Source: an uncultured Candidatus Bathyarchaeia archaeon
Lineage (GTDB): Archaea; Thermoproteota; Bathyarchaeia; Bathyarchaeales; Bathyarchaeaceae
Assembly: GCA_964399485.1 (NCBI GenBank)
Contig: CAYNQS010000001.1
Coordinates: 64,797-128,796, forward strand
Direction of reading: 5' to 3'
DNA length: 64,000 bases
This document shows, piece after piece, positions 1 to 64,000 of this stretch. The notes below the pieces were generated by a model, which did not search any database, was not told the origin of the DNA, and saw nothing but the letters and a program-made list of their open reading frames with translations. Positions within the stretch are counted from its first letter, which is position 1. The number at the start of each line of letters is the position of its first letter. Both the position numbers and the translations under genes were made by a program.

Positions 1-446
1 TTGGCATGAAAGTTGTTGTGTCTGATCCATGCATTCAAGATGACGATGTTACTGTTGTTTCTTTGGATCAGCTCTTGAGGATATCCGATTTTATAACTGT
101 CAACTGCCCCTTGACCGAGGGAACCAGAGATCTGATTGGAAGAGAAGAAATCGCCAAAATGAAGGATGGCGCATTTATTGTGAACACTGCGAGAGGCGGC
201 ATCATAAATGAAGAATCATTGCTAGAGGCAGTAAGGTCTGGAAAAGTTGGGGCAGCTTTAGATGTTTTTGTTTCCAAGACACCCTTCGAAGATGAACTGG
301 CAAACAGTCTGATCCATAATGAACGTGTGATTGCCACGCCACACAGTATTGGTCAGAGCCACGAAGCAATCGAAGAAAAAGGCGAAGGCGTACTAAAGGC
401 TATTAAAGACTACATAACCGCCAGCCAAAACGTAACGAAAGCATAG
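1..446 (+). CDS. D-isomer-specific 2-hydroxyacid dehydrogenase (SerA/GyaR-like), C-terminal part; 5' end outside window
   Basis: ORF 6..446 is open to the window edge. Segment FIVNTARGG...LDVF...ATPH is typical of the NAD-dependent D-2-hydroxyacid dehydrogenase family. Confidence 0.8.
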   Translation, partial: GMKVVVSDPCIQDDDVTVVSLDQLLRISDFITVNCPLTEGTRDLIGREEIAKMKDGAFIVNTARGGIINEESLLEAVRSGKVGAALDVFVSKTPFEDELANSLIHNERVIATPHSIGQSHEAIEEKGEGVLKAIKDYITASQNVTKA

Positions 447-563
447 AAATCAGATACTGAAAAGCCTTGCAATCACTCTGATCTATTGCACCTGCATTCT
501 GCCAAAACACGTTGTCTGTTGCACGCCATTTCGAAAAAGGGGATTTGCGGAGGACATCATCAT

Positions 564-596
564 TAGCCGTGGGTTCAATTCCCACCTCAGATTCCA
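564..596 (+). other. Orphan tRNA 3'-end-like fragment (T-arm + acceptor 3' strand + CCA), no 5' half found
   Basis: GTGGG-TTCAATT-CCCAC followed by CTCAGAT-T-CCA. No complementary acceptor 5' strand, D-arm or anticodon arm in the 120 nt upstream. Confidence 0.4.
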
Positions 597-605
597 CGGT
601 TTGCA

Positions 606-1244
606 CTAATTGACCAGTACAAGTCCATTCCACACTGCCTTATTTTTTGTGGGCATATCAAAGGGCAAACCTGCATTTTCTGCTGTTTTGAATACATCGA
701 TTCCGACAGCCTCCATGGATGGTCGGGATTGGTAGGGATGTCTGCAGGGTTCTTGCGAATTCTTTATTGTACATTCAGGGCACAACTTGCATGATCCAGC
801 GTTGAACCCTGTTGCAAAACGATAACCTAACATAGCTGCTTGGGCTTCTACTTTGTTAACTATATGATGCAGTTTCAATTTTATGGGATCAAAGGTTTTC
901 TTGTAGATATCCATAAAATTGGTGCTTTCATACAGCGCTGCAACGTCATCAGCCTGCCGTATTTGCTTCTTCATTTTAGCTGTAATCGGGGCTTCAATCT
1001 GGATGAGTATCGCCCATTTATATTTGGATGATACTTCTCTAAACTCCTGAACACTTATCACGTAAGGGGGACACATCAAATTCAAGCCATAATCATCGCA
1101 GGGTGGTATAATACACTTTAATCTAACTCTTTCATCAACAACCACATCGTTAGCGTTAAAGGATGCAGCGTTTGTCGCCCCGAGTTCTTTTGCTAGCTTA
1201 CATAAACCTTCGAGGTCTCTTTCAATTTGTGACATCAAATTCAC
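606..1244 (-). CDS. DUF2284-type predicted metal-binding protein
   Basis: 212-aa ORF with Cys motifs (CIIPPCDDYG...MCPP, CKLCPEC...CRHP) characteristic of the DUF2284 family. Confidence 0.75.
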   Translation of the reverse strand: MNLMSQIERDLEGLCKLAKELGATNAASFNANDVVVDERVRLKCIIPPCDDYGLNLMCPPYVISVQEFREVSSKYKWAILIQIEAPITAKMKKQIRQADDVAALYESTNFMDIYKKTFDPIKLKLHHIVNKVEAQAAMLGYRFATGFNAGSCKLCPECTIKNSQEPCRHPYQSRPSMEAVGIDVFKTAENAGLPFDMPTKNKAVWNGLVLVN

Positions 1245-1363
1245 AGTATAAACTTCTGGTCATTGAATAAGAAACTTTGCATGCACGAAGGGGGGATTGT
1301 GTGGGAGACATCATCATCCTTAAAATGAATGACAGTCAACTATAGTTTAGGTGTTACATTTGA

Positions 1364-2305
1364 GTGAGGGATACCCTTTTGCATGAATCAGTTTTAGATG
1401 CTGCTGACCGAATAAAACGGCTTGAGGTTCAGGGAGCCAGAAATGTGGCAATAGCCGCCATACAGGCTATCGAAGCGGGGGCAAAACGATCTAAAGCGAG
1501 AGGTAAAGGGGCGTTTCTGAAGGAGCTGAGGGACGCTAAAACGGTTCTTTTCGCTTCTAGAGAAACAGAGCCTCTGATGAGGAACGCCATTCGCCACATA
1601 GTTCACGCGGTGGAAACGAGTGAGGAAGAATCGGTCAGGGAACTGGTGGATGTGGTTTCACAGGTTTCAAGCAGTTTTTTGGAGGGTCTTGAGAGGTCGA
1701 AGGAAAAGATTGCTGCTGTGGGTTCCAAAAGAGTGTCCAACGGTTCAAAGGTTCTTACTCACTGTCACTCTTCAACAGTCACTAACATGTTACTAAAAGC
1801 CAAGCATGAAGGGAAATCGTTTGAAGTTATCTGCACCGAGTCGAGGCCCGCCTTTCAGGGCAGAATCACAGCAAAAGAAATGTTGGACGCTGGGATAGAG
1901 ACCACCTTGATTGTTGATTCTGCTGTGCGGTATTTCGTGAATGATGTTGACCTTGTGGTGGTGGGAGCCGATGCCATAACCTCTGAAGGCAATGTCATAA
2001 ACAAGATTGGAACAAGTATGGTTGCTCTCGCCGCTAAGGAGGCACGGACACCCTTCTATGTGGTTTCGGAGCTTCTGAAGTTTGATCCTCTAACCATCCA
2101 CGGAGATTACGAAACAATAGAGGAAAGAAGCCCACAAGAAGTCTGGAAAGACGCTCCGTCCGGCTTGGACATAAGAAATCCTGCCTTCGACGTCACGAGG
2201 AGAGAATTCATCCACGGAATCATCTGCGAAGAGGGAATCATATCTCCGCACTCGATAAGCGAGTTGATAAGCAGAAAACACCCATGGATATTCGAAGTAA
2301 CCTAA
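1364..2305 (+). CDS. eIF-2B alpha/beta/delta family protein (ribose-1,5-bisphosphate isomerase-like)
   Basis: 313-aa ORF with GTG start. Central and C-terminal motifs (THCHSS, VVVGADAITSEGNVINKIGT, NPAFDVT) match the archaeal e2b2/R15P isomerase family. Confidence 0.8.
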   Translation: MRDTLLHESVLDAADRIKRLEVQGARNVAIAAIQAIEAGAKRSKARGKGAFLKELRDAKTVLFASRETEPLMRNAIRHIVHAVETSEEESVRELVDVVSQVSSSFLEGLERSKEKIAAVGSKRVSNGSKVLTHCHSSTVTNMLLKAKHEGKSFEVICTESRPAFQGRITAKEMLDAGIETTLIVDSAVRYFVNDVDLVVVGADAITSEGNVINKIGTSMVALAAKEARTPFYVVSELLKFDPLTIHGDYETIEERSPQEVWKDAPSGLDIRNPAFDVTRREFIHGIICEEGIISPHSISELISRKHPWIFEVT

Positions 2306-2610
2306 CTTGAGGGGCGCTCACCTTTTTCTTGATTGAGCGGCTTTATGATTCTGATTTTCTTTTCTACCTCTATGAGTTTCTCTTCTAATTTTCTTACATT
2401 TGCGGCGTAGAGTTCTAGACGTTTTCCGTCTATGGCAATCCAGAAAGCGATGGCAACACCGGAGAGCCCCAGTATCAGATAGTAAATGTAGAGAGTTAGG
2501 CTCCAAGTTTCCAGCTGCCCCCACAGACTGCCCAGAACATAGGCTGTCGCAAAAATCATGATCACAAAATTCAGCAAATGAAAATAGGCTAAAAAGGTTC
2601 GCATCCTCAA
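2302..2610 (-). CDS. Small membrane protein with C-terminal coiled coil
   Basis: 102-aa ORF with two hydrophobic helices followed by a heptad-like KLEEKLIEVEKK tail. No recognisable family. Confidence 0.5.
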   Translation of the reverse strand: MRMRTFLAYFHLLNFVIMIFATAYVLGSLWGQLETWSLTLYIYYLILGLSGVAIAFWIAIDGKRLELYAANVRKLEEKLIEVEKKIRIIKPLNQEKGERPSS

Positions 2611-2830
2611 CAGTTTTCACGCCCCAAATAGAATATTTTGTTTGCAGCTTAAAGCTTTCCTGAGCCTAAACAAAAACAATGGCACTGAAATGTTTTACAA
2701 ACAGATTTGTGGTTTCATTCGAATAGTATCGCACCTAAACCTTTTTACCCCAAACCAACTCATTTATGGAGTAAAATAAACCCGAAGGTAAATGATGTTA
2801 AAGAGACTAAATGGAGAATGACCAGAACCC

Positions 2831-3013
2831 ATGCAGACCTTGAGAGATATTCGGGAGAAGATTGCGAAGCTGGAAAGCGAGAAGGCTGAACTTCTGGCGG
2901 AAGTGGAGGAACTCAGAGAAAAGGCAGAAACAAAAGCCGCCTCTCTAGAAGAAGAAGTAGCCCAACTAAGAGAAGAAGCAGAATCCTTGAAGGAAATGCT
3001 CGGCTCCCTCTAG
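2831..3013 (+). CDS. 60-aa coiled-coil protein (paralog of 19485..19667)
   Basis: ATG ORF. Same length and clear similarity to the ORF at 19485 (shared LREKIAKLE.EK..LL.EV..LR..AE.KAA.LE.EVA.LREEAESLK.ML). Confidence 0.6.
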   Translation: MQTLRDIREKIAKLESEKAELLAEVEELREKAETKAASLEEEVAQLREEAESLKEMLGSL

Positions 3014-3107
3014 CGAAACCACCATCCCACCTCAACAGTTCCCCCCATGTGCAAAGGAAGCACAGCCAAAAGTTCCACAGACAAAACCCTAACTGCCGAA
3101 CATGCCC

Positions 3108-3162
3108 CACAATCATATTTGAAGCCTAACAACAGCGCATTGTTGAAATGTACAAAAAATTT
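3108..3162 (-). repeat. Double-hairpin intergenic repeat (M1), copy A
   Basis: The reverse complement reads ACATTTCAACAATGCGCTGTTGTTAGGCTTCAAATATGATTGTG and aligns with the other M1 copies. Confidence 0.7.
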
Positions 3163-3219
3163 TAATGCTTAAGAATTGAACAAGTATAGATTAGTCAACT
3201 AAAAGAGAGGGTATAAGAA

Positions 3220-3999
3220 ATGAAGAAAGATTTGTTTGCTGCTTTTTCATTGCTCATGCTTTGCAGTCTACTGTTGATTACAACTGTTGGAACCGTCATG
3301 GCGGGCAACCAAGACTACTCAATCATAGAGTATTGGACTCAGGTAGCACCCACTTTTGATGGAGAATGGACTTCGCCAGATGAATGGACCGACGGTCAAC
3401 ATGTACAAATATCAGACGCTGGTATGTTCACATATACAGCGGACATAATGCTAACAGGTTCAATGAACTCCCAGTTCCTTGTCGAATTTTTCAGTGACAC
3501 CACCGACGATCCTGAAGACTACTGGCAAATTTGCCTTGACCCATCAGAAGGCGGTGGCTCTGCTCCTGGGACCGGTTATGGCAGAATAGACATTATCGGA
3601 CACACCGAGATAAAATGTTATGAAGGAGACGGAACAGGCTGGACCGAAATTTCGGTAGAATCAGACATAGAATGGGCAGACTCAATCACTGATACTCCGC
3701 TCAATAGCACTGCCCACTGGATTCTAGAATTACAATTTAACAAGGAATCAGGCGCCATGACACTCGCTCAGCCGCCAAATGGATTGAGAATTGCATTTTA
3801 TGATGCAAGCAATCCCGATGCGGGAGTTCAGGCGTGGCCACCAGGCAGTGACGTAGACGTTCCAGATACGTGGGGAGTAATCCCAACTTATTCAATGGAC
3901 CCGATACCAGAGAGCATTGGCTTCGGAGTTGCTGCGTTGCTATCGTCTATTGCGGTTGCTGTTAGCTTCTACTTTTTGCGGAAGCGACCAAAAACCTAA
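3220..3999 (+). CDS. Secreted CBM9/DOMON-like protein with C-terminal PEx-hydrophobic-basic anchor (paralog of 16036..16842)
   Basis: Signal peptide, PTFDGEWTSPDEWTD motif, and a C-terminus IPES + hydrophobic helix + RKRPKT resembling PEF/PGF-CTERM sorting signals. Confidence 0.75.
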   Translation: MKKDLFAAFSLLMLCSLLLITTVGTVMAGNQDYSIIEYWTQVAPTFDGEWTSPDEWTDGQHVQISDAGMFTYTADIMLTGSMNSQFLVEFFSDTTDDPEDYWQICLDPSEGGGSAPGTGYGRIDIIGHTEIKCYEGDGTGWTEISVESDIEWADSITDTPLNSTAHWILELQFNKESGAMTLAQPPNGLRIAFYDASNPDAGVQAWPPGSDVDVPDTWGVIPTYSMDPIPESIGFGVAALLSSIAVAVSFYFLRKRPKT

Positions 4000-4156
4000 A
4001 GTTACGGCTCAGGGAAAACGGGAGAAATAAGCTACACAACCTAAAACCTGCAAACACCAAACCTCCACCCTTTTTTTATGTTTTCCTGACACGGTTCCAT
4101 TTCAAAATTTGCCTTTTACTTGCGACTTTGCCCACCCCCTAAAAGAAAAACAGAAA

Positions 4157-4212
4157 TCATTCATATTAGGAGCCTAATAACAGAAGATTGTTAAAAACAG
4201 TCTTTTTTCCTG
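4157..4212 (-). repeat. M1 repeat, copy B
   Basis: The reverse complement reads CAGGAAAAAAGACTGTTTTTAACAATCTTCTGTTATTAGGCTCCTAATATGAATGA. Lies between the 3' ends of the 3220 gene and tRNA-Glu. Confidence 0.8.
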
Positions 4213-4233
4213 AAAACCAAGAAAGAATAAAAT

Positions 4234-4311
4234 TGGTGCTCCGGCCGGGATTCGAACCCGGGTCGGCGGCTCGAGAGGCCGTCATACTTAACCGGACTAT
4301 ACTACCGGAGC
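4234..4311 (-). tRNA. tRNA-Glu(CUC), CCA encoded
   Basis: Hand-folded cloverleaf: acceptor GCTCCGG/CCGGAGC, T-arm CCGGG-TTCGAAT-CCCGG, anticodon loop CTCTCGA, genomic CCA. Confidence 0.9.
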
Positions 4312-4340
4312 CTAAGTAATACTATTCATTTCCTTTTCCT

Positions 4341-4348
4341 GTATATAG
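4341..4348 (-). promoter_or_regulatory. Candidate TATA box for tRNA-Glu
   Basis: CTATATAC on the tRNA strand, about 30-37 nt upstream of tRNA position 1. Confidence 0.3.
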
Positions 4349-4475
4349 CCACTTCGTCCTGTTCACTGTACATGACGCACTCAAGCTACTTCCAACAGTT
4401 TATTTTCCTATTCCAGATTCAAAAATGCAGGTTTTTAATATGATTCCTAGAACAAAACGAATTTTCGGAAACTAA

Positions 4476-4503
4476 CCTGAAAAACTTGTTATTAGCTATC
4501 TCC
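4476..4503 (+). repeat. Degenerate or internally deleted M1-like copy
   Basis: CCTGAAAAACTTGTTATTAGCTATCTCC matches the M1 5' leader plus the first half of hairpin 2. Sits just past the stop of the 4525..5235 gene. Confidence 0.4.
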
Positions 4504-4524
4504 GTTTGCTGCCTATTGTATGTT

Positions 4525-5235
4525 TTATCTTAGTTTTGCGTTTGGAATTATCTTCTGTGCTGCAGCTAGAAACTTTTGCATTTCCTCGTCTGTAAAGGGT
4601 TTCAGTTTTATAAACTCCGGATTTATGGTTTCTTTGCCGAGGCTGACATCAAACTTCTGCAAAACATATTTTCTGCACCCCACCAAGCTGCGGCATATCT
4701 GCTCTATGCCCTCTTTTTCATGGAGCCTAGGAACAACAGTGGTCCTGAATTCGTAATCCATGCTGGAACCCAACAAGATTTCAACGCTTTCCTTCACGCT
4801 TTCCAGCAAGTTTTCTGCTTTGACACCGCTTGCCTTAGAGTATTTCTCCACAGTTAATGGCGCCTTTACGTCCATAGCTACGTAATCGATGAGACCATTC
4901 TTCATGAGTTTCTTCAGCATAGAAGGGCTGGTGCCGTTCGTATCCACTTTAACTAGGAAACCCATATTCTTTAATCGGGAGCATAGTTCCGGCAAGTCAC
5001 TGTGAAGGGTTGGTTCCCCACCTGTGATGCACACCCCGTCGGTCCAGCCTCTCTGCCTCTCAAGCTGATCTTCCACATATTCAAACGGGATTGTATCCAT
5101 CTTTTCAGGGTTAAAAACAAGATTCAAGTTGTGACAGAAGGGACAGCGAAAGTTACAGTTGGGAAGAAAAATAACAGATGAAATTTTTCCGTCCCAATCC
5201 ACGAAGCTAACATCGATGAATCCTTTTATCTCCAT
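4525..5235 (-). CDS. Radical SAM activating enzyme (anaerobic ribonucleotide reductase activase / PflA-like)
   Basis: CNFRCPFCHN cluster motif, ITGGEPT, VKVDTNG. Family-typical length of 236 aa. Confidence 0.85.
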   Translation of the reverse strand: MEIKGFIDVSFVDWDGKISSVIFLPNCNFRCPFCHNLNLVFNPEKMDTIPFEYVEDQLERQRGWTDGVCITGGEPTLHSDLPELCSRLKNMGFLVKVDTNGTSPSMLKKLMKNGLIDYVAMDVKAPLTVEKYSKASGVKAENLLESVKESVEILLGSSMDYEFRTTVVPRLHEKEGIEQICRSLVGCRKYVLQKFDVSLGKETINPEFIKLKPFTDEEMQKFLAAAQKIIPNAKLR

Positions 5236-5396
5236 TTCTCAAACACTTTCTAACTCTCTGAGTAAATGTGCCTAGCACCTTAAGTTCTTTTATGTCAAAT
5301 AAGCCAATGGAACCAGAAGCTCCAATAAAAAGGAAATCATTATTAAACCGCAACACCAAACCCCAGTATAAAACCAAGATTCTTGCAGGTGATTTT

Positions 5397-6269
5397 ATGC
5401 AAGCAGCAGCGGACACCAAAACTCATGTCATCGATGAACAGACAGTTCTCAGAAAAAGAATGAAGAAGATTAAGCATAAGATAGCGGTTATCAGCGGCAA
5501 GGGAGGAGTCGGCAAAACCGTTACCGCAGTCAACTTAGCCGTAGCTTTTGCCATGCAAGGACACGAAAACCGCGTTGGTCTCTTGGATGCTGACCTTCAT
5601 GGTCCCTGCGTTCCGAAGATGCTTGGCATGGAAGACGAAAAACTTAAGGTGGGACCGATAGGAGCTTTTCCAGCCTTAGGTCCTCTTGGAGTGAAGGTTG
5701 TTTCCATGGCGTTTGTGCTTGCAGGCAAGGAAGTTCCGGTTATATGGCGGGGACCCTTAAAAATGAGGGCAATCGAACAGTTCCTGTCTGAGATAGCTTG
5801 GGGCGAACTTGATTTTCTGCTTATAGATTTGCCTCCTGGAACCGGAGATGAACCATTGAGCGTCATGAAGCTTCTTCCAGAGATGGATGGCGTTGTTATA
5901 GTGACTATTCCCTCGGAGGTGTCCCAGAACGTGGTGGGAAAAGCCATCACATTCTCTAGGCAACTGAAGGTTCCGGTGATCGGGGTAGTTGAAAACATGA
6001 GTGGTTTCATCTGCCCCGAGTGCGGCGCCGAAACTCACATCTTCAAGACTGGAGGAGGCAAAAAAGTGTCTCAAGAATATTCTGTTCCCTTCTTGGGAAG
6101 CATACCTCTTGATCCCAGAATCTGCGAAGCCTCAGACTTGGGGCGCCCATTCATCATGGAATATCCTGATTCACCTGCCTCAAAAGCCTTCATGGAAATA
6201 GTGGAAAAAATCAAGACGTACATTCAAGAAAAAGAAAAACAGTCATCTAAGGAGACTGGCGACAAATAG
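5397..6269 (+). CDS. Mrp/NBP35 (ApbC) family Fe-S cluster carrier ATPase
   Basis: Deviant Walker A SGKGGVGKT, DLPPGTGD, CPECG motif. Start placed at the ATG preceded by AGGTGA; the ORF is open from 5268. Confidence 0.85.
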   Translation: MQAAADTKTHVIDEQTVLRKRMKKIKHKIAVISGKGGVGKTVTAVNLAVAFAMQGHENRVGLLDADLHGPCVPKMLGMEDEKLKVGPIGAFPALGPLGVKVVSMAFVLAGKEVPVIWRGPLKMRAIEQFLSEIAWGELDFLLIDLPPGTGDEPLSVMKLLPEMDGVVIVTIPSEVSQNVVGKAITFSRQLKVPVIGVVENMSGFICPECGAETHIFKTGGGKKVSQEYSVPFLGSIPLDPRICEASDLGRPFIMEYPDSPASKAFMEIVEKIKTYIQEKEKQSSKETGDK

Positions 6270-6288
6270 CCTCCAATTTTTCACATGC

Positions 6289-7146
6289 CTAAAATTCGAT
6301 AATGTCTCCAGTGTGAAGAGGTTGGCATCGGTCTCCGAATGCTTCAGCAAACTTTTTGCCAGCTCTTTTGCCTGTGCAGTGGCACGGTCCAACGAATTTT
6401 AGGTCAAGTTTCTCCAGTTCGTATGCTGTCGCCTGAATTCTCTCGTTCTCTACATTCCCGAGGTGGAAGCCTCCCAGAACCGCGTATACCCTGCTGTTTC
6501 CTGTTATTTTCTGGGCATACTTGATAGTGTTGATTATCCCCGCATGCGCACACCCAGCTACAACAACCAATCCTTTGTTTTCGACATCTATGACCAAAGA
6601 TTGGTCGTCAAGCATCACATCATCAACGAACTTTCTGTTGCGGACTGTCCAGAAGCCTCTAACACTCTCAAAAGCTGTAATTCTGGGGACTTCTCCAGTT
6701 GTGGTAATTCCGTCAGCTATCTTTACAGGATTAGTAGCCAGAATAGGTTTGCCACCAGCAGCCTCAACTTCAGAGGCGTGGAAAGGTGCACCGATAAACT
6801 TTAGATGCGGCTTCATCTTGAGTTTTGGACCGAAAACCGTTGGATGCCCAATAACTGGAACACGTTTTTTCATCCGTTTCAGGGCTTCCAGCAAGCCGCC
6901 TGTGTGGTCGTAGTGACCGTGACTAATCGCAATTACGTCAACATCTTCCAAATTCACGCCCATCGCATCCACATTGTGCAGAAGCGCTTCTGGCGATGCC
7001 CCCGTATCCATCAACACCGTCACTTCGTCGTCGCCAATTTTTGCTTTTGTGAAGAACGAGAGACCATGTTTGCTTTTGAGGTGAGGCTTAGCTGGGCTTT
7101 TAGAGTCTTCGATCAGAACTGTTATCTGGACGTTTTTGGCAGCCAT
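6289..7146 (-). CDS. Metallo-beta-lactamase fold protein (COG1237-like)
   Basis: HGHYDHTGG metal-binding motif; 285 aa. Confidence 0.8.
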   Translation of the reverse strand: MAAKNVQITVLIEDSKSPAKPHLKSKHGLSFFTKAKIGDDEVTVLMDTGASPEALLHNVDAMGVNLEDVDVIAISHGHYDHTGGLLEALKRMKKRVPVIGHPTVFGPKLKMKPHLKFIGAPFHASEVEAAGGKPILATNPVKIADGITTTGEVPRITAFESVRGFWTVRNRKFVDDVMLDDQSLVIDVENKGLVVVAGCAHAGIINTIKYAQKITGNSRVYAVLGGFHLGNVENERIQATAYELEKLDLKFVGPCHCTGKRAGKKFAEAFGDRCQPLHTGDIIEF

Positions 7147-7272
7147 TTTGTTTTCTACCTTGCTTTTTAATTTTTGAGGGCGTATGCAGGTAATATTGTT
7201 CTTCGCTTCATAACTAAAGAGAGTTATGTTTAGAAAATAAACTGGCTAACAAAAAACTTGTGTGCACCCGTC

Positions 7273-7680
7273 TTATGGGGTAATTATGAGTGACCTGAGC
7301 TGCTTCACTCCCTTCCTTGTTGCCAGCTCCTGAGCCAGCTTTCTTATGTCTTCGGCGTCGCCTTTAACCGCAACAGCCTCCAGACAGTCTCGGTCGCTTA
7401 GGTGAACGTGGAGGACTGAATTTATAACTTCTCGATGGTGATGTTGATATTCGACGAGATCGTCTTCCAGACCCTTGATTTCATGATCATAAACCATCAC
7501 CAAGACGCCAGCCTTTTTTCCCTTCTGCTTGTGAAGTAACCGCTGTTCTGCAATAAAAGACGTAACCGCATCCTGAATAGCCTTTGATCTGCTATCATAC
7601 CCCATCTCCTCAACGGTTTCATCCAGCTCCCTCAGCAACTCTGGGGGAAAAGTGACACCAACACGAACAATCTTACCCAT
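7273..7680 (-). CDS. nikR: Nickel-responsive regulator NikR (ribbon-helix-helix + metal-binding domain)
   Basis: N-terminal RHH (VRVGVTFPPELLRELDE) and C-terminal His/Cys-containing ACT-like domain (HHHRE...HVHL...C). Start set at MGKIV. Confidence 0.8.
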   Translation of the reverse strand: MGKIVRVGVTFPPELLRELDETVEEMGYDSRSKAIQDAVTSFIAEQRLLHKQKGKKAGVLVMVYDHEIKGLEDDLVEYQHHHREVINSVLHVHLSDRDCLEAVAVKGDAEDIRKLAQELATRKGVKQLRSLIITP

Positions 7681-8004
7681 GCTTGATTCCCAGCTAAACC
7701 GTTGGCACACTAATCATAAAACCTTTCTCTCTTTCCAATTGTTGCGGGTAAGTGGAAAAAGACTGCGACGAAGCGGTTAATCCAAGAAACAGTCCGAGAC
7801 CTAATCATCCGAATTTGTAGTGTTTTCTGATTTTCTTTTTTATTTCCTTGCTAACCTGTAATAGCAATCCACACTTCTTTAGTCTATAACTGGTGGCTCT
7901 TTAGCAACAAAAAGAAAGAGCGTCAGTCTCCTTCGTCGCCTTCCTTCCCTAAAGAAAAAACAGAAAACAAAACCAATTCACAAACACACAGAGCTACCGC
8001 ATGC

Positions 8005-8349
8005 ATGCATTTATGTGCAGATCATTCATATCTACTGACTATGGAATGTGCAATAGGAAAGGTTAACTTTCTTCGCCGTGGTATTATCTCAATATTAATT
8101 GGTTTATTCATTCTCGCAGTTGGAGTAACCCTTTATCTAAAATTAAACACTGGAACAAGATCTCTAATCATCATCTTAGGATTTTCGACTCCTTTCTTCA
8201 TTATAGGGTCTCTCCTTCTTATATGGCATTATGCCAACCGTAAGAGAAAGATACAGAAACCATCGTCACAATATCTTTTGCAGCTCGCTCTTATATATTC
8301 AATGCGAAACGAATATAGAACTAGCTCTTTCTTGGTGCCCCACAAATAG
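8005..8349 (+). CDS. Hypothetical membrane protein
   Basis: 114-aa ORF with two predicted TM helices. No family recognised. Overlaps the 3' end of the next gene. Confidence 0.4.
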   Translation: MHLCADHSYLLTMECAIGKVNFLRRGIISILIGLFILAVGVTLYLKLNTGTRSLIIILGFSTPFFIIGSLLLIWHYANRKRKIQKPSSQYLLQLALIYSMRNEYRTSSFLVPHK

Positions 8350-8887
8350 GACATGAACTTGAGTTAGCAGGCATCAAAGACCTGCAGTACTCGCAGGGCA
8401 CCATCTCCACCTCTTCTTTGATTACGCCTGCTGCGGCCCTGATTACCTGAAGCTCGATCGTGTCGCTAGTGGCGTCAGGGCGGTCATCCACTCCCACCAC
8501 TCCTTTGATGAGCCAGGAGACGTTTGCATCTATACCGTCTAAGGTTTCACGTCCACTGGCGGGAATGTTCACTTTTATTGGAAACGTCTTTTTGAATCCC
8601 GGCACAATATGCATTGGACCGCTTGCCTTCAAATCGTCTGAAAGAAGAGTGGCTGAATCCCAGTATACGTGCCGCACATTGCGTCGAAGGCGCTCATTGT
8701 ACACCCACCTTTCTCGTCTCCTCTTTTCGATGCATCGGAGCTCTGCTCTTATTTCGGTGGTGTCAAATTCTTCCTTGGAGGATACCGTGATTGTTCCGTT
8801 TATGCTTGAACCCAAAGCCATTGTTCTTTTTGGAATTTCAAGTTTGACTGCAGTTTTTGGTTTCCTGAACATTTTGAAGAAGCCCAA
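8321..8887 (-). CDS. SpoOM/arrestin-N-like protein with C-terminal zinc ribbon
   Basis: N-terminus MGFFKMF...GSSINGTITV resembles the SpoOM family. C-terminus is CEYC...CPIC. Confidence 0.55.
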   Translation of the reverse strand: MGFFKMFRKPKTAVKLEIPKRTMALGSSINGTITVSSKEEFDTTEIRAELRCIEKRRRERWVYNERLRRNVRHVYWDSATLLSDDLKASGPMHIVPGFKKTFPIKVNIPASGRETLDGIDANVSWLIKGVVGVDDRPDATSDTIELQVIRAAAGVIKEEVEMVPCEYCRSLMPANSSSCPICGAPRKS

Positions 8888-9029
8888 AGATTTCTATCTC
8901 CGGTTGGCTGTTATTTTGAAGATAAAGTATCTATTTATGATTTGCGTGTCTCTGCCTCTGAAAGGAAAACTTAGATTTCTGGGATAGAAGATAGAAAGTC
9001 TTTTTGAAACATGGTATGCGCGTTGGGTT

Positions 9030-9233
9030 TCATCTTTTTACAATGAAAGCGATTTTGACATCGGCATTGTATTCCACAATCTTGTTGTCTTCTACTTTGG
9101 CTGTGCATCGCTTAACGTGAACTCCTTTGATGTTCTTAACAGTCTTTGCTGCCTCAGTTACAGCGTTTTGAACAGCCTCGCTCCAGCCCTTCGGTGAACT
9201 ACCTATCAACTCGATAATTTTTACAACAGGCAT
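9030..9233 (-). CDS. Dodecin family flavin-binding protein
   Basis: MPVVKIIELIGSSPKGWSEAVQNAV...VEYNADVKIAF matches dodecin-family sequences. Start set at MPVVK. Confidence 0.8.
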   Translation of the reverse strand: MPVVKIIELIGSSPKGWSEAVQNAVTEAAKTVKNIKGVHVKRCTAKVEDNKIVEYNADVKIAFIVKR

Positions 9234-9379
9234 AACATTCACCTCCACTAACAAATGGTTTACGCGTCACTTCAGCTTTTCGACATAAACGCTCTCCAAA
9301 AAGCTGTTGTTAAGAAAATTAACGGACCCTTTTTATTGCAGCCTCAGTTAATCCCTTGAAAGAAAAAAGGGATTATCGG

Positions 9380-9901
9380 ATGACCATTATCATGGATGAC
9401 GCAGGAACTGGTGACCTCCTTTTTGGTGTTGTCATTGGCGCATTCCGCAATTCAACCCAAGAATTCAGATATAACGTTATTGACGTAAAATTTTTTAAAC
9501 CTAGAGCTTTTTCGCGAAAAGCATACCTGAAACAATGCTCAAAGATTGTTTCTAAGCTACTTGCTGGCATGAAACCAAAGCCAGAGGAAGAAATTCACAT
9601 TTGCAGAGGCTACATCTTTGATGAGGCTGTGGAGAAACTAAAACGGAAATATGGAGAAGATCGAATTCGCCGAGTTAAAGTGGTAGGAGAAACGCAAGAC
9701 CTTACAGAAATTGCCTACCTTGATGAAGTAAGGAATTTAGGTTACGAACCTCTTGAAGAAAGAGACAACAGAAGGGCAAAAAGCTTTTTTCACATGATGA
9801 ATTGGCTGAAGAAAAATCCAGACATGCTGAAATATGCAAAAACTGGTTGGCCACGATTGCAAAGGTACAAATTATTCAGGTCAAAAGAGAAGCGCAACTA
9901 A
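9380..9901 (+). CDS. Hypothetical protein
   Basis: ORF open from 9356 (TTG); ATG at 9380. Basic C-terminus; no family recognised. Confidence 0.5.
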   Translation: MTIIMDDAGTGDLLFGVVIGAFRNSTQEFRYNVIDVKFFKPRAFSRKAYLKQCSKIVSKLLAGMKPKPEEEIHICRGYIFDEAVEKLKRKYGEDRIRRVKVVGETQDLTEIAYLDEVRNLGYEPLEERDNRRAKSFFHMMNWLKKNPDMLKYAKTGWPRLQRYKLFRSKEKRN

Positions 9902-10009
9902 TTTTCTGTCTTCGGTAACATGGCACAGTTCGTTGCCGTTACGTCCGAATGCGGCTCTTCATGATAAATTGAAGGTAAACGTTTTTCTGAGGTTTTCACT
10001 GTTCACTTA

Positions 10010-10474
10010 GTGATAACTTTGAAAAACCAAGACTTAGAGTTTGCCAAGTTGAAGCTGATAAAGGAAGATCTGAGTTTAGTAATCGTGAAGAAAGGAAAAG
10101 TTATTTTTGAAACAAAGAAGCAGGGAATAAGCGGTTTTCTACAAGCCATCGAGAAGCTGGATAAAAATTTGGTTGCAGCCTCAGCAGCTGATAAGATTGT
10201 TGGGGTGGCTGCAGCCATGCTCTGTGTCTATGCTGGGGTGGCTTCTGTATTTGCCTTGACCGTCAGTGAGGAGGGAATCAGGGTGCTTGAAGACAACAAT
10301 ATTGCATGTCTGTTTGAAAAGAAAGTTTCGAATATCCTGAACCGCGACAAAAATGATGTGTGTCCCTTCGAAAAACTGGCTATTTCCTCTAGAAGCCCAG
10401 ATGAGGCTTATGTGAAGTTGAAGTCCTTAGCGAGTCAAATGATGAGAAAATCAACAGAAACTAATGATGACTAA
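10010..10474 (+). CDS. DUF1893 (TM1506-like) protein
   Basis: 154-aa ORF. GISGFL, ADKIVGVAAA and CPFEK segments resemble the DUF1893 family. Confidence 0.65.
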   Translation: MITLKNQDLEFAKLKLIKEDLSLVIVKKGKVIFETKKQGISGFLQAIEKLDKNLVAASAADKIVGVAAAMLCVYAGVASVFALTVSEEGIRVLEDNNIACLFEKKVSNILNRDKNDVCPFEKLAISSRSPDEAYVKLKSLASQMMRKSTETNDD

Positions 10475-10523
10475 CTGCGTTATTATTTTCGAGAAAAAAA
10501 GAAAGGGGGTTATTGTTTCAATC

Positions 10524-11480
10524 CTATGATGTTGGCGACGGAATCAGTATAGGTGTTCCGTCAGGAGCCATTATCAGCATGTCAATGTCCGGAGCTATCT
10601 TCTCTAGAGTTTGTACCACAAGATAAAGTTCTGCAACTCTAGTTTCGTTGCTTGAATCCACTCCTGCAGCCTCAAGAACCATTTCTATAGCCGCCCTTGT
10701 TGCATTCGCCTCGATAACTGTCGCATTTGCTTTTGCTGCCGCTTCAATTGTTATTTTCTCGGCAGTTGCTGTGGCGTTGATAATTACTATTTGTCTCTCG
10801 AAGTCTGCTTGGATTTTCTGCTGTTCCGCAACCAGTTTGTCCTCGATTGCTGAAGTGTATTTTGCGGGGTATCCTATGTTTCTGAGTTCAAACTCGAAGT
10901 CTATTAATGCTCCGGCTAGAGGGGCTGATGTGCTAATTTTGTTCCAGATTGCGTCCCGTATGGTTTGAGCCACAAAATCTCTCCTCTCAATTGTTTCGAT
11001 TGTGTTAAATTCCTTTGTGACTATTCTGACCTGCTCTCGTGCAATAGATGCTATAACATCATTTTTCCAGTTCTTTTGGGGCAGATTCTCATACAGTTGC
11101 TTAACATTCGGAGGGTCAAGCCTCCACCTCATCATGATGTCAATCTCCATCTCCAACTGGTCTTTTGAGAAACTTTTTACGGTCTCAAAGTCTGCTGTGC
11201 CGTCGGTTCCGTCACCCCACATTCCCAATGTGTCTACCGCAACTTTGATTTGGACGGGATTGACCCAAGGAGCTTTGATTGCCCAAGTTGGACCCAAGAT
11301 CGGTTCACTGATTGTGCCTGCTATGGGGTCAACCATTAGGACTGCATTGCCTACCGGAACGTTGACCCACATGGTTGAGAAGAAGATCACTGTGGAAAAT
11401 GCTGCCACCACTAGAATTATGATCAGGGCTATTCCTATTTTAGGATTGATTCTAATTTTAGGTTCATATTCAATATTCAT
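10524..11480 (-). CDS. SPFH/band-7 (prohibitin-like) membrane protein
   Basis: N-terminal TM helix, SPFH-like core and Ala/Glu-rich coiled C-terminus. Start set at the ATG 4 nt after GGAGGTGA. Confidence 0.8.
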   Translation of the reverse strand: MNIEYEPKIRINPKIGIALIIILVVAAFSTVIFFSTMWVNVPVGNAVLMVDPIAGTISEPILGPTWAIKAPWVNPVQIKVAVDTLGMWGDGTDGTADFETVKSFSKDQLEMEIDIMMRWRLDPPNVKQLYENLPQKNWKNDVIASIAREQVRIVTKEFNTIETIERRDFVAQTIRDAIWNKISTSAPLAGALIDFEFELRNIGYPAKYTSAIEDKLVAEQQKIQADFERQIVIINATATAEKITIEAAAKANATVIEANATRAAIEMVLEAAGVDSSNETRVAELYLVVQTLEKIAPDIDMLIMAPDGTPILIPSPTS

Positions 11481-11511
11481 TTTTTCACCTCCCCTATACA
11501 TTTAAAACTAA

Positions 11512-11542
11512 CCAGAAAAACTTGCTGTTTGTGTTGTATCAC
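11512..11542 (+). repeat. Degenerate M1-like copy
   Basis: CCAGAAAAACTTGCTGTTTGTGTTGTATCAC shares the M1 leader and part of the hairpin region. Confidence 0.35.
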
Positions 11543-11727
11543 GGAGTTGAAAAGCCCACCTTATCTTACCCTTTTACGTTATACACGCTTTCAATATACT
11601 CAACTTACTCTAAATATTTTTCTAAAATAGTATATATGCCTCTATTGAATCTATATAGCCACAATTGACGTTCAGAGCTACATCCGTCTCTATAGACCTC
11701 AAAAACAGGAGCAGCACCAAGAACTTC

Positions 11728-12186
11728 CTAACTTAAACTTGTTTTAACAATCTTCTCGGCAACGGTTTTTCCCAGTTTGCGACAATCCTCTAAACCTTTT
11801 TTGTCTGGATTGTATTTTATGCGTAGAGCGGGTTCTATGACGTCCATTCCAAATCGGTTCTTCATGATCTCCAGCAGCATATTTGGAGCTTCTCCGCTCC
11901 AGCCGTATGAGCCGAAGGCTGCTCCCACCTTGCCTTTGAGGTCTATTTCCTCCTTGGATGCGGCTTCTAGGAGGTTCTTCATGTCTATGCCTATGTCATG
12001 GTAGTATGTGGGCATCCCCAAAATTATCGCATCTGCCTCTGCCAACTCTTCTGGTTTAACAAAATATTTCAGTTCTACGTTAACTCCTACGACTGATTTT
12101 GCTCCTTCTTCAACCGCCTTAGCCATCTTTTCGGTGTTACCTGTTTGGCTGTAATAGACGATAAGCAGCTTAAGCATGTTCGCCAA
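11728..12186 (-). CDS. Flavodoxin-like protein
   Basis: LLIVYYSQTGNTEKMA FMN-binding loop; 152 aa. Confidence 0.8.
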   Translation of the reverse strand: MANMLKLLIVYYSQTGNTEKMAKAVEEGAKSVVGVNVELKYFVKPEELAEADAIILGMPTYYHDIGIDMKNLLEAASKEEIDLKGKVGAAFGSYGWSGEAPNMLLEIMKNRFGMDVIEPALRIKYNPDKKGLEDCRKLGKTVAEKIVKTSLS

Positions 12187-12315
12187 GTTTTAATCCCTCA
12201 AATATGTAGATGTAACTGAGAAAAGATAACCTTTGCGCGTGCTATAATAGAAAATAGACTTTGGAATGCCGGAATGATTTTTAAATGAATTCTTGATGTT
12301 ATTAGTTTAGACAAG

Positions 12316-13128
12316 ATGGGAAGTGGTGGTATGGGTGTGACAGAAACTGCTGATATAGGAATCATAGGTGGAACAGGCGTCTATGACCAAGAAAGTTTCG
12401 AGGATATCAAAGAAATTAAAGTGTTCACTCCTTTCGGTGAAACGTCGGATCTGGTTTCCGTTGGCATTTACAAGAACATTAAGGTGGCGTTTATACCTAG
12501 GCATGGCAGAAACCACACGATTCCTCCTCACAGAGTCAATTACCGGGCTAACGTGTGGACGCTAAAGAAGTTAGGCGTCAAAAGAATAATTGCTTCAGCA
12601 GCCGTGGGAAGTTTACGGGAGGATTATGGTCCAGGAACTTTTGTTATTCCAGACCAGTTTATTGACCGAACCAAAAAACGGTTAGACACTTTTTATGAAG
12701 GGGGACAAGTTTGTCACATATCCGCGGCAGATCCTTTCTGTGAGCAACTTCGACAGGTTTTCATAAAAAATGCAAAGAAAATAGGGTTAGATGTCAAAGA
12801 TAGTGGAACATACGTTTGTATTGAAGGTCCAAGGTTTTCAACTAGAGCCGAGTCCAGACTTTTTCAGATGTGGAAAGCGGACGTGGTGGGGATGACCATT
12901 TATCCTGAGTGTGTTTTGGCTAGAGAAGCGGAACTGTGTTATGTTTCAATTTCCATAGTTACCGACTATGATGTGTGGGCTGAAAGTCCGGTGTCTACAA
13001 AAGAGGTAATAGAAAAAGCGCATAAGAGTAACGAAGACCTAAAGAAGCTAATTCTGGAGGTACTTCCACAAATACCAAAAACCAGAGATTGCAAATGCGG
13101 CTCAGCACTAAAAGATGCACTGATGTAA
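12316..13128 (+). CDS. mtnP: S-methyl-5'-thioadenosine phosphorylase
   Basis: GIIGGTG, FIPRHGRNHTIPPHRVNYRAN, VGMT motifs of the MTAP/PNP family. Confidence 0.9.
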   Translation: MGSGGMGVTETADIGIIGGTGVYDQESFEDIKEIKVFTPFGETSDLVSVGIYKNIKVAFIPRHGRNHTIPPHRVNYRANVWTLKKLGVKRIIASAAVGSLREDYGPGTFVIPDQFIDRTKKRLDTFYEGGQVCHISAADPFCEQLRQVFIKNAKKIGLDVKDSGTYVCIEGPRFSTRAESRLFQMWKADVVGMTIYPECVLAREAELCYVSISIVTDYDVWAESPVSTKEVIEKAHKSNEDLKKLILEVLPQIPKTRDCKCGSALKDALM

Positions 13129-13168
13129 TTTTGACGATCAGCCAATCTTGAATTATTGAACTTCAGGA

Positions 13169-13825
13169 TTATTTCTTTGTGTTGTCCTGAATGAGGTTCC
13201 GCCGTTTAAGTTCTCGTAGAACATAAGCTATCGTTTCTTCATTTGTGTCAATCGTGTAGAATTGCTTCAGTTCCTTCCTGATTTGTGCAACGTCAACATC
13301 GCCAGTAGGGCTCACTGAGAGGCGCGCACAGACCTTCGGAACAATATTGCACATGTCCTCTGTGAAGTTCCAAGGGAATATAACCCAGCGCCAATCCATC
13401 TCCTCGCCAAAGTAGTCCGGCTTAAACTTTGAGCTTGTTATGTGCCTCAGTGCAGCGGTTCTGACCTCGGAAGGATTCAGCGATTTGATATACTCAACTG
13501 CCACCTGCATGCTTTCACCCGTATCGGTGATATCGTCTACAATCAGCACCTTTTTTCCATTCAAGTCGACTTTAAATGGATACTTCAGCTTAGCTTTCCC
13601 GTCTGGTGTTGCTGTTACTCCCCAGTGCTCAACCTTCAGGCTTACTAGGTCCTTGACGCCTATCAAGTCGCAGAGAATCCGAGCTAAGACCCAGCCTCCC
13701 CGAGCTAAACCGACTATCAGGCCAGGTTTGTAGGCTGAACCGTTAATTTTCTTTGCCACTTTCCTAGCTAAATTGTAAAAAAGGTCCCAGTCCATGACTT
13801 CACATTCGAAACAATCTGCAGACAT
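13169..13825 (-). CDS. Purine phosphoribosyltransferase (Hpt/Gpt-like) with C-terminal extension
   Basis: PRPP-binding loop VLIVDDITDTGES. Start placed at the ATG 8 nt after AAGGTG; the ORF is open to 13873. Confidence 0.8.
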   Translation of the reverse strand: MSADCFECEVMDWDLFYNLARKVAKKINGSAYKPGLIVGLARGGWVLARILCDLIGVKDLVSLKVEHWGVTATPDGKAKLKYPFKVDLNGKKVLIVDDITDTGESMQVAVEYIKSLNPSEVRTAALRHITSSKFKPDYFGEEMDWRWVIFPWNFTEDMCNIVPKVCARLSVSPTGDVDVAQIRKELKQFYTIDTNEETIAYVLRELKRRNLIQDNTKK

Positions 13826-13946
13826 TGGAGACGCACCTTTTTTCTTTTCGCTGATTAATTCATTAGCTTCCAATATTATAGTTTCGCCTTTTTCTCACCC
13901 AGTCGATTCTAATAGTGCTCTCTGTTCTTTTCAGTCCAGGACAAAA

Positions 13947-15734
13947 TTACTCCGTACTCATGTAATAGTATTCGCCCATCTTCTTTTGTTCCCGGTCTAG
14001 CCTAGAACCTTCCTTGTTCACTCTGGGTCTTTTCGTTTGTGGGTCTCTTCGAAAAGTGATTGTCATGTCCTCTAGAAAGCTGTTCATGCCCTTGCGAAGG
14101 TCTGTGGGCTGATTAGCAAAACCACGAATTCCCGGCTCTCCAGTGAAAATCATGAGGCGGTCAGCTATGAAATCTTGCGTCACCACATCATGCTCTACCA
14201 CGAAAGCTGTTACTTGTCTGTTTTCGATTACATGCCGAATCGTCCGAGCCACAGACAATCGGTCCTCCACATCCAAGTAGGCACTCGGCTCGTCGAGAAG
14301 ATACAGTTCTGCCCCACGGGATAGACAGGCTGCGATGGCGACTCTCTGAAGCTCCCCTCCGCTGAGCTCAGTTACTTCGCGGTCAAGGAGAAGCTGCATT
14401 TTGAGGGGCTGCAGAATCTGGCTGTGATATAGACTTGTTTGGAACTCTTTTTCAGCCGTCTCTTTCAGCAGTTCCTCAACGGTGCCGCTGTACTGCGGCG
14501 AGATATATTGGGGCTTGTAACTTACTTTCAGCCCCTCCTCAGCGGATGTTTCTCCAGAATCTGCTTCCTCTATTCCCGCAAGTATCTTCACAAAGGTGGT
14601 TTTTCCAATTCCGTTGGGTCCAAATATTCCAACCACCTCTCCCCGCTTCACCTTCCCCGGCACCGCCTGAAACTCAAACTCCCCGAAGGATTTCTTGATT
14701 TCACTCCACTGAAGCATCGGCTCACCCACGGTTAATCCGGTGGCTGGAGGCTTCACGTGAAAGATTATGGAATCCTTTCTGAAGCGCACGTTCTCGTCAG
14801 GGATATAGCCTTCAAGGTAAATGTTTATTCCAACTCTTACTCCGTGGACATGGGAGACTACTCCGTAAACTCCGGGGTCACCATAAAAGACGCAGATTTG
14901 ATCTGACAGATAATCGAGAATCGCCAAATCATGCTCTGCAACAATAACCGTTTTTCCGTCTTCTTTGAGTGTTCGAATAGCCCTTGCTACCTGCAGCCGC
15001 TGCTTCACATCCAAGTAGCTGGCAGGCTCGTCGAAGAGGTAAACGTCCGCTTCTCTGCAGATAGAGGCGGCGACAGCCACCCGTTGGAGTTCTCCGCCGC
15101 TCAAAACCTCCAGTTTTCTGTTCCAGACTGTCTCAAGTTGAAGCTTTTTGGTGAGCTGACTCAACTTGTTTCGCTCGTCGACTTTTTCAAGAAGCTCTCC
15201 TACCTTGCCAGAGACAATCCGAGATATTCGATCTACATACTGGGGCTTGTGCACCACCTTCATGTTTCCCTCGCTTAGTCTCTGAAAATATTCCTGGAGG
15301 GTTGAGCCGCGGAAATGTTTAATCAGTTCTGTCCACTCTGGGGGGTCGTCATATTTTCCTAGGTTCGGTTTGATTTCTCCAGCAAGAATGTGGAGTGCAG
15401 TGGTTTTTCCTACACCATTTTGTCCCAGAAGACCCAGAACTACGCCTGGGGAGGGTGTGGGGAGACGAAAGAGTTTGAAGGTGTTGGGTCCGAAGCGGTG
15501 GCTGCAATCTTCCTCCAGTTCGTCCGCCAAGTTGACTATGGAGATGGCTTTGAATGGGCATTTCCTAACGCAGATGCCGCATCCTACGCATAGGCTTTCC
15601 ACGATCTGAGGCTTGTCCCCCTCGAATACGACTGCTTCAATCTTGTTTCTCACCGGCGGACAGAAACGATAGCATGGTCTACCGCAACGTTTGGATTCAC
15701 ATCGTTCCTCGTCGAGAACCGCTATCCGAACCAT
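13947..15734 (-). CDS. abce1: ABCE1/RLI ribosome-recycling ATPase
   Basis: N-terminal double 4Fe-4S ferredoxin motifs (CVGCGICVRKCP), two ABC cassettes (GQNGVGKTT / GPNGIGKTT, two LSGGELQRV signatures); 595 aa. Confidence 0.95.
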   Translation of the reverse strand: MVRIAVLDEERCESKRCGRPCYRFCPPVRNKIEAVVFEGDKPQIVESLCVGCGICVRKCPFKAISIVNLADELEEDCSHRFGPNTFKLFRLPTPSPGVVLGLLGQNGVGKTTALHILAGEIKPNLGKYDDPPEWTELIKHFRGSTLQEYFQRLSEGNMKVVHKPQYVDRISRIVSGKVGELLEKVDERNKLSQLTKKLQLETVWNRKLEVLSGGELQRVAVAASICREADVYLFDEPASYLDVKQRLQVARAIRTLKEDGKTVIVAEHDLAILDYLSDQICVFYGDPGVYGVVSHVHGVRVGINIYLEGYIPDENVRFRKDSIIFHVKPPATGLTVGEPMLQWSEIKKSFGEFEFQAVPGKVKRGEVVGIFGPNGIGKTTFVKILAGIEEADSGETSAEEGLKVSYKPQYISPQYSGTVEELLKETAEKEFQTSLYHSQILQPLKMQLLLDREVTELSGGELQRVAIAACLSRGAELYLLDEPSAYLDVEDRLSVARTIRHVIENRQVTAFVVEHDVVTQDFIADRLMIFTGEPGIRGFANQPTDLRKGMNSFLEDMTITFRRDPQTKRPRVNKEGSRLDREQKKMGEYYYMSTE

Positions 15735-15868
15735 CTTTCATCAATACATCCATTAATGTAGGATAATACAAAGAATAACATGCCTATCTTGGGTTAATTT
15801 AGGCTTATGGACTCTATGCATAACCACTGAAAAACCACACGGGGATATAAAACTCTTCGCGAGGTTTT

Positions 15869-15905
15869 TGGTGCGGTCGTCGGGGTTTGAACCCAAGCTG
15901 GACGC
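15869..15905 (-). other. Orphan tRNA 3'-end-like fragment (T-arm + acceptor 3' strand + CCA), no 5' half found
   Basis: The minus strand reads TTGGG-TTCAAAC-CCCGA-CGACCGC-A-CCA, preceded by a GC-rich CTGCGCGCG tract. No GCGGTCG acceptor partner or D-arm within 130 nt upstream. Confidence 0.45.
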
Positions 15906-16035
15906 GCGCAGTTACTTGGGTTTTCTGAATACTAATTTGAAAGTTGCCTTTAATAAGAAAAAATAGCACCTGATCTTTTAGTTGGATTAAAAAAAGGTGG
16001 GAGTTTGAGCCGAGATGCTTCTGTGCATCGTCAGA

Positions 16036-16842
16036 TTATTGTTTCTCCCGTTTTTTTGAGCGTTTCTGTAGATATTGTTGTCCGACGAGCAGCGAGATTG
16101 ATGACAGGAAAACCATGACTGCGAAGGTTAAGCCCTCTGGAATAGTCTCCATAATAGAATAAGTTTGTCCCCACTCGTCGGGAACGTCAACGCTTGAGTC
16201 GGGCCATGCTTGTACCCCAGCTTCACTGTTACTTTCGTCGTATGCCGCCACTCTAACACATTGATCAGGGCCTGACTGAAGGGCCGAATGATCCATAACC
16301 ATTTCAACGATGTAGTGTGGAGTGCTGTTAGTTGGAGACTCACTTATTGAATCAACTATTTCGATGCTTTCTCCCCAAGTTAATTCATCGGTTTCAACCC
16401 AGCCTGATCCATCGCCTCTGTAAACCGTAAGCCCTGATTGATCGTGACCCACAAAGTCTACCCTAATATCGTCTGCATTCGGAGCAGAACCACCATCCGC
16501 GCTACCATCCAAACATAATTGCCAATAGTCTCCTGCATCATCAGTGTCGTCATCGTAAAATTCGATAATCCAAAACACGGGGATACCAGAATATCCACTA
16601 CCACTACTCATCAACCAATTCGTTCTGAAAACAACATTGAGGTCACCGTCCATTTGATGTTCCATATCAACGTCAGTCCATTCGTCAGATGGTGTCCACT
16701 CGCCATCTATGGTAGGTTCTGTCACAGCCATATAGTGGTCAAATTCATATCCCGTTTGATATGCGGTAGCGATTCCTGCATTTGCTAGCAAACCTAAACT
16801 CAACAACGCAATTATACAGAAAGTCACACCAATTTTCTTCAT
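16036..16842 (-). CDS. Secreted CBM9/DOMON-like protein with C-terminal PEx anchor (paralog of 3220..3999)
   Basis: Signal peptide, PTIDGEWTPSDEWTD, AGVQAWP...VDVPDEWG, C-terminus IPEG + hydrophobic helix + KRSKKREKQ. Confidence 0.75.
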   Translation of the reverse strand: MKKIGVTFCIIALLSLGLLANAGIATAYQTGYEFDHYMAVTEPTIDGEWTPSDEWTDVDMEHQMDGDLNVVFRTNWLMSSGSGYSGIPVFWIIEFYDDDTDDAGDYWQLCLDGSADGGSAPNADDIRVDFVGHDQSGLTVYRGDGSGWVETDELTWGESIEIVDSISESPTNSTPHYIVEMVMDHSALQSGPDQCVRVAAYDESNSEAGVQAWPDSSVDVPDEWGQTYSIMETIPEGLTFAVMVFLSSISLLVGQQYLQKRSKKREKQ

Positions 16843-17213
16843 TTTTCTACAATACCCCTTATCGATGCCAATGCATATCTGTTGTGTTTGCTTAAAAAAC
16901 TTTTATGTGTCAAAAATTAGTGAAATAGGCGCGTAAGAATGATGAGCTGTCAATGTGCGTGCAGGAGTCTACGGTAGCCTCTTCGTAAGTTAATTCGGTT
17001 TTTCGGTGAGCTTATTCTTTTCGGGAACCTTGAGCATTCACTTCTTTTGTTAGGCTTGTCTTGCGGCAGAAAAGATAAGGGACGGCGAAATATTAGCTTA
17101 ATATTCTTACCTCAAATGCTTGAAGATACGTTTAAATCTAGACAATGCAGAGATTTAGTTGCCTAGTTGCTGTGTGAAAAAAGTTTTTACCAGGATTTAG
17201 GCGGTGAATTAAA

Positions 17214-17909
17214 TTGGAGTACGAAATTAAGTATAAGCCCTCGTATTCGATGCTTGTTGTCAAGTTGGAGCCTAACGAATCTGTAACTGCAGAAGCCGGC
17301 GCCATGACCTACATGGAACCCAACATAGACGTGAAGACACGTAAACGGGAAAAGAGCCTCTTAGGCACCTTGAGTCTCGCCCTCTTGGGGCGGCAATCCT
17401 TCTTTGTAAACGATTACAGAGCCCAGAAAGGTTCAGGTGAAGTTGCTTTCGTTTCTGCTCCGGTCGGCGACATCGAAACGTTGGAGGTGAAGCCAAACCA
17501 AGGCTACATCATACAATCTGCCTCATACATTGCATCCACACAAAAAGTGGACTTGGACATGAAATGGCAGGGATTCACGAAGGGGCTCTTCGGACAGGGG
17601 CTTTTCATGATAAAGGTTTCAGGGGAAGGCAAACTCTTCATCAACACTTTCGGTGCCATCGACAAGCACACCCTGGAAGCCGGCAAATCATTGATTGTCG
17701 ACAACTTTCATCTCGTGGCTTTCAGCGATAGCTGCGACTATGATGTCCGAAAGTTTGGTGGATTAAAATCAACTATTCTCGGCGGCGAGGGGCTGGTTAC
17801 GGAGATAAGAGGTCCCGGCGACGTGTACATTCAAACCAAAAATCTGAGAGAATTCGTGGAATGGCTCTGGACACTCCTTGGACCCAGAGTTAAATCAAGG
17901 GCAAGATAA
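17214..17909 (+). CDS. TIGR00266/AIM24 family protein
   Basis: Collinear with the family pattern (EAGAMTYME, LFGQGLFMIKVSGEG, GGEGLVTEIRGPGDVYIQT). TTG start after GGCGGTGA. Confidence 0.75.
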   Translation: MEYEIKYKPSYSMLVVKLEPNESVTAEAGAMTYMEPNIDVKTRKREKSLLGTLSLALLGRQSFFVNDYRAQKGSGEVAFVSAPVGDIETLEVKPNQGYIIQSASYIASTQKVDLDMKWQGFTKGLFGQGLFMIKVSGEGKLFINTFGAIDKHTLEAGKSLIVDNFHLVAFSDSCDYDVRKFGGLKSTILGGEGLVTEIRGPGDVYIQTKNLREFVEWLWTLLGPRVKSRAR

Positions 17910-18028
17910 AAAAACCAAAAAACAAACAGCTGACTATCTTTTCTTTTTTCAGTAGACCTATAAGACAAAGTTAGAAAGTTTGGGTAGAACCTTAATAGAA
18001 CCTTCAACATATTCGATTCGGCGAAAAC

Positions 18029-18646
18029 ATGACAGTTCTGAAAGCAACAAAAAGCAACATCATGGTTGCCGCTCAGATTGTGAGACGGGGCGGGTTGGCT
18101 GTCTATCCAACCGAAACCGTGTACGGTTTAGGATGCGACCCACTCAATATTGAAGCCGTGAAGCGAATTCTGGACGTGAAGGGCGAACGAAACAAGCCTC
18201 TGCCCATATTAGCATCAAGCATTGGCGACGCCGATAAGATAGCCTTCATTTCCCTGAATGGGAAGCGGCTTGCTGTGAAGTTTTGGCCTGGACCGCTCAC
18301 AATGGTTTTTCCTAAGAAGTCTGCTCTTCCAGATGTTGTTACTTTTGGTTTGGATTCTGTGGGCTTGAGAATACCCGACAATGATGTAGCGCTTCATCTG
18401 ATTGGCTTGTCTGGGGGTCTGTTGATTGGGTCAAGTGCCAACAGAACGGGAGAAGAGCCTCCGCGGCAGGTTCAGGAAATCTCTAGGGAAGTGAATGAGA
18501 TGGTGGATGTTGTTCTTGACGGTGGAGCTGCAGCTCAGGGGATGCCGTCGACAGTGGCTGATTTGACTTCAGAAAAGCCGAGAATCCTCAGGGAGGGTCC
18601 CATAAGCCTCAAGGAGATTTTGGATGCGTTAGCTCTTGGTGCCTAG
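18029..18646 (+). CDS. tsaC: L-threonylcarbamoyladenylate synthase (Sua5/YrdC/TsaC, short form)
   Basis: YPTETVYGLGCDP, SSANRTGE and STVADL motifs. Confidence 0.9.
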   Translation: MTVLKATKSNIMVAAQIVRRGGLAVYPTETVYGLGCDPLNIEAVKRILDVKGERNKPLPILASSIGDADKIAFISLNGKRLAVKFWPGPLTMVFPKKSALPDVVTFGLDSVGLRIPDNDVALHLIGLSGGLLIGSSANRTGEEPPRQVQEISREVNEMVDVVLDGGAAAQGMPSTVADLTSEKPRILREGPISLKEILDALALGA

Positions 18647-19195
18647 CAGTGCCATGCGTTCGATCACTAGATCGGTTATTGCCTCTTTTTCTAACCCTTT
18701 TTTTTCCAGTTTAGCTTCGAATTCAAGGTGAGAAATCCCGAATAACTTTTTGATGACCACGATTTTTTTGGCTGTCAGTTCTAGTGCGCTGTCGTCTCGT
18801 TCGCCAGGAACTGTTTTGGTGACTAGGCGTAGATAGTCAGATTTTCTGTGCCTGTTTTCTGTTATTATCAGCGCTGCTACTTCTGAGGAGTCCTGTTTGA
18901 TTCCCAGCATGTTCACAGCCTTTTTTATCTGTCTTTGGGCAGAAGCGTAGAGGAGAGCCTCAACCGCCAGATTGTTTGATATATTTGCGTTTTTTTCGAA
19001 GGCGCTCAGCGCGTTTAAAGCTGCAAAATACAGGTGTTGAGGACCTGCCACATGTTTGGCGTCAAAAAACTGAACCGAGGCTCCACTGTCTTCTTTTCTG
19101 AAGTGTTCAAGAAAAGCGTTGACGTCCTCTATCTGCACGTTCCTGAAACCAACTATAGTGATGTTTTCGTTGGGTTCTTCCGCTCTTTCGTTCAT
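18629..19195 (-). CDS. cgi121: Cgi121-like KEOPS subunit
   Basis: About 188 aa from MNERAEEP, with a helical C-terminal half resembling archaeal Cgi121. Converges on and overlaps tsaC by 18 nt. Confidence 0.6.
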   Translation of the reverse strand: MNERAEEPNENITIVGFRNVQIEDVNAFLEHFRKEDSGASVQFFDAKHVAGPQHLYFAALNALSAFEKNANISNNLAVEALLYASAQRQIKKAVNMLGIKQDSSEVAALIITENRHRKSDYLRLVTKTVPGERDDSALELTAKKIVVIKKLFGISHLEFEAKLEKKGLEKEAITDLVIERMALLGTKS

Positions 19196-19484
19196 TGTTA
19201 TTCCCTGAAGACTTCTTTGATTAACCGTTCCGCAAGTTCCCTGTTTAGCTCGAAACTGATTAGCTTTTCTTTTGCATCTTCCACAGTTAACTTGCTGATT
19301 CATGGAGTTAGCTGAGTTATTTGTTCATGCTGGGTAAGGCAATTTAAGAGTATCTAAAGTTGAGGCTCCTGTTTTAGGTTTCGAGGTTCTTTCTTTGGCG
19401 GATACGTCTGTTTCTGAGTTATGTTTTTGACTGTAATAACGATTATATAAATTAGGAGCCGATTTCTGGTGTAGAGGCTCAATT

Positions 19485-19667
19485 ATGGTAACTTTGAAGA
19501 AGCTGCGGGAGAAGATCGCGAAGCTGGAAAACGAGAAAACTAAGCTTCTGGAAGAGGTAAAGAAACTTAGGAAAGAAGCAGAGGAAAAAGCTGCCGCACT
19601 AGAATGTGAAGTGGCTGTGCTTCGAGAAGAAGCGGAATCGCTGAAAAAAATGCTTGATAGCTTCTAG
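19485..19667 (+). CDS. 60-aa coiled-coil protein (paralog of 2831..3013)
   Basis: Same length and collinear similarity to the 2831 ORF. Confidence 0.6.
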   Translation: MVTLKKLREKIAKLENEKTKLLEEVKKLRKEAEEKAAALECEVAVLREEAESLKKMLDSF

Positions 19668-19678
19668 TTGTTGAAGAT

Positions 19679-20137
19679 TCAATTCTTTGTTTCCACAATT
19701 TTCGGGCGGATGAATTTAGCGCATTTGGGGCATCTGTGTCTGGAAAGTGTTCGTACATTAGGGTAGCCGATAGATTCCAGATGTGTTTTTGACATGGATT
19801 CTTGCCATTGATGTTTGCAGAGGGGACACTCAAGCAGCGTCTTTACTTCCTCGGTCACGGTAACTTTTTCTCTTCTTAGGACCAGAATTACGGAACCTGC
19901 TGCAAGGCACACAAGGCCTAAAATGGTGCAGTGAAGAATCGTCACTCCCAATCCAAAACCTAATAATTCATTCTCCTTCTCAAAACTCGAGCCTATCGCT
20001 GAGATTATGTCTGGGTCTGAGAAAACGTCCGTGACCCACCATCTCCACACAACGATGAGCAGCGTTATAATTCCGAAAATAGCGAGGGCAAGACCTAAAG
20101 CATAATAACTCTTCTTCCTAAGAACTGTTAACCCCAT
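19679..20137 (-). CDS. Membrane protein with C-terminal zinc ribbon
   Basis: Three hydrophobic helices followed by CPLC...CPKC. Confidence 0.5.
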   Translation of the reverse strand: MGLTVLRKKSYYALGLALAIFGIITLLIVVWRWWVTDVFSDPDIISAIGSSFEKENELLGFGLGVTILHCTILGLVCLAAGSVILVLRREKVTVTEEVKTLLECPLCKHQWQESMSKTHLESIGYPNVRTLSRHRCPKCAKFIRPKIVETKN

Positions 20138-20257
20138 CCTCCATCCGCCATCGCTTCATTTGGTATGTTTCACTTATTTAATTTGTGACACAATACCCTA
20201 TTTCATATTGAGAATAGTAAAAAATCTACTCTAAACTGCGAAGTTGGAAAGCGAAAA

Positions 20258-21253
20258 TTAATCGAGCTCTTGGAGAGCCTTCAGCCTTTTAACAATGTTT
20301 GGGTGAGTGGAAAACACTTCCATAATCTTGTCAAAAGTAGTTACTTTTCTCCTCAGAACCGCTTCGACAAGTTTTCTGTCGCCCCCGACTCCCCCAAGCT
20401 GTCTTATGGCAGCTGCATCTGACTCTGCGCGATCCGGATCAGAGATGAAGAGTGCCTTAAACGAGTTGGAGCTAGTGTCCTGTCGGTCGCGGCGGCTTTG
20501 TTTTACTACGTTTGTATAGTTCACTATCTTTGCCAGTCCTTCAGAGAGTTTGCGGGGTCCATCCTCGACGATTGAGGCGCTGTGCCGGTCTGCGAAGTAT
20601 TCGCGTATTCGGCTCAGGTATAGGGTGAAGAGGGTGAGTATCCAGTAGATGAGGAGGCTTGCGATGCCGATGATTGCGGCTCCTCCGCTGTCTCTGCTGT
20701 CTCTACGGCTGAACATGGAGGAGAGGAGCATGGAGTAACCGATGAAATAGAAGATTGCTGGCAGTATGGAGACGAACATCATAACTTGGACGTCCCTGTG
20801 TTTTAGGTGACCCAGTTCGTGTCCTATTACGGCCTCAACTTCTTCGGTCTCAAGGGTTTCCAGAAGCCCGGTTGTTACTGCAACTTTGCTTCCTGTGAGT
20901 GGTGAACTATATGCGAAGGCGTTAGGTATTGCCATTTTGGCTTTCATGAGTTTCGGGGTTTTGATTCTGCTCTTCTTGCTGAGTCGCTCTACCATACTGT
21001 GCAACGCTGGGTCTTCTTGGGGCTTGACCTCTTTCACGTGGTACATTGCGTCTATTAGGTATGGGGCTATGAGCCACTGGATTATGTTGAAGATGACCAC
21101 TATGAAGGGCAAGAGCATGAGACTGACGCCAGCTAAAGCCATAATAACTGTGAAGAAAAGCGTGGATAATCCGATGATAAGTGCCAGAGTTCCTATCAGG
21201 GAAAATCGTAGTTTCCATAAACTCAAGAAATTGTCCTCAATAATGCTGAGCAA
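20258..21253 (-). CDS. htpX: HtpX-like M48 zinc metalloprotease
   Basis: HELGHLKHRD zinc motif, multiple TM helices, C-terminal THP motif. Confidence 0.85.
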   Translation of the reverse strand: MLSIIEDNFLSLWKLRFSLIGTLALIIGLSTLFFTVIMALAGVSLMLLPFIVVIFNIIQWLIAPYLIDAMYHVKEVKPQEDPALHSMVERLSKKSRIKTPKLMKAKMAIPNAFAYSSPLTGSKVAVTTGLLETLETEEVEAVIGHELGHLKHRDVQVMMFVSILPAIFYFIGYSMLLSSMFSRRDSRDSGGAAIIGIASLLIYWILTLFTLYLSRIREYFADRHSASIVEDGPRKLSEGLAKIVNYTNVVKQSRRDRQDTSSNSFKALFISDPDRAESDAAAIRQLGGVGGDRKLVEAVLRRKVTTFDKIMEVFSTHPNIVKRLKALQELD

Positions 21254-21480
21254 GAAAGGCGACTTATAACCATTTTGCTTTTTAACTTAAATGATTGCTG
21301 TTTGCAGGTTACCGTTCTCTGTTAAAGACCTCTGCGCCTCTATGTCCAAAATACGCAGAAGACTTAGCACATGCATATTTTAACAACCATTTGCATAGTA
21401 TTGATATGGCACTGCCTTCAAGTAGCATCTCTGTTTGTATTGAAGAGACGACTAATTAGCAGATGGAAAGGTAAAATGGC

Positions 21481-22914
21481 ATGGCTTCAAAACCTATTTC
21501 ATTTGAAGTAAAAGCTGAAATTGCTCCCGCTTTTTTCGACAACATGTTAAGATTCATTAATCGAAATTACATCCTCAAAAACAGAAAAAGTTTCACAAAC
21601 GTGAATTTGGCTGTGGGCGGAGATAATCAGCTTTCATTTACAGTTCTAGGTTCTGAAGGGGAGCCTGCCCTTGATGTAAAAATTGTGGCTAAGAAAACCA
21701 TTAGAGTAAAGATGGTTCCACTTGTGGAGGAGCTTTCTGAAGAATTCGTGGATCAGCTGAGGAATGATCTTCTACTCGGAATCCAGTTGTTCGAAGAAAA
21801 AGTGAGAAAGACTACGCTGTATTTTGCGTGGTTAGAGGGGGAAGAAGTTAAGCTAGAAAGAGTGATGGAGAATAAGAAAAGTATACTGGGAAAAATCTTC
21901 TCTAGCGGCATGTACATCTTTTTCGTAATTTCTATCGCTGTCAGCATTTTTCTCTTCTTACTGTTTGGACTTTATGCTGTAGTGATAATAATAGTCTTAC
22001 AATTTGTGCTTTTTTTGTTTTCAGACAAACTCATAGCTAAGGCTGGAGACTGGCAAGTAACCTCAAAAAATGCTAATGTTCATTTATTCCAATACCATCT
22101 TCCAGTTGAAGACTACCAAAAAATCAAACAAAGATTCAGTGACAAAGAATTTGCTGCAATGAAATCAGAAATATACAAAAGAACTCTGGCTGCTGGGGAA
22201 CCTTTGAACTGCAACGTGGTCCATGAAGTCTTTTCTAACTATGGAATTCGGTGTAATCCAGAAAACATGTTAACAAAGAAAGTGAATGTTTACCAAATAG
22301 TCAAAAAAGTAGCTGAAAAATTCGGTGTCCCAATCCCCAAGATAATTCTTGCAAACACCATAGTTCCCAACGCTGCGGCTTCTGGTCCCAGCCCCAGCAG
22401 AGGTGTCACCTTGATAACTACAGGTTTGCTGGTGCAGCTTGAAGAAGACGAAATCCTCAATGTAGTTGGTCACGAGTTCAGCCATCTGAAAAACAGAGAC
22501 CCGCTCATCCTGTTGGGGTTAACTTCGACTGAGTTTTTACTTCGAATCTACGTGCTCATTAATTTGTTCGCTTCCTTCTTTTGGTTCGGATACATCTACC
22601 TTTTCGCTTCCATCACTTCACTCTACTTTATAGCCAAATTTTTTGAAGGCAGAGCAGATTTAGATACTGCTGTTAAGATTGGACAACCTAAGATTCTTGC
22701 TGAAGCTCTAGAAAAAATCGGATTTAGAAGACTGCAATTTCAAGATATATCTGCTTACAGGATTCAAAGCTGGATAAGATGGGACCCTCACCCCCCAATA
22801 TATTTCAGGATTCACAGACTGGAAACGCTAGAGAAGCCTGAAGAAATTAAACACACCTTAATCCGGTCCATCAAAGATAACCTGCACGCGTTTGTGGATG
22901 CAATCCGAACCTAA
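21481..22914 (+). CDS. M48 family peptidase with large N-terminal domain
   Basis: GHEFSHLKNRD motif near residue 330. About 140 aa of unrecognised soluble N-terminal domain plus TM helices. Confidence 0.75.
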   Translation: MASKPISFEVKAEIAPAFFDNMLRFINRNYILKNRKSFTNVNLAVGGDNQLSFTVLGSEGEPALDVKIVAKKTIRVKMVPLVEELSEEFVDQLRNDLLLGIQLFEEKVRKTTLYFAWLEGEEVKLERVMENKKSILGKIFSSGMYIFFVISIAVSIFLFLLFGLYAVVIIIVLQFVLFLFSDKLIAKAGDWQVTSKNANVHLFQYHLPVEDYQKIKQRFSDKEFAAMKSEIYKRTLAAGEPLNCNVVHEVFSNYGIRCNPENMLTKKVNVYQIVKKVAEKFGVPIPKIILANTIVPNAAASGPSPSRGVTLITTGLLVQLEEDEILNVVGHEFSHLKNRDPLILLGLTSTEFLLRIYVLINLFASFFWFGYIYLFASITSLYFIAKFFEGRADLDTAVKIGQPKILAEALEKIGFRRLQFQDISAYRIQSWIRWDPHPPIYFRIHRLETLEKPEEIKHTLIRSIKDNLHAFVDAIRT

Positions 22915-22966
22915 TGTGCGTGCAGGAGGCTAAATTTTAGCCCCAAACCCAAACTATAAAACCTAT

Positions 22967-23011
22967 CCAAAAACTTGCTTTCAATAGTATTGCAGTATAC
23001 TAATGTGTGTG
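22967..23011 (+). repeat. M1 repeat, degenerate copy C
   Basis: CCAAAAACTTGCTTTCAATAGTATTGCAGTATACTAATGTGTGTG aligns with the M1 consensus with gaps. Confidence 0.45.
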
Positions 23012-23047
23012 AACTTTGGGTGCCAAGTTTTTGTTGTGTCTGGAATT

Positions 23048-23099
23048 CCTGAAAAACCTATTTTCAACAATGAACTACTATTAGTCTACTAATATGTGT
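23048..23099 (+). repeat. M1 repeat, copy D
   Basis: CCTGAAAAACCTATTTTCAACAATGAACTACTATTAGTCTACTAATATGTGT. Confidence 0.8.
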
Positions 23100-23221
23100 A
23101 AAGTTTGTGTGAATAAGTCAAGGTTTGATTTTATCTTGAGCTTGTGCTGCAACACGTTTATTAGACGTTAAATGTATATTGTGTATTAAGATTTAATTTC
23201 CTTTTCTGAGGGGGAAATACG

Positions 23222-23398
23222 ATGTCCAACGAGAATAAAAAAGAGGAACTGAAATCCCGGATAGAATTGCTGGAAAAAGAAATTCTTCACCTGAGGGGAA
23301 GAAAAAGAGCCGAAGCCAGAATGGAATATCTTAGGCTTTTGAAATCTTGTGGAAAAGAATGCGGATTAGAGGAACCAATCTACCTTAGGCGATGCTAG
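23222..23398 (+). CDS. Possible 58-aa coiled-coil protein (below the ORF-track cutoff)
   Basis: ATG preceded by GAGGGGGAAATACG. Translation is MSNENKKEELKSRIELLEKEILHLRGRKRAEARMEYLRLLKSCGKECGLEEPIYLRRC. Confidence 0.35.
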   Translation: MSNENKKEELKSRIELLEKEILHLRGRKRAEARMEYLRLLKSCGKECGLEEPIYLRRC

Positions 23399-23407
23399 CA
23401 GCAAAGA

Positions 23408-23635
23408 TCAGCCACGCCTTTTTCTAACGTAAACTGTTTTGATTTTGTCAACATCATTTCCGTAACATCTTCTGCACTCTTCATCTATTTCCTCAAGATT
23501 TACCGGTTCCAGATGAACTTCGAAGCCTAAAGATTTGTACTCGTCAACTATCTCGCTTAATCGTGGCTCCCCAATAGTGGTCCGCTTAATCCACCCCTGT
23601 TTCTCCAATTTCTCAGACATTAACCATCTTTCCAC
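23408..23635 (-). CDS. Hypothetical small protein
   Basis: 75-aa ORF (possibly starting at MSEK, 23620). No family recognised. Confidence 0.5.
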   Translation of the reverse strand: MERWLMSEKLEKQGWIKRTTIGEPRLSEIVDEYKSLGFEVHLEPVNLEEIDEECRRCYGNDVDKIKTVYVRKRRG

Positions 23636-23685
23636 TCCTCTAATTTGAAAGTAATCAGTTGATCTCCTTGTTTAGGAAATAATTG

Positions 23686-24720
23686 TCAGATCTTCTCAAT
23701 TCTGTATACCTCCCCAACTTTGTTAATTTGGAACTTTATGCCCAGAATCTTCTCCATCAACCAAATGTTGGTGTCCAAGTGTTCTGTTATCTTTCGAGTT
23801 AGATATGTTGAGGCGCCGTCTGCTAGTGCAACGTATGGCACAAGCATGTCCGCAAGGTGAACGTCTACGGTGGCATGGGCTTCAATTTCCTTCAACAGAT
23901 TTTCAGCAGCTTCTCTGCCCACAGCCTCGCTGGACTTCCCCAGTTCTCCTATAGCGTCTCCTGCAACTAGGGCGCCTTTGCTTGTTTTCGCCCATAACAC
24001 TATAGAACTGCCCTTCTGAAGAGGGTTAGACTGGTCATTAACTACACGAATCTCTACATCATAACCGTGACTTCTAAGAAGGTTCGTAGCCGCCTCAGCT
24101 TGCCGCTCTGCAACCCTCTGTTTCTCCAAGAAAGTGCAGACTGAAACTCCTCCGATCTCCTCTATTTCACCAAACTCCTTTATGGAAACGGCACTGAGCT
24201 TAGAGCCATTGCTGACGTTCAAGACGACTTCGCCCATGCCCTTAGGATAATAGCCGAAACTTTTGACAGTTAAAGAAGCCTTAACACCCACTCGCTCCAG
24301 CACAGGTAAAAGCACATGTTTCATGTAATTAATCGTAGGAGCGTAACGAACGTCCGTGCCGCCACCAACAACATGAACTTTGATGTCGCCCTTGGCGCAG
24401 GCACAGATGGGCAGAACCGCTAAAAGCAGCATGGATATGCTTCCCGCAGTGCCTATCTCAGCCCTCACCTCGCCGCTTACGATGCCTTTTGGCTTGAACC
24501 ACAGTTCACGAGAACCAAGATTTGCCCCCTCAGTTTCAGCGTTACAGAGCTTCGCAGCTGTCAACACTGATTCGAGGTGCTGGGGGCGGAGTCCCGGTTG
24601 TCTGCGCCTATGGCGGATGTTATAAATATGCATGGGCTTCTCTAGGATGCCTGCAAGGGCGATGGATAACCGTAATATTGTTCCGCTGCCACTCTTCTGG
24701 CTACCGTCAATCGTCAACAT
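23686..24720 (-). CDS. rtcA: RNA 3'-terminal phosphate cyclase
   Basis: MLTIDGSQKSGSGTILR N-terminus and the conserved His-containing region (VDVHLADML) of the RtcA family; 344 aa. Confidence 0.9.
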   Translation of the reverse strand: MLTIDGSQKSGSGTILRLSIALAGILEKPMHIYNIRHRRRQPGLRPQHLESVLTAAKLCNAETEGANLGSRELWFKPKGIVSGEVRAEIGTAGSISMLLLAVLPICACAKGDIKVHVVGGGTDVRYAPTINYMKHVLLPVLERVGVKASLTVKSFGYYPKGMGEVVLNVSNGSKLSAVSIKEFGEIEEIGGVSVCTFLEKQRVAERQAEAATNLLRSHGYDVEIRVVNDQSNPLQKGSSIVLWAKTSKGALVAGDAIGELGKSSEAVGREAAENLLKEIEAHATVDVHLADMLVPYVALADGASTYLTRKITEHLDTNIWLMEKILGIKFQINKVGEVYRIEKI

Positions 24721-24859
24721 TTCTTGTCTACAAAATATTGTCTCTCCGCATTTATTTAACCTTAAAAAAGAATATCTAGAATTGTGTGCCCGGTTGGAAA
24801 TTCTGGGAGACGATAAACCTTTTCTTTTAAGATTTGGTTAAACAACAGGGGAAAGATTT

Positions 24860-25174
24860 TTGAGTTGGATGGAGGATTTAAAAAAACTCCACTGCAAACC
24901 GAAAGTTTCCATCACAGAAATTAACGACTTCATTCTGCAGCATCCAAAATGGGTTGCGTCAATAATTAGAAACGCCGTAGGCTTCGAAATGTACAGAGAG
25001 TTCTGTTTGTGTTGCGAAAATTTTGATAGATGCTACGAAAAGCTGGGTGCCATAAAAAGGAAACCCCGTTTAGGTTGCATCTGCAACGAATTCTTGAACC
25101 AAGAACACTCTGAAGCTAATAAGCCAAGATTACGAGCATACTTCAAAGAAGTTGCAGTGATGCTTGACATCTAA
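24860..25174 (+). CDS. Hypothetical Cys-rich protein
   Basis: 104-aa ORF with TTG start and CLCCENFDRC...CIC. No family recognised. Confidence 0.4.
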   Translation: MSWMEDLKKLHCKPKVSITEINDFILQHPKWVASIIRNAVGFEMYREFCLCCENFDRCYEKLGAIKRKPRLGCICNEFLNQEHSEANKPRLRAYFKEVAVMLDI

Positions 25175-25304
25175 TATTGACACAAACGGGTGAACTATGA
25201 TAGCTGTAATGGGACGTTGCTGCAAGTCATCTTTGCAAGACTCTGGGGTGGACTCAAAAAGTTTTATTATTATCATCTTAACAGTTTCACATCTTGGAGG
25301 AAAG

Positions 25305-25747
25305 ATGTCTGTTTAAGAAAATATTAATTGCACTAGACGGTTCCAAGGCAGCCAATAATGCACTAAACTTTGCACTCGGATTGGCAGAGACAACTTCAGC
25401 GGAGCTTGAACTACTTACGGTTTCCACCTGTCTTTTTGCCTTCACACTCAATCTGCAACAGCTTCTGATTTAATCACACAGATTGTGCTAAAGCATTGGC
25501 TGTTACTTTCAGGGGGGTGCTGTCTAAGGCGAAAAGAGAAGCTCGAAATAGAAAGCCTGAGCTTGAAGTTTCAACGAGATTTGAAAAGGGAGAGCCTGCT
25601 GAAAAAATTGTTGAGGTAGCGGAACGTGGTAACTTTGATCTTATTGTTATGGGAAGCAGAGGGTTAGGTGGCAGAGTTTCCACTCTGGGGAGTGTCAGCT
25701 CTAGGGTTGTAGATAACGCCTCCTGTCCCGTAGTGATAGTGAAATAA
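25305..25747 (+). pseudogene. Universal stress protein, frame-disrupted
   Basis: ATG at 25305 hits a stop after 3 codons. FKKILIALDGSKAANNALNFAL is in the +1 frame. The C-terminal USP part (DLIVMGSRGLGG...CPVVIVK) is in a third frame (ORF 25496..25747). Total length equals one USP. Confidence 0.6.
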
Positions 25748-25891
25748 GATTTTTCTGTCCTGAACGAAGCTTTGTTGCGGTTCGCAGGAAAGCTTGGGTC
25801 TTTAAATAGTGAATGCTCCAGATGTTGACAAGGTAGGATAAAACAAATGAGTAAGTTATGGTAACGTATTCTTGTGTGGAGGTTAGGGTTG

Positions 25892-26272
25892 ATGGGTGAA
25901 GAAAAGGTGAACATTCAAGAATTAGCCCGAAAAGTCGATGAACTTCTTAACGTCCTGAATGTGATCGCGGGGGACCTCTCTGAAGTTTCCAAGTCCCTCA
26001 AAGCGGTAAGCGAACCAGCCGCTACTCCTACAGTTTCTGCTGCACCATCTGGAAAAAAGCGTGGAGTCAACGATGTTAAGCAGGCGTTTTCTTCCGAACT
26101 TGCGGGTATGTTAATCTTTGAGGAGAGCGGAACCTTCATTATTGTGAAGCCACGGAGATTCTTAGGTTCCGACAATTTCGCTAGAATCGCATCTATTGTA
26201 CGCGACCTTGGTGGAGAATACATCAGTGCAGGAAGAAATTCTCATTTCAAGGTTCCGAAGGAAGTGGGTTAG
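25892..26272 (+). CDS. Hypothetical protein
   Basis: ATG 6 nt after GGAGGTTA; 126 aa. N-terminal helix, Ala/Pro/Ser linker, small C-terminal domain. No family recognised. Confidence 0.5.
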   Translation: MGEEKVNIQELARKVDELLNVLNVIAGDLSEVSKSLKAVSEPAATPTVSAAPSGKKRGVNDVKQAFSSELAGMLIFEESGTFIIVKPRRFLGSDNFARIASIVRDLGGEYISAGRNSHFKVPKEVG

Positions 26273-26325
26273 CAGGAAAAAGCTTGTTTTCAACATAGCT
26301 CTGTTATTAGTCTCCTAATATGCTC
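26273..26325 (+). repeat. M1 repeat, copy E
   Basis: CAGGAAAAAGCTTGTTTTCAACATAGCTCTGTTATTAGTCTCCTAATATGCTC, starting immediately after the stop codon at 26272. Confidence 0.8.
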
Positions 26326-26357
26326 TGGGATTTGGACAGCAAATCATATTCTTGCTT

Positions 26358-26423
26358 GGAAAAACAGAAAAAACACTGTTTTCAACAATGAAGTATTATT
26401 AGGCTTCAAATATGAATGTGTGG
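26358..26423 (+). repeat. M1 repeat, copy F
   Basis: GGAAAAACAGAAAAAACACTGTTTTCAACAATGAAGTATTATTAGGCTTCAAATATGAATGTGTGG. Lies 38 nt beyond the stop of rpl40e on the other strand. Confidence 0.8.
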
Positions 26424-26460
26424 TTAGCACCGTTTCGAGTGCAAACTGTTTTCGTGTGTT

Positions 26461-26613
26461 TTAGCGGATGATTTCGCGTTTCTTCCATCGCAGATTTTTG
26501 CTTCTGCATTTTCTGCATTTTGTGGCGCTGGAGGCGTTTCGTGCTCCGCATTCTCGGCAGATTTTCATGTAGAGTCTGTGCTTCTGGGCAAGCGTTTTCT
26601 TGAAGGGATCCAT
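26461..26613 (-). CDS. rpl40e: 50S ribosomal protein L40e (below the ORF-track cutoff)
   Basis: Translation is MDPFKKTLAQKHRLYMKICRECGARNASSATKCRKCRSKNLRWKKREIIR. The C-x2-C...C-x2-C ribbon and basic tail are typical of archaeal L40e. Confidence 0.85.
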   Translation of the reverse strand: MDPFKKTLAQKHRLYMKICRECGARNASSATKCRKCRSKNLRWKKREIIR

Positions 26614-26885
26614 TATTGGCAAGTCAGATGTTCTCCGTTAGCGAAGTTTAGTTACGATTCAAATCACCTCTGACCTAAATATGTTTTCCCTTTCCCTAAG
26701 GCTTCAACCGTCAGCCTCACCAATTTCCCTTGCTCTAGACAGTTATCGTCGTTCTTGGCATCATTATCGCCTGATGTTTCCTGTTTCTGGCGGAGCGATT
26801 CCCAAATCAAGTTGAACAGTAACATATGCAAAGATTCACCGCAACGTATTTATTGAGCAGACAAAAAGCAAAGTTCACTAAAAAA

Positions 26886-27185
26886 ATGAGGAGCGAGGCG
26901 GGGAAAGTGGCAGAAAACAACTCTGTGTTGATCGGCAAAAAGCCAGCAATGAACTATGTGCTGGCATGCATATCCCTCTTCCACGGCGGAGCAAACGAAA
27001 TAACGGTTAAGGCTAGAGGCAGAGCAATCAGCAGAGCAGTTGACGTTGTGGAAGTAACCAGAAACCGTTTCATGCCAGACCTAAAAGTCAAGAAAATCGG
27101 AATAGACACAGAACAGTTGGCTACCTCTGAAGAAGATGCCGCGCCATCGAACGTTAGCACTATCGAAATAACCTTAGCAAAATAA
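26886..27185 (+). CDS. albA: DNA/RNA-binding protein Alba
   Basis: [16 protein letters not shown]...[18 protein letters not shown] matches the Alba family. Start set at the internal ATG. Confidence 0.9.
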
Positions 27186-27252
27186 ACAAAAACACGCAAC
27201 TTTAAAAGTCTCCGCCGCCACCTCCTTTATTTCAGGGAGGACACAAGACGGA

Positions 27253-27759
27253 GTGAAAACGGAACTATGCAATTTCTGCTTGAAAAGCGGAATACTGTGC
27301 TCGAAATGTCAAGGAAAACTTAAGTCGGGTAAGGTCAGTGAAGTAGACTTCACCGTTGCCCGTTTACTTCTGTCTCTGGAAGAAAAGTATCCTTCTCTTC
27401 AAGATGTATATTTCCACAAGGCTGTGGACGCGGATAGGATTCTCGCCATCCTCGTCGACAAGGGTGATGTGCCCCGTCTTCTGAGCCATGGCGGAAAAAT
27501 CGTTAAGGCTCTCGGCGAAAAGACGGGAAAAACCATCCGTGTTCTGGAATACGGAGTGACTGAACGAAAGTTCTTGGAGGACCTCTTTATTCCCTTAAGC
27601 ATTCTGACCATAAACAAGATTTGGTTGCCTGACGGAACCACTGAGACACGAGTTATACTGAAACGGGGAAGACGAAAAAGAATCCCCAACGTCAAAGCTT
27701 CGAAGCAAATTGCCCAAGAACTTCGGGGAATAACCCTCAGAGTGGAATTCGCTCACTGA
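27253..27759 (+). CDS. Zinc-ribbon plus KH-like putative RNA-binding protein
   Basis: N-terminal CNFC...CSKC and a central GGKIVKALGEKTGKTIRV (GxxG KH-like) segment. Exact family not resolved. Confidence 0.5.
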   Translation: MKTELCNFCLKSGILCSKCQGKLKSGKVSEVDFTVARLLLSLEEKYPSLQDVYFHKAVDADRILAILVDKGDVPRLLSHGGKIVKALGEKTGKTIRVLEYGVTERKFLEDLFIPLSILTINKIWLPDGTTETRVILKRGRRKRIPNVKASKQIAQELRGITLRVEFAH

Positions 27760-27774
27760 CAGCCGGGGTCGCCA

Positions 27775-29094
27775 ATGAAAGTTGAAAAAATGGGGAACTG
27801 GCGAAGAACCCACTACTCAGCCGATATAGGACCTGAACTGGACGGACAGGAAGTCTTGGTTTTCGGCTGGGTTCACGAGATCAGGGACTTAGGCGGCTTA
27901 CGCTTTCTGATACTACAGGACAAAACTGGAAAACTGCAGATCACGATCCACCGACACAAAGTCCCAGGTAAAGTGGTGAAGAAGGCAGAGTCGCTGCAGA
28001 AGCAATACAGCATCGGCGTCAAAGGAACCGTTAAAAAGATGGATAAGGCTCCCGGAGGAGCAGAAATCATCCCCAAAGAAATGCGGGTGTTCAGCGTATC
28101 GCAGCAGCCATTGCCCCTCGACATAACTGGACGGACAAAGGCGGAGATTGATGTGCGCCTTGATGCCCGCGTATTGGATTTGCGGCGAGAAGAAAACCAA
28201 GCTATCTTCAGGATTCAACATGCTGCTCTTGAGGCTGCCCGAAGTTTCCTGTCAAAAGAGGGTTTCATGGAAGTTTTTACTCCCCGAATCATTGTGTCCG
28301 CTACTGAGGGCGGTTCTGCTCTGTTTCCTGTGGCATACTTTACGCGGGAGGCTTTTCTGGCTCAGAGTCCCCAGCTTTACAAGGAGCAGCTGATTCTGGA
28401 TTTCGAGAAGGTGTTCGAGATCGGACCCTTTTTCAGAGCCGAAGAGTCTCATACTCGCCGCCACCTAAGCGAATTCATCTCAGTTGACATCGAGCAGGCT
28501 TTCGCCACGGCTGAGGACGTCATGAAGGTTCTCGAAGAACTAATTCATAGCGTCTGCAAGGATGTGGCGGAGAACTGTAAACGGGAATTGAAGCTTCTCA
28601 AGCACAAAATTAAGGTTCCTGAGGTTCCCTTCAAGCGTCTAACTTATGGCGAGGTTTTGGAGGAGCTGGAGGAGAACAAGATTCACATCAACTGGGGCGA
28701 GGACATTCCCACCACCGCCAACAGGGTTCTCGGGAAGCTTCATCCCAGTTACTACTTCATCACTGACTGGCCAACCAAAACTAAAGCCTTCTACATCAAA
28801 CCGCAAGACAACAACCCTGAACTGAGTGAAGGCTTCGATTTGATGTGGCACTGGGTAGAACTCTCTTCGGGAGGAACACGTATCCACTCCAAGGAACTGC
28901 TGATGAAAAGGCTAGCCGAGCAGGGACTCAGCAAGGAATCCTTCAAAACTCACCTGCAGGCATTCGATTATGGCATGCCCCCCCACGCAGGATGGGGCTT
29001 AGGTCTAGCAAGACTGGTCATGGTCCTCACGGGCATAAAAAACATCAGAGAAGCAGTGCTCTTCCCAAGAGACCAATTCAGACTCACACCCTAA
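27775..29094 (+). CDS. aspS: Aspartate--tRNA ligase (archaeal type)
   Basis: OB-fold N-terminus (GWVHEIRDLGGLRFLILQD) and class II motifs (FRAEESHTRRHLSEF, GGTRIH, GWGLGLARL). Confidence 0.95.
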   Translation: MKVEKMGNWRRTHYSADIGPELDGQEVLVFGWVHEIRDLGGLRFLILQDKTGKLQITIHRHKVPGKVVKKAESLQKQYSIGVKGTVKKMDKAPGGAEIIPKEMRVFSVSQQPLPLDITGRTKAEIDVRLDARVLDLRREENQAIFRIQHAALEAARSFLSKEGFMEVFTPRIIVSATEGGSALFPVAYFTREAFLAQSPQLYKEQLILDFEKVFEIGPFFRAEESHTRRHLSEFISVDIEQAFATAEDVMKVLEELIHSVCKDVAENCKRELKLLKHKIKVPEVPFKRLTYGEVLEELEENKIHINWGEDIPTTANRVLGKLHPSYYFITDWPTKTKAFYIKPQDNNPELSEGFDLMWHWVELSSGGTRIHSKELLMKRLAEQGLSKESFKTHLQAFDYGMPPHAGWGLGLARLVMVLTGIKNIREAVLFPRDQFRLTP

Positions 29095-29101
29095 CCAAGG
29101 G

Positions 29102-30469
29102 CTAGTATCCTGCTGTTATCAGGTCTTGTGGCTTCATGAATTCTCTTAGCAGGACAGTTGCGTAGCTGCCGCGGTTCAGGGTGAATCCAAGCTTCATCAT
29201 CTGTTTTCCCTCGTTCTCTGAATCGTCGGCTACTTCTTCCTGATCCAGATTCCAGACAGGATTCAGAATCTCCCTTACTCTGCCTTCTGCGGTTACTTCG
29301 GGCATGAAAGGGATTTTGAACTTTTCTGGGGTCACGTTCTCGGCTTCAAGAATCTCCTGCTCTATTTCTCCCTGTATTCCCTTGGATGGAGGCTGGTTTG
29401 GACCTATGAGCGGCGCCGCCACGAACATCTTTCCCTCTTTCACTGATTGTTCTATTGCTTTAATGTTTGTTTCGGTTGTCTGATCGTATTCTTCTGTGGG
29501 AAGTCCATGTTCGTCAAGCTTTACCGTGTAGTCGCCGATCTGGGGTTCGTCGAGGGGGATGCCTCTTCGTATCCGTTCACTGATGAACCTGTTGAAGAGA
29601 TAGGATTGGTAGCCTTGAACGAAGAGTTTACGGAGTCTCCGAGGCAGCTCTCTGAATGCGCCCACATAATCTTTTGGATACCTTGCCAAGTGACGGAGCA
29701 TGAAACGTTCATACCTCAAAAATCTCGGGAAACGTTCGAGCGCCGCTCCAAAGTCTAGAGTATCTTGCAGTTGTTGTCGAGCCGCCCTTGCTTCCGGGTG
29801 CTCGTGTACGCTGGGTTCTGCAAGGAAAACCAGAGCCGCCCTCTCAGAGTCCCCCATTGTTAGATGTTTGCCTATCTGATGGGTGTTGGGTCTGATGGTG
29901 CCAAAGCGCTGGTGACCAAAAAAGTTGGGAACCCCGCCTACCCTCTCTATTTCATCTTGGGCCTTCTTTGCCCGCTCCTCAATAACTGAAGCTGGGTATT
30001 CTATTCCTCTGATTGTTATGTGGAACCTGTTTCCTTTGATGAGCTGAGAATACATCCTCTCTTTAGAGAAACGCTGCGGATACAACTTCATGTCCTTGAT
30101 GTTGACTCCTGCAACCCTGTCAGGCGACACGCTTTGGAGGCTTATATGCTGCGCAGTGAGGGCTTTGGTGTCCTTGATGCCCGCAAACCTGATGCGCTTA
30201 TGGCTTATTCTCAGCCTCTCTGCAACCTGCCTCACCGCCAAAAAGGTGTCCCATCTCCGCTTAACCAAAACACAGATAAGATAACGTCCCTCCCCAGCAG
30301 GTTCCCAACCCTTAACCGAAGCCGAAACCTCAGCCAGCGACCCATCAACAAGCAGCTCCTCAACCACAAAATCGTCTAACAGTTGACGGATTCTTCCCCC
30401 CACCCCCGGAGATTGGGTGACGTAAGTTTCCATGCCCAGCTCTCTCTCAAGTGATGGAACCTGCAACAA
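29102..30469 (-). CDS. truD: tRNA pseudouridine(13) synthase TruD
   Basis: GVGGRIRQLLDDFVVEE, AGIKDTKA (catalytic Asp) and YATVLLRE family motifs. The start may be the internal METYV. Confidence 0.9.
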   Translation of the reverse strand: MLQVPSLERELGMETYVTQSPGVGGRIRQLLDDFVVEELLVDGSLAEVSASVKGWEPAGEGRYLICVLVKRRWDTFLAVRQVAERLRISHKRIRFAGIKDTKALTAQHISLQSVSPDRVAGVNIKDMKLYPQRFSKERMYSQLIKGNRFHITIRGIEYPASVIEERAKKAQDEIERVGGVPNFFGHQRFGTIRPNTHQIGKHLTMGDSERAALVFLAEPSVHEHPEARAARQQLQDTLDFGAALERFPRFLRYERFMLRHLARYPKDYVGAFRELPRRLRKLFVQGYQSYLFNRFISERIRRGIPLDEPQIGDYTVKLDEHGLPTEEYDQTTETNIKAIEQSVKEGKMFVAAPLIGPNQPPSKGIQGEIEQEILEAENVTPEKFKIPFMPEVTAEGRVREILNPVWNLDQEEVADDSENEGKQMMKLGFTLNRGSYATVLLREFMKPQDLITAGY

Positions 30470-30476
30470 ATCAGCC

Positions 30477-30863
30477 TCAGAGGAGAGGAAATTTTCCCGT
30501 TATGGTATCCACTCTATCGGATGGGGCGGGTCCTATTCCTAGGCAAGTTATGGTTTCCGGCGGCAGCTCAGTTAAACCCCTGTCAACAATCAGGGCTGCA
30601 GGCAAACCTGCGTTCCTAGCTTTTCTCTCAAGTTCCAGAAGCTCCTGCTCAGACTTCACCTTCACCGCAATCTTGCACTGCCCCTCCCCGATCCATGGGC
30701 TCCACCATTCAGGACGATTCTTCCGAGCATACTCAGACGCGGAAACAGCAGCATGTCCAGCCTGAGCAGCCACCTTTCCTTTACTCATCTTAATGTCGGT
30801 TCTCACCACAATAACCTGCTTATACGAGAAATCCGACGAATCAACAGAAATTTTTCCCGTCAT
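30477..30863 (-). CDS. pth2: Peptidyl-tRNA hydrolase, archaeal Pth2 type
   Basis: KQVIVVRTDIKMSKGKVAAQAGHAAV and CKIAVKV motifs. Confidence 0.9.
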   Translation of the reverse strand: MTGKISVDSSDFSYKQVIVVRTDIKMSKGKVAAQAGHAAVSASEYARKNRPEWWSPWIGEGQCKIAVKVKSEQELLELERKARNAGLPAALIVDRGLTELPPETITCLGIGPAPSDRVDTITGKFPLL

Positions 30864-30990
30864 GTTCCTGTAACCTCAACAACTATCTAATGTGTCCCTG
30901 TCCTTCATAAAACGCTTTCATGCCCTCCGGCGACAAAACCAGAAGTTTTCCATTCGAAAACTGAAATAACATGCTTTGCGGAAACGAAGA

Positions 30991-32208
30991 TTACTGTTTT
31001 GTTGCCGAGGTCAGCCATGAAAAGAGGAAATAGCTGATCACCGCCAGTGCGCCCGGATACTTGATCATGGGAATAAGAGATCGTCCCTGAAAATCTAGGT
31101 CCCCAACCTTCTCAAGCACGCTGTCAACACCCAGTTTTCTGCACAAGTCAATCATCCCGTCTATTCTGCTGTCAGAAAGGCTGTTGAGCATTCTGCGCAT
31201 CCGAAGCATAGCAGCCAAGTCAAAACCAATCAAACTTTTCCATCGGGACTGGTAACGGGACAGAAAAGCCTCCGAAAAATCCTGCATTTTCACGGCTTCA
31301 TAGGCAGCCTCCCCTGCCACTCTAGCACATGTCAACCCAAAGATGACGCCTCCCCCGGTTGTGGGTTTCACTTGGGAAGCCGCGTCTCCAACCACCAGAA
31401 AACCGTCCGAATACGTTTTAGGGATTGGACCAGCCAACGGTATGGGATGAAAAGAACTGTATGTGGTTCTGCTTCTTTTCAGTTTCTCAGAGGCAATAGG
31501 GTGTTTCTCCATGAATCGCCGCAGATATTTTCCGGGGTCACCGGATTCGGTGGCTAAACCAACCTTCGCTGAGCCATCTTTTCTGGGGATTATCCAAGCA
31601 AAAAAGCCGGGAGCAACTTTACTTCCTAGATACACTTCAACCATGTCTTCCTCTGTCCCCTCCACGCAGTCAACTTCAGCTTGGGCTCCCTTCACCATCA
31701 TAGAACCCATCAGCCTCTGTAGACCGGTCTTCTTCAGAAGCTTTGATGAGCAGCCCTCAGTATCTATCACCACATTCGCCTCCACCCTCTCTTCTCCCTT
31801 TAAGACTACTCCCTTGACAGAACCTGAATCCAAAATTAGAGATTTCACCCTTGACTTGAAGCGGTACATGACTCCTGCTTTCATGGCAAGTTCAGCGAGG
31901 TGTTTGTCAAAGAGTTCCCTGTTAACTACATAGGTTACTGGAGCGCGGCACCGCAACACAAACTGTTTACCTGACGGAGAACAGAAAACGGCTCCTCTAA
32001 TCTCGTTTTCAATGGCAGCCCGTGGCATCCGCATTCCTAACCGTTCCAGACTGGAGACATTCAAGTGACCAGCACAGTGCTTAGGCACCCCTATCTCTTC
32101 ATGCTCTTCGCAAACCAGAACTTCGGCACCTAGTTTGGCGGCTGTATATGCCGCATATGAGCCACAGGGTCCTCCTCCGACTACAACGATGTCAGATTTT
32201 TCCTTCAC
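30991..32208 (-). CDS. Geranylgeranyl reductase family flavoprotein
   Basis: DIVVVGGGPCGSYAA FAD-binding fold and VVGDAASQVKPTTGGG motif. Confidence 0.85.
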   Translation of the reverse strand: MKEKSDIVVVGGGPCGSYAAYTAAKLGAEVLVCEEHEEIGVPKHCAGHLNVSSLERLGMRMPRAAIENEIRGAVFCSPSGKQFVLRCRAPVTYVVNRELFDKHLAELAMKAGVMYRFKSRVKSLILDSGSVKGVVLKGEERVEANVVIDTEGCSSKLLKKTGLQRLMGSMMVKGAQAEVDCVEGTEEDMVEVYLGSKVAPGFFAWIIPRKDGSAKVGLATESGDPGKYLRRFMEKHPIASEKLKRSRTTYSSFHPIPLAGPIPKTYSDGFLVVGDAASQVKPTTGGGVIFGLTCARVAGEAAYEAVKMQDFSEAFLSRYQSRWKSLIGFDLAAMLRMRRMLNSLSDSRIDGMIDLCRKLGVDSVLEKVGDLDFQGRSLIPMIKYPGALAVISYFLFSWLTSATKQ

Positions 32209-32319
32209 TTCTCCTCCTCTTCTGTTCAGCCAACGACTCTACTAATGCACTGAGAAAGAATTAAAAGATAGCATATATAAGAGGCAGTTGTATTATCCAA
32301 TTTTCCTTGAGGTGTTGCT

Positions 32320-32505
32320 GTGAGCGAGGATGTAAACATCGTTATGCCCAAGTGCATGTCATGTAACCGAACTATTCCACCGGGTGAAGACGCAACAAAG
32401 ACCAGTTGCCCAAACTGCGGAGAAATAGTTATCTGGCGCTGCTCTAAATGCCGTCAGTTCGGAAGAAACTACCGCTGCCCAAAATGCGGGTTTACTGGAC
32501 CGTAG
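32320..32505 (+). CDS. Small double zinc-ribbon protein (COG2888/DUF1610-like)
   Basis: Four C-x2-C pairs ending CPKCGFTGP. GTG start 5 nt after GAGGTG. Confidence 0.7.
   Translation: MSEDVNIVMPKCMSCNRTIPPGEDATKTSCPNCGEIVIWRCSKCRQFGRNYRCPKCGFTGP
32482..32504 (+). repeat. Direct repeat, left copy (3' end of the zinc-ribbon gene)
   Basis: AAATGCGGGTTTACTGGACCGTA, identical at 21/23 positions to 34630..34652. Confidence 0.8.
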
Positions 32506-32898
32506 GGGATATTTACCTGACCTTTTTATTTATCTTTAAATGTGCATGATTTTAGCACAAAAAAGGGTCTTGGTCGATATTAGAGATATTAACCACCTGG
32601 TTGTCTTTTTTGGTTTCAGAGCAATTTCATGAATACATATTATAATGTACTATACATAAACCGTACACGCAGAGAAACTCATTCAGCCATCAATAAGCTC
32701 AGGAGGCTCTCAGTCCTATTACTTCTGCTTAAACAGCTGAGGCATCTAAGTCTCTATGTTGCCCTTTCTCTTTCTTAATCAGACCCAATTTCACTCAGCT
32801 TATTCTTCAAGTTTCATTTATGAACGCGTTAATAACTGTCCTAAAAAATAAGGGAGGGAGGGTTGTGACCGTAGTTTTTGGTGGGATGTTTTGGAGCT

Positions 32899-34248
32899 CT
32901 AGACCGCGATCTCCACAGCCTCGTGATCCCTCTGCCAATGGCCTATATGGAAGTAGTTGTTTATGATGGTTCTGTCCCAAGCTCTAAGAACTACCAGGTA
33001 GCAGCACGGTTGGAGTTCTTCTCCTTCCGCCCAAGGGTTCCAAATCACTTTCCTCCAAGGCGGTTCACCGGTGTCAGCTACGTTTCCTTCGTAGGATCTG
33101 TCGACCTCCAAGCCCGTAATCTCGTCTTTAATTTTTTTAGTGATACCGCATCCGCCTTCTGCTACAAGGGTGAGCTTTCCGAAGTTGGGGTCCTCTGCTC
33201 TGAACCTTATAACGATCTTGCCTTCACCCTTTTTGATGCCGCTGCATTTTATCTCCTTCTCCGTTCCGTCATCCATTAGTATTTTGAGGTTTTGGAGTTG
33301 GACAAGCGGTGCTTCATTATCCACTCTTACTGCGACGATTTCACTCATGAACTCGGCTCCAAGAGTGTTCCTAACTGTCAGCCTAAGATAATATTTCCCT
33401 GTCCCACTGGGGGTCGGCCAGTCTGTCAGATAGTTCATGTTTACCATTTCCGCCACATTATACCAGCCCGGGTCTGGAGCGAGAGACGGTTTTCTGATAA
33501 TGTAACTGATTCCATTCCATTCTATAAGTGTGGTCGTGATCGGGGTCCATGAGGCTAGGTCCGAGGAATATTCAACCTTGTACTTGTCAGGTTTGGTTAT
33601 CCAGAGAATTCCCCGTATCTCTGCCCACCCACCGAAAGGGTGGTCGCCACGCCCTTCCGAGACATCGGGTGCAGCGGTCGTCCCTGGAGGCTGGCTAGGA
33701 CCGTTTGCATAACCTTCGGCGTCGATCTTACCAGTGGGGATGTTGCCCACATGTGTGATATGAGGCATGTCTGGGCAGAGGAGCCAGCATATCCTACGGC
33801 AATAGAAGTAGGCGAACCAGCCACAGAACTGCCTACAGTAAGGCATCATCTTCCATTCCGCGAGTATGGATCGGAACTTTTCGGCGTCCTGTCGCTTGTA
33901 AGCATCGAAGAGAGCCACAAAAGCCTCCTTGTTGGCGGTCAGTCTCACCGTTGCCTTCCCAAAATTGAGCATTTCCTTAACTGTCGGTTTAATCGGCTCT
34001 TTCTCTGGTGGACAAAGCGGTGTGCAGGCAAATCTCCATATCTTTACGCAGAACCAGCGGCAAATCCACCGACAGTATTTGAAGATGTCAAGTCTCGATA
34101 GCACCGCCTGAAATCTTTCCGCATCACGCTTCTCAACTGCCTCGGCAGCTTCCCTAAAAAGCTCTGGATTCTTAACAAGTTCTTCTAAAGCCTCCCGAAA
34201 CTCTGTCAACTTCTCAATCTCTACTTCATCTTCACTCAAGTCTTTCAC
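32899..34248 (-). CDS. Orphan 449-aa protein: two mirrored Cys-rich helical modules plus a beta-rich C-terminal region
   Basis: Long ORF. The likely start is the TTG at 34239, 5 nt after GGAGGTGA. Modules are YCRWICRWFCVKIWRFACTPLCPP and YCRQFCGWFAYFYCRRICWLLCPD. No family recognised. Confidence 0.7.
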   Translation of the reverse strand: MKDLSEDEVEIEKLTEFREALEELVKNPELFREAAEAVEKRDAERFQAVLSRLDIFKYCRWICRWFCVKIWRFACTPLCPPEKEPIKPTVKEMLNFGKATVRLTANKEAFVALFDAYKRQDAEKFRSILAEWKMMPYCRQFCGWFAYFYCRRICWLLCPDMPHITHVGNIPTGKIDAEGYANGPSQPPGTTAAPDVSEGRGDHPFGGWAEIRGILWITKPDKYKVEYSSDLASWTPITTTLIEWNGISYIIRKPSLAPDPGWYNVAEMVNMNYLTDWPTPSGTGKYYLRLTVRNTLGAEFMSEIVAVRVDNEAPLVQLQNLKILMDDGTEKEIKCSGIKKGEGKIVIRFRAEDPNFGKLTLVAEGGCGITKKIKDEITGLEVDRSYEGNVADTGEPPWRKVIWNPWAEGEELQPCCYLVVLRAWDRTIINNYFHIGHWQRDHEAVEIAV

Positions 34249-34629
34249 CTCCTCTTGATTTTATTTCATTATGAAAGAATACTCCCGTCAAAATCATGAT
34301 GTTTAGGTGTATCCCTTCACATTATAATTATTTGTTGAACTGAACTTAAAACTTTGGGGTCAATCAAAAATTATAACAAAAACTGTGGGGCTGTGCTGCT
34401 TTCAAATTTTATTAGTTCTTAATACAAACTGTGATAGGCAATGTAATTACCTTTCAATTTGGAAGGAACACAGAAAAGATACTGACAAAGAAAGGTTAAA
34501 ATTTAATCCTTAGAAAGCGAGGGTACAGAGCACAAAGTCAATAATATTTAAAGATAATTTGTATACCCATTCTAAAATAAGCAAAATTTTAAATTTGGTC
34601 TTCCGGGGGCTGTCTCCATGATGATTTGC

Positions 34630-34652
34630 AAATGCGGGTTCACTGGACCCTA
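34630..34652 (+). repeat. Direct repeat, right copy (orphan duplicate of the zinc-ribbon gene 3' end)
   Basis: AAATGCGGGTTCACTGGACCCTA. In frame it still reads KCGFTGP-stop. Confidence 0.8.
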
Positions 34653-34867
34653 ACAAGAGTCCAGTAGATCAGCTGCTTCTGTTTGTGGATTAGCATGAAT
34701 TTTTTAATGGGTAGGCATACTCAAAGCCAGTTTTTCTAGCGAAGATTACGGCTTATTCTTTTGGGCATCATTTCACGACATATTGCACTTACGTGCTTGC
34801 CGTTTGAAAGGAAATAAGGTAGATTGTGTATAGACTACTGTAAAGTAAAGTAGAGGGGGGTGAAACT

Positions 34868-34990
34868 GTGGGGATTCAGGAAGTTAATGAGAAGTACCGT
34901 TGCAATATTTGCGGTAACGAAGTTGTTGTAACCAAGGTCGGCGGCGGAACACTTGTATATTGCGGACAGAATATGGAGTTAATCAGCTAG
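34868..34990 (+). CDS. Desulforedoxin-like small protein (40 aa, below the ORF-track cutoff)
   Basis: GTG start after GAGGGGGGTGA. Translation is VGIQEVNEKYRCNICGNEVVVTKVGGGTLVYCGQNMELIS, resembling the Dx/Dfx N-terminal domain but with YC instead of CC. Confidence 0.5.
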   Translation: MGIQEVNEKYRCNICGNEVVVTKVGGGTLVYCGQNMELIS

Positions 34991-35121
34991 AAGTTCTCTT
35001 GTATCCGGTTTGCTCCGATTCTAAACTGCAGAATGTGCTACACTATAATTTCATGAGGTGTAAAAGCAAATAGTTATATAATACCCAAGAACGTTTCACC
35101 TTTTAAAAAGGCTAAGTTACA

Positions 35122-36093
35122 TTGAAAACTGCAAGACTGTTAGTTACTGTTTCAAGACCCGAGTTTATTCCCGCAAATTCAGCCTCCCTAATTATTGGAG
35201 TGGCGTGGGGCATCAATCTCCCAGTAATAGACCTTGTTTGGGAACTGTTGATTCCAGTGGCTCTAGTGTACGCTGTAATCAGTCTTGTTGCAGCCGTGGC
35301 AGCCCAAATCAACACTATGGCAGACTATGAACTGGACCTTAAAGACAGCAACAAAAAAGAACTTGTCAAAGCCATGAAAAGCGTGGGGCAGAGCAAAGTA
35401 AAGGGGCTTATTATTGTCGAGATACTACTAAGCTTAATTTTTATCGTATTATTGTGGCAAATCATAGGGAAACCTGCTCTGCTGCCTATTTTGGCAACCG
35501 CAGTTTTCTTGGCATACGCCTATTCTGCAAAGCCTCTTAGACTAAAATCCAGATCATGGCTTGCAGTGCTCACGCTGATTATTGTCCTCAGCATCTTGCC
35601 CATAGGCTTCGTGTATTACACCTTCACTTCTGAACTGAACTTTCTGTTCCTCATTTTCCTCTCTGGACAGGCTATGACAGTTTATGGTGTAATCGTACCA
35701 GCTGAGATTCGAGACTACTTCACTGACAAGAAAATGGGCACTCAGACTATGACCGTGCAGCTGGGACTTGTCAAAGCTTCACTCTTAAGTATAGTGTTGC
35801 TGAGTGTGGGAGGATTCCTCGCGGGAACAGGCTTCTTACTCAAATTTGTTTACGGGACTAATCAGATACTGATTGTCTTCTTGCTTGTAATGGCGATTGT
35901 TTACGGTTTTATTCTGAAAAAATACAGCAGGCTCTATTCTCTTTCCAAGAAACACTTGACATCAAAAGACTCTGATTCTGTTGCTCAGGAGATTGAGAAG
36001 TTGACGGCACAAAATCCACGGTGGATCACTCTAGTCACCCAATCAATCGTCTTAATGTCTATCGTACTTTTGGTAAGCACGTTCCTGTCTTGA
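35122..36093 (+). CDS. UbiA family prenyltransferase
   Basis: Polytopic membrane protein with an NxxxDxxxD motif (NTMADYELD). Confidence 0.8.
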   Translation: MKTARLLVTVSRPEFIPANSASLIIGVAWGINLPVIDLVWELLIPVALVYAVISLVAAVAAQINTMADYELDLKDSNKKELVKAMKSVGQSKVKGLIIVEILLSLIFIVLLWQIIGKPALLPILATAVFLAYAYSAKPLRLKSRSWLAVLTLIIVLSILPIGFVYYTFTSELNFLFLIFLSGQAMTVYGVIVPAEIRDYFTDKKMGTQTMTVQLGLVKASLLSIVLLSVGGFLAGTGFLLKFVYGTNQILIVFLLVMAIVYGFILKKYSRLYSLSKKHLTSKDSDSVAQEIEKLTAQNPRWITLVTQSIVLMSIVLLVSTFLS

Positions 36094-36148
36094 GCAATCA
36101 CCCAGAATGTTACTGATGCAGCGAAGGCAAGACCACAAAACCTGTTTT

Positions 36149-36781
36149 TTATCTTGAATTGGTTATCTTGATACATCGTTCGATTGCATCAAGGCATGTT
36201 TCGTCTAGAGAATACTTGATGGTATTCCCCTCAGCTCGACCTGTTACCAGACTTTCCTCTTTTAGTTGTTTCATGTGCCACGTTAGAGCCTGAGAGGAGA
36301 TGTTTAGGCGCTGAGCCAACTTTCCATGAGACGCCGACTCGTCATCATGCAGTATCGCCAAAATTTTTGCCGTTGTCTCATGTCTGAGAACAGAAATTAT
36401 TTTCTTCTCTATGCTGGAGAATTTTTTGGATTCAAAGTATCGTTTGTTTCGTCCATCGCGGCGATTAGAAATTAAACCTCCCTTCATGAGCACCGCAAGG
36501 TGATACTGTACAACTCCGATTGGAAGCGTGAGGTAGTTGCAGATGCCTCTGAAGTTGATTCCCGGGTTGTTTATTATGAAGTTGTAGATTTGCAGGCGAG
36601 TTGTTTGATTCAAAAGATGCGAGACATGATTACTGCAAGTCATCTCCTGAAGGAATGATTGAGGGAAAAATGATGAGGGATAATATGGAGCAAGATTACC
36701 CTTCAGATTTACTACTGCAACCAAAGAAAAGATGATGATTAACAGTATTAGGAACATTGAAAGGAGCTTTGCATGTTTCAA
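36149..36781 (-). CDS. Membrane-anchored winged-helix (ArsR-like) transcriptional regulator, two wHTH units
   Basis: N-terminal TM helix, then two HTH-like segments (GICNYLTLPIGVVQYHLAVLMKGGLI and HGKLAQRLNISSQALTWHMKQLKEESLV). Confidence 0.7.
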   Translation of the reverse strand: MKHAKLLSMFLILLIIIFSLVAVVNLKGNLAPYYPSSFFPQSFLQEMTCSNHVSHLLNQTTRLQIYNFIINNPGINFRGICNYLTLPIGVVQYHLAVLMKGGLISNRRDGRNKRYFESKKFSSIEKKIISVLRHETTAKILAILHDDESASHGKLAQRLNISSQALTWHMKQLKEESLVTGRAEGNTIKYSLDETCLDAIERCIKITNSR

Positions 36782-36906
36782 CTTTGTTCCTCTAAAGAAA
36801 GTTGCCTTTCAGGTATTTATGATGTTTCGTAAACAAATGTACTACTGTTCACTGGTTGACATGAGCTAAATGTTTTTAAGCAAAATCCTTGTAAACCCTT
36901 CCATTT

Positions 36907-36964
36907 GCGGGTAGGTGGTGCCTCCCACCCGTTCCGCAATAAAAATCCCGGAGTAGGGAGGTGA
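36907..36964 (+). promoter_or_regulatory. Structured leader upstream of queT that can sequester the ribosome-binding site
   Basis: GCGG...CCGC and GGTGG/CCACC nested helices, then an A-rich tract. Loop CCUCC and downstream UCCC are complementary to the GGGAGGTGA ribosome-binding site. Confidence 0.25.
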
Positions 36965-36972
36965 AATAGAGA

Positions 36973-37503
36973 ATGAAAACAAATGAAATAACGTTAGCGA
37001 TAGTTTTTGCAAGTTTGTATGCAGTTTTAGTTATTGCTTTAGGAACAGTTGGTCAAGGTCCTGTGCAATTGCGTGTTGCAGATTGTCTGATTCCCTTAGC
37101 CGCTTTGTTTGGTTGGCCAGTTATTGCCGGAGTAACAGCTGGATGCTTTATTGGTAACTCGGTTGTGTGGTTGGGTACAGAGGATGTTGTCTTTGGAACA
37201 ATTGCTAACTTTATCGCAGCAACCATAGTTTTTCTTCTTAGAAAACGGCAACTGTTGGCTTGCACTGCTGGTTCTTTTCCAATCGGAATAATTGTGGGCA
37301 GCTATCTTTGGCTATTCTTCGAGTTCCAAATAGACGTCTTTGGGTTACAAATTCCAGCGTGGGCTAGTATGATGGTTAGCATTACAATTAGCACTTTGAT
37401 TGTGATGTCGGGAATAGGCTACGCTATACTCAAAACATTGAGCAGTTCCAGCCTTATCCAGACGTTCAAATCTTGGGGAATAAAAGTTTACAATAAAGAA
37501 TAA
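36973..37503 (+). CDS. queT: QueT-family (queuosine/archaeosine precursor) transporter S-component
   Basis: 176-aa polytopic protein with a GPVQLRVADCLIPL segment like the QueT family (COG4708). Confidence 0.7.
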   Translation: MKTNEITLAIVFASLYAVLVIALGTVGQGPVQLRVADCLIPLAALFGWPVIAGVTAGCFIGNSVVWLGTEDVVFGTIANFIAATIVFLLRKRQLLACTAGSFPIGIIVGSYLWLFFEFQIDVFGLQIPAWASMMVSITISTLIVMSGIGYAILKTLSSSSLIQTFKSWGIKVYNKE

Positions 37504-37654
37504 ACTGCATCAAAGAATAACGGAAGAAACAAACTAACTATGCTATCTATGATTGGGGTTTAGGCACAAATTTTTTGAGTGCTAGTGTATGGAAATAACT
37601 TATGTATAGGTAGTATCGACAGATTGAAGATGCATTAAATTAGGTGAAACAAAA

Positions 37655-38248
37655 ATGCGTAACAAAATAATGTCAAAAATTTTAGTAACATTCATTATAG
37701 CATCGATGGCATCAGCAGCCACGATGTCATCAAATGTCTTCACTGTATTCGCACAACAAGCCACTCTTGAGGATGTCATTGCAGAGATAGAAGTGCTTAA
37801 CGATAGACTGGATGACATAGAAGAAAATCTAACCGCCCTGAATTCAGCCATAGCCTCATTGAGTGCTGCAGTTGATAAGCTGGAGGGGATCATGTATACT
37901 CTCAGCGCAACCACCGCAACTGCCTCGGAAGTAGCTCGTTTTGATTCAGTTTTGGACAATCTAGCCAACATGGTCAATAACGCATGGTCAATCACAACTT
38001 CTCTCAACGCCACTGTCGCGACCAAATTAGAGTTAGCCGCTGTAAGTTCAACTGTAGACGAACTTGAAGTCACCTTGGATTCTCTCAGCGCACGCACACA
38101 AGCAACAGAAAGCTACCTGAAAGAAAACATCGAACTCTTGAAAATACTGGTAGTGGTAGCACTCGTTTTGGCTCTGGTGGCAGCAGTTGCTGCAATAGCG
38201 TCAGTCTACATTATGCTGAAAAAAACCAAGACCCCGAAAGCTGGGTGA
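37655..38248 (+). CDS. Secreted coiled-coil protein with C-terminal TM anchor
   Basis: Signal peptide, long Ala/Leu/Ser/Thr heptad region, C-terminal hydrophobic helix plus KKTKTPKAG. Confidence 0.6.
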   Translation: MRNKIMSKILVTFIIASMASAATMSSNVFTVFAQQATLEDVIAEIEVLNDRLDDIEENLTALNSAIASLSAAVDKLEGIMYTLSATTATASEVARFDSVLDNLANMVNNAWSITTSLNATVATKLELAAVSSTVDELEVTLDSLSARTQATESYLKENIELLKILVVVALVLALVAAVAAIASVYIMLKKTKTPKAG

Positions 38249-38425
38249 ATCTTCCTCCTTTTTATTTTTTATAGAGTGTAACGTTGAAGTGACCTTAATT
38301 TGGCATTATGAATTTTCGATAGGACTAAAATAAAAAATGTTAGTATTTATTTGACTGCGCAAACTGTAAATAAGGACAATTTTATTATTATCTTTTGATT
38401 AATTTGCTTTTCATGGGGGTTTGTC

Positions 38426-40108
38426 ATGAATATTTCAACGTTTTGTCGTAGAATGAGAGAAGAAGTTGCTGAACACTCAGTTGGAAGAGAAGATACTGCC
38501 GCTTTTCTAATATGGTATTTAGAAAACTATTTTAGACTTGAAACTGTTGATGCAATAAGTTCTGTTTGTGACAGTAGAAACGATAGAGGTATTGATGCAA
38601 TTTTTGTAGATGATGATGATCAAACCATATATATTTTTCAATCAAAGTTTAGCCCATCAAATAGGCAACGTCAAGGGGATAGAGATCTGAGAGATTTTAT
38701 GGGGACCCTACAATGGTTCAATAATGAAGCAGCGGTAAGGACATTGAAAAATGGAACAACAAGCCAAGAATTGAAATCTATTATCGAGAATCAAAAGATC
38801 ATAGAGAAAATAGATTATGAAAAGAGATTGGTTTTTGTAACTAATAAAAGATTTAATGACCATGCAAACGAATATCTTGCTACCACAGAGAATTTTGAAG
38901 CATATGATTTACAAAATCTTTTTGACAAATATACTTACTTTGCAGAGGAAGAAATTGATTTACCTGAGGTCGAATTAATCATTTCAAATTTGACCAACAT
39001 TGCATATAATTTGACTGGCGGGTTAAGGGCAAGAGTGTATGCAATTAGAGCCAAAGAACTTCTCAAGTTACATGGGATTCAAGATCGAACTCTCTTCTAC
39101 AAAAATGTGCGGTATAGCGTAGGAAAAACAAGGGTAAACAAAGATATTAAGAAAACTATTGATCAAAGAAACGAACATCAGAATTTCTTCTTGTATCATA
39201 ATGGCATCTCAATTATATGTAGAGAATTAACTGAGGATCACCAGAATCACAGAATAAGACTAAGGGGATATGCTATAGTTAATGGATGCCAATCCATGCT
39301 AACTTTCTATGAAAATCGGAATGAATTAAGTAACAACTTGTATGTCTTGGTCAAGATAATAACCATCAATCCAACATCCCCCTTGATCAAAAAAATTACG
39401 CATAATGCCAATAATCAAAACTCTATAAGCATTCGGGACCTCAGATCCAACGACTCAGTTCAAACTTGTTTGCAAAGAGAATTTCAAGAAATATTTGGTG
39501 ACAGGGTTTTTTACAATAGAAAACGGGGAGAGCTCTCTCCAAACGCTGATATTGTAATCGACAAAGATTTGGCTGCACAACTTATTACAGCAGTATATTT
39601 GAAGGAACCACACATGACTCATTTGAAGCAAAAACTGTTTGGAGAATATTACTCCAAAATCTTCTCAAGAAACATGACAGCGGAAAAAATATTCTTAGCC
39701 AAAAAAATCTATGATATTGTGGAAGAAAATTCTGATTTATTAGATAACGAACGCATTAGAAATTATGGTCTATCGCTCTTTTTCTTTTCACATGTCCTTG
39801 CAGAGATCCTGAACATGGATGAAACTGGTGCTGAAATACTAAATAATCCAAGACAATATATTGTAGATCAAATTGATCCTCTAACAAACAGTATAAGGCA
39901 AATCTGGAGATTAATAACGCCAGATATAAATGTCGATATAGAGGAATACACCGAACAAAATGATAATTATTTTGATTACAAAAACGTTTTCAAAAATGCT
40001 AACTTTGTAAGAACGATGGGACGCCAAATTACTGCAGATTATCAAAGAGTAATACGAAGAAATAATGATGACTCCTTCTCAAGAATATTTGAAACATTTT
40101 CTACATAG
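38426..40108 (+). CDS. AIPR (abortive infection phage resistance) family protein
   Basis: N-terminal nuclease-like GIDAIFVDDDDQTIYIFQSKF and central FLYHNGISIIC...VNGCQS motifs typical of AIPR. The gene and flanks are visibly AT-rich. Confidence 0.75.
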   Translation: MNISTFCRRMREEVAEHSVGREDTAAFLIWYLENYFRLETVDAISSVCDSRNDRGIDAIFVDDDDQTIYIFQSKFSPSNRQRQGDRDLRDFMGTLQWFNNEAAVRTLKNGTTSQELKSIIENQKIIEKIDYEKRLVFVTNKRFNDHANEYLATTENFEAYDLQNLFDKYTYFAEEEIDLPEVELIISNLTNIAYNLTGGLRARVYAIRAKELLKLHGIQDRTLFYKNVRYSVGKTRVNKDIKKTIDQRNEHQNFFLYHNGISIICRELTEDHQNHRIRLRGYAIVNGCQSMLTFYENRNELSNNLYVLVKIITINPTSPLIKKITHNANNQNSISIRDLRSNDSVQTCLQREFQEIFGDRVFYNRKRGELSPNADIVIDKDLAAQLITAVYLKEPHMTHLKQKLFGEYYSKIFSRNMTAEKIFLAKKIYDIVEENSDLLDNERIRNYGLSLFFFSHVLAEILNMDETGAEILNNPRQYIVDQIDPLTNSIRQIWRLITPDINVDIEEYTEQNDNYFDYKNVFKNANFVRTMGRQITADYQRVIRRNNDDSFSRIFETFST

Positions 40109-40276
40109 AATAAAAAACTACATCAATGATGATTTGTTTTATATTAGGTCACAGTTACATTTTTTCTAATCTTTCAGGCAGACTGAAATCATAATTTTGA
40201 TAGGTAGCTTTTTGGAGGGGTCCTTGACATTTTATATAGAACCGTTACAGTTCGGAATATAAAGGGATGAGTTTAC

Positions 40277-41380
40277 ATGTCCAAAAAATACGGCATCGTT
40301 GTTTTGCGTGGAGACGGCATAAGCAAAGAAGTGATTCCAGAAGCCGTCAAAGCGCTGAATGCCGCGCAAGATGTTGTGAAGGGTCTCGATTTAAAATTTA
40401 CAGAATTCGAATGCGGCTTTGAGTACTACCAGAAAACGGGAGAACCATGGCCAGCCGACGCCTACCCTGCATGCAAAGAATCTGACGCCATTCTATACGG
40501 CGCGGTGGGAATGCCTGGAGTGGCAGGTCTGGAGCACATTGTCTACGTTCACAGGCTCCTCAGACAGAAACTTGACCTTTACGCTAATGTTCGTCCCATC
40601 AAACTTCGGGCAAACATTCCTTGTCCTCTGGCTGGAAAGAAAGCGGGTGACATTGACTTTGTTGTGGTTAGGGAGGGCACGGAAGACCTTTACACTCCTA
40701 TTCGAGGGGTTCTGGAACGTGCCGAAAAGAATGAGGTGGCTATAGATGTGAAGATAGTGACGCGGAAAGGCTCAGAGAGAATCATAAAGTATGCTTTCGA
40801 CCTTTGCAGGGCAAGAGACAGAGGAGCACCTGTGGACGGAAAAAAGAGGGTAACCTGTGTCGACAAGAGCACGGTTCTCAGAAGTTGTGTTCTTTTCAGG
40901 GAGGTCTTCGATGAGGTGGCTGAGGGCTACCCTGAAATTGAAAAAGACTATGCTTTGGTGGATGCTTGGGCTCAGTGGGCTATTAGGCGACCTGAATACT
41001 ATGATGTTGTTGTCACCACTAACATGTTTGGGGATATAATCTCAGATTTGACGTCGCCGTTTCAGGGCGGTTTGGGCGTAGCTCCTAGCGCAGAAGTTGG
41101 AGACAGGTATGGCATGTTCAGGCCTATCCACGGTAGCGCACCGAAATATTATGGCAAGAATGTGGCGAATCCTATAGCAACTATTCTGTCGGCTAAGATG
41201 CTTCTTGATTGGTTGGCTCAAAGACACGAAGATAGGTCTGCCAAAGAAGCTGCGGATAGAATTGACAATGCCGTAGACCTGACTCTTAAAGAGGGGAAAG
41301 TGCTTCCGCGTGATCTTGGAGGAGCCTCCAAAGCGGATGAGGTCGGCGATGAGATAGCCAAAAAGATTCGGGGTCTCTAA
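40277..41380 (+). CDS. Isocitrate/isopropylmalate dehydrogenase family enzyme (LeuB, homoisocitrate or tartrate dehydrogenase-like)
   Basis: VLRGDGI, VREGTEDLY and NMFGDIISDL motifs; 367 aa. Confidence 0.9.
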   Translation: MSKKYGIVVLRGDGISKEVIPEAVKALNAAQDVVKGLDLKFTEFECGFEYYQKTGEPWPADAYPACKESDAILYGAVGMPGVAGLEHIVYVHRLLRQKLDLYANVRPIKLRANIPCPLAGKKAGDIDFVVVREGTEDLYTPIRGVLERAEKNEVAIDVKIVTRKGSERIIKYAFDLCRARDRGAPVDGKKRVTCVDKSTVLRSCVLFREVFDEVAEGYPEIEKDYALVDAWAQWAIRRPEYYDVVVTTNMFGDIISDLTSPFQGGLGVAPSAEVGDRYGMFRPIHGSAPKYYGKNVANPIATILSAKMLLDWLAQRHEDRSAKEAADRIDNAVDLTLKEGKVLPRDLGGASKADEVGDEIAKKIRGL

Positions 41381-41448
41381 CTGACTTCATGATATTTTCT
41401 GAAACAGAATAGACCGTTAGCCGCAAATAGGTGAAGAGAGCTGGTTCT

Positions 41449-41871
41449 CTACTTCACGTAGAATATGTCTTTTGTCTCTTGTGGCTTCCTTGTGGTTTCT
41501 TTTCTTATTTTCTTCTCTATCTTTTTTTCTTGGCTTCCAGTTATTTTTGCGTCGTAGTCTACAAAGGCGGAAACAAGTTTGGCGAGGTTCTTGTTTATCT
41601 CCACCATCTCGTCTAGAGAGAATTGAGCCATGATGTCGGGGTTGTCAGCCCACTGCATCCATCCGGTTACGCTTCGTTGCAGTGCAAGAATTGTGAATCT
41701 GATGGTTCGCACCATGTCTAGGCGGTCTTGTCCCTCAACCTTTTCTGACTTTTTTATTTCTTTCAAGATTTTTTGGCAGTCGTTAACCCATCTTCCTTCC
41801 ATCAGCAATACCCAGTATGCCCTAGGAATTTCAGGCATAAAAGGTTTCTTAATTTCAAATCTTTTTCGCAA
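41449..41871 (-). CDS. Hypothetical protein
   Basis: 140-aa ORF, helical with a Lys-rich tail. No family recognised with confidence. Confidence 0.5.
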   Translation of the reverse strand: MRKRFEIKKPFMPEIPRAYWVLLMEGRWVNDCQKILKEIKKSEKVEGQDRLDMVRTIRFTILALQRSVTGWMQWADNPDIMAQFSLDEMVEINKNLAKLVSAFVDYDAKITGSQEKKIEKKIRKETTRKPQETKDIFYVK

Positions 41872-41906
41872 AAGGATATAAGAATCGACAAAATCTCTTT
41901 TCAGAT

Positions 41907-42809
41907 ATGAGCTTAACTACTAGGGAACAGAAAGAGCCGTCGTTGGCTTTTGGCGGGCAGGCAGTGATGGAGGGGGTGATGATGCGCTCCAAAGACCACA
42001 TGGTGGTGTGCGTGCGGCAGCAGAACAATGAGATAGTGACGAAGACGGAAAAGCTGCACTCTCTATCCGAAAAGTACAGGTTCCTGAAACTTCCTTTCCT
42101 GAGGGGTATACTGGCTCTGTTTGAAACATTGTATGCGGGGATAAAGGGGATTTATTTTTCTGCAAACGCCGCTTTTGGCGAAGATGAAAATGAGGAAGAG
42201 GTCCTTAACCCTAAAGAGATTGCCGTGGTTGTTGCCGTGGCTATATGCCTGTCGATACTATTGTTCAGCGTGACACCCTTTTTCTTAACGTCACTCCTGA
42301 ATCTGGGCGGAGGAGTCCTCTTCAACATCGCTGAAGGCGTAGTTCGACTCAGCTTCCTCTTGGTGTATCTTGCTGCTGTGTCTTTGGTTGGAGATTTCAA
42401 ACGGATATTCCAGTATCACGGCGCAGAGCATACTGCCATTAACGCGTATGAGGCTGGGGTGGTGTTGAATGTTGAAAATGCCAGAAACTATTCTCGTTTT
42501 CATGCTAGGTGCGGAACATCGTTTCTTCTTATAGTTACTTTGATTAGCATATTGTTTTTTTCGCTTATGCCCCGTGCTGATTATCTGGTAAGATTGTCCT
42601 ACAGGATTGTTCTCATTCCCGTAATTAGCGCTGTTTCCTATGAGATTTTGAAGCTCAGCGACCGGTACAGAGACTCGAGAATCATGAAGGTTTTGGTTGC
42701 ACCGGGTTTGGCTCTCCAACATCTTACCACAAGACAGCCTGACGACAATATGATCGAAGTAGCCATAAAAGCAGTGAAAGAAGTTGAACGCCTACAAAAA
42801 GGTATGTGA
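41907..42809 (+). CDS. DUF1385 family membrane protein
   Basis: GGQAVMEGVMMR and YHGAEHTAINAYE signature motifs. Confidence 0.85.
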   Translation: MSLTTREQKEPSLAFGGQAVMEGVMMRSKDHMVVCVRQQNNEIVTKTEKLHSLSEKYRFLKLPFLRGILALFETLYAGIKGIYFSANAAFGEDENEEEVLNPKEIAVVVAVAICLSILLFSVTPFFLTSLLNLGGGVLFNIAEGVVRLSFLLVYLAAVSLVGDFKRIFQYHGAEHTAINAYEAGVVLNVENARNYSRFHARCGTSFLLIVTLISILFFSLMPRADYLVRLSYRIVLIPVISAVSYEILKLSDRYRDSRIMKVLVAPGLALQHLTTRQPDDNMIEVAIKAVKEVERLQKGM

Positions 42810-42869
42810 ATGAAGTTTTGGTTTCGGGTTACTTATAATAGGCAGTTTGCATCTTTTCAGAAATAGGCG

Positions 42870-43577
42870 ATGGATTTGGATGCCTTGAAGCTTGATTTAA
42901 GGTCTTGGAAGCTGTTTTTTACTCTGTATAAGTTGGCGGAGTTGGGTGCTTCCAGCCGGACTGTTAAGGTGTCCACGGAGTATCTAGCCGAAAAACTTGG
43001 GGCGTCCCAGCAGACAGCATCCAGGCACTTAATCAGCTTGGAGAAGATGGGGTGGATAAAACGGACCATAACTCCGGAAGGCTGCTTAACAAGAATAACC
43101 AGCCAAGGCGTTGCAGAGTTAAAGAAACTGTACTCTGAGCTGCGGTTGATATTTGAGTCAGCATATCCTCCCTCAATAACCTTGGAGGGCGCCCTTTTCA
43201 CTGGCTTGGGGGAGGGAGCCTACTACGTAACCAAAGAGGGCTACCGCAAACAGTTCATGGAGAAGCTCGGTTTCGATCCCTATCCAGGCACCCTTAACCT
43301 CAAGCTGACATCCGAATATGACATAAAATCGCTATCAGAACTTGAAGCCTACCCCGCCATAGAACTGGAAGGCTTCGAGGACGAATCCAGAACTTTTGGT
43401 CCCGTGAAATGCTACCCGGCAATAATAAACAACAAAGCAAAAGGCGCCGCCATCCATGCTCTGAGAAGCCATTACGGATCATCCGTTCTGGAGATTATTT
43501 CCCCCCATTATCTTCGAAGCCTCTTGAAACTGAAAGACGGACACAAAGTGAAAGTGGAAATCCTGATCTTGCCCTAA
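42870..43577 (+). CDS. ribK: wHTH-fused CTP-dependent riboflavin kinase (RbkR-type)
   Basis: N-terminal HTH (LAEKLGASQQTASRHLISLEKMGWI) plus an archaeal riboflavin kinase domain (GLGEGAYYV, YPGTLNLKL). Confidence 0.85.
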   Translation: MDLDALKLDLRSWKLFFTLYKLAELGASSRTVKVSTEYLAEKLGASQQTASRHLISLEKMGWIKRTITPEGCLTRITSQGVAELKKLYSELRLIFESAYPPSITLEGALFTGLGEGAYYVTKEGYRKQFMEKLGFDPYPGTLNLKLTSEYDIKSLSELEAYPAIELEGFEDESRTFGPVKCYPAIINNKAKGAAIHALRSHYGSSVLEIISPHYLRSLLKLKDGHKVKVEILILP

Positions 43578-43586
43578 TCCAGCGTT

Positions 43587-44048
43587 TTATTTGTTGAAGG
43601 ATTCCACGATCTTCCGCATGATCTTTGAGGAACTGTCCAGTTCTCTCTTCCCGAATCTTCCGATCTTCACAACTTTAACGCCAAACTTTTCTTGTTCTAT
43701 TGCCTTCTGCACTTCCCTCTCTATTCCATCTTGGTCGTGACCCACAGCTATCACATCTGGCTTTATCTTCTCAATCACCTTGCCTATGCTGAAATCCTCC
43801 AAACCCAAAATCGCCTCATCCACCACCTTCAGCGACTCAACAAGCGCCCTCCGCTGATCCTCCGGCATAACAGGTTTCTTTCCCTTCCTCGCCTTAACAG
43901 TGCTGTCCCTAGCAACTATAACCACCAACTCCGCGTCTTTGCCTCCCGCCTTTTTTGCTTCCTCCAGAAATCTCACATGGCCTAGATGAAGCAGATCAAA
44001 AGTTCCCGAAGCCAAGACCACCCTTCTTTTTTTCTCTTTTTTCACCAT
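43587..44048 (-). CDS. ribL: FAD synthetase RibL (cytidylyltransferase fold)
   Basis: VLASGTFDLLHLGHVRFLEEAKK nucleotidyltransferase motif; 153 aa. Confidence 0.85.
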   Translation of the reverse strand: MVKKEKKRRVVLASGTFDLLHLGHVRFLEEAKKAGGKDAELVVIVARDSTVKARKGKKPVMPEDQRRALVESLKVVDEAILGLEDFSIGKVIEKIKPDVIAVGHDQDGIEREVQKAIEQEKFGVKVVKIGRFGKRELDSSSKIMRKIVESFNK

Positions 44049-44299
44049 GAGAACTCCACAGCTCCTAGCAGCCGCAGGGCATCCAGCAGCCCCTCACAAT
44101 AGGCAACGGACGTAAGGCTTGTTTCCAGTTTGCCTTCCCTCTGATAATACTTTGCGTCTTCCAAATAACGTTTAGCCCAATCAAAAACTGTCTTCGCTTC
44201 CTCTTCATTAAGGTGCACATCCTCTGGTATTTCTCCAATTTCTTTGATAACCCGTTCAGCGCCCCGAATATATTTTGCAACCAACTCTTCAACCGTCAT
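44042..44299 (-). CDS. DUF357 family protein
   Basis: 85-aa helical protein with YLEDAKYY...AYCEGLLDALRLLG. Overlaps both neighbouring genes, suggesting one operon. Confidence 0.65.
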   Translation of the reverse strand: MTVEELVAKYIRGAERVIKEIGEIPEDVHLNEEEAKTVFDWAKRYLEDAKYYQREGKLETSLTSVAYCEGLLDALRLLGAVEFSW

Positions 44300-45099
44300 T
44301 CAGCCATCCTCCTGACCTCTTTAGGTGCATCTGCCAGTGTGATGAGGGCTTCGGCTTCCATGAAATGTAGTTTACCTGGAAAAATGAGCGTGTGTGGAGG
44401 AGCACCGAAATGATGGTCTATCACCTCTTCTATGTAGCCTGCCTTAACCTCTGGCTGGATTGAGCCTGCCCTAGCCACTCCAATAACCAATGTTCTTGGG
44501 GTGATAACCTTTTCTTTCTTCTGTTTCTCCAGTTCCAGAAGCGTCTGCAGCGCCTCCTTGATGGTCAAGTATCTCTGTTCCTCAGCTTTTATGTCTAAGT
44601 AGCACATGGTGTGAAGTCCTCTCTCCCTGTTTTCTGAAATAACTCTATACGGAGTCTCAGAAACAAACCCCTGCTCAGAAAACGGTATGGTAACAGCTTT
44701 TCCATACTTGTAGTTCTGCAACCCAGAAATCCCTCTGACCGCCGAAACAACGGAAGCACCATGTATAACGCGGGTTCTGATTCCCTGCTTTTCTGCGCTA
44801 ATCCGTAAATCTACATGAGTCGTGGCAATCAACGGGTCTCCCGGAACCAAGAAAACCACTTTCCCCTTTTTAGCCTCTTCAAGAATCTGTTTTCCCTCTT
44901 CCTCCTCTAAGACTCTTCGCGAAACAACCTTGACTGTCTTTCCTGCCATCTCTTCCAGTTTCTTGATGGAGAGTCCAAGCATGAGGCTGGTGTAGAATTC
45001 GGCAAAAACCACGTCTGCCTCTTTCAGTTCTTCGAGTCCCCTGATGGAGATGTCTTTTTCGTCGTATAATCCTAATCCGATAAATACTAGTTCGCTCAT
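44296..45099 (-). CDS. dph5: Diphthine synthase
   Basis: LVFIGLGLYDEKDISIRGLE, GDPLIATTH. Start set at MSELVF. Confidence 0.9.
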   Translation of the reverse strand: MSELVFIGLGLYDEKDISIRGLEELKEADVVFAEFYTSLMLGLSIKKLEEMAGKTVKVVSRRVLEEEEGKQILEEAKKGKVVFLVPGDPLIATTHVDLRISAEKQGIRTRVIHGASVVSAVRGISGLQNYKYGKAVTIPFSEQGFVSETPYRVISENRERGLHTMCYLDIKAEEQRYLTIKEALQTLLELEKQKKEKVITPRTLVIGVARAGSIQPEVKAGYIEEVIDHHFGAPPHTLIFPGKLHFMEAEALITLADAPKEVRRMAE

Positions 45100-45187
45100 A
45101 GCCTTCCTGCTCCCATCTAACCTACAGTCTTTCGGCAACAAAAAATATTAGGGTAACTGTTTTCTCAATAAGAGGATACGTTTGGGT

Positions 45188-45286
45188 GGGCCCGTAGCTC
45201 AGCAAGGCAGAGCGGCGGACTGGTCCTGCGGGACTAGGTTGAGGCTCTTAACCCGTAGGTCAGGGGTTCAATTCCCCTCGGGCCCG
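45188..45286 (+). tRNA. tRNA, most likely Lys(CUU), with a 25-nt interruption in the anticodon arm; no encoded CCA
   Basis: Acceptor GGGCCCG/CGGGCCC, D-arm GCTC-AGCAAGGCA-GAGC, T-arm AGGGG-TTCAATT-CCCCT. Removing 45219..45243 gives stem GCGGG/CCCGT with loop CTCTTAA. Confidence 0.7.
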
Positions 45287-45390
45287 CTTCACTCCTCTAG
45301 ATAATGGCTGTTTTGTCACAAAATTCAAGTATCCAGCACGCCATAGTTTCTGTTGGGGTGTTCTTTGTGGCTGTTTTCAAGTTGCCGAAA

Positions 45391-45843
45391 ATGACTAAAC
45401 AGGAAATGTGGAAGCTGATTCGGAGGCAGAGGCTGTGCCGTATCGCCTTCAAGGGAGACGATTACCCGTACATGGCTCCGTTCCAGTATATCGTATTGGA
45501 TGATACGTTGTATTTTCACTTCACTGATTATGGCACGAAAATGAAGCTGATAGAAAATGACAAACGTGTCTGCGTAGAAATCGAAGAGTACCGGGAAGAC
45601 CTGAGCGAATACAGCTTCATCGTCCTAAGAGGCACCCTCAAAGTCGTCACTGACCCACAGGAAAGAGCTAAGGCGCTGCAGAAACTTGCGGAAGAGGGAG
45701 AACAGAAGCTTTCCCCGAGCTTTCTCCCTGCACACGGCTTCCGAAAAGAAGACGGCTGGAACTCACTAACTCCAGAAAACACTTCATTAGTAGCCATCAA
45801 ACTCGAGAACATAACCCAAGAAATAGGGCTGAAATCTCCCTGA
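45391..45843 (+). CDS. Pyridoxamine 5'-phosphate oxidase-like FMN-binding protein
   Basis: LCRIAF..DDYPYMAPFQYIVLDDTLYFHF and VCVEIEEY segments resemble the PNPOx-like split-barrel family. ORF open from 45304. Confidence 0.65.
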   Translation: MTKQEMWKLIRRQRLCRIAFKGDDYPYMAPFQYIVLDDTLYFHFTDYGTKMKLIENDKRVCVEIEEYREDLSEYSFIVLRGTLKVVTDPQERAKALQKLAEEGEQKLSPSFLPAHGFRKEDGWNSLTPENTSLVAIKLENITQEIGLKSP

Positions 45844-45893
45844 TTGTTGTGGTTGCGTTAAAAAGGGGGGATGGCTTCAGTTTCCTGAAGCTT

Positions 45894-46712
45894 TCAGAAT
45901 GGCGCAAAGACTCCGATGAACACTAGCCATGCTAGGATTGATTTTGCCACGAAGCTGAGTATGATATAGACTCTTTCGCCGTACAGGTAGTCTCTCCAGC
46001 GTCCAACGCCCTTGTACTGCAGAACCATGTTGACTGCGAAGATGTTGAACAGGAAGAAGTAGATGAACAATATCATGTAAACGAAGGTTGGAGGGTCCAA
46101 GCCCGTGGATTGGATAGCAGCGACGAAATAGGCGTAGAGCACAACCCATGGTGTGAAGCCGGAAATGCTTCCGAGAATAAAGGCTGACCAGCTTGTTTTC
46201 TCCGTTTTCTGGTTCACCACTTCCATTAGGTAACCGAACATTATCATCATCGCATTCAAAACAAAAATCATGACCAGCGACCAGAAATCCCAGACGCCCA
46301 AGAACAATGCAATCAGCACAATCATTATGGAGCTAGAGAATGCATATTCGTACCATCGGTATGGATTCATGCCTTTTTTCAGATTCTCGTTATACTGTTT
46401 ATTCTTAACGAATGCAATAGCGAAATGAGCTAATGCAGAAATCAGCGGGAATGACGCCACAATAATTCCTAAGTATCCTACGGTGAACAAGACCTGTGGG
46501 TCTATAACTATTTGAAATGGTGGACCTTCACCTATTATGAATTTTGGGTAGAAAGTGTAAATGCTACGTTCCCACTCAAGTTGAGTTCCCAACAGCAGCA
46601 TCAATAATCCTTGGATTAGATGCAAAACACCAGCAGCTGCATTGAAGCGCTTAAGATGCGAGAAAGAAATCGGCGAGTTAGCTATAATCTCTTGTCTTTC
46701 TCTAAATTTCAT
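45894..46712 (-). CDS. Heliorhodopsin
   Basis: Seven TM segments, collinear with heliorhodopsin 48C12 as remembered: FNAAAGVLHLIQ, ISALAHF, YRWYEYAFSSSIMIVLIA, LQYKGVGRWRDYLYGERVYIILSFVAKSILAW (TM7 Lys). Confidence 0.9.
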   Translation of the reverse strand: MKFRERQEIIANSPISFSHLKRFNAAAGVLHLIQGLLMLLLGTQLEWERSIYTFYPKFIIGEGPPFQIVIDPQVLFTVGYLGIIVASFPLISALAHFAIAFVKNKQYNENLKKGMNPYRWYEYAFSSSIMIVLIALFLGVWDFWSLVMIFVLNAMMIMFGYLMEVVNQKTEKTSWSAFILGSISGFTPWVVLYAYFVAAIQSTGLDPPTFVYMILFIYFFLFNIFAVNMVLQYKGVGRWRDYLYGERVYIILSFVAKSILAWLVFIGVFAPF

Positions 46713-46877
46713 AAAGCATCATATCTAATTTTTGTTCTTTTATAATTTTTGTAGAAAAATTTTACACTGTCTTTTAGTTAGGCTAGTTGGCGACTGTGTT
46801 TTCAATTTGAACCCCACTTTTTAAAAAAGATGGTAATTGAAGTCTAGGTTTTCACACCTAATTCCTCAATAGCAGAT

Positions 46878-46976
46878 TTAAGCTAATTTTAGTTTTGCAC
46901 CACAAACAGAGCATTTTCCATCAGCTGTTATTTTTGGCTGTTCTTTGACCTCTTTTTTACAAAGCCCACACTTCAA
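46878..46976 (-). CDS. Possible 32-aa zinc-ribbon peptide
   Basis: TTG start 6 nt after GGAGGTG. Translation is MKCGLCKKEVKEQPKITADGKCSVCGAKLKLA. The longer 72-aa ORF lacks ribosome-binding-site support. Confidence 0.35.
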   Translation of the reverse strand: MKCGLCKKEVKEQPKITADGKCSVCGAKLKLA

Positions 46977-47132
46977 AATTTTCACCTCCCCCCGGAAAAA
47001 GGACTGATTCACGTAATATAATATGGCTTTTAGGCTAGTTAAGATTTTCGCCACCACAAAATACGTAATAAAAACTCTTAAAAACAGAATGCACAAAACA
47101 GTAAGGTGTAGCCATCAGAAGGGGGTGAGTCT

Positions 47133-47306
47133 ATGAAGTATTGTAAATGGACTTTAATTATAGTTGGGTTGATTGTTCTGGTGATGGGAATTGCAGGTCT
47201 GCCAGGCATTTCTGACATGGGAACTGAACCAGATTGGCATGCAGCATTAAAAATTGTCATTGGCATAGTTGCTGTAGTAGTTGCATTGATGGAAAAAAAG
47301 GAATGA
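47133..47306 (+). CDS. Possible 57-aa two-helix membrane protein (below the ORF-track cutoff)
   Basis: ATG after GGGGGTGAGTCT. Translation is MKYCKWTLIIVGLIVLVMGIAGLPG...IVIGIVAVVVALMEKKE. Confidence 0.45.
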   Translation: MKYCKWTLIIVGLIVLVMGIAGLPGISDMGTEPDWHAALKIVIGIVAVVVALMEKKE

Positions 47307-47551
47307 AAATTTTAAAACCATTAAACTTCCCCTTTTTTTGAATGAACAATTTTTTTGTCAACTAGGATAACTGATTTCTTTGTTCTCTTCCTTGTGTGAA
47401 TATATTGTTATAGTGTAGAGGTGAATACAGTTTGTTGCACATTCAGCAGATGCGGAAAAACGTTTACTCTGTCGTTACAGGCAACAAATCATCGTTTTAT
47501 TGCGACTCTACGGATTTAAGTGTAGTTTTACATACTACTTTGTGAGTAACA

Positions 47552-48619
47552 GTGCCGGAAGCAACTTGCTTAAAGGTTCCAAAAAACTTGGGAGAACAAG
47601 CTATTCGCCTAGTTAGAGAACTCCAACTTTTAAATCAAAAACTGAAGGTCCACCAAGTAGGCGACTATCTCTGCATACCCTTAACCGCTGCCCCCTCACC
47701 TGCGGTTATCAATAGACTCGAGAAGAAAGTGCCCAACTTCGAAATCTCTGTCCACGCTTTTACTGAGCAGGAGAAACGCCATTTCACACACCTTGATTCT
47801 CTCGCAGACAAACTGTCCCCCAACCTCTTGGCAAGCGTTCCTCGAGCAATCGATTTCATAGGTGACATCGCCATAGTTGAGATTCCCCAACAGCTTGTAA
47901 ACTATAAAAAGCCAATCGGAGAAGCGATACTGGAGGCGCACAAGCAGACAATCACGGTTCTAGCCAAATCAAGTGCTGTTGAAGGAGTTTACCGCACAAG
48001 AGACTTCGAAGTCATAGCCGGCGCAGAGAAAACTGCCACCGTCTACAGAGAGTATGGTTGCGTATATCATGTGGATGTTGCCAAAGCCTACTTCTCCCCC
48101 CGCCTCTCCACCGAACACAACAGAGTTGCTTCACAGGCGAAAGATGGAGAAACAGTTGTTGACCTGTTCGCTGGAGTTGGGCCCTTCGCTATTCCAATCG
48201 CAAAAAAACACGAAAATGTGCGGGTCTACGCTGTTGACGTGAACCCAGACGCCATAGCCATGCTGAAAATGAACATTGCCGTGAACCGTGCAGAAAAACA
48301 GGTTGTGCCACTTCTTGGCGACGCCCGTCAAGTGGTCAGAGAACAGCTGTCTGGGAAAGCGGATCGTGTGATTATGAATCTGCCGGAAACTGCATTAGAG
48401 TTTGTGGATGTAGCCTGCGAAGCCCTCAAGCCGGAGGACGGTATTATACATTATTACGGTTTCGTTAAGGCTTCGAACCCGCTGGAAACAGCAAAAGTTC
48501 GGTTAACCGAAGCCGTGAGCCTAAACAACCGACAGATAAACAGCTTTCTGTTAACGAAGACGGTGCGAGAAGTTGCCCCTTACACATGGCAAGTGGTTGT
48601 GGATGCTCGAATTCAATAA
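47552..48619 (+). CDS. tRNA methyltransferase/aminocarboxypropyltransferase of the Trm5/Taw2 family
   Basis: VVDLFAGVGPFAIPIAKK SAM-binding motif and NLPE catalytic-loop motif; 355 aa. Confidence 0.8.
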   Translation: MPEATCLKVPKNLGEQAIRLVRELQLLNQKLKVHQVGDYLCIPLTAAPSPAVINRLEKKVPNFEISVHAFTEQEKRHFTHLDSLADKLSPNLLASVPRAIDFIGDIAIVEIPQQLVNYKKPIGEAILEAHKQTITVLAKSSAVEGVYRTRDFEVIAGAEKTATVYREYGCVYHVDVAKAYFSPRLSTEHNRVASQAKDGETVVDLFAGVGPFAIPIAKKHENVRVYAVDVNPDAIAMLKMNIAVNRAEKQVVPLLGDARQVVREQLSGKADRVIMNLPETALEFVDVACEALKPEDGIIHYYGFVKASNPLETAKVRLTEAVSLNNRQINSFLLTKTVREVAPYTWQVVVDARIQ

Positions 48620-49053
48620 CTTGCCACAGTCAACGTGACTTTGACTTCTTGATTGTGGTCTTTCAGCTTTTCAACAAGCTTTCTTGAGAAGTCGCTGGCA
48701 GCCTTATCTGCCCTTATCGCCAATGTTCGACCACACACGTAACCGCTCTTTCTCACCACCAGATCCGTGGGGTGAGTGAACTGTAACTTGGGGCTTCCTT
48801 TTGCCTTCACCGTTTCATCCAGTTCGCCTGCCTCGATCGTTACTGTTATTCGTGCATCCTCTTTTCTTGCGGCTTCCTTGAATTCGAACGGCAAATCCGC
48901 TGCAGCTCTAGTGGACTCCACAGCCAATATGCAATCGCCCCGCTTCGTAAGAGTCGCTTCCTTTGTGACTTCAAATGTTGTTTTGTGTGTTGCCAGTACA
49001 TTCTTGTGTCCAAGTGCATGAAACACAACAGTTACAGAGTCCATACCTAACAA
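48613..49053 (-). CDS. DUF371 family protein
   Basis: GHKNVLATHKTTFEVTKEATLTKRGDCILAV matches the DUF371 pattern. Confidence 0.7.
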   Translation of the reverse strand: MLGMDSVTVVFHALGHKNVLATHKTTFEVTKEATLTKRGDCILAVESTRAAADLPFEFKEAARKEDARITVTIEAGELDETVKAKGSPKLQFTHPTDLVVRKSGYVCGRTLAIRADKAASDFSRKLVEKLKDHNQEVKVTLTVASY

Positions 49054-49127
49054 AGCAGCTTGGCCTTCAAATATTTCTTTAGGCCTTCAAACTGGAAAAA
49101 ACATTCTTGTGTGTTCAGGAACAGAGT

Positions 49128-50090
49128 TTATTCAAGAACTTCTATGGAGTCAACCTTTCCATCGCCGTCGAGGTCGAATCCCTGAATCACAACAGCAAAT
49201 TCTTCTTCGCCGCCAAAGTTCCTCAAGGTCTTCTTCCAGAATTTAGTGAGAGCCAACACACATGCCTTAGTTCCGATTGCCTTGTTGCCCGCGAGAACGA
49301 TCACACTCTTTTTCTTGTTCCACGGGTTAGGTATTTTCGCTATTAACCCAATGTTGTCAGCGGTGTAGACGTTTTGGGTTTTTTCTGAGAAAAGCCCTCC
49401 CAAAAGGAAACCATGCTCAGAGGGCATCATGTTGAAGCGTATGGGCAAAAATTCGTTTAACTCTTGGGTAATCAGGTTGGTTCCAGGTCCACCAACCAAG
49501 ATTAGGTTGTTGTCTTCCTCCTTCTCAGCCTTCACGTCAACATCCAGCTTTATCAGAAAGTCCTCCGGCAAATCCACGAATTGACCCAGAAAGAGGGTAA
49601 GATATGCGACATAGTGTCCGTCTCTGGCTTTGGCTTTGAAGGGACCATGAGGATCAGGGCTTCCAACAATGATTTTTCCATCAAAAGTGTCGCCTTTGAC
49701 AAGAGGGTTTAGGAACTTTTTCATTTTCTCAGCTATGTTGGTGGCTGGGAACCTGTTGATCTTTTGGTAACCAAATGGGAGTTCTACGCCTATGGCTGGA
49801 AACACGGCTTTGTAGTATTTTGCGACGGCCCCCTTCTTTTCTTCTTCTCTAACAACTTTTATCGCGCCAGCTTTGGTCAGCTTTCTGATGTGATAATACA
49901 CTTTCTGTTCGTGCACTTTCAGTTTCCTAGCGACCTCCATGGGATACATTTCTCTTTCGCTTAGGAGTTGGAGGATCTTCCAGCTGAGTTTGTTCAGGAC
50001 AGATCTGAGTCTCTCTGGGTCTTCGAAAATCGCTATGTCCTTAGCTGTGAGCTGTCTTTTTTCGCCGCTGAGCAAACGCTTCTTCTTCAT
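49128..50090 (-). CDS. wHTH (ArsR-like) domain protein with large C-terminal domain
   Basis: N-terminal SWKILQLLSEREMYPMEVARKLKVHEQKVYYHIRKLTKAGAI; about 220-aa C-terminal domain not recognised. Confidence 0.65.
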   Translation of the reverse strand: MKKKRLLSGEKRQLTAKDIAIFEDPERLRSVLNKLSWKILQLLSEREMYPMEVARKLKVHEQKVYYHIRKLTKAGAIKVVREEEKKGAVAKYYKAVFPAIGVELPFGYQKINRFPATNIAEKMKKFLNPLVKGDTFDGKIIVGSPDPHGPFKAKARDGHYVAYLTLFLGQFVDLPEDFLIKLDVDVKAEKEEDNNLILVGGPGTNLITQELNEFLPIRFNMMPSEHGFLLGGLFSEKTQNVYTADNIGLIAKIPNPWNKKKSVIVLAGNKAIGTKACVLALTKFWKKTLRNFGGEEEFAVVIQGFDLDGDGKVDSIEVLE

Positions 50091-50480
50091 GCCCGTAACT
50101 ATGACTGAATCCCCTATAAATATTATTTTAATGGTTAATAACCGTGATTTCTCGTGCCGCTAGGGAACTGTGTTGCTTATCCAACATCAATTCAGTATGG
50201 TTGAACTTGTATAGTCTCCTTTGCGGCTGCCTTCCAATCCACAGTTGCTGCCTACAATCATCACGTCCTTGAGTTTAAGCCCAAAACCATGCTATAGCAA
50301 CTTTCAGTTGGGTTTTGATATTGAACGATTCAAACACAAATAAGTTCTTCATCTTTTGGTTATGCGTTAAAACAGATAAAGTATATTTTAAATTCATACA
50401 CATGCCGCCCAAAAAACTTCACACGCTTCAGTTAATGGTTAATTTTATTAGATGCATAGAGCGTAGAGAAAAATGGAAGG

Positions 50481-50798
50481 ATGACCCTGACACTTAATGA
50501 GTCATTTGCGCCCATCATTTTTCAGCTGTGCATCGGCGGAATCGGCGGATTTTTGATAGGTTACGCCGTACGGAAATTCATTAAAATCGCCTTGATTATC
50601 GGAGTGATTGTCTTTTCTCTAATTTTTTTGGCTTACACAAACGTGATCAACGTAGATTACGGTGGACTAGCCGAAATGGTGTCAAGTTTCGTTAACGCCA
50701 TTAATCCGGCGCTAGAAGTGTTCACTCCCCTCTTGGCACACATTCCCTTCATAGTCAGCCTCATGATCGGCTTATTTCTTGGATTCACAAGGGACTAA
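50481..50798 (+). CDS. Small membrane protein (FUN14-like)
   Basis: 105 aa, three hydrophobic helices, Gly-rich first helix GGIGGFLIGY. Confidence 0.5.
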   Translation: MTLTLNESFAPIIFQLCIGGIGGFLIGYAVRKFIKIALIIGVIVFSLIFLAYTNVINVDYGGLAEMVSSFVNAINPALEVFTPLLAHIPFIVSLMIGLFLGFTRD

Positions 50799-50854
50799 TC
50801 TATATCCGCTATTCTGATACACTTAGTCTAGAGAATATGGTTGCTCAATTTCCG

Positions 50855-51283
50855 CTAAGTCGGTTGGTCTTTTCTGATGTATTTCTGCATTTCTTGCCAT
50901 ATGGCTTTTATGTCCGCCACTTTTCCCACGATCGGATCCATTTTTTTGCTCACGGTTTCGATGCGCAAAATTCCCCTCTTTCGAAATACCCCCATTTCGC
51001 CATATTGCATTGATCTAATGTCCTCGATTCTCTCCGAGATGATTCTGTCCTTTTTGAACAAAACTCCCCGTCGTCTATACAGTAGTATCCGTTGATCGGT
51101 TATGTAAAAGAAAAAGCTGTCGTTAAGGCTGTCAATCTTGTTGCTCTGGAATACTATTGTTTCGCCGGGATAAAGGAAATCTGTAAGAACCAAATTGCTC
51201 TCCTTCTTTTCTGTTGAGTTTTTTGGTTCATATTTTTTGTGGTAAACGATGTAACGCCTGAAGTCGTATGAAGTAGGGTGCAT
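50855..51283 (-). CDS. Hypothetical protein with PH/GRAM-like (bPH_2-type) region
   Basis: GETIVF...FFFYITDQRILLYRRRG...I.SMQY pattern resembles bacterial PH domains. Weak assignment. Confidence 0.45.
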   Translation of the reverse strand: MHPTSYDFRRYIVYHKKYEPKNSTEKKESNLVLTDFLYPGETIVFQSNKIDSLNDSFFFYITDQRILLYRRRGVLFKKDRIISERIEDIRSMQYGEMGVFRKRGILRIETVSKKMDPIVGKVADIKAIWQEMQKYIRKDQPT

Positions 51284-51475
51284 CGTTATGGTCAGAATCG
51301 TGACGGTACTTGTACGGTACGAGTATCGTTTCAGTAAACCCTTACAATTTCAATTATAATTCTAAAACACGATTCCTAAAAATGCTTATAGCCACTATTT
51401 CTGTTTAAATAAAGCCTACAAAAACGGATGTGCCTCCCCTCTTATATGTGAACCAAGAAATGTGAGGAATGAATT

Positions 51476-53299
51476 ATGTGTGGAATATTCGGATGTATCT
51501 TACGAACAGGTGATGCTGCATCGATAATTCACAAAGGCTTAAAGAAGCTTGAATATCGGGGCTACGACTCCGTAGGAATAGCAACACTTCAAGGGAGCCA
51601 ATTGTTCATAAAAAAGGATAGCGGAAAAATTGACGATGTTCACGAAATACACAACCTCGACGCTCTTCCCGGCAGACTGGGGATAGGTCATACGCGATGG
51701 GCTACACACGGCGCACCCTATCAAGTTAACGCCCATCCACATACTGACTGTGACAATCAAATTGCTGTTGTTCACAACGGAATTATCGAAAATTTTGCGG
51801 AACTCAAAACTGAACTTGAAGAGTCTGGGCATACTTTTAGGTCAAAAACTGACACCGAGGTCATCGCGCACCTTGTTGAAGAAAAGTTGAAGGAAGGTTT
51901 GTCCCTTGTCGATGCGGTTCGAGAGACTGTGAAACGGTTAGACGGCTCTTACGCCCTCGCTATCATCTCTGTTAAAGAACCTGACAAGATTGTTTGTGCA
52001 CGAGAGGAGAGTCCACTCGTTCTTGGAGTAGCAGAAGACAGCCTATACGTTGCATCTGACATTCCCGCTTTTCTCTCGAATACCAACAAATCTGTTGTTA
52101 TTCAAGACGGAGAGCTTGTGGTTTTAAGTGATAAGGGATACCAAATCCGAAACATTGCTGATTGGAAAGTGGTCACTAGAAAGCCGGAGATTATAGATTG
52201 GGCTCCAGAGATGGCTGAGAAACAGGGCTATCCGCACTTCATGCTGAAGGAGATTCATGAGCAGCCTTTACGCTTAAGAAACACCCTCCGTTTACAGGAC
52301 AAATACTTGGAGTTGATGACCACCTTCTTAGATAGGGCAGGAGAAGTTTTCTTGGTGGCCTGCGGAACCTCCTACCATGCCTGCTTGGCAGCGTCCTACA
52401 TGTTCTCTAAGTTGTCTTTCTTGGCAACTCATCCTATCATAGCCTCCGAGTTTGTTGAACAACATGGAAAATCAGTGAACATCGATAGCACCCTTCTGGT
52501 CGTCAGCCAGTCCGGAGAAACCGCTGACACATTAGAAGCAGTTGAAAGCGCTAGACTGCGCGCCGCTACGGTTCTGGGACTCACTAACATTGTCGGCTCC
52601 ACCCTGACCCGGGTTGCTCGGGTCTACATATGTCAGCAGTCAGGTCCAGAGATAGGAGTCGCAGCTACGAAAACCTTCACCTCTCAGCTCTCTGTGCTCT
52701 CTCAGCTAGCCATAAGACTCGCCAAGAAGCGGGGAAAGATTTCTCATGTGGAGATTGAGGAAATGGAGGAGAAGCTTGAGCAGATACCTGACATCGTTGA
52801 ACGTGTTATCCAGAGTCAAGAAGAAAGTGTGAAACAGTTAGCAAAGAAATATCGAGGCAAGCAAGCCTTCTTCTTTTTGGGACGGGGAATAAGCTCTGCT
52901 GTAGCCCTTGAGGGCAGATTGAAGCTCATGGAGATCGCCTATCTTCCTTCAATAGCTTATCCTGCAGGAGAAAGCAAGCATGGTCCCATCAGTTTGATCG
53001 AGCAGGGTTTTCCTGTGGTTTTTGTATGCCCAAAGGACGGCACACATAAAACGATAATCAGCAACATTATGGAGATGAAGGCTCGCGGCGCCTCAATAAT
53101 CGTGATAATTGAGAAGGGGGATGAGGAGATAAAGAAGTTGGCTGATGATTACGTAGAGATAGACACGGGATTGCCTGAAATCTTGTCTCCAATACCTTTT
53201 GTCACTCCGCTGCAACTCTTCGCCTACTACATGGCACTTGAGCAAGGATGCGACCCAGACAAGCCCCGAAACTTGGCTAAATCCGTGACAGTAAAGTAG
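51476..53299 (+). CDS. glmS: Glutamine--fructose-6-phosphate aminotransferase
   Basis: MCGIFG N-terminal nucleophile, two SIS domains (SQSGETADT), C-terminal KPRNLAKSVTV; 607 aa. Confidence 0.95.
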   Translation: MCGIFGCILRTGDAASIIHKGLKKLEYRGYDSVGIATLQGSQLFIKKDSGKIDDVHEIHNLDALPGRLGIGHTRWATHGAPYQVNAHPHTDCDNQIAVVHNGIIENFAELKTELEESGHTFRSKTDTEVIAHLVEEKLKEGLSLVDAVRETVKRLDGSYALAIISVKEPDKIVCAREESPLVLGVAEDSLYVASDIPAFLSNTNKSVVIQDGELVVLSDKGYQIRNIADWKVVTRKPEIIDWAPEMAEKQGYPHFMLKEIHEQPLRLRNTLRLQDKYLELMTTFLDRAGEVFLVACGTSYHACLAASYMFSKLSFLATHPIIASEFVEQHGKSVNIDSTLLVVSQSGETADTLEAVESARLRAATVLGLTNIVGSTLTRVARVYICQQSGPEIGVAATKTFTSQLSVLSQLAIRLAKKRGKISHVEIEEMEEKLEQIPDIVERVIQSQEESVKQLAKKYRGKQAFFFLGRGISSAVALEGRLKLMEIAYLPSIAYPAGESKHGPISLIEQGFPVVFVCPKDGTHKTIISNIMEMKARGASIIVIIEKGDEEIKKLADDYVEIDTGLPEILSPIPFVTPLQLFAYYMALEQGCDPDKPRNLAKSVTVK

Positions 53300-53387
53300 A
53301 CAAACAAGGCCAAAAGACTAACACATTTAACAAAGTTCTTGAATAACTCTGCAGTGTTGATTGGAGTCCGTGGAGGATGTTTTGTTC

Positions 53388-54020
53388 ATGAAGGCTGTTG
53401 GTCTTTTTTCTGGCGGTAAAGATTCACTCTACGCCGTATATCTTGCCGAAAAAAGGGGTATCGAGGTTGAGCAGCTGTTAACTTTGATTCCAAGTCTTCC
53501 TCGACCCTCTCCTCATGCCGAAAACATGGAAGCTCTGAAGATATTAGCGGAATCCATGGGGAAACCTCAGACAATAGTTGATTTTAAGAAGGAAGGAGCA
53601 TTCATTGAGGCACTCAAAAGCCTTGAGGTTGATGCTTTGGTTGCCGGTGACATTTTTGTTGAGGAGCATGTGGCGGGTCTTAAAGATGTCTGCAGTAAGG
53701 TTGGTTTGGAGTTGTTTGAGCCCCTCTACAGGAGAGACACGTCAGAGGTTTTCGATGAAATCTTCGGTTTAGGATTCAAGGCTTTGATTACGGGTGTAAA
53801 CCTGAAATATCTGGGTGAAGAGTGGCTGGGATACACCATCAGTAAAGAGACGAGCGCCAGCTTTCTGTCGAAGATTGGAAGTGCTGACCCTTTGGGCGAA
53901 AACGGGGAGTTTCATACGCTGGTCCTCGACTGTCCCCTCTACGCGAAATCCTTTAAGGTAAAGGATGTGGAGAAGAAAGCTGCGAAGGGTACGGCTTATC
54001 TTAATGTGACAATTGTGTAA
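53388..54020 (+). CDS. dph6: Diphthine--ammonia ligase (Dph6, MJ0570-type ATP pyrophosphatase)
   Basis: GLFSGGKDS PP-loop and GENGEFHT motif. Start set at MKAVG. Confidence 0.8.
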   Translation: MKAVGLFSGGKDSLYAVYLAEKRGIEVEQLLTLIPSLPRPSPHAENMEALKILAESMGKPQTIVDFKKEGAFIEALKSLEVDALVAGDIFVEEHVAGLKDVCSKVGLELFEPLYRRDTSEVFDEIFGLGFKALITGVNLKYLGEEWLGYTISKETSASFLSKIGSADPLGENGEFHTLVLDCPLYAKSFKVKDVEKKAAKGTAYLNVTIV

Positions 54021-54166
54021 AGTTTTGTATAATCTGCCTTAGAACCTGTGGATTTTCTCTGGTTCGGTGTTTCGTGTTTTTGCAGGAACTTTTATATAGG
54101 TGTTTGGATGGATTATCCATCCGAGTGGGTGAAAACAATGGAAAACAAGATAACCAGCAAACTGGG

Positions 54167-55135
54167 ATGGTGGAAATAACGTCAAGGAAAACAATCATCG
54201 CTATCATACTATTGATAATAGTTGGAGTCACGGCAGTTATTGCCGTTTCACAATTCTACAAACCTGAGGAAGCAACCCCCGGTACGGTAAGCATTATAGA
54301 CGACGTTGGAAGAAACGTTACGATAACCGATTTTCCTCCGCAGAGAATAGTGTCAACGGCTGCTAGTTGTACGGAAATACTTTTCGCGTTGGGACTGGGA
54401 GACAAAGTCGTTGGTGTGGACGAATATTCCGACTATCCTCCAGAGGTTCTAGAAAGGGTTGATGCGGGCACCTTAACAACTGTAGGATCCTTCGCTGAAA
54501 TTAACATAGAGTTGGTTGTCAGCTTAGAACCTGATTTGATTGTGGCAACAAGTGGAGTGCAGAGTGCAGTTGTAGAAAACTTGGAGGGACAAGGCCAAAC
54601 TGTCATTGTTTTATATCCCGAAAGGTTTGACGGAGTACTCACAGACATTTCTTTGGTTGGAGAAATCACGGGCCAAACAGATGAGGCGGAAGAAATTGTA
54701 ACAGATATGCAGGAAAGAGCCCAGGAAATCGCTGAAAAAGTAAAAGACTTACCTAAAATACCTGTCTACATTGAAATGTTCTTCAATGGAGGCTACTGGA
54801 CTTTCGGGTCAGACTCGTATGTTGACGAGTTGATCTCTATGGCTGGTGGAACAAACGTGTTTTCGGGAGTCGGAGGCGGACACATATCAACATCTTCAGA
54901 GGAGATACTTCAAGCGAATCCAGAGATTATAATAATCTCGAGGGGTGCCATGGCAGATTTTTGTGGGCTTACAGCGGAAGTAATTAGAGCACGGCCGGGT
55001 TGGAACGAGATTTCCGCGGTGAAAAATGATCAGATATACGAAGTCACGGAATCTATCATAGTTTTAGGAGTGCCCAGACTGATTGATGGCTTGGAAGCGA
55101 TTGCTGAAATAATTCATCCGGAACTGTTCAGCTGA
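54167..55135 (+). CDS. ABC importer substrate-binding protein (FhuD/BtuF class, siderophore/heme/cobalamin type)
   Basis: N-terminal TM/signal anchor. RIVSTAASCTEILFALGLGDKVVGV and DLIVATSG are typical of Peripla_BP_2 proteins. Confidence 0.85.
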   Translation: MVEITSRKTIIAIILLIIVGVTAVIAVSQFYKPEEATPGTVSIIDDVGRNVTITDFPPQRIVSTAASCTEILFALGLGDKVVGVDEYSDYPPEVLERVDAGTLTTVGSFAEINIELVVSLEPDLIVATSGVQSAVVENLEGQGQTVIVLYPERFDGVLTDISLVGEITGQTDEAEEIVTDMQERAQEIAEKVKDLPKIPVYIEMFFNGGYWTFGSDSYVDELISMAGGTNVFSGVGGGHISTSSEEILQANPEIIIISRGAMADFCGLTAEVIRARPGWNEISAVKNDQIYEVTESIIVLGVPRLIDGLEAIAEIIHPELFS

Positions 55136-55155
55136 TTGCAGAGGACTAAGCAGTA

Positions 55156-55908
55156 ATGACGAACATCTACAACATCACACATTACAGTAGCAGCAACTCC
55201 ATATACATCCTCTTTAAGGGATGCAACTTCCAATGCAAAGGTTGTTTTATAAAGGACACGAAGTGGGACTACCACCTTGCAGATGACGTTCGTGAACATT
55301 TTGAAGCAACCAAAGATATTGAACTGTTATCGTTGAGCGAATTTGAGACTATCGTTAAAGGGCTTAATGTAAAACAAGCTGTTTTGGGCGGAGAAGAGTG
55401 CACTGTCGATGAAGAGCTGCCAAACGTAGTCGATTTGCTCACCAGTCTCGGCATCAAAACTCTCGTAACGACCAACGGTCATCGTTTAAATGAAGAATTG
55501 ATAGAAGAATTGGAGGCGGCAGGGCTCTCGGCTACTCGCATGAGTATCAAGGCATATGAGGACAGTATTCATCGACTTTACACAGGACACACTAACAAGT
55601 CAGTTTTGAAGCATTTCAGGCTTCTCAGCGAAAGTCGAATCAGACCTATTGCAGAGAGCACGTTAATCCCAGGGTTGGTCGAACAAAATGAAATTGAGAG
55701 AATAGCTGAATTTATTGCCATCATAAATCCAGCGATACCGTATAGAGTCGACGGGTTTCTTCCTTCCTATAAGGCGACTTGGCGAGCCCCCTCTCCAGAG
55801 GAAGTGATTAACGCAGTACATGCAGCCCAAAAGTATTTGTGGTGCGTTCACTATCTCCACTGCGCGACAGTACAGCATGAAAATAAAGTCTCCAGTGTAT
55901 ATCCATGA
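55156..55908 (+). CDS. Small radical SAM protein embedded in the ABC operon
   Basis: CNFQCKGC (C-x3-C-x2-C) near the N-terminus, LGGEE glycine-rich motif; 250 aa. Subfamily not recognised. Confidence 0.8.
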   Translation: MTNIYNITHYSSSNSIYILFKGCNFQCKGCFIKDTKWDYHLADDVREHFEATKDIELLSLSEFETIVKGLNVKQAVLGGEECTVDEELPNVVDLLTSLGIKTLVTTNGHRLNEELIEELEAAGLSATRMSIKAYEDSIHRLYTGHTNKSVLKHFRLLSESRIRPIAESTLIPGLVEQNEIERIAEFIAIINPAIPYRVDGFLPSYKATWRAPSPEEVINAVHAAQKYLWCVHYLHCATVQHENKVSSVYP

Positions 55909-55950
55909 ATTAAGTAAGGTGACCCATTATCAGACGATAAAGGAGAGGCG

Positions 55951-57036
55951 ATGACTCCTATGAGTTCAAGTGAAGCTGAGAGTGCGTATTTCAAGCGGTT
56001 TGCTAGATGGAAATTTATCGTCCTCATTCTAATTCTGGCTCTAATACTTACAATGACATTTGCTATCACAGTTGGTCCAGTGCCAATTTCGCCTATTGAT
56101 GCCTATAAGATAGTTATCAATAAGATACCTTTCATAGGCGATTTGATCACAAGCGGGTCATCATCCATGGAGGAATCTGTCATAATGCTAGTAAGATTAC
56201 CCCGTGTGTTGGGTGCGGCACTTGTTGGAATTGCTCTTGCAGTAGCTGGCGTTGTCTTACAGGGGCTATTTAGGAATCCAATGGCCGATCCATACTTAAT
56301 AGGCATTTCTGCTGGAGCAAGCGTGGGCGCATCACTTGCCATAGCTTTTGGAATCGGTTTATCGTTTTTTGGAGTGCTATATTCAGTCCCTCTTATGGCA
56401 TTCATTTTTGCTATTGGCACGGTTTTCTTGGTTTACACTATTTCAAGGACAGGAAAAGAAGTGCCGATGTCAACACTGTTGCTCGTTGGAATAGCTGTCA
56501 ACAGTTTTCTAATGGCTATTACTGCAATCATCAGATTGATTGCCGGTGAAGCAGTACATGCCATAATGACTTGGATGTTTGGCAGCCTTAATTTAGTTGA
56601 CTGGAACTATGTAGAAATCGCCTTACCCTTCGTGGTGGTTGGTGTAGCCCTGATCTATGTTTTTGCCAGAGACCTAAACATAATGCTGCTTGGTGAAGAA
56701 CAAGCTCATCATCTTGGAGTGGATACCGAAAGGCTGAAAAAAATTTTGCTTACCTCTGCAACGTTAATGACAGCGGCAGCAGTTTCAATTAGTGGTATAA
56801 TTGGTTTTGTCGGATTGATTATTCCACATGTAGCAAGAATCTTAGTGGGTCCAGATCACCGAATTTTAATACCATCATCTGCATTAACGGGGGCAATAGT
56901 TCTAATTTTGTGTGACACAGCAGCACGCACCGTCGTTAGACCAATGCAGTTGCCAGTTGGCATAATTACCGCTCTCCTAGGCGCGCCCTTTTTCATATAC
57001 TTAGTACGTAGGAAAAAACGTTCAGTAATAGGGTAA
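55951..57036 (+). CDS. FecCD/BtuC family ABC permease
   Basis: Polytopic, with RLPRVLGAALVG, NPMADPYLIGISAGA and PVGIITALLGAPFF family motifs. Confidence 0.9.
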   Translation: MTPMSSSEAESAYFKRFARWKFIVLILILALILTMTFAITVGPVPISPIDAYKIVINKIPFIGDLITSGSSSMEESVIMLVRLPRVLGAALVGIALAVAGVVLQGLFRNPMADPYLIGISAGASVGASLAIAFGIGLSFFGVLYSVPLMAFIFAIGTVFLVYTISRTGKEVPMSTLLLVGIAVNSFLMAITAIIRLIAGEAVHAIMTWMFGSLNLVDWNYVEIALPFVVVGVALIYVFARDLNIMLLGEEQAHHLGVDTERLKKILLTSATLMTAAAVSISGIIGFVGLIIPHVARILVGPDHRILIPSSALTGAIVLILCDTAARTVVRPMQLPVGIITALLGAPFFIYLVRRKKRSVIG

Positions 57037-57046
57037 GGATGGAAAA

Positions 57047-58336
57047 TTGGTAAACTTGAGAATTAGCGGCATAGACTGCTACTATGGGTCAATTAAAGCA
57101 TTGGATAACATCAATTTTTCAGTTAGAGAAGGCGAATTTGTAGGCATTTTAGGCCCAAACGGATCAGGAAAAACAACTGCTCTCAGGGCAATTAGCAGAA
57201 CCTTGAAACCCAGAATGGGGACGATTTTCTTAGATGACAAAAACATTTACGACATGGAGAACAGGGAGGTAGCAAAAAACGTAGCTGTGGTGCCTCAAGA
57301 GAGCATATCAACCTTTGATTTCACAGTATTAGACATTGTGCTCATGGGACGGAACCCATACATAGACCGTTTCAGACAGGAAAGCAGAGAAGACCTAGCC
57401 ATAGCCAAGAGAGTTATGGAGTTAACAAACACATGGAGTTTAGCTGAAAGACCAGTTAACGAGTTAAGCGGCGGAGAAAAACAGCGCGTCATAATTGCGC
57501 GTGCCCTAACTCAAGAACCGAAAATTCTTTTGCTAGACGAACCGACAAGCCACTTGGACATAAGCAATCAACTAGAGATAATGGACCTCATCAAACGTTT
57601 ATGCGAAACTAAAAAGCTGCTGATAATCGCCGTTTTCCACGACTTCAACCTAGCTGCCCGATACTGCGACTCAATTATTCTTTTGAATGAGGGAAAAATC
57701 GTTGCTGTCGGAAAATCAGACGAGACTCTCACCAGCGAAAACGTCAGAAAAGTTTTCAGCGTTGACACCATCGTCAAAAAGCATCCTGTCACCGGCTTCC
57801 TTCACGTTATCCCCGTTTCAAGACCCCTAAACCAGAAACAAAAAACCCTTTCCATCCATCTGATTAGTGGATGCGGCACAGGTAGCCCCCTGATGAAGAT
57901 TTTGAAGGACGAAGGCTATTTCGTGACTGCTGGGGTTCTCAACCTGCTGGACACTGATCAAGAGACTGCTCAGCTGCTGAAGATTCCAACAACAAGTGAA
58001 GCCCCCTTCTCTCCCATAACCGAAGAAGCTTACACGGCAAACCTGAAGATGATAAACAAAGCCAACACTATAGTTATAACGCCGACCCAGTTTGGTGACG
58101 GCAACCTGCGTAACCTCGAAGCTGCAGAAACGGCTCTGAAAAAAGGAATACAGATCATCCTCCTAGAAAATGGGCCAATCGAAGAGAGGGACTTCACCAA
58201 CGGCAAAGCCACAAAATACTTGGCATCACTCAAAAACAACGGCGCCATAACCGTGAAGAGCAACAAGGAACTCCTACATTTTCTCGACAAACTAGAAAAG
58301 AAAAACAACAAAAATTCCCATAAGAAAAAGGGATGA
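57047..58336 (+). CDS. ABC ATPase (FecE/BtuD type) with about 170-aa C-terminal Rossmann-like extension
   Basis: GPNGSGKTT, LSGGEKQRV and LLLDEPTSHLD, followed by an extra domain beginning IHLISGCGTGSPLMKILKDEGYFVTAGVLNLLD. Confidence 0.9.
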   Translation: MVNLRISGIDCYYGSIKALDNINFSVREGEFVGILGPNGSGKTTALRAISRTLKPRMGTIFLDDKNIYDMENREVAKNVAVVPQESISTFDFTVLDIVLMGRNPYIDRFRQESREDLAIAKRVMELTNTWSLAERPVNELSGGEKQRVIIARALTQEPKILLLDEPTSHLDISNQLEIMDLIKRLCETKKLLIIAVFHDFNLAARYCDSIILLNEGKIVAVGKSDETLTSENVRKVFSVDTIVKKHPVTGFLHVIPVSRPLNQKQKTLSIHLISGCGTGSPLMKILKDEGYFVTAGVLNLLDTDQETAQLLKIPTTSEAPFSPITEEAYTANLKMINKANTIVITPTQFGDGNLRNLEAAETALKKGIQIILLENGPIEERDFTNGKATKYLASLKNNGAITVKSNKELLHFLDKLEKKNNKNSHKKKG

Positions 58337-58419
58337 GGCAACAGAAACTGTTACACAACCCTCTTTCTGGAAAAATTAAATACATTTTTATCTCCTCGTT
58401 AAACTCTTGAATACTGCTC

Positions 58420-59508
58420 ATGGTGAAGATTTTGAAGTCCAATGGACCCCTATTCATTCTGCCTTGGAGATGCACACAAGCCTGCACCAGCAGTTGTCTA
58501 CACTGCGGTTTCGCATCAAACCCCCCCGCCTCTGACGCCCTCGGAACCAAAGAAGTCATGCGTATCGTGGACGAAATCTACGATTTTGGGGCAACTTATC
58601 TAGGATTAAGCGGCGGAGAACCCCTTCTGCGAAAAGACCTACCAGAAATAATCGGCTACGCCAAAAACGTCGGCTTGAACGTGAGTCTCATAACCAACGG
58701 CTACCATGTTGACGGCAAAATCTTCGACAACCTAGTTAGACACGATGTTCGCGTCTCACTGAGTGTTGACGGAACAGAAGAAATCAACGATGCTATACGA
58801 GGAAAGGGCGCATACGAAAAAGCTGTTTCAGCCATGGAAAAAACTTCTAAAGCGGGGCTGCTGGACTGTCTTGTGGCAACCCTTGCCAATGTTGACGCAA
58901 CCCGCAATAACCTCACCTCCGAAGATATGGAGCACGTCATCCAACTGGCTGAAAGGTATGGCGCCCGGTGGGTGGTGATTCACGGCTTCATTCCCTTCAA
59001 CCGAACAAAAGAGCACCTCGCCAAGTCTCCATCCCCACAGCAGTACGAGAAGATTTGGAACCAAGTCTATGATTTGCGGCTGAAGTACTACGGAAAACCT
59101 GAAGTCAACGTTTATTGCCCCTTCTTCGCCCGCATCGCCAAGGAACGGGGCATGCCGGATCTCCATCACTGGTTCAACAACATTTTCCTTGGCAAGTGCT
59201 CCATCGCCGGCAAATACATGAGCGTAATCGAAAACGGAGACGTTATCCCCTGCAGCTTCAACGACCATATCCGACTTGGAAACGTTCAGGATAAGCCGCT
59301 GAAGCAAATCTGGGATGAACATCAAACCTCAGCACTTACTCGCAAGCTCAGGGATCGGAGTAACCTGAAAGGCAAATGTGGCGTCTGCGAGTACCGCGAA
59401 ATCTGTGGCGGATGTCGAACCAGAGCAGAGATGTACACTGGAGATATTTTCGCCTCTGACCCAGCATGCGGATACGTGCCTAAACTATTGCGTGAAAAAA
59501 CTGAATAA
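58420..59508 (+). CDS. Radical SAM/SPASM protein, NirJ/AhbC/AhbD-like (paralog 1)
   Basis: CTSSCLHC cluster motif, SGGEPLL, C-terminal GKCGVCEYREICGGCRTRAE SPASM motif. Confidence 0.85.
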   Translation: MVKILKSNGPLFILPWRCTQACTSSCLHCGFASNPPASDALGTKEVMRIVDEIYDFGATYLGLSGGEPLLRKDLPEIIGYAKNVGLNVSLITNGYHVDGKIFDNLVRHDVRVSLSVDGTEEINDAIRGKGAYEKAVSAMEKTSKAGLLDCLVATLANVDATRNNLTSEDMEHVIQLAERYGARWVVIHGFIPFNRTKEHLAKSPSPQQYEKIWNQVYDLRLKYYGKPEVNVYCPFFARIAKERGMPDLHHWFNNIFLGKCSIAGKYMSVIENGDVIPCSFNDHIRLGNVQDKPLKQIWDEHQTSALTRKLRDRSNLKGKCGVCEYREICGGCRTRAEMYTGDIFASDPACGYVPKLLREKTE

Positions 59509-59569
59509 CCATTCATCTAAATGCATCTGTTTCTTTCCTTATACTAAGTAAACATTGACTGAAAACACA

Positions 59570-59577
59570 TTATAATT
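59570..59577 (+). promoter_or_regulatory. Candidate TATA box for the left M2 element
   Basis: TTATAATT 30 nt upstream of the conserved block, preceded by the A-rich AAAACAC. Confidence 0.3.
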
Positions 59578-59599
59578 CACGTTCATACCTAATTTTTTA

Positions 59600-59661
59600 G
59601 TCAAGAAAATTTGACTAACGTATGGTGTGGTTGGTCAAGAATCCTTTACAAAAATCCTTTT
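59600..59661 (+). ncRNA. M2 element, left copy (candidate leader RNA, small RNA or operator)
   Basis: 62 nt, 57/62 identical to the reverse complement of 62532..62593. Contains GTCAA-N6-TTGAC and TTGACTAA-N12-TTGGTCAA. Confidence 0.35.
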
Positions 59662-59702
59662 ATTACCTACTCTCCACGTAATCAATTGTTGGAGCTCCTA
59701 AC

Positions 59703-59837
59703 ATGAAAAAGACCGCATTAAGATTCGTTATGTTGCTACATTCTACTAGAAAAATCAATCTCACAAAAGCGGCACCTAAGACCATAGTTGCTCCTGCGCT
59801 CACGCAAAAAAGCAACGACTGGATAGCACGCGGCTAA
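59703..59837 (+). CDS. Possible 44-aa ORF upstream of radical SAM paralog 2
   Basis: ATG after GGAGCTCCTAAC. Translation is MKKTALRFVMLLHSTRKINLTKAAPKTIVAPALTQKSNDWIARG. No other support. Confidence 0.2.
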   Translation: MKKTALRFVMLLHSTRKINLTKAAPKTIVAPALTQKSNDWIARG

Positions 59838-59909
59838 CACAGTGGGACTCCAACACTCTAACCCCTACTAACATAATAAGGGAGTAATGTAAAGGAGTGC
59901 GAACAAACC

Positions 59910-60959
59910 GTGAATAGAAGACCTCTCCTGTATATGATGACTTGGAGATGTACGAGAGCTTGTAACTATAACTGTTTGCACTGCAGTTTCGGTTCCAGCC
60001 CTGCCGCCATTAACGAGATCGACACCAAAGGTGGAATGCGCATAGTTGATGAACTTTATGAGATGGGGGCAAAGTGGTTTGGGCTGAGCGGCGGAGAACC
60101 TCTTCTGCGGAAGGACATTTTTGAGATCATTAAGCATGCGAAGAGTCTGGGCATGAATGTGAGCCTCATAACCAACGGCTACTATGTTAAGGGGGATATT
60201 CTCGACAACCTAATCCGAAACGAGGTTATGACCGCGGTAAGTCTTGATGGAAGAGAGGAGTCGCACGATTTTATACGCGGCAAAGGCGCCTATGCAACAG
60301 CTCTTCTGGCTATGGAGAATTTGTCTGAGGGCGGAATTTTTGATTGCGTCGTAAGTACACTGAATAAGCGTAACTGCTCGGAGGTGGATCATGTAGCCCA
60401 GGTGGCGCATGAGTATGATGCTACTCGTGTGGTTTATCACAATTACATTCCTGTTGGCAGAGCTGAGGAGCATCTGGAGTTGGCTCCCACCCCACAGCAG
60501 TATGAGACGGTTTTGAATAGAATTTACGATTTGATGCAGGAGTATAGAGGAAAACTCGGCGTCAACGTTTATTGTCCCTTCTTCGCTCGCATCGCCAAGG
60601 AAAGGGGTATGCCCGACTTTGATTACTGGTTCAACAATGTGTTTCTTGGGCAGTGCTTTATTGGCGGCAGATATATTGGTCTGCTGGAAAATGGTGACAT
60701 GCGACCCTGTGGCTTTAATGAGGGTTACCGTATGGGCAACATTAAGAACAAGTTGATGAAGGAGATTTGGGCTGACATGCAGACATCAGAGTTCACTCGT
60801 AAGCTCAGGGATCGGAGTAACCTGAAGGGCAAATGTGGCGTCTGCGAATACCGCGAAATCTGTGGCGGATGCCGAACCAGAGCAGAAATCTACACTGGCG
60901 ACCTCTTCCAGTCTGACCCAGCATGCGGATACGTGCCTAAACTATTGCGCGAAAAATAG
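59910..60959 (+). CDS. Radical SAM/SPASM protein, NirJ/AhbC/AhbD-like (paralog 2)
   Basis: CNYNCLHC, SGGEPLL and the same C-terminal SPASM motif as paralog 1. GTG start after AAGGAGTG. Confidence 0.85.
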   Translation: MNRRPLLYMMTWRCTRACNYNCLHCSFGSSPAAINEIDTKGGMRIVDELYEMGAKWFGLSGGEPLLRKDIFEIIKHAKSLGMNVSLITNGYYVKGDILDNLIRNEVMTAVSLDGREESHDFIRGKGAYATALLAMENLSEGGIFDCVVSTLNKRNCSEVDHVAQVAHEYDATRVVYHNYIPVGRAEEHLELAPTPQQYETVLNRIYDLMQEYRGKLGVNVYCPFFARIAKERGMPDFDYWFNNVFLGQCFIGGRYIGLLENGDMRPCGFNEGYRMGNIKNKLMKEIWADMQTSEFTRKLRDRSNLKGKCGVCEYREICGGCRTRAEIYTGDLFQSDPACGYVPKLLREK

Positions 60960-60972
60960 GGCGACAACAAAG

Positions 60973-62268
60973 TTATTTGTTTTCTGCGAATTCCCACGCG
61001 ATGTTGGCTTTCCAGAGGTCTCCAAGTTCGGTTATTTTGATTTCTTTTTCGTTTATTTCGATTAGTCCCTTTTCTTTCAGTCTTTTCAGTTGTTCAGGGT
61101 ACACTTCTTCGGGGAGCTTTCCGAACCTTTCCTTGAATTCCAGTTTATCTACGGGTAGGCGCAGGTAGAGTTTTGTCATCACCTTTCTCATCATGTCTTC
61201 GTCTGTAGATTTCGAGAGTTTTGCGATCGGAAATCTTCCTTCCTGAACAGTTGCAACGTAGTCGTTCGCCAGCTCGATGTTGGAGTAAGAAAATCTCTGA
61301 AGATATCCCATGAAGCATCCTGCTCCTGTCGTTAGGATGCCTGCCCAAGGCCATCCGTTTAGGCAGTTCTCTTTGGCGTGCCATTCTACTCTGGAGTAGC
61401 GGTCGTGACCAATCGGCTTGTAGCCCGCCTCCGTGAACAGTTCGTATGCTGCAACATACATTTTCTTCTCCAGTTCCGGGTCTGCTTGGGGCGGCACCTT
61501 CCCAGCTTGCATCTGTTTATACAAGACCGTTTCAGGGTAAACTTCAAGGCAGTATGCGTCAACTTCCGCATCTAATTCGATTGCCGTCTTCACAGTGTCG
61601 ATCCAGCTTTCCAGTGTTTGTCCTGGAATGCTGTACATTATGTCTATGCAGACGCAGAGTCCAAGTTTTCTGGCGAGTCTGACTTCCTCTTTTACGTGTT
61701 CTGCGCTGTCCGGCAGATTCAGCATCCTTCGGAGTTTGTCGTCGAAGGTTTGGGCTCCCATGTCCACTTGGAAGACGCCGTATTCTGCGGCTGCAACTAG
61801 CTTCTCTTTGGAGAAGCTTCTGGATGAGCCCGTGATTTTGATGAAGTAGTCGTCTACTGTGTTGAAGTTTTGTTCGCAGAATTTTATCAGATCAAACATC
61901 TGGTCTTTGGTCATGAGGCTTGGTGTTCCTCCGCCCAGAACTATTTCGTCGAATTCGCTGGTTTTGACATACTTTGTTTCAGCGTACATCATCAGCTCTT
62001 TCTTTAAAGCCTTGAGATATGGTTCCATCTTGGCGCTGGAGTAAGGGTTGTTTGGGTAGTAGCAGAAGGTGCATCTGGAGTCGCAGAAGGATATCCACGG
62101 CTGGAGCTCCATCACCTTGTTTGACGTGTTCTCGGTTGCCAGGAACCCCATGAATTCCTTGTATGTTTCAGGTGCGATGTCCGGATAATCTCGGTATGTG
62201 TAAGGCGGCCAGCTCTCTCTTGAACTGTATGTGTTCTCTTTCTCTGCTTCGGGGATAGCTGATTTCAT
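60973..62268 (-). CDS. HemN-family radical SAM protein (HemN/HemW/ChuW-like)
   Basis: CDSRCTFC cluster motif, LGGGTPS, C-terminal HemN_C-like winged-helix tail; 431 aa. Confidence 0.85.
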   Translation of the reverse strand: MKSAIPEAEKENTYSSRESWPPYTYRDYPDIAPETYKEFMGFLATENTSNKVMELQPWISFCDSRCTFCYYPNNPYSSAKMEPYLKALKKELMMYAETKYVKTSEFDEIVLGGGTPSLMTKDQMFDLIKFCEQNFNTVDDYFIKITGSSRSFSKEKLVAAAEYGVFQVDMGAQTFDDKLRRMLNLPDSAEHVKEEVRLARKLGLCVCIDIMYSIPGQTLESWIDTVKTAIELDAEVDAYCLEVYPETVLYKQMQAGKVPPQADPELEKKMYVAAYELFTEAGYKPIGHDRYSRVEWHAKENCLNGWPWAGILTTGAGCFMGYLQRFSYSNIELANDYVATVQEGRFPIAKLSKSTDEDMMRKVMTKLYLRLPVDKLEFKERFGKLPEEVYPEQLKRLKEKGLIEINEKEIKITELGDLWKANIAWEFAENK

Positions 62269-62424
62269 TTCGAATTTCCCCAGATTGCCGTTTTATAGAA
62301 TATTTGGGAATAATATAAACTTGCGTTTTTCATTGTTATTGCCAGAATGTTCGGGTTATTTGGCGTTTGCAAGCTTATATTCGGTGCCAGAAGAGAAAAA
62401 CTGTTTTTGTTGTTGCCTGTTTTT

Positions 62425-62483
62425 CCAGAAAAAATATTGTTTTCAACAATCAACTGTTATTAGTCTCCTAATATGAATGATTT
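62425..62483 (+). repeat. M1 repeat, copy G
   Basis: CCAGAAAAAATATTGTTTTCAACAATCAACTGTTATTAGTCTCCTAATATGAATGATTT. Confidence 0.8.
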
Positions 62484-62531
62484 ATGATGCCGTACGACCA
62501 ATTTCCGTGCCTATATCGCCAGTGAGAGGCT

Positions 62532-62593
62532 AAAAGGGTTTTTGTAAAGGATTCTTGACCAACCACACCATAGTTTAGTCAAGTTTTTTTGAC
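62532..62593 (-). ncRNA. M2 element, right copy (inverted relative to the left copy)
   Basis: The reverse complement reads GTCAAAAAAACTTGACTAAACTATGGTGTGGTTGGTCAAGAATCCTTTACAAAAACCCTTTT. Confidence 0.35.
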
Positions 62594-62617
62594 AAACCAT
62601 TCAATCGGTTCATAATT

Positions 62618-62625
62618 GTTTATAA
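62618..62625 (-). promoter_or_regulatory. Candidate TATA box for the right M2 element
   Basis: TTATAAAC on the minus strand, 32 nt upstream of the conserved block, preceded by AAAACCAC. Confidence 0.3.
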
Positions 62626-62683
62626 CCGTGGTTTTGGATTGGAACAGCGTAACTTATAAGAAAACTTCGCCAATTGAACAACT

Positions 62684-63769
62684 GTGAATACTATGCCAAA
62701 GAAGCTTACTTACTCGGAGGCGGGCGTGGACAGGGAAACGAGAGCAAAATCCAAGCAGTCTCTCTCAATGTTGAAACAAACTTACACGTTAGGGAGGTAC
62801 GGAAAAGTTGTTCAACTGCCTTACGGCAACATCTTCCTCGCCGGCGACCGCTACTTGGACCTTGTTATTGAAGGGGTTGGAACCAAAGTTCTGTTGGCAC
62901 AGCTGGCAGACAAGTATGACACTATCGGAGTGGACGGGGTTGCCATGGCAGTCAACGATGTTATACGGTCAGGCGCCACTCCCTTAGCTTTGGTTGACAA
63001 CTTTCACGCTCACGTTTCTGACCCAGATTTGGTTCGGGAGTGGCTGAAGGGCATAGTGAAAGGCGCCGAAGAGTCGGATTGTCCAGTCCCGGGAGGCGAA
63101 ATCGGAGATGTGGCAGCCATCATAAAGGGGCTGACAAAGGGAAAAAGCTTCGACCTGATCGTCGCCAGCGTAGGCGAAGTGGATGAGAAGGATGTGATCT
63201 CTGGGCAAGCCATAAAGCCTGGTGACGTTGTTGTGGGTTTAAGAAGCTCCGGCGTTCACAGCAATGGAATATCATTGGTAAGGAAGGTTCTTTTCAAGGA
63301 GTGGGGAGGCAAATACGAGCCCTTCGATGTTCCCGACGGATTCGACAGAGAAATCGTTTACGAGGCGCTGGAGCCCACGCGAATTTATGTTAAGCCTTTC
63401 CTGAAGGCGGCTAAAGAGGTTAAGCTGAAGGGTGCTGTTCACGTCACCGGGGACGCTTACATGAAGTTCGACAGATTCATGAAATATTCGAAAGGGATAG
63501 GGTTCGAATTCACCAATTTCAAGCCACAGCCAATCTTCGAGCTTATCCAGCAGACAGCCCCTGAAGTTGGAGGCGAAATAACAGACGAGGAGATGCTGAA
63601 AACCTTTAACATGGGATGGGGTTTCGCCGTAGTCATAGACAAAAACGATGAGGATGAAGTTATCACGATCTTTGAGAAGGGTGGCGTTGAAGCTGAACAA
63701 ATCGGAAAAGTAACCAGTTCAGGAAAAGTTGTTGCCAAATATAAGGATAAAAAGCTGGAGTTACGGTAA
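62684..63769 (+). CDS. purM: Phosphoribosylformylglycinamidine cyclo-ligase (AIR synthase)
   Basis: TYSEAGVD N-terminus, DGVGTK-like EGVGTKV, SSGVHSNG and NMGWGF motifs. The start may be the ATG at 62693. Confidence 0.95.
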   Translation: MNTMPKKLTYSEAGVDRETRAKSKQSLSMLKQTYTLGRYGKVVQLPYGNIFLAGDRYLDLVIEGVGTKVLLAQLADKYDTIGVDGVAMAVNDVIRSGATPLALVDNFHAHVSDPDLVREWLKGIVKGAEESDCPVPGGEIGDVAAIIKGLTKGKSFDLIVASVGEVDEKDVISGQAIKPGDVVVGLRSSGVHSNGISLVRKVLFKEWGGKYEPFDVPDGFDREIVYEALEPTRIYVKPFLKAAKEVKLKGAVHVTGDAYMKFDRFMKYSKGIGFEFTNFKPQPIFELIQQTAPEVGGEITDEEMLKTFNMGWGFAVVIDKNDEDEVITIFEKGGVEAEQIGKVTSSGKVVAKYKDKKLELR

Positions 63770-63837
63770 CAGGTTTAACTGTTCATTTAAATTTTTAAGT
63801 AGATAACATTTAAATTTTGATTGTTTCACTAACAATC

Positions 63838-64000
63838 ATGATGTATCGCGCAAGAATCGAAGTCAGTCTCAAACCGGGGCACTCAGACCCGGAGGGAGAA
63901 ATGACCGCACAGTCCTTGAGGGAACTGAAGTTTTCCGCCAAAAAAGTCAGCGTAAGCAAAGTTTACACCATAGTTTTTGAGGCAGAATCCAGAGAAAAAG
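63838..64000 (+). CDS. purS: Phosphoribosylformylglycinamidine synthase subunit PurS, 3' end outside window
   Basis: MMYRARIEVSLKPGHSDPEGEMTAQSLRELKF matches the PurS pattern. Runs off the window edge. Confidence 0.8.
   Translation, partial: MMYRARIEVSLKPGHSDPEGEMTAQSLRELKFSAKKVSVSKVYTIVFEAESREK

Follow-up and report, generated by a model that had tools for sequence, protein, structure and literature searches.

A dispersed intergenic repeat of fixed-register sequence blocks in a sub-clade of Bathyarchaeia and a lineage of head-tailed viruses

Copies of M1 and their distribution

The window, a 64,000-nucleotide stretch of a Bathyarchaeia contig, contains six clear copies of a non-coding repeat, M1, about 50-70 bases long and scattered between genes (Table 1). 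The pattern TTTNAACAN6TNNTNTTAGNCTNCNAATATG matches the window six times, against none expected from 100 dinucleotide shuffles. The pattern and a repeat finder together recovered all six copies at the places claimed in the initial annotation, and all six lie between genes, as claimed. The earlier consensus also matches the logo from 112 copies. A search of the window with a profile HMM made from 112 copies detects these six alone, even at E<=10, and thereby none of four degenerate copies proposed earlier. Two of these (22967-23011 and 4476-4503) look deleted or decayed by eye only, the first region also being delimited with the help of alignment A5; the other two (11512-11542 and 59681-59707) are without support.

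Table 1. Coordinates of M1 copies in the window and of the parts of copy 6
Feature	Position	Strand	Pattern match	Description
Copy 1	3106-3169	-	3114-3148	blocks B and C intact; HMM matches model positions 40-83 only
Copy 2	4157-4229	-	4162-4196	HMM score 58.1
Possible remnant	4476-4503	+		CCTGAAAAACTTGTTATTAGCTATCTCC; beside stop of gene 4525-5235 (-); by eye only, weak; no HMM match
Decayed tandem copy before copy 3	22960-23016	+		CCAAAAAC..TTTCAATAG..TATT..CTAATG..GTGTGAAC; no HMM detection
Copy 3	23030-23116	+	23062-23096	HMM score 45.2; downstream of M48 peptidase gene 21481-22914
Copy 4	26264-26328	+	26288-26322	HMM score 56.9
Copy 5	26345-26422	+	26380-26414	HMM score 54.5; AAAAAC leader variant
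Copy 6	62407-62480	+	62441-62475	most complete; HMM score 61.8, E=2e-18
Copy 6 leader	62407-62427	+		element -34..-14; T/G-rich TTGTTGTTGCCTGTTTTTCCA; supplies forward T run
Copy 6 block A	62428-62434	+		-13..-7; GAAAAAA; complementary strand is the oligo-T tract
Copy 6 spacer V1	62435-62438	+		-6..-3; free to vary
Copy 6 block B	62439-62450	+		-2..+9; TGTTTTCAACAAT
Copy 6 spacer V2	62451-62457	+		+10..+16; hypervariable
Copy 6 block C	62458-62475	+		+17..+34; TATTAG-TCTC-CTAATATG

Copy 1, in which block A is replaced by A6T4 (3154-3163), is convergent with a 60-aa ORF (2831-3013); its orthologue lies beside the same small ORF in L003, L047, L058 and L086, with a different gene on the other side each time. 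Copy 2 shares its strand with tRNA-Glu (4234-4311, -), which it follows at a distance of 12-22 nt, and is convergent with gene 3220-3999. L022, L060 and L089 also have an M1 copy in this position behind tRNA-Glu; in L002 it has decayed. Copy 3 belongs to a long subfamily whose leader (..TGTGTCTGGAATTCC) and trailer (N10-GTGTGAATAA) both recur at non-orthologous sites (L001, L048, L065, L095, L105, L002, L140). Copy 4 has no leader: its block A begins at 26273, the first base past the stop codon of ORF 25874-26272, and the copy has an orthologue in eight relatives (L128, L131, L135, L136, L140, L144, L145, L166). Copy 5 follows in tandem with a 92-nt period, its 3' end 40 nt from the stop of rpl40e (26461-26622, -). 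Copy 6 is located between the divergent genes 60973-62268 (-) and 62684-63769 (+), with no gene 3' end adjacent.

More than 112 M1 stretches were collected from species-representative assemblies; among the matches listed, the repeat is present in 26 such assemblies, 24 of them labelled Bathyarchaeia. Relatives with RTC at most 70% identical yield no M1 matches in 134 kb, versus 13 in 155 kb of closer relatives. M1 appears to belong to one sub-clade of Bathyarchaeia and to a lineage of head-tailed viruses. Its density is one copy per 11 kb in the window and, among the matches listed, roughly one per 50-150 kb on long contigs, which leaves the per-genome number uncertain. Several M1 sites are conserved across species, a pattern that fits fixed functional sites as well as old insertions.

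Block anatomy and sequence constraint

M1 is a fixed-register array of three sequence-constrained blocks, near-invariant in the logo, and two free spacers, V1 and V2, with a core of 48 bp. The consensus is C(A/T)GAAAAAA for block A, TGTTTTCAACAAT for block B and TATTAG-N4-C(T/A)AATATG for block C; it has no terminal inverted repeats. Positions -11..-7 are A in 98-105 of the 112 copies of the logo, and an A run of at least five is present in 105/119 copies. Read on the complementary strand, a run of at least five T stands just past the two dyads in 88% of copies; the forward strand carries at least five T in 44% and at least four in 74%. The leader is weakly conserved (0.1-0.6 bit per position in the logo), and beyond the copies the downstream sequence is rich in G and T and often shows T runs at a distance of 20-40 nt. 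In a divergent lineage (L006, L007, L029, L034), blocks B and C are retained and a C-rich block takes the place of the A/T run. Spacer V2 is hypervariable, with 39 distinct 7-mers among the copies, and takes a few recurrent states (..CCTC, ..CTGT, ..GTAT). Between the window and L107, 4-5 of its 7-9 bases differ, while the flanks are 91% identical.

The same anatomy is seen in eleven related head-tailed viral contigs, each of which bears one M1 copy, always in the position immediately preceding the terminase gene; we infer that these viruses infect Bathyarchaeia. When the 11 collinear viral contigs and L094 are compared, block A is 96% identical, block B 95% and block C 100% (18 columns); third codon positions reach 68.5% and the non-coding leader alongside 79%. 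Identity falls to 42-43% in the spacers (V1 42%, V2 43%), below the synonymous level. One V1-B-V2 variant is common to L117, L122, the distant L118 and 17 host copies, and differs from that of L114, a closer viral contig; the variants recur out of step with the relatedness of the viruses.

The two hairpins recognised in the initial annotation correspond to a TGTT-TTC-AACA dyad in block B, whose 5' arm varies without compensation, and to the 6+6 dyad of block C, whose arms are invariant in sequence and whose loop varies freely among copies recovered independently of the pattern. Both are short and A/T-rich, and their predicted stability is no better than that of shuffled sequence: the consensus has a minimum free energy of -6 to -7 kcal/mol (z = +0.4 to +0.5, either strand). 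Across 129 copies the 12 pairs show no compensatory change and no stem pair has more than one Watson-Crick type; dyad-2 pair 21:28 is a broken A.A in 33% of copies. There is no Watson-Crick covariation in M1, only linkage of adjacent columns, and no V1-V2 complementarity (p=0.3-0.5). A C.A mismatch in dyad 1 would be G.U on the complementary strand, where 43% of copies have the complete helix, as opposed to 3% for the forward strand; this faintly suggests single-strand folding. Purifying selection on the blocks acts on their primary sequence and not on base-pairing, and M1 appears to be conserved as a recognised sequence, not as a folded RNA terminator.

Position relative to genes and the terminator and promoter readings

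Intergenic location is near-universal (117/120 copies), and the orientation classes number 29/23/22/15. The median distance of copies is 40-60 nt from gene 3' ends and 107-148 nt from 5' ends, so that they lie nearer to the former. Where a copy follows the 3' end of a gene, its orientation relative to that gene is unbiased, with 29 forward and 22 reverse. Fifteen copies lie between divergent starts, and M1 occupies 10.6% of divergent versus 10.5% of co-directional regions. Of the downstream neighbours, 50 are co-oriented and 51 opposed; 21/51 convergent genes end within 20 nt of a copy, and the first T5 run after the stop codon is the M1 tract in 37/44 convergent neighbours. Most copies had been placed past a gene 3' end, so that the transcript would read hairpin, hairpin, oligo-U. 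This description suits rpl40e and the 60-aa ORF. It does not suit gene 3220-3999, behind which a separate T7 run (4071-4077) comes 85 nt ahead of the copy, nor the copies at 23048 and 26273, opposite in orientation to the upstream gene, nor that at 4157, likewise opposite to tRNA-Glu, nor that at 62425, between two divergent gene starts.

A structured terminator or 3'-UTR module, in which the complementary-strand RNA forms two hairpins and oligo-U and the sequence is needed for termination or 3'-end stability, is improbable in view of these data. The prevalence of the complementary-strand T run and its place as the first T5 met by most close convergent genes speak for it, as do filled convergent gaps that leave no room for another terminator (13 nt each side in L032; 32 and 2 nt in L043), the place of the viral copy, in terminator orientation, behind the stop codon of an 84-aa gene, and the G.U-dependent completeness of dyad 1. 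It is opposed by the poor folding scores, the broken and uncompensated pairs, the unbiased orientation, the filling of divergent regions at the background rate and the separate T7 run of gene 3220; moreover, the T/A leader variant is unrelated to context and a related lineage lacks any T/A run. Of the terminator idea, the oligo-T survives; of the initial annotation as a whole, the family, its consensus and its intergenic location stand, but the data speak against a conserved structured module before the T-tract. The alternatives that it also offered, a site bound by a protein or a miniature mobile element, fit the evidence better. It is less probable still that M1 is a portable promoter or small transcription unit, with TATTAG of block C as a TATA box driving a short or antisense RNA or the downstream gene, and we regard this as very unlikely. 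The intergenic repeats of halovirus HF2 do carry promoters (PMC8707807), TTTATTAG-type boxes stand at promoter distance before tRNA-Gln and precede the small ORF 23222-23398 in all relatives, and the G/T-rich sequence past M1 with its T runs would suit a short transcript unit. Yet downstream neighbours are evenly co-oriented and opposed, many convergent genes end close to M1, the downstream rSAM gene (window versus L002) keeps its own conserved promoter with or without M1, as does ORF 23222-23398, and a start on the other strand would run directly into the T6 tract.

Spread, rearrangement and likely nature of the repeat

Tandem pairs of M1 occur in at least 10 loci, including L107, L166, L019, L039, L082, L098, L104 and L005. 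The roughly 125-nt subfamily unit appears at non-orthologous sites, and between RTC and o75 only in L140 and L172. A comparison of presence and absence in relatives, as proposed earlier, finds M1 copies in L002, L038 and L111 at places that are empty in the window. To the right of the copy that follows ORF 25874-26272 stand at least eight different neighbours, with junctions at the A/V1 boundary, and rearrangement junctions in relatives fall at the 3' edge of block A. M1 copies coincide with synteny breaks, and block indels end at them, examples being the M48 gene with its elements (21314-23153) and the hot spot that follows ORF 25874-26272; A-run microhomology can explain the junctions, as in L125 versus L126. 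The tandem pairs, non-orthologous subfamilies, presence/absence differences, recurrent spacers and junctions show that M1 copies are multiplied and reshuffled. Of the mobile-element hallmarks suggested earlier, terminal inverted repeats are missing, and no empty/filled pair is close enough to define the ends of M1 or a target-site duplication. No binding protein, transposase or recombinase was identified, and the neighbours of M1 include no recurrent mobility gene; no longer element with split M1 halves was found in 1.18 Mb.

Movement as single-stranded DNA by an HUH/Y1 transposase, in the style of REP-RAYT or IS200/IS605 with the dyads as hairpins, would allow insertion without terminal inverted repeats, which the consensus lacks, and without target duplication. 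Conserved stems with a free loop and no covariation are compatible with it, and so are the clusters and tandem pairs, the fixed junction point at the A/V1 boundary and a preponderance of co-oriented neighbours more than 500 nt apart (about 13 versus 5 in our own tally). This is nevertheless unlikely: the two dyads differ, while a single hairpin is common to IS200/IS605 ends and to REP doublets; the stems, of 4-6 bp, contain only A and T and are very weak; inverted, REPIN-like doublets are almost absent (only L092); no Y1 transposase is found among M1 neighbours; and CP070820.1, with only 8 copies, shows no obvious replichore pattern in orientation. We consider a recombination site of the att or dif kind, with a recombinase on blocks B and C, exchange in or near the spacers and a role as entry point for virus or mobile DNA, to be more doubtful again. 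Spacers that turn over faster than synonymous sites between invariant blocks, synteny breaks and indels ending at M1, and possession of the same element by host and virus all point this way, as does a weak inverted symmetry, AACAAT-N8-ATTAGT, around V2. That symmetry, however, extends to only 4/6 of the arm positions, no integrase is found on the viral fragments or next to the viral copy, 12/12 viral contigs have an uninterrupted arrangement with no provirus junction at M1, and the junctions could arise equally from A-run microhomology or homologous recombination between repeats.

Our preferred reading, which we hold tentatively, is that M1 may be a small non-coding dispersed DNA repeat, an archaeal counterpart of the bacterial REP/ERIC/BOX-type elements, read by a sequence-specific factor and endowed with an oligo-T able to stop transcription. 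A trans-acting factor, most probably a DNA-binding protein that reads the two dyads, would recognise the blocks, and the virus would keep its M1 site because that host factor serves it too. Recombination or gene conversion between copies, possibly also a transposase, might spread and homogenise the repeat. With oligo-T on the complementary strand, and often on the forward strand too, M1 could stop RNA polymerase from either side, which would explain its tolerance, and perhaps its use, near gene 3' ends.

ERIC and BOX elements of bacteria are non-coding intergenic repeats, highly conserved in sequence across species but at differing loci, randomly oriented, modular and without a transposase of their own. 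M1 resembles ERIC (IRU) and BOX in consisting of short intergenic units of tens to about 130 bp at differing locations, likewise highly conserved in sequence, randomly oriented, modular and without its own transposase. It differs in its archaeal host, in having three blocks and two free spacers instead of one long imperfect palindrome, in being shared with a virus at a fixed site and in its oligo-T tract. MITEs such as Correia and those of Sulfolobus are also small and non-autonomous, with insertion polymorphism and subfamilies, and can carry terminators or promoters; M1, in contrast, has no terminal inverted repeats or demonstrable target-site duplication, and no parent IS in 1.18 Mb. Like archaeal oligo-T terminators, M1 has a T run of 5-7 read by convergent genes, often as the first past the stop, but such terminators need no 48-nt conserved sequence, and M1 is unbiased, occurs between divergent starts and is without the run in a related lineage. 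REP, BIME and REPIN elements with RAYT (PMC2817692, PMC3116915) share with M1 an extragenic, multi-copy, often clustered and long-persisting presence near gene 3' ends, and an association with protein binding, mRNA ends and genome rearrangement. REPs, however, are single G+C-rich stable palindromes, usually in inverted doublets, whereas M1 combines two weak, dissimilar A/T dyads and mostly stands in direct tandems; pairing does not explain it, and no RAYT was found. Archaeal REP-like palindromes were surveyed with RepRanger, in a text that makes no mention of Bathyarchaeia (PMC12306157). The 58-bp and 29-bp classes of promoter-carrying repeats in HF2 (PMC8707807) are, like M1, conserved A/T-rich intergenic units of an archaeal head-tailed virus at gene-block boundaries. 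They are multi-copy in the virus and promoter-oriented, while M1 has one copy in the virus, many in the host chromosome and no orientation towards genes.

Copies, anatomy and distribution of M1

M1, a dispersed intergenic repeat of about 50-70 nt, is a real family spread far beyond the window. A degenerate pattern derived from the six copies that the initial annotation had listed as clear matches the window six times, exactly at the claimed places, with no match expected from 100 dinucleotide-preserving shuffles of the window. The same family is recovered by a repeat finder, and a profile HMM built from 112 copies finds only these six in the window (E 2e-18 to 9e-11). The four further copies that had been called degenerate have no HMM match in the window even at E<=10. 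On visual inspection 22967-23011 proves to be a decayed tandem copy and 4476-4503 possibly a copy with an internal deletion; neither 11512-11542 nor 59681-59707 is convincing. The content of the window is archaeal housekeeping DNA, including tRNA-Glu, rpl40e, Alba, RNA 3'-phosphate cyclase (RTC) and radical-SAM enzymes. A replication origin at the point where the window copies switch orientation (-,-,+,+,+,+) was rejected, with no Cdc6/Orc1 family among the 25 listed of 62 matched Pfam families (38 window genes). Eight copies on the CP070820.1 chromosome, among the matches listed, show no orientation pattern.

In a logo of 112 copies, numbered from the first T of TTTCAACA, M1 resolves into three sequence-constrained blocks (A, B and C) and two free spacers (V1 and V2). 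The register is fixed, 129 of 138 profile-found copies being free of indels. The leader variant AAAAAC replaces TTTTTC in about a fifth of the copies. Block C puts stop codons in all frames of both strands.

Positions of M1 copies and of the second repeat family, and layout of the M1 element in its own numbering
Feature	Position	Strand	Description	Basis
M1 copy 1	3114-3148	-		pattern match
M1 copy 2	4162-4196	-		pattern match
M1 copy 3	23062-23096	+		pattern match
M1 copy 4	26288-26322	+		pattern match
M1 copy 5	26380-26414	+		pattern match
M1 copy 6	62441-62475	+		pattern match
M1 leader	-34..-14		weak, T/G-rich	logo
M1 block A	-15..-7		C(A/T)GAAAAAA	logo
M1 spacer V1	-6..-3			logo
M1 block B	-2..+9		TGTTTTCAACAAT	logo
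M1 spacer V2	+10..+16		sole conserved base C at +13	logo
M1 block C	+17..+34		TATTAG-N4-C(T/A)AATATG	logo
M1 trailer	after block C		faint A(T)TG, then G/T-rich without conservation	logo
Second repeat family	window 59597-59662	-		
Second repeat family	window 62531-62596	+		
Second repeat family	L113 9237-9302; L114 8925-8991; L117 2927-2993; about 9 host loci			

A scan of species-representative genomes with a pattern of 20 specified bases returned, among the matches listed, more than 112 M1 stretches from 26 assemblies, 24 of which carry Bathyarchaeia, Bathyarchaeota or Bathyarchaeum labels. The remaining two are labelled Saccharibacteria (L009, CAYQWZ010000012.1) and Alphaproteobacteria (L089, DATKTE010000044.1); because both hold typical M1 copies, and L089 additionally a conserved Bathyarchaeia tRNA-Glu flank, these contigs are probably mis-binned Bathyarchaeia DNA. 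Two further pattern matches, in Ureaplasma and Rasiella, lie inside genes and were set aside as chance. Fifty-one metagenome loci were fetched via the RNA-cyclase gene, and the sample is therefore independent of M1 presence. By HMM, these loci hold 13 M1 copies in 155 kb of relatives with at least 75% RNA-cyclase protein identity, and none in 134 kb of relatives at 70% or less. A divergent group (L006, L007, L029 and L034) keeps blocks B and C and has CCTACCCCCTCTAT in place of the A-rich block. The core is common to the 24 Bathyarchaeia-labelled assemblies, among the matches listed, and the flanks are mostly non-orthologous. M1 thus resembles ERIC and BOX elements in a sequence kept across species, in differing locations, in confinement to intergenic DNA (117 of 120 copies) and in occurrence in either orientation. 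Two identical copies stand back-to-back at the contig end of L109 (1-150), probably an assembly artefact in the form of a palindromic contig terminus. Exact matches to window proteins, sought for strain-level comparison, comprise one contig for one protein and none for four.

Viral copies, spacer turnover and rearrangement

The M1 pattern also matches 11 IMG/VR contigs, collinear relatives with 74-92% nucleotide identity, each of which bears exactly one copy at an identical site. In each, M1 comes directly after the stop codon of a gene for an 84-aa membrane protein. A small ORF and the large terminase are downstream of it, and capsid, HK97-gp10-like and tail-tube genes are farther upstream; a locus in a Bathyarchaeia bin (L094) is the twelfth copy of this arrangement. 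Pairwise identity in the viral alignment is 68.5% at third codon positions of the flanking gene and 79% in the adjacent non-coding leader, against 96% in block A, 95% in block B and 100% in block C, whose 18 columns take in the loop and the CAAATA variant. It follows that purifying selection acts on the blocks in this compact viral genome. Head-tailed viruses of Bathyarchaeia are already known from a paper in which intergenic elements go unmentioned (PMC10848311). The collinear head-tailed lineage described here (L113-L123 and L094) carries one copy each of M1 and of the second repeat family, and also encodes a NosD/beta-helix protein and an ABC-type ATPase; the repeats it shares with the host point to a Bathyarchaeia host.

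Spacers V1 and V2 are only 42% and 43% identical among the viral copies and change faster than synonymous sites. The recurrent states of V2 are few (..CCTC, ..CTGT/C and ..GTAT). The variant TACTGT-B-GTACCTC is common to L117, L122, the most distant virus L118 and 17 host copies, and the closer viral contig L114 has a different V1-B-V2 variant. Orthologous host copies show the same behaviour: the window and L107 are 91% identical around a tandem M1 pair, in which 4-5 of 7-9 spacer positions differ. We infer that spacer turnover reflects exchange rather than random mutation, in which copies of a common pool would recombine or undergo gene conversion over short tracts, with transfers between virus and host among these events.

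Host copies are duplicated, lost and displaced. Tandem pairs or triplets with a period of 92-101 nt occur at at least 10 loci, and a long subfamily (about 125 nt), distinguished by a leader of its own and a trailer of the form N10-GTGTGAATAA, occupies non-orthologous sites in 8 loci. A long-subfamily copy between RTC and the neighbouring ORF o75 is found in L140 and L172 only; in the window this subfamily flanks the o58-o75 gene pair on its other side and is reversed in orientation. The insertion polymorphism for which the initial annotation had suggested looking in relatives is thus present, and it recurs in L002, L038 and L111, which have copies at sites empty in the window, and in L170 and L174, which have the M48 peptidase gene with no M1 copy between ORF o58 and that gene and none after it. 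The terminal inverted repeats of a MITE, raised in the same place, are absent: neither consensus end (TTGCTTGGTTTTTC... and ...CTAATATGATTG) is the reverse complement of the other, and the terminal similarity of the long subfamily is direct, not inverted. The closest pairs of empty and filled sites are 77-85% identical, with intergenic DNA too diverged to align for a target-site duplication. A search of the window and of 1.18 Mb of loci, a small sample relative to whole genomes, turned up neither an autonomous parent element nor split M1 halves. Sites kept across species include those after tRNA-Glu, beside the 60-aa ORF 2831-3013, after ORF 25874-26272 and upstream of 62684-63769.

The block 21314-23153, which comprises the M48 gene (21481-22914) and M1 copies, is missing from the closest relatives (L125, L128, L129, L131, L173 and others). 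In relatives without this block the orthologue of 20258-21253 directly follows ORF o58, and the M48 gene persists in diverged or partial form in the more distant L170, L174 and L167. A rearrangement hot spot begins immediately past ORF 25874-26272: to the left of the M1 copy after this ORF, all relatives are conserved and keep the order o132-o146-o104-RTC-o75-o58 in full synteny, and to its right stand at least eight different sequences (window 26273-26460 and orthologous sites in L125-L166). L126 retains only CAGGAAAAAG of M1 after the orthologous ORF, and L128 retains copy 1 of the tandem plus the leader and CAGAAAAAACA of copy 2, which places both junctions at the A/V1 boundary. Comparison of L125 with L126 indicates that A-run microhomology alone can make junctions of this type. 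In some relatives the orthologue of window ORF 25474-25914(-) is split by about 0.95 kb of inserted DNA (L126 2959-3905, L132, L166).

Folding, gene context and alternative readings

The initial annotation had described M1 as a conserved double-hairpin module formed by dyad 1 (ATTGTT-TTC-AACAAT) and dyad 2 (TATTAG-N4-CTAATA, in block C), which folding scores, pair counts and mutual information do not bear out. The consensus folds with a minimum free energy of -6.2 kcal/mol forward and -7.0 kcal/mol reverse, no better than shuffles (z = +0.52 and +0.41); in the best window copies z falls to -2.3 to -2.5, through copy-specific extra pairing only, and the viral copy folds worse than shuffles (z = +1.2 to +2.1). 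Across 12 pairs in 129 indel-free copies there are zero compensatory changes, each pair having one Watson-Crick type throughout. Within dyad 2, 43 of the 129 (33%) have A.A at pair 21:28, and the 5' arm of dyad 1 varies freely without compensation opposite a fixed 3' arm (TTTCAACAAT). Copies recovered independently of the pattern have a free loop in dyad 2 (GAAA, GGGT, TATT, GAGT and others) between constant arms, TATTAG/CTAATA. Mutual information is confined to adjacent columns, the signature of subfamilies, with no distant signal. V1 and V2 show no signal of complementarity (p=0.3-0.5), and their interpretation as direct repeats, resembling a duplication around block B, was dropped as not significant (p about 0.08). 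With Rfam 15, nothing other than tRNAs attains the gathering score across the window and seven loci, and M1 has no matching family; sub-threshold matches over two M1 copies are at chance level (best E>=1). One hint for a particular strand, the complementary one, comes from dyad 1: the frequent C.A at -4:+8 is G.U on that strand, so that dyad 1 forms a full 6-bp helix there in 43% of copies vs 3% forward.

Gene context, from gene calls by codon-usage score and tRNA prediction, bears on the proposal that M1 is a dedicated structured terminator. The upstream and downstream genes both share the strand of M1 for 29 copies and both oppose it for 22; 23 copies lie between convergent genes (same, then opposite) and 15 between divergent genes (opposite, then same). 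The orientation bias at gene 3' ends implied by the proposal is not seen: in co-directional regions M1 runs forward relative to the upstream gene 29 times and in the orientation of the initial annotation 22 times, and it occupies 10.6% of divergent regions vs 10.5% of co-directional ones (15.5% of convergent ones). M1 lies at a median of 40-60 nt from gene 3' ends, closer than the 107-148 nt that separate it from 5' ends. Minus the element, the regions that hold it have lengths between the plain and the length-weighted background, as roughly random placement avoiding promoters would give; an extra hidden unit in these regions is therefore not needed and was rejected. What stands of the terminator proposal is the T run on the transcribed strand: a complementary-strand T run of at least 5 accompanies 88% of copies (an A run of at least 5 at -13..-5, 105/119), and 44% have a forward-strand T run of at least 5. 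Significant stems, compensatory pairing, sense orientation and absence from 5'-5' regions do not stand, and the specific claim of the structured-terminator interpretation lacks support. As a whole we consider it unlikely; what remains of it is an oligo-T tract that could stop transcription. This tract is the first T5 past the stop codon in 37 of 44 close convergent genes, which equals the background expectation for such short gaps, and gene 3220-3999 of the window has its own T7 at 4071-4077, ahead of the M1 copy. An adaptation of the T-run and A-run leader variants to gene context was also considered; the association is absent.

Mobilisation by an HUH transposase, with M1 as the hairpin element, is similarly doubtful. 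The comparison with REP/REPIN-RAYT systems, built on short imperfect palindromes, is mixed in that M1 is extragenic and multi-copy but combines two different weak dyads with non-palindromic blocks. Its clusters are direct tandems, with a lone head-to-head case in L092. A partner gene sought among 360 M1-neighbour proteins did not emerge: no cluster is annotated as a mobility gene, only a few flanking genes having been Pfam-scanned, and the two largest clusters, of 8 proteins each and named from their sequences, are small Lrp/AsnC-type ligand-binding-domain-like proteins and secreted beta-helix proteins. The clustering of rearrangement junctions at M1 would suit a recombination site, such as the att/dif/lox-type core site of a tyrosine recombinase, a reading that we rate as quite improbable. 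Neither an integrase nor an att site was found on the viral fragments, no provirus junction falls at the element, and the inverted match around V2 is just 4/6. Least credible is a promoter or small-RNA unit, the former on the model of the promoter-bearing intergenic repeats of HF2. Boxes of the TTTATTAG type are likely TATA boxes in this clade and block C resembles them on both strands, but the downstream gene is co-oriented with M1 in 50 cases vs 51 opposed, many copies abut convergent stop codons, and where this can be examined, in two cases, the downstream gene retains a promoter of its own whether M1 is there or not. A CRISPR array was rejected, M1 clusters having at most three units that vary at V1 and V2 and the copies being dispersed. 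Readings as a C/D-box or H/ACA RNA, a CRISPR repeat or a small ORF were set aside, since the sequence has no box motifs, no array structure and no open frames.

A dispersed repeat possibly recognised by a protein

We tentatively regard M1, at somewhat under an even chance, as a REP/ERIC/BOX-like dispersed repeat. Its three blocks would be read as sequence, most plausibly by a DNA-binding protein; recombination would have multiplied and homogenised the copies, and a virus of the same hosts would retain the element under selection. That the 48-bp core is the recognition site of a Bathyarchaeia factor needed by both the chromosome and a head-tailed virus is a more specific and rather improbable proposition, for which the candidates would be a sequence-specific protein that stops transcription or insulates (giving archaeal genomes a factor-dependent 'punctuation') or one that acts in recombination or packaging. 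If it held, the spacer exchange would be the trace of continuing exchange of DNA between virus and host at a site of 50 bp, and with M1 this uncultured class would have its first described system of sequence-specific dispersed cis-elements; a literature search found no description of such an element in Bathyarchaeia.

Small dispersed repeats such as REP, ERIC and BOX are classic in bacteria and poorly documented in archaea, and Bathyarchaeia are a globally abundant, barely cultivated class. Since two bacteria-labelled assemblies carry it, M1 can readily serve as a marker in binning and in virus-host assignment, and it flags rearrangement hot spots in otherwise syntenic genomes. It also illustrates cleanly how strong purifying selection can act on a non-coding element in both host and virus, the spacers being swapped faster than synonymous change accrues. 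Archaeal termination, insulation and recombination are poorly understood beyond the oligo-T rule; a protein that reads M1 would offer a handle on these processes, and the element would gain in interest if the recognising factor governed termination or recombination.

Several minor features accompany M1. Proteins of 75-104 aa that resemble, from their sequences, stand-alone Lrp/AsnC-type ligand-binding (RAM) domains occur in L002, L021, L064, L066, L076, L096, L107 and L111, on either side of the element and in either orientation. The TTTATTAG(A/G) box at 23159-23168, likely a TATA-box variant of this clade, is kept upstream of ORF 23222-23398 in all relatives and is also found upstream of tRNA-Gln (L066, L111). 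ORFs 2831-3013(+) and 19485-19667(+) are paralogous 60-aa coiled-coil ORFs, 71% identical in DNA, the former with an M1 copy at its 3' end in every one of five genomes; ORF 23222-23398 is likewise small, charged and helical-looking. A 99-nt Rfam tRNA match (52 bits) at 45188-45286(+), not reported by ARAGORN, is presumably an intron-containing archaeal tRNA gene.

The second dispersed repeat, AAAAGGGTTTTTGTAAAGGATTCTTGACCAACCACACCATAGTTTAGTCAAGTTTTTTTGAC, is about 66 nt long and consists of a 6-bp stem with an 18-nt loop followed by T7. Its two window copies are 91% complementary, and it recurs in other Bathyarchaeia loci and in the same M1-bearing viral contigs. In four cases (the window, L081, L018 and L020) an M1 copy is no more than about 150 nt away from it.

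Follow-up and report, generated by a model that had tools for sequence, protein, structure and literature searches.

How does the end of a small zinc-ribbon gene come to stand a second time on the far side of a single Cys-rich gene in a Bathyarchaeia genome? A preliminary description of this locus took the repeat for the footprint of site-specific integration into the zinc-ribbon gene, and comparison with related genomes bears this reading out: integrase genes adjoin the same gene end in relatives, sites free of the insert exist, and both arms of an integrative element are kept. The segment 32505-34652 is thus very probably an integrase-less remnant of a Bathyarchaeia integrative element that inserted at the last 23 nt of an HVO_2753-type gene. 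The features of the locus are collected in Table 1, where positions refer to the window, i.e., the whole 64-kb stretch of DNA that was analysed.

Table 1. Features of the zinc-ribbon gene locus, from the target gene to the first gene past both relics.
Feature	Position	Strand	Description
Target gene	32320..32505	+	61-aa double zinc-ribbon protein, HVO_2753 / PRK14890 family; intact after the presumed integration
Core copy 1 (attL core)	32482..32504	+	AAATGCGGGTTTACTGGACCGTA; final 7 codons of the zinc-ribbon gene plus TA of the stop
Left (L) arm	32505..32556	+	T-rich spacer, from core to integrase stop codon in intact elements; alignment A3
AT-rich filler	32557..32811		among the fetched loci, common only to sister-strain contigs L099 and L100
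Cargo module	32812..34463	-	449-aa gene (32899-34248) plus flanks of its own, 87 nt on the 3' side and 80-215 nt on the 5' side
AT-rich filler	34464..34602		differs from the sister strain by a 69-nt indel
Right (R) arm box	34603..34623	+	CCGGGGGCTGTCTCCATGATG; family-specific motif just inside the integrase-distal att copy
Variable spacer	34624..34629	+	6 nt between R box and core
Core copy 2 (attR core)	34630..34652	+	AAATGCGGGTTCACTGGACCCTA; gene end probably displaced through integration
Older relic	34653..34768	-	22-nt L spacer and 3' remnant of a decayed integrase gene
Desulforedoxin-like ORF	34868..34990	+	40 aa; PF06397 at 1.5e-15; first gene past both relics

The target protein scores above the curated cut-offs of PF07754 (69.1 bits, cut-off 33.2) and NF011481 (84.2 bits, cut-off 61) and carries the four CxxC-type motifs of the HVO_2753 / PRK14890 family, while its score of 55 against NF041909, the haloarchaeal equivalog, lies under the cut-off of 80. 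The gene shows GGR-Pth2-TruD synteny in L006-L013 and L101-L105. Exact-sequence look-ups found no record of this protein or of the 449-aa protein downstream. As first described, the two core copies are identical at 21 of 23 positions and both mismatches fall on third codon positions (TTT/TTC, CCG/CCC); the third base of the stop codon is also unlike between them (TAG/TAA). When the 64 kb were searched for the core tolerating up to 3 mismatches, these two copies were the only matches, and none of 100 dinucleotide shuffles of the window, used as a control, gave two. The 23-nt repeat is not a chance occurrence.

Core copy 2 and the R box together form an 11-codon micro-ORF (MMICKCGFTGP-stop), preserved as MMxxKCGFTGP in L099 and L013. 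The TGC-AAA ahead of the orphan copy had been likened to the C-x-K-C of the intact gene, but the corresponding residues are I-C-K-C in the window, S-D-K-C in L099 and A-D-K-C in L013; TGC is not conserved and therefore not a relic of C-x-K-C, and the likeness is coincidental. A hairpin joining core copy 2 to the following bases is kept in four of five homologues, mostly via G-U changes; its z-score reaches only -1.7 and one pair is compensatory, and it was dropped as a feature, the stretch being an old L spacer. Rfam as well as promoter/terminator scans of 32200-35200 returned nothing meaningful.

In L006, L008, and L013 (copy L013-c1), the core runs directly into the homologue of window positions 34653-34768, so that the insert-free junction lies exactly at the core. 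L008 carries the desulforedoxin ORF about 210 nt past the zinc-ribbon gene and thereby shows the gene order that the preliminary description had predicted for an empty site. This expectation holds in so far as the insert is missing from relatives, but the DNA downstream is not pristine host sequence, as an older integrase stub is found there. L011 is an independent case of insertion at the same core: a different 3.2-kb cargo lies between two core copies, and past the second of these comes the sequence that L009 has behind its single copy. The stop codon is the exact end of the repeat in three independent cases. A weak inverted fragment resembling the zinc-ribbon gene near the second core of L011 was not significant (E 0.47). 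The gene content from the zinc-ribbon gene to a conserved membrane-protein gene (36973-37503) varies in almost every relative (L006, L009, L011, L012, L099).

Occupied sites with an integrase were also encountered. A tyrosine integrase gene, convergent with the zinc-ribbon gene, lies 21-47 nt past the same core in at least 10 other contigs. The 23-nt core adjoins an intact integrase gene in L010, L018, L020, L021, L030, L101, L102, L103/L104, and L105/L106, and the matching arrangement in the P0124 contig is known from gene order alone, not from DNA. The integrase of L010 (2771-3952) matches PF00589 at 1.9e-20, and among the fetched integrase contigs reaching past the gene, integrases at least about 57% identical to it adjoin the zinc-ribbon core. 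The integrase has more than 560 relatives. Most of the distant ones (45-56% identical) instead have the 3' end of a convergent tRNA gene at 25-90 nt, with Pro, Cys, Phe, Ile, Ala, Val, Arg, Gln, and His tRNAs as neighbours; the integrase clade seems to have changed its target, from tRNA genes to the zinc-ribbon protein gene. These proteins carry an N-terminal zinc ribbon (sub-threshold DUF7838 match) and no Pfam-detectable SAM-like domain. Their ORF is intact in the relatives, ending 21-47 nt from the core, and is not split, contrary to SSV-type (suicidal) elements, whose att site falls within the integrase gene. The insert, as had been stated before, contains no integrase: the 64 kb of the window hold no homologue of the L010-type family, and no integrase remnant was detected in 32505-32898 or, specifically, in the filler 32557-32811. 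In L010, L101, L102, L103, and L105, which do carry an integrase, fuzzy matching (≤6 mismatches), blastn-short, Smith-Waterman, and 13-mer scans over 10 kb detected neither an R arm nor a further core copy, so a complete integrase-bearing element with both ends at the zinc-ribbon gene was not seen.

The ends of the insert match arms that belong to this integrase family. On the left, alignment A3 takes in L010, L101, L102, L007, and L013-c2; BLAST gives 86% identity to L013 over 42 nt, and the homology stops about where the integrase gene would be expected to start. On the right, alignment A6 covers nine sites with five cores (L013, L025, L026, L034, L069, L075, L077, L099, and the window), and in L075, L026, L069, and L077, which are complete elements of 3-8.6 kb, the R arm directly adjoins the distal direct repeat on its inner side, conserved whatever target these relatives use. 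Both arms are thus element-specific and common to integrase-bearing members, and their homology supports a descent of the insert from an autonomous integrative element. The spacer between R box and core has a length of 6 nt in the window, L099, L013, and L075. L025 presents the R arm, a core of the zinc-ribbon type, the L spacer, and the integrase in one piece, an intact attP-type junction; junctions of this type (R, core, L, integrase) also occur in L034 and L116. An R arm linked to a zinc-ribbon-type core was found only in the window, L099, L013, and L025. In IMG/VR, the pattern of R arm plus core gave 0 matches and the R-box motif alone 10, of which nine are without integrase, several resembling coding sequence, while L116 is a true attP-type junction beside an integrase.

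Past core copy 2, the DNA is itself derived from such an element. Alignment A5 joins this stretch to the 3' end of the L105 integrase gene and to homologous stretches of L013, L006, L008, and L012. Frame translations of the window's stub read ...ARKTGFEYAYPLKN, a frameshift, and MLIHKQKQ, with the stop lost, while the copy in L013 translates as NEARQLVETGFEHVCTYENVMLFRKRK followed by a stop (tblastn E=3e-9). As an older integrase stub follows core copy 2, the site has been used at least twice. L013 shows the order stub, 3 genes, R arm, core copy 2, L spacer, and integrase, i.e., an integrase-less unit abutted by an integrase-bearing element. The tandem layouts, two relics in the window and a relic plus an integrase element in L013, are consistent with accretion.

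The interior is less easily assigned. The 449-aa gene is the sole real gene between the core copies and lies on the minus strand, as the preliminary description had it; the protein is however no orphan, with 112 or more homologues at E≤1e-3. The two flanks of about 380 nt reported around the gene are indeed non-coding (394 and 381 nt, GC 0.29-0.41); their AT-richness is usual for intergenic DNA in the window. At its N-terminus the protein has two helical repeats rich in Cys; the C-terminal part is beta and matches Ig/FN3-like domains in tandem. Its AF2 model (pLDDT 92.7) gave Foldseek matches to RbmA, SiiE, and FN3; Pfam yielded nothing significant apart from three sub-threshold matches, and a profile search of PDB sequences marginal matches only. 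Regarding the proposed search for further copies, the 449-aa gene was found in three other genomic contexts; the cargo module of about 1.65 kb, with DNA 86-88% identical in L001/L002 and L003, also occurs at ordinary-looking chromosomal sites. The family was not found on viral contigs, no further unit with L arm, cargo, and R arm was seen, and copies elsewhere than in L099/L100 are without L and R arms. Between 32557 and 34602 there is no similarity to known element backbones, including those of L010, L101, L103, and L105. The 449-aa module may have entered the relic later instead of arriving as cargo.

From these comparisons, the following course of events can be proposed. The circular form of the element would carry an attP of roughly 100 nt in total, made up of the R arm, 6-14 nt, the core, and a T-rich L spacer of 21-47 nt, just past which the integrase gene would end, convergent with the target gene. 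The integrase would be of the classical lambda/pNOB8-like layout and remain intact after integration. Recombination within the core would then produce the order zinc-ribbon gene with core copy 1, L arm, integrase, cargo, R arm, core copy 2, and the former downstream DNA, the target gene being regenerated because the core of the element has the same codons (KCGFTGP-stop). The integrase and the backbone would have been lost afterwards, presumably by deletion, leaving the L arm, filler, the cargo module, filler, the R arm, and core copy 2. The insertion is probably older than the split from L099/L100, and the element appears to have landed ahead of an older relic of like kind, as tandem accretion would have it.

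The remnant might still be mobile, and the earlier alternative of an element "either decayed or mobilised in trans" names the correct pair. In the second case, the unit would still be live, as a mini-element that is not autonomous (a cassette or a functional cis-mobilizable element, CIME), excised and re-inserted via the two cores by an integrase encoded elsewhere or incoming; we regard this as rather doubtful, though worth weighing. The sister strain speaks on both sides. L099/L100 are about 93% identical to the window and share the insert. The R box (20/20) and core copy 2 (23/23) of the window and L099 are identical throughout (43/43), compared with 86-90% for nearby non-coding DNA and 2/6 for the 6-nt spacer, a hint in the sequence of purifying selection; homology to L099 ends exactly at the end of core copy 2, which suggests recombination activity there, and the abutting units of L013 have the accretion layout that mobilises CIMEs (PMC5704250). 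Yet 43 conserved bases are a small sample, and the L arm, at 45/52, is not specially conserved. Two strains that differ by about 7% also have the insert in one and the same place, which gives no sign of recent movement; no other unit with L arm, cargo, and R arm was found, the module being armless elsewhere, and the window lacks an integrase. A more far-reaching proposal, which we think unlikely, is that in Bathyarchaeia the HVO_2753-type gene offers, at its 3' end, a working gene-capture hotspot, where integrase-less units bounded by R arm and core are still excised, shuffled, and stacked in trans by the integrases that resident or incoming elements encode. The unit with the 449-aa gene in the window and the three-gene unit of L013 would be its examples; such a hotspot would correspond, in archaea, to CIME accretion and would behave in part like an integron. 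Selection would then maintain the R box and core, and conceivably the micro-ORF MMxxKCGFTGP too.

Readings that dispense with an integrase fare worse than the decayed integrative element. Were the segment a variable islet exchanged via homologous recombination in flanking genes, with the repeat as a by-product, e.g., because the gene end had been partly duplicated in place, the changing gene content of the relatives up to 36973-37503 would be accounted for. However, such a duplication leaves unexplained the family-specific R arm and L spacer at the boundaries, the integrases at exactly the zinc-ribbon core in at least 10 contigs, and the three independent repeats ending at the stop codon, and we consider it highly improbable. 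A transposon or insertion sequence, whose target-site duplication would be the repeat, is hardly credible. A 24-nt imperfect inverted repeat (32530-32553 / 34534-34557, 79% complementary) does lie near the ends, but its right arm falls in the 69-nt stretch missing from L099, and it was rejected as a pair of transposon ends for this want of conservation. Besides, no ORF encodes a transposase, a target-site duplication of 23 bp would be a long one, the copies are unlike, and the insert ends match the arms of integrase elements. An integron gene cassette was likewise ruled out, with no attC-like imperfect palindrome at the bounds, no integron integrase, and repeats that are copies of a gene end.

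The mechanism suggested for this locus is textbook, namely that an element with a tyrosine integrase duplicates the 3' end of its target and then decays, and it opens no long-standing question. Its use is practical: the genomes of Bathyarchaeia are from uncultured organisms and their mobile DNA is poorly annotated, and the core, L spacer, and R arm can serve as markers delimiting integrated elements and relics in them. Integration would also account for the differences in gene content that close relatives show downstream of the zinc-ribbon gene, and the 449-aa Cys-rich protein with Ig/FN3-like domains is flagged as an itinerant gene.

The closest bacterial analogy is found in Streptococcus thermophilus, where ICESt1/ICESt3 and CIMEs occupy fda, as covered in a review that also describes the concepts of CIME and accretion (PMC5704250). 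The CIMEs at fda are likewise bounded by attL and attR without an integrase (the window unit having only the 449-aa cargo gene), are likewise located at the 3' end of a regenerated protein-coding gene, with a second relic in tandem, and resemble L013, where the att site of an integrase-less unit has received an integrase-bearing element. In contrast to these bacterial CIMEs, the host here is an archaeon of the Bathyarchaeia, no conjugation genes are present, and the parents appear to be cryptic integrated elements of small size (3-9 kb). Judged by its sequence layout, the window unit is the archaeal equivalent of a bacterial CIME, and by analogy it may be open to mobilisation.

In archaea, integration into the 3'-distal parts of protein genes and the re-use of sites are documented, and NitEve-E2 sits in a gene for a 51-aa Zn-finger protein in Nitrososphaera evergladensis (Krupovic et al. 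2019, PMC6563490). NitEve-E2 and the elements described here share a host from the TACK group, an integrase of the XerC/D type, and a small zinc-finger gene whose 3' end serves as target; in both, element DNA restores the reading frame, and the boundaries were verified via an empty site in a relative. The att of NitEve-E2, on the other hand, is a different one of 13 bp (ATAACGCACACAA), its integrase is co-directional with the target instead of convergent, and its target, confined to Nitrososphaera, is without an arCOG, whereas the target here belongs to the widespread HVO_2753/PRK14890 family. With another att and another integrase orientation, the thaumarchaeal Zn-finger target (AIF83914) was set aside as the same system and is a parallel only. 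Classical archaeal tyrosine integrases (type II, pNOB8-like, following the lambda paradigm) target the 3' ends of tRNA genes (PMC8371274). They too leave an intact gene at the end of the element by the att site, with a core duplicating the 3' end of the target, but they use tRNA targets and carry a SAM-like domain, whereas the clade of at least 57% identity uses a protein gene and has the N-terminal zinc ribbon mentioned above. In the searchable literature, we found no description of the HVO_2753/PRK14890 zinc-ribbon gene as an integration target, of the integrase clade targeting it, or of an attP of roughly 100 nt reconstructed with an R arm conserved across targets, and all three appear to be new.

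The target gene encodes a 61-aa member of the HVO_2753/PRK14890 double zinc-ribbon family (69.1 bits against PF07754, cut-off 33.2; 84.2 against NF011481, cut-off 61). The 23-mer at the 3' end of the gene, AAATGCGGGTTTACTGGACCGTA (core1), recurs with two mismatches at the far side of the insert (core2); no third match exists in the window when up to three mismatches are allowed, and two matches occurred in 0/100 dinucleotide-preserving shuffles of it. Both mismatches, as well as the stop-codon difference, fall on third codon positions. The duplicated gene end, its third-position differences and the single opposite-strand gene with two non-coding flanks, all noted in the preliminary description, were thus borne out, and the insert is a real feature that was correctly interpreted there.

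A search of reference genomes with the neighbouring geranylgeranyl-reductase-like gene (GGR) returned twelve related loci, the closest all from Bathyarchaeia assemblies (L006 being 90% identical), and L006-L013 keep TruD-Pth2-GGR in this order, with the zinc-ribbon gene next in divergent orientation. In L006, L008 and L013 the zinc-ribbon gene end is directly contiguous with a homologue of the stretch after core2, and the 449-aa gene is absent. The anticipated arrangement, with a desulforedoxin-like ORF after the gene, was found in L008 at a distance of about 210 nt; these three sites do lack the 2.1-kb insert, but an older integrase relic is still present there. That relic is directly followed in L006, the nearest of the reference genomes, by a complete gene for a TATA-binding protein (PF00352, 7.6e-63), at the position of the desulforedoxin and UbiA genes in the window.

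The stretch after core2 has homologues in L006, L008, L012 and L013, where they follow the single core. On the minus strand the L013 copy reads NEARQLVETGFEHVCTYENVMLFRKRK-stop, an integrase C-terminus (tblastn E=3e-9), the L006 copy reads TRKTGFEYIYSLKNFVLTRKQK-stop, and the window reads ARKTGFEYAYPLKN, a frameshift and then MLIHKQKQ. The stretch is hence not native downstream DNA; it consists of a 22-nt L spacer and what is left, after decay, of the end of an older integrase gene. We conclude that the window holds two relics in tandem.

Integrases were found at the zinc-ribbon core of relatives. The zinc-ribbon gene of L010 faces a gene for a 393-aa tyrosine recombinase (PF00589, 1.9e-20), which is convergent with it and has its stop codon 47 nt from the core. 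A metagenome scan returned more than 560 relatives, and all those at least 57% identical on contigs reaching past the integrase gene (L018, L020, L021, L030) adjoin the zinc-ribbon core. Via the protein database, integrases abutting this core in the same GGR-Pth2-TruD neighbourhood were identified in L101, L102, L103/L104 and L105/L106, and the contig P0124, known from gene order alone, has the same integrase-GGR-Pth2-TruD order. Most relatives of 45-56% identity have a convergent tRNA gene (Pro, Cys, Phe, Ile, Ala, Val, Arg, Gln, His) as their neighbour, its 3' end 25-90 nt away. Since distant relatives are mostly at tRNA genes and close ones at the zinc-ribbon core, this is a classical tRNA-type family with one clade using the zinc-ribbon gene end. 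Tblastn with the L010 element proteins gave no match in the 64-kb window, in agreement with the earlier statement that no integrase is present.

L010 and related integrases start with a CPxCG...CxxC zinc ribbon (sub-threshold DUF7838 match) in place of a recognisable SAM-like N-terminal domain; its likeness to the CPxCG motifs of the target protein is most likely a coincidence. The L103 element is followed by genes for an N6_N4 methyltransferase, a 703-aa HATPase_c_3 protein, two unknown proteins and a MazE-like antitoxin, which together resemble a defence island brought along as cargo. In the window, an ORF that combines an AIPR abortive-infection domain (3.1e-35) with a sub-threshold match to the Mrr_cat nuclease sits in an AT-rich stretch (~38200-40100, GC 0.31-0.37 vs about 0.45-0.5 around) and is probably a defence gene acquired separately.

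Coordinates of the window features and of related loci from other genomes and metagenomes
Feature	Sequence	Position	Strand	Remark
Zinc-ribbon gene	window	32320-32505	+	61 aa
Core1	window	32482-32504		
Left end	window	32505-~32556		
Cargo module	window	32812-34463		gene, 87 nt 3' flank, 80-215 nt 5' flank
Cargo gene	window	32899-34248	-	449 aa; single convincing gene between core copies
Flanks of cargo gene, inside insert	window			394 and 381 nt, non-coding; GC 0.29-0.41
R arm	window	34603-34623		
11-codon ORF	window; L099; L013	34603-34652; 821-870; 221-270		
Core2	window	34630-34652		
Post-core2 stretch	window	34653-34768		
AIPR ORF	window	38426-40108	+	560 aa
TATA-binding protein gene	L006	6904-7464	-	
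Integrase zinc ribbon	L010	2771-2900		
DNA after core1, possible integrase stub	L011	7508-7708		
Extended second core copy	L011	4443-4474		32 nt
Integrase-bearing zinc-ribbon element	L103	794-11191		GCA_964510635.1
Complete element	L075	699-7169		6.45 kb; 17-bp direct repeats; in last codons (3' end) of 157-aa gene
Complete element	L026			tRNA-Pro target
Complete element	L069			tRNA-Phe target
Complete element	L077			direct repeats
449-aa gene next to methyltransferase gene	L001; L002	201-2288; 3468-5555		upstream
449-aa gene next to methyltransferase gene	L003	6001-8457		downstream

The left end of the insert aligns with the T-rich spacer between core and integrase stop codon (L spacer) of L010, L101, L102, L007 and L013, and the homology ends at about the expected start of the integrase gene. 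In 4/4 complete relatives with direct repeats (L075, L026, L069, L077), a conserved arm lies just inside the integrase-distal repeat, with the consensus AAAAAGAGGGG-TTTGCGGGRGATGTCTCCA followed by 6-14 nt and the core; the same R arm is present in the window, in L099 of the sister strain and in L013. R arm, zinc-ribbon-type core, L spacer and integrase are contiguous in L025, an attP-type junction whose layout recurs with other cores in L034 and the IMG/VR contig L116. With both family arms present and no integrase match by tblastn, the insert is a unit that has the two ends typical of these elements but lacks the integrase. The R-box motif of the R arm is not diagnostic alone, since 9 of 10 exact 18-nt matches on IMG/VR viral contigs (L107-L115) have no integrase nearby and several appear inside coding sequence (...AGDFS...). 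The L075 element encodes a 768-aa protein whose matches to N6 DNA methylase and Eco57I-type methylase domains are weak. R box and core2 together read as an 11-codon ORF, MMxxKCGFTGP-stop, with GGGGG 8 nt upstream of the ATG, its frame kept in 3/3 genomes and residues 3-4 variable; it is probably a by-product of the constant arm-to-core distance, though it may be translated.

Two relatives have a second core copy. The next step is seen in L013, where the zinc-ribbon gene and core1 are followed by the stub and three genes, then by R arm, core2 and L spacer, and last by an integrase gene that is cut off by the contig end. This layout suggests that a live element has docked at the att site of a unit lacking an integrase, known as accretion in the literature on bacterial cis-mobilizable elements (CIMEs; PMC5704250). 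L011 is a case independent of the window: its core copies are 3.2 kb apart and enclose another cargo, made up of a 787-aa DUF2341 protein plus one of 184 aa, and the DNA after the second copy is the sequence that follows the single copy of L009. The second L011 copy extends to 32 nt, with the stop codon and two glycine codons lost, and the DNA after L011 core1 may hide another integrase stub, reading ...DYIHTHENMFF-stop.

The sister strain (L099/L100) matches window 32069-34509 and 34579-34653 with about 93% identity; the shared DNA covers the zinc-ribbon gene, core1, L arm, cargo (protein 94% identical), R arm and core2, so the insertion predates the split of the two strains. The very end of core2 is where homology with L099 breaks off; some 20 nt further, L099 continues with the terminator and 3' portion of an HTH gene (window 36145-36370), and relative to window 34653-36370 this segment (L099 570-820) is without the stub, desulforedoxin ORF and UbiA gene (about 1.46 kb). 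The L099 HTH gene is cut to its C-terminal 77 aa, with an AsnC-type ORF behind it. Window and L099 agree at 43/43 positions in R box plus core2, at 2/6 in the 6-nt spacer between the two and at 86-90% in adjacent non-coding DNA, a hint, from a small sample of 43 bases, that the right att site is under constraint.

The 449-aa gene is not the orphan it was taken for, as its protein has 112 homologues (E<=1e-3) in archaea and Acidobacteria-type bacteria; a Pfam search gave no significant domain. The AF2 model from a 44-sequence alignment (pLDDT 92.7) has a helical N-terminal half of two similar segments with four invariant cysteines each (C59/63/67/75 and C142/150/154/158), and an all-beta C-terminal part matching the tandem Ig/FN3-like domains of RbmA, SiiE and NCAM. 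The module recurs elsewhere at 86-88% DNA identity. Further copies, whose existence had been raised as a check, were found beside PEMT/ICMT-like genes in L001/L002 and L003 and, frameshifted, in L004/L005, with none on viral contigs. A functional link with the PEMT/ICMT-family methyltransferase may exist, and the 449-aa gene may be cargo or a later arrival.

Very probably, the attP of an element of this family (R arm, core, L spacer) recombined with the last 23 nt of the zinc-ribbon gene, regenerating the gene and displacing its previous end, and the element afterwards lost integrase and backbone. The site-specific integration proposed earlier is supported by the insert-less sites, the integrases at the same core and both arms; comparison argues for the element architecture, and we infer the recombination reaction, the order of events and present mobility. 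The main gap is the far end of integrase-bearing zinc-ribbon elements, which was not found in the searched contigs. It is doubtful that the insert is a live mini-element mobilised in trans, which would refine rather than contradict integration followed by integrase loss. A recombination islet with a local duplication is very improbable, and a transposon is scarcely credible.

No mention of the zinc-ribbon target was found in the papers searched on Bathyarchaeia viruses and proviruses. The most similar known systems are bacterial CIMEs with accretion at the fda 3' end (PMC5704250), classical archaeal integrases targeting tRNA genes (PMC8371274), and thaumarchaeal elements inserted towards the 3' ends of protein genes (PMC6563490). 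The thaumarchaeal case in a 51-aa Zn-finger gene (PMC6563490) uses a 13-bp att of unrelated sequence, and its integrase gene runs in the direction of the target, whereas the integrase at the zinc-ribbon site is convergent with its target.

Follow-up and report, generated by a model that had tools for sequence, protein, structure and literature searches.

The gene described here belongs to a large, widespread and unnamed family of prokaryotic proteins and lies in a 64,000-nucleotide stretch of DNA (the window) from an uncultured Bathyarchaeia archaeon. The N-terminal domain of its product (N-domain, about 160 aa) is a tandem duplicate of a four-helix module, and a ladder of cysteines runs along the final helix of each module. 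As the covariation of cysteine losses shows, the Cys at position i in ladder 1 pairs with the one at position 7-i in ladder 2; the coupling acts within one domain, not between tandem domains, and the two Cys of a rung evolve as a single unit. Five to six Cys pairs joining two helices are far above any known protein of such kind. On balance, we find it somewhat probable that the rungs are inter-helix disulfides forming an extended twin-CX3C zipper, and this is our leading reading.

The gene and its predicted product

The open reading frame (32899..34248, minus strand, as are all coding features of this gene below) is complete, begins with GTG and encodes 449 aa. TTG at codon 4 (34239-34237) is nevertheless the more probable start, giving 446 aa, because a Shine-Dalgarno sequence GGAGGTG (34252-34246) is placed 6 nt 5´ of it and an ortholog with 86.6% identity (L001) is called from the equivalent codon. 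Against L001 the dN/dS ratio is 0.36, and against a second relative (L003) it is 0.25, so the gene is genuine and purifying selection acts on it. Since the top 19-residue Kyte-Doolittle window of the 449-aa protein is 0.89, there is no transmembrane helix, and since the N-terminus is acidic and upstream extension is impossible, there is no signal peptide. A transmembrane or membrane-hairpin reading was discarded on the basis of the same maximum and of the R, K and H residues borne by the ladders.

AlphaFold2 predicts eight helices in residues 6-157 and a beta-rich part in residues 163-449 (pLDDT 94.5 for the full model, 91.6 for the N-domain alone). Module 1 (aa 6-80; 34009..34233) consists of three acidic helices, 6-25, 28-39 and 43-52, which include DAERF at residues 42-46, and of ladder helix 1. 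Module 2 (aa 90-160; 33769..33981) repeats this plan with helices 90-105, 107-118 and 122-131, DAEKF at residues 121-125, and ladder helix 2. When aa 16-80 are aligned locally with aa 96-160, the score is 117, whereas 300 shuffles give 26 +/- 5 and at most 64; the duplication of the module is therefore real and beyond chance.

The helices at 56-75 and 135-157, predicted at pLDDT 86-97, are rich in Trp, Phe and Tyr and cationic (+5 and +3); the opposition of cationic ladders and acidic helices is common to the whole family. Ladder 1 (aa 59-79; 34012..34074) holds C59, C63, C67, W71 in place of a lost ancestral Cys, C75 and C79, followed by PP (C-x3-C-x3-C-x7-C-x3-C). Ladder 2 (aa 138-158; 33775..33837) holds C138, C142, A146 in place of the other lost Cys, C150, C154 and C158, followed by PD (C-x3-C-x7-C-x3-C-x3-C). 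The two are separated by about 58 residues, which amounts to three helices, and cysteines of the domain are confined to helices 4 and 8. The original prediction had read much of this from the letters alone: the ORF with its duplicated N-terminal third, the D-A-E-(R/K)-F segments, both five-Cys patterns, their location on helices, the beta-rich remainder and the absence of signal peptide and transmembrane helix. All these points hold.

Conservation across the family is highest in aa 161-207 (33628..33768), a stretch that is mostly loop and ends with a near-invariant GDHPFGG (aa 201-207; 33628-33648). It is followed by a first Ig/FN3-like beta-sandwich (about aa 208-311; 33316..33627) with a conserved VDNxxP at its end, and by a second one (about aa 312-449; 32902..33315) that contains C367 besides the near-universal C335, C415 and C416. 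The number of cysteines in the beta-rich part is odd in most members, leaving at least one free thiol there. Foldseek search against PDB gave 44 matches at E<=1e-3, all of them tandem Ig/FN3/BIg structures (best E 1e-6, probability 1.0), and the search of BFVD with the full model likewise returned generic Ig folds. Tandem Ig-like/FN3 modules such as SiiE BIg domains, RbmA and NCAM FN3 can be aligned with the last 240 residues, but with TM scores of just 0.2-0.4, identity of 8-14% and no Pfam membership; the motifs GDHPFGG, WDPW, CCY and WDR are peculiar to the family. In the model, the C-terminal part is therefore two generic Ig/FN3-like sandwiches at the level of fold only, because TM scores are low.

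A widespread family

The protein had been taken for an orphan, which proved wrong. Its homologs number 112, with E values as low as 1e-280; almost all are full length, and they come from Archaea and six bacterial phyla. Searching reference genomes with the family-specific pattern GxGDHPFGG located 50 loci with members of the family, in Archaea, Acidobacteriota, Bacteroidota, Actinomycetota, Chloroflexota, Eremiobacterota and Gammaproteobacteria. Matches of the N-domain profile amount to 279 clusters at 50% identity, of which 98 reach E<=1e-30. In almost all members the N-domain begins no more than about 30 residues from the N-terminus, and no signal peptide, transmembrane segment or other recognisable export signal was found in any of them.

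That the family is not a recognised one was, on the other hand, correct. Scans of Pfam, NCBIfam, PHROGs and PADLOC yielded no family match for the query, 26 homologs and 7 long variants, only sub-threshold noise (ScsC_N at 17 bits, Ddi2_HDD, DUF7076). Full-length and N-domain profiles have zero matches among PDB sequences, and the best Foldseek match of the N-domain to PDB (E 0.14) is to de novo bundles, with no resembling solved structure. No account of the family turned up in the literature searched for ladders and zippers of Cys or disulfides, for repeats of C-x3-C and for twin-CX3C proteins of prokaryotes.

All-against-all ORF clustering across 53 loci revealed no conserved partner gene. 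Recurrent neighbours are generic only (response regulators at 17 loci and histidine kinases at 8, sometimes adjacent), and the Pfam-annotated contexts of members P0004, P0066, P0022, P0077 and P0113 have nothing in common. Conserved neighbour genes being absent, function is not constrained by context, a point to be weighed against the disulfide reading.

An accessory gene at an integration hotspot

The gene is accessory cargo, alone in a 2.1-kb insert (32505..34629) at an integration hotspot situated where a small zinc-finger gene has its 3´ end. The proximal 23-nt att-like direct repeat (32482..32504, plus strand) comprises the last seven codons and stop (KCGFTGP and stop) of an HVO_2753-type zinc-finger gene at 32320-32505. 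The distal repeat (34630..34652, plus strand) is identical at 21 of 23 positions and also reads KCGFTGP and stop, both mismatches being at synonymous third positions. The hotspot sequence is AAATGCGGNTTYACTGGACCNTA; a repeat of such kind appeared in 0 of 30 shuffles. The insert is thus flanked, in att-like manner, by direct repeats copying the 3´ end of the target gene. No integrase is present in 32505-34629 or nearby, while at the same site in one relative (L061) an integrase fragment adjoins the proximal repeat, and in another (L059) HTH and PQQ-like genes are found between the same two repeats. The hotspot hence holds other cargo in related Bathyarchaeia, and the suggestion that the gene sits on an inserted element is borne out. 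The region upstream (34249..34463, minus strand) travels with the gene, being conserved with the L001 ortholog despite different flanking genes there; homology to L001 is limited to 32813-34463 of the window, and no comparable repeats surround that ortholog.

It was also suggested that the protein is a structural or host-interaction protein of a virus or mobile element. The gene indeed lies within an insert at an integration hotspot, and Ig-like domains resemble, at fold level, phage decoration and tail proteins. We consider this origin hardly credible, however. There are no PHROG matches, tblastn of 50,697 phage and 72,556 plasmid records found nothing, IMG/VR contains no relative, viral genes are absent from the insert as well as from 50 bacterial and archaeal neighbourhoods, and the BFVD matches to generic Ig folds have TM below 0.3. 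Nothing in these searches supports a link to viruses.

Antiparallel pairing of the two ladders

Judging by the alignment, the ancestral domain had two regular ladders of six Cys, each of the form (C-x3)5-C. Both are complete (CCCCCC + CCCCCC) in 70 of 106 sequences, and all six rungs are kept in 127 of 245 domain copies. Among Cys losses in these 245 copies, 123 are paired (ladder-1 i with ladder-2 7-i) and 23 are single. Correlations of Cys absence along the anti-diagonal are 0.84, 0.75, 0.97, 0.89, 0.40 and 0.91, and elsewhere do not exceed 0.2. In-register antiparallel pairing is concordant 123 times and discordant 23 times. The parallel register gives 10 and 249, and no shifted register has more than 9 concordant or fewer than 206 discordant cases. 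Where a protein has two N-domains, pairing within a domain gives 45 concordant and 11 discordant cases, whereas pairing across domains gives 9 and 83. An NJ tree contains at least 10 independent paired losses versus one half-broken rung. Within-ladder, parallel, shifted and cross-domain pairings were rejected on these concordance counts. From the paired losses it follows that the two ladder helices are packed antiparallel and in register.

By comparison with the family, rung 4 of the window's protein has been replaced by Trp71/Ala146, which leaves five rungs, presumably C59-C158, C63-C154, C67-C150, C75-C142 and C79-C138, with 71-146 lost. This loss accounts for the mirrored spacing of the two five-Cys patterns, which had looked like a feature of design and instead reflects one missing rung of a regular six-rung ladder. 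In the extra domain of another member (P0019), rung 3 was lost as Ala/Trp.

One might think of a Fe-S or Zn(Cys)4 domain with four cysteines, i.e., two rungs, per cluster. Such dense cysteines in a leaderless protein of an anaerobe would suit it, and there is a weak sub-threshold MiaB-like match (E 0.07). But cysteines disappear by twos, not by fours: the single-rung losses ##.###, ###.## and #####. (24, 31 and 26) far exceed the adjacent double-rung loss ##..## (3). Furthermore, the cluster motifs CxxC and CxxCxxC are absent and no Fe-S family was matched in scans. The Fe-S site of the original prediction is hence disfavoured, and we regard a cluster domain of either kind as very improbable.

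The i with 7-i rule is the outcome of a pseudo-two-fold axis, which suggests a homodimer of one module as the ancestor. It also invites the idea of a zipper between molecules, where ladder 1 of one protomer pairs with ladder 2 of another and covalent dimers or polymers (capsule, sheath, matrix) arise by analogy with minicollagen Cys-rich domains (CRDs). Pairing within and between chains would look alike to covariation, a homodimeric ancestor is in line with such an arrangement, and minicollagen CRDs do polymerise via disulfide reshuffling (PMC4863159). We nevertheless find it unlikely, as AlphaFold2 folds the monomeric N-domain on its own (see the pLDDT above) and the strict pairing within each domain in two-N-domain proteins favours a closed intradomain hairpin.

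Proposed nature of the rungs

In our leading reading, the five rungs of the window's protein would be disulfides, and the N-domain would be a twin-CX3C helical hairpin lengthened from 2-3 rungs to 5-6. The zipped core hairpin, cationic, aromatic-rich and covalent, would be enclosed by six acidic helices and form a very rigid, reduction-resistant unit. It always occupies the extreme N-terminus, before beta-sandwich regions that differ by subfamily; in the window's protein these are the highly conserved GDHPFGG loop and the two Ig/FN3-like sandwiches. We read the protein as probably non-enzymatic, with a binding or structural role, and the zipper domain as a possible stabilising or assembly handle. 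The zipper might be completed only in oxidising conditions, either after exit from the cytoplasm or during oxidative stress.

Several points speak against disulfides. Firstly, the family-wide absence of export signals makes the protein cytoplasmic by default, and stable disulfides are unusual in the cytoplasm. Secondly, simple geometric reasoning predicts that six successive i/i+4 rungs on an ideal alpha-helix would drift by 40 degrees per rung, so that unusual right-handed supercoiling or underwinding of the helices would be needed. The host, moreover, comes from an anaerobic archaeal lineage, Bathyarchaeia, and the odd Cys number of the beta-rich part, with its free thiol, also weighs against this reading.

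The main rival is a ladder of thiolate metal sites in a cytoplasmic protein with reduced cysteines. Each rung, perhaps together with in-helix CXXXC pairs, would hold a two-coordinate thiophilic ion such as Cu(I), and the N-domain would be a two-helix analogue of the Cys-lined bacterial copper storage proteins Csp1/Csp3 that serves sequestration or storage. The absence of export signals fits this proposal, the rung-wise modularity suits one site per rung, and Csp3 is a precedent of a cytosolic protein with helix-borne cysteines and two-thiolate Cu(I) sites (PMC5171941). His stands beside several ladder cysteines in the consensus (SKHC and CHQLCHWLC), the beta-rich part has an odd trio of conserved Cys as well as conserved His, and at one locus MbnP and MauG-like genes occur 2.4 kb upstream. 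Yet Csp/DUF326 is matched neither by sequence nor by fold, the cysteines are on just two of eight helices, the His residues of the ladders are unconserved and missing from the window's protein, and metal-homeostasis genes are not recurrent in 50 neighbourhoods. In Csp clusters, moreover, most cysteines serve as bridges between two ions, which gives no specific reason to expect co-loss as strictly pairwise as 123:23. We therefore hold a metal ladder to be rather unlikely. Pairwise co-loss would, on the other hand, equally result if every rung were a thiolate metal site of two-coordinate geometry, a consideration that weighs against disulfides. A disulfide hairpin or a metal site remains the right pair of hypotheses, as originally predicted; the staple is however located between the modules (i with 7-i) and not inside each C-x3-C module.

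A bolder view of the double-ladder domain is that it represents a new fold and, with twelve Cys in six rungs, the longest intramolecular disulfide zipper between helices in nature, in proteins of Archaea and Bacteria that never carry an export signal, or else a linear array of thiolate metal sites on two helices. We hold it to be possible but doubtful. Disulfides would require an unrecognised route to an oxidising compartment, or oxidation in the cytoplasm, for which there is no precedent; a thiolate-metal array on two helices would be likewise without precedent. The domain could also work as a trafficking or assembly module, which is conceivable because it is always situated at the extreme N-terminus, ahead of variable, "extracellular-looking" C-terminal regions.

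Implications

If the rungs are disulfides, the family offers a helical zipper of six rungs that occurs in nature and exceeds any described CX3C hairpin two- to threefold in length, a model for extreme covalent helix stabilisation and a scaffold for design. It would then have to be explained how leaderless proteins of anaerobic archaea and soil bacteria gain 5-12 or more disulfides. If metal is bound, thiolates would be arranged for metal storage in a new architecture. In both cases, at least 279 clusters at 50% identity make up a domain family that lacks annotation and is testable in cultured strains of Acidobacteriaceae and Mucilaginibacter. The rung-by-rung co-loss is an unusually clean case of contact inference from presence/absence covariation. 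Finally, the 23-nt att site that closes a small zinc-finger gene, together with its exchangeable cargo, documents an integration hotspot in Bathyarchaeia.

Comparison with known Cys-rich helical systems

The twin-CX3C proteins of the mitochondrial intermembrane space, small Tims (Tim8/9/10/13), share with the family i/i+4 cysteines on antiparallel helices and pairing of i with n+1-i by inner and outer bonds. In small Tims, two antiparallel helices are held by two parallel disulfides that are very stable, have low redox potential and survive 10 mM DTT (PMC2064014). The family has the same pairing by covariation (i with 7-i), in 5-6 rungs instead of two. Small Tims are hexameric 10-kDa eukaryotic chaperones oxidised by Mia40/Erv1, with helices joined by a short loop, whereas the window's 449-aa protein belongs to an archaeal and bacterial family in which a three-helix insert of about 58 residues separates the ladders and the ladder domain is N-terminal in proteins of 450-830 aa. 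Homology to zf-Tim10_DDP was found neither in Pfam scans (query at E<=10, 26 members at E<=1) nor by fold.

Plant alpha-hairpinins (e.g., PDB 2NB2) are also similar, as a helix-loop-helix stapled by CX3C...CX3C, with cationic, aromatic-rich helices. Both 4C and 6C motifs are known, the latter being C-X3-C-X3-C...C-X3-C-X3-C with three rungs (PMC11591084). Alpha-hairpinins are nevertheless plant-restricted short secreted peptides cleaved from precursors, with a loop of 4-20 residues and at most three rungs. In the family, ladders with 10-12 Cys stand 58 residues and three helices apart in a domain of a large protein, and the two groups are not homologous.

Csp1/Csp3 (DUF326) resemble the family in helix CXXXC motifs, adjacent-helix cysteines and two-thiolate Cu(I), and Csp3 is leaderless as well. 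Csp3 is cytosolic and has no signal peptide; all its cysteines come from helices, and of its Cu(I) sites, mostly two-thiolate, eight are formed by CXXXC on one helix and the rest across adjacent helices (PMC5171941). A Csp is one four-helix bundle without disulfides, with 13-19 Cys on all helices facing the core, whereas in the family they follow a strict rung pattern on two of the eight helices, 4 and 8. No DUF326 or Csp fold was detected by Pfam, by the N-domain profile against PDB sequences or by Foldseek of the N-domain against PDB.

The only other natural motif with at least four consecutive C-x3 repeats that the literature search turned up is the cnidarian minicollagen CRD (CX3CX3CX3CX3CC). 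This is a 20-residue non-helical knot with disulfides within the motif, which reshuffle between molecules. In the family, on the contrary, pairing connects two separate ladders and is excluded within either of them.

The protein and its duplicated N-terminal domain

The focal ORF (32899..34248, reverse strand) encodes 449 aa from GTG. This annotated start (34248) overlaps a Shine-Dalgarno-like GGAGGTG (34252-34246), located 6 nt upstream of TTG codon 4 at 34239. The ortholog on contig L001 is called from that codon, and the TTG is probably the true start. With dN/dS values of 0.36 and 0.25 relative to two orthologs from archaea, the gene is real and under selection.

Ten of the 14 Cys occupy residues 59, 63, 67, 75, 79 and 138, 142, 150, 154, 158, each run having Tyr just before and Pro just after it, and the two five-Cys patterns of the original prediction are thereby reproduced. 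The predicted internal duplication of the N-terminal third is real as well, since self-alignment of aa 16-80 with 96-160 scores 117, far above 300 shuffles (26 +/- 5, maximum 64). From a 106-sequence alignment, AlphaFold2 models eight helices (6-25, 28-39, 43-52, 56-75, 90-105, 107-118, 122-131, 135-157) followed by beta-rich residues 163-449 (pLDDT 94.5, pTM 0.88); the N-domain modelled alone reaches pLDDT 91.6. A TM helix is absent, as the top 19-residue hydropathy window is only 0.89, and so is a signal peptide, because the N-terminus is acidic and upstream extension of the ORF is impossible; both absences had been anticipated.

In the family alignment, the last helix of each four-helix module carries a regular six-Cys ladder, C-x3-C-x3-C-x3-C-x3-C-x3-C, and both ladders are complete in 70 of 106 sequences. 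We define rung n as ladder-1 position n together with ladder-2 position 7-n. In the focal protein, Trp71 is found at ladder-1 position 4 and Ala146 at ladder-2 position 3. The mirrored spacing pointed out earlier exists as a pattern but is no design feature; it arises because a pseudo-two-fold ladder has lost its rung 4. Taken with the duplication, such symmetry suggests that the ancestor was a single module forming a homodimer.

Covariation between the ladders

Cys disappear in a non-random way, ladder-1 position 4 jointly with ladder-2 position 3, and ladder-1 position 6 with ladder-2 position 1. Across the 245 complete domain copies that 260 family proteins yielded, the correlation of Cys absence between ladder-1 and ladder-2 positions is 0.84 for (1,6), 0.75 for (2,5), 0.97 for (3,4), 0.89 for (4,3), 0.40 for (5,2) and 0.91 for (6,1), and at most 0.2 for every other pair. 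When double losses are counted as concordant and single losses as discordant, antiparallel in-register pairing (i with 7-i) yields 123 concordant and 23 discordant cases, against 10 and 249 for parallel register and at most 9 and at least 206 for shifted antiparallel registers. Among 42 two-domain proteins, pairing within one domain gives 45 concordant and 11 discordant losses, pairing across the tandem domains 9 and 83. Parallel, shifted and cross-domain pairings are ruled out, as discordant losses outnumber concordant ones.

The paired losses are spread over a neighbour-joining tree, rung 4 having been lost at least 4-5 times independently and rung 6 at least 6 times, against one half-broken rung. 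Replacement pairs (W/A, L/V and F/S at rung 4; R/Y, A/W and W/G at rung 3; A/A, V/A and A/W at rung 6) are often complementary, as directly contacting positions would show. At the level of covariation, these data establish that the two ladder helices are coupled antiparallel, in register and rung by rung, inside each domain.

What the rungs may be

The original prediction offered a disulfide-stapled hairpin or a metal or Fe-S site. We give slightly better than even chances to the rungs being a disulfide zipper, in which the two ladder helices would form a zipped core hairpin with the remaining helices wrapped around it. Disulfides are also what CX3C pairs on antiparallel helices are known to form. 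On this reading, single losses would be rare because a lone Cys beside several cystines invites scrambling. The ladder helices are aromatic-rich and cationic (family mean +2; +5 and +3 in the focal protein) and the six other helices acidic, which fits such an arrangement. The zipper carries a caveat: six i/i+4 rungs drift 200 degrees on an ideal helix, so the helices must supercoil right-handed or underwind. That the zipper would be intermolecular seems improbable to us.

The main rival, though rather unlikely, is a metal ladder with one two-coordinate thiolate site per rung. It would resemble the thiolate sites of the cytosolic copper storage protein Csp3, built from in-helix CXXXC motifs and Cys of adjacent helices (PMC5171941), and would suit both an anaerobic Bathyarchaeia host and a family wholly devoid of export signals. 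However, sequence or fold relation to Csp is absent, Cys are placed on two helices only, His near the ladder Cys is not conserved and metal-homeostasis genes do not recur nearby. Four-Cys Fe-S or zinc clusters are disfavoured by rung-wise loss, since single-rung losses number 24, 31 and 26 and adjacent two-rung losses 3. We find the combined structural and covariation signal striking, and the absence of any export signal puzzling.

The C-terminal part

Conservation within the family peaks at residues 161-207, which end with GDHPFGG (33628-33648). The rest of the C-terminal part matches only generic tandem Ig/FN3 proteins (SiiE, RbmA, NCAM, phage Ig-like decorations), with E down to about 1e-6 and TM of just 0.2-0.4. 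Cys335 (33244-33246) and the vicinal pair Cys415 and Cys416 (33001-33006) are near-universal. An inserted Cys before 335 and Cys367 are both present in 52 sequences and both missing in 41, Cys367 alone occurring in 9; because this pair is usually present or missing together beside the near-universal trio, the Cys count of the beta-rich region is odd in most members. Judging from conservation, the trio, GDHPFGG (D202/H203), D425/R426 and H437 may constitute a metal or active site. The C-terminal part is a putative binding module and, we infer, the protein is non-enzymatic.

Distribution and neighbours of the family

Contrary to its earlier designation as an orphan, the protein has 112 homologs among the 5.8 billion proteins searched; almost all span the full length (about 440-500 aa), and all lack a Pfam domain or name. 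GTDB genomes of Archaea and Bacteria hold the family in 50 loci. Archaeal carriers are Ca. Methylarchaceae (75% identity) and other Nitrososphaeria; bacterial ones are Terriglobia and Acidobacteriaceae (with isolate KBS 146 among them), Pyrinomonadaceae, Chitinophagaceae and Mucilaginibacter (complete genome), Ilumatobacteraceae and other Actinomycetota, Chloroflexota, Eremiobacterota and Rhodanobacter. Pfam, NCBIfam, PHROG and PADLOC models match no member tested, PDB sequences match neither the full-length nor the N-domain profile, and Foldseek of the N-domain model against PDB returns at best de novo designed bundles (E = 0.14, TM about 0.2).

Against 1.84 billion cluster representatives, the N-domain profile finds 279 proteins at E<=1e-3, 98 of them at E<=1e-30. 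Many are 650-830 aa long, with two tandem double-ladder domains (four ladders) and then other Cys-rich beta regions. Subfamilies with two tandem domains and 24 ladder Cys include P0113, P0116, P0121 and P0143 (650-830 aa), P0019 (630 aa), and P0170, P0174 and P0228, the last three with C-termini different again. The very Cys-rich beta regions behind tandem domains share a recurring motif, GTAxGxxFDHYTLEWR. In two contigs, P0113 lies between a BTAD/SARP-type regulator on its upstream side and an overlapping 82-aa ORF on its downstream side. Almost all members have no more than about 30 residues ahead of the double-ladder domain; signal peptides and TM segments are absent from the few N-terminal extensions that are longer.

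Across 53 loci there is no conserved partner gene. The sole recurrent neighbours are two-component regulators, adjacent in about eight. In bacterial loci L004, L005, L046, L020, L035, L016, L042 and L014 a two-component system adjoins the family gene, in many cases with divergent orientation. In Terriglobia it combines a sigma54-type response regulator and a GAF histidine kinase, in Ilumatobacteraceae a LuxR-type regulator and a HisKA_3 kinase. Such adjacency hints that expression is signal-dependent. Two other loci have caspase-like C14/CHAT and TPR genes close to the family gene, and one has MbnP and MauG-like genes.

The insertion site

The window is chromosomal DNA of a Bathyarchaeia archaeon. 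The TruD encoded there shares 78-79% identity with the Ca. Bathyarchaeum protein, and its close homologs in metagenomes run to hundreds, whereas the focal protein has about a dozen close relatives only and its gene is therefore accessory. Housekeeping neighbours are AspRS, TruD, PTH2, geranylgeranyl reductase, an HVO_2753-type zinc-finger protein, UbiA and QueT.

The focal gene lies between two copies of a 23-nt direct repeat (0/30 shuffles yield a comparable one). The proximal copy (32482-32504) coincides with the zinc-finger gene's final seven codons plus its stop; the distal one (34630-34652) is 21/23 identical, differs only synonymously and also reads KCGFTGP*. Syntenic contig L059, collinear on both sides (82.7% and 90% identity), has the same repeats (3475-3497 and 7968-7990) around 4.5 kb of other cargo, an AsnC-type (HTH) regulator and an 857-aa PQQ-like/filamin protein. 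L061 has a fragment of a phage integrase directly against the zinc-finger-gene repeat (7965-7987), and then catalase, DUF6602 and Cas1. The L001 ortholog (81% identical) has entirely different surrounding genes, homology being limited to the gene plus flanks of 215 nt on its upstream and 86 nt on its downstream side. The att-like repeat from the 3' end of the zinc-finger gene marks a Bathyarchaeia integration hotspot, and, given the swapped contents and the confined homology, the focal gene is self-contained cargo within it. The proposed inserted element is thus supported; its suggested viral origin is not, as no match came from PHROGs, from 50,697 phage records or from IMG/VR. The 72,556 plasmid records likewise gave none.

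An imperfect 24-nt inverted repeat (32530-32553 / 34534-34557, 79% complementary) lies directly interior to the direct repeats; it may represent the termini of the inserted element or have arisen by chance in AT-rich sequence. Immediately beyond the distal repeat, a 342-bp segment (34673-35014) missing from L059 contains a desulforedoxin-type 40-aa ORF (34868-34990, forward strand; Pfam Desulfoferrod_N, 57 bits, cutoff 23), absent from the list of ORFs of at least 50 aa. It has GGGGGTGA upstream and YC in place of the canonical vicinal CC. Further away (38426-40108, forward strand), an AIPR abortive-infection domain protein with Mrr-like nuclease N-terminus is encoded where GC content in the window is lowest (0.35, compared with about 0.44) and is probably a separately acquired defence gene.

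Comparison with known systems

The domain does not belong to the small Tim, alpha-hairpinin, Csp or minicollagen families, since the defining features of these that we tested are lacking here, and our searches of the literature on Cys or disulfide ladders and zippers, C-x3-C repeats and prokaryotic twin-CX3C proteins turned up no account of the family. The working principle of the double-ladder domain is that of an extended twin-CX3C hairpin. CX3C pairs on antiparallel helices form two disulfides in small Tim proteins, stable even to 10 mM DTT (PMC2064014), and two or three in plant alpha-hairpinins (PMC11591084), whereas the double-ladder domain ancestrally has six rungs. The stapling principle is already known; new are the fold and the unannotated cross-domain family.
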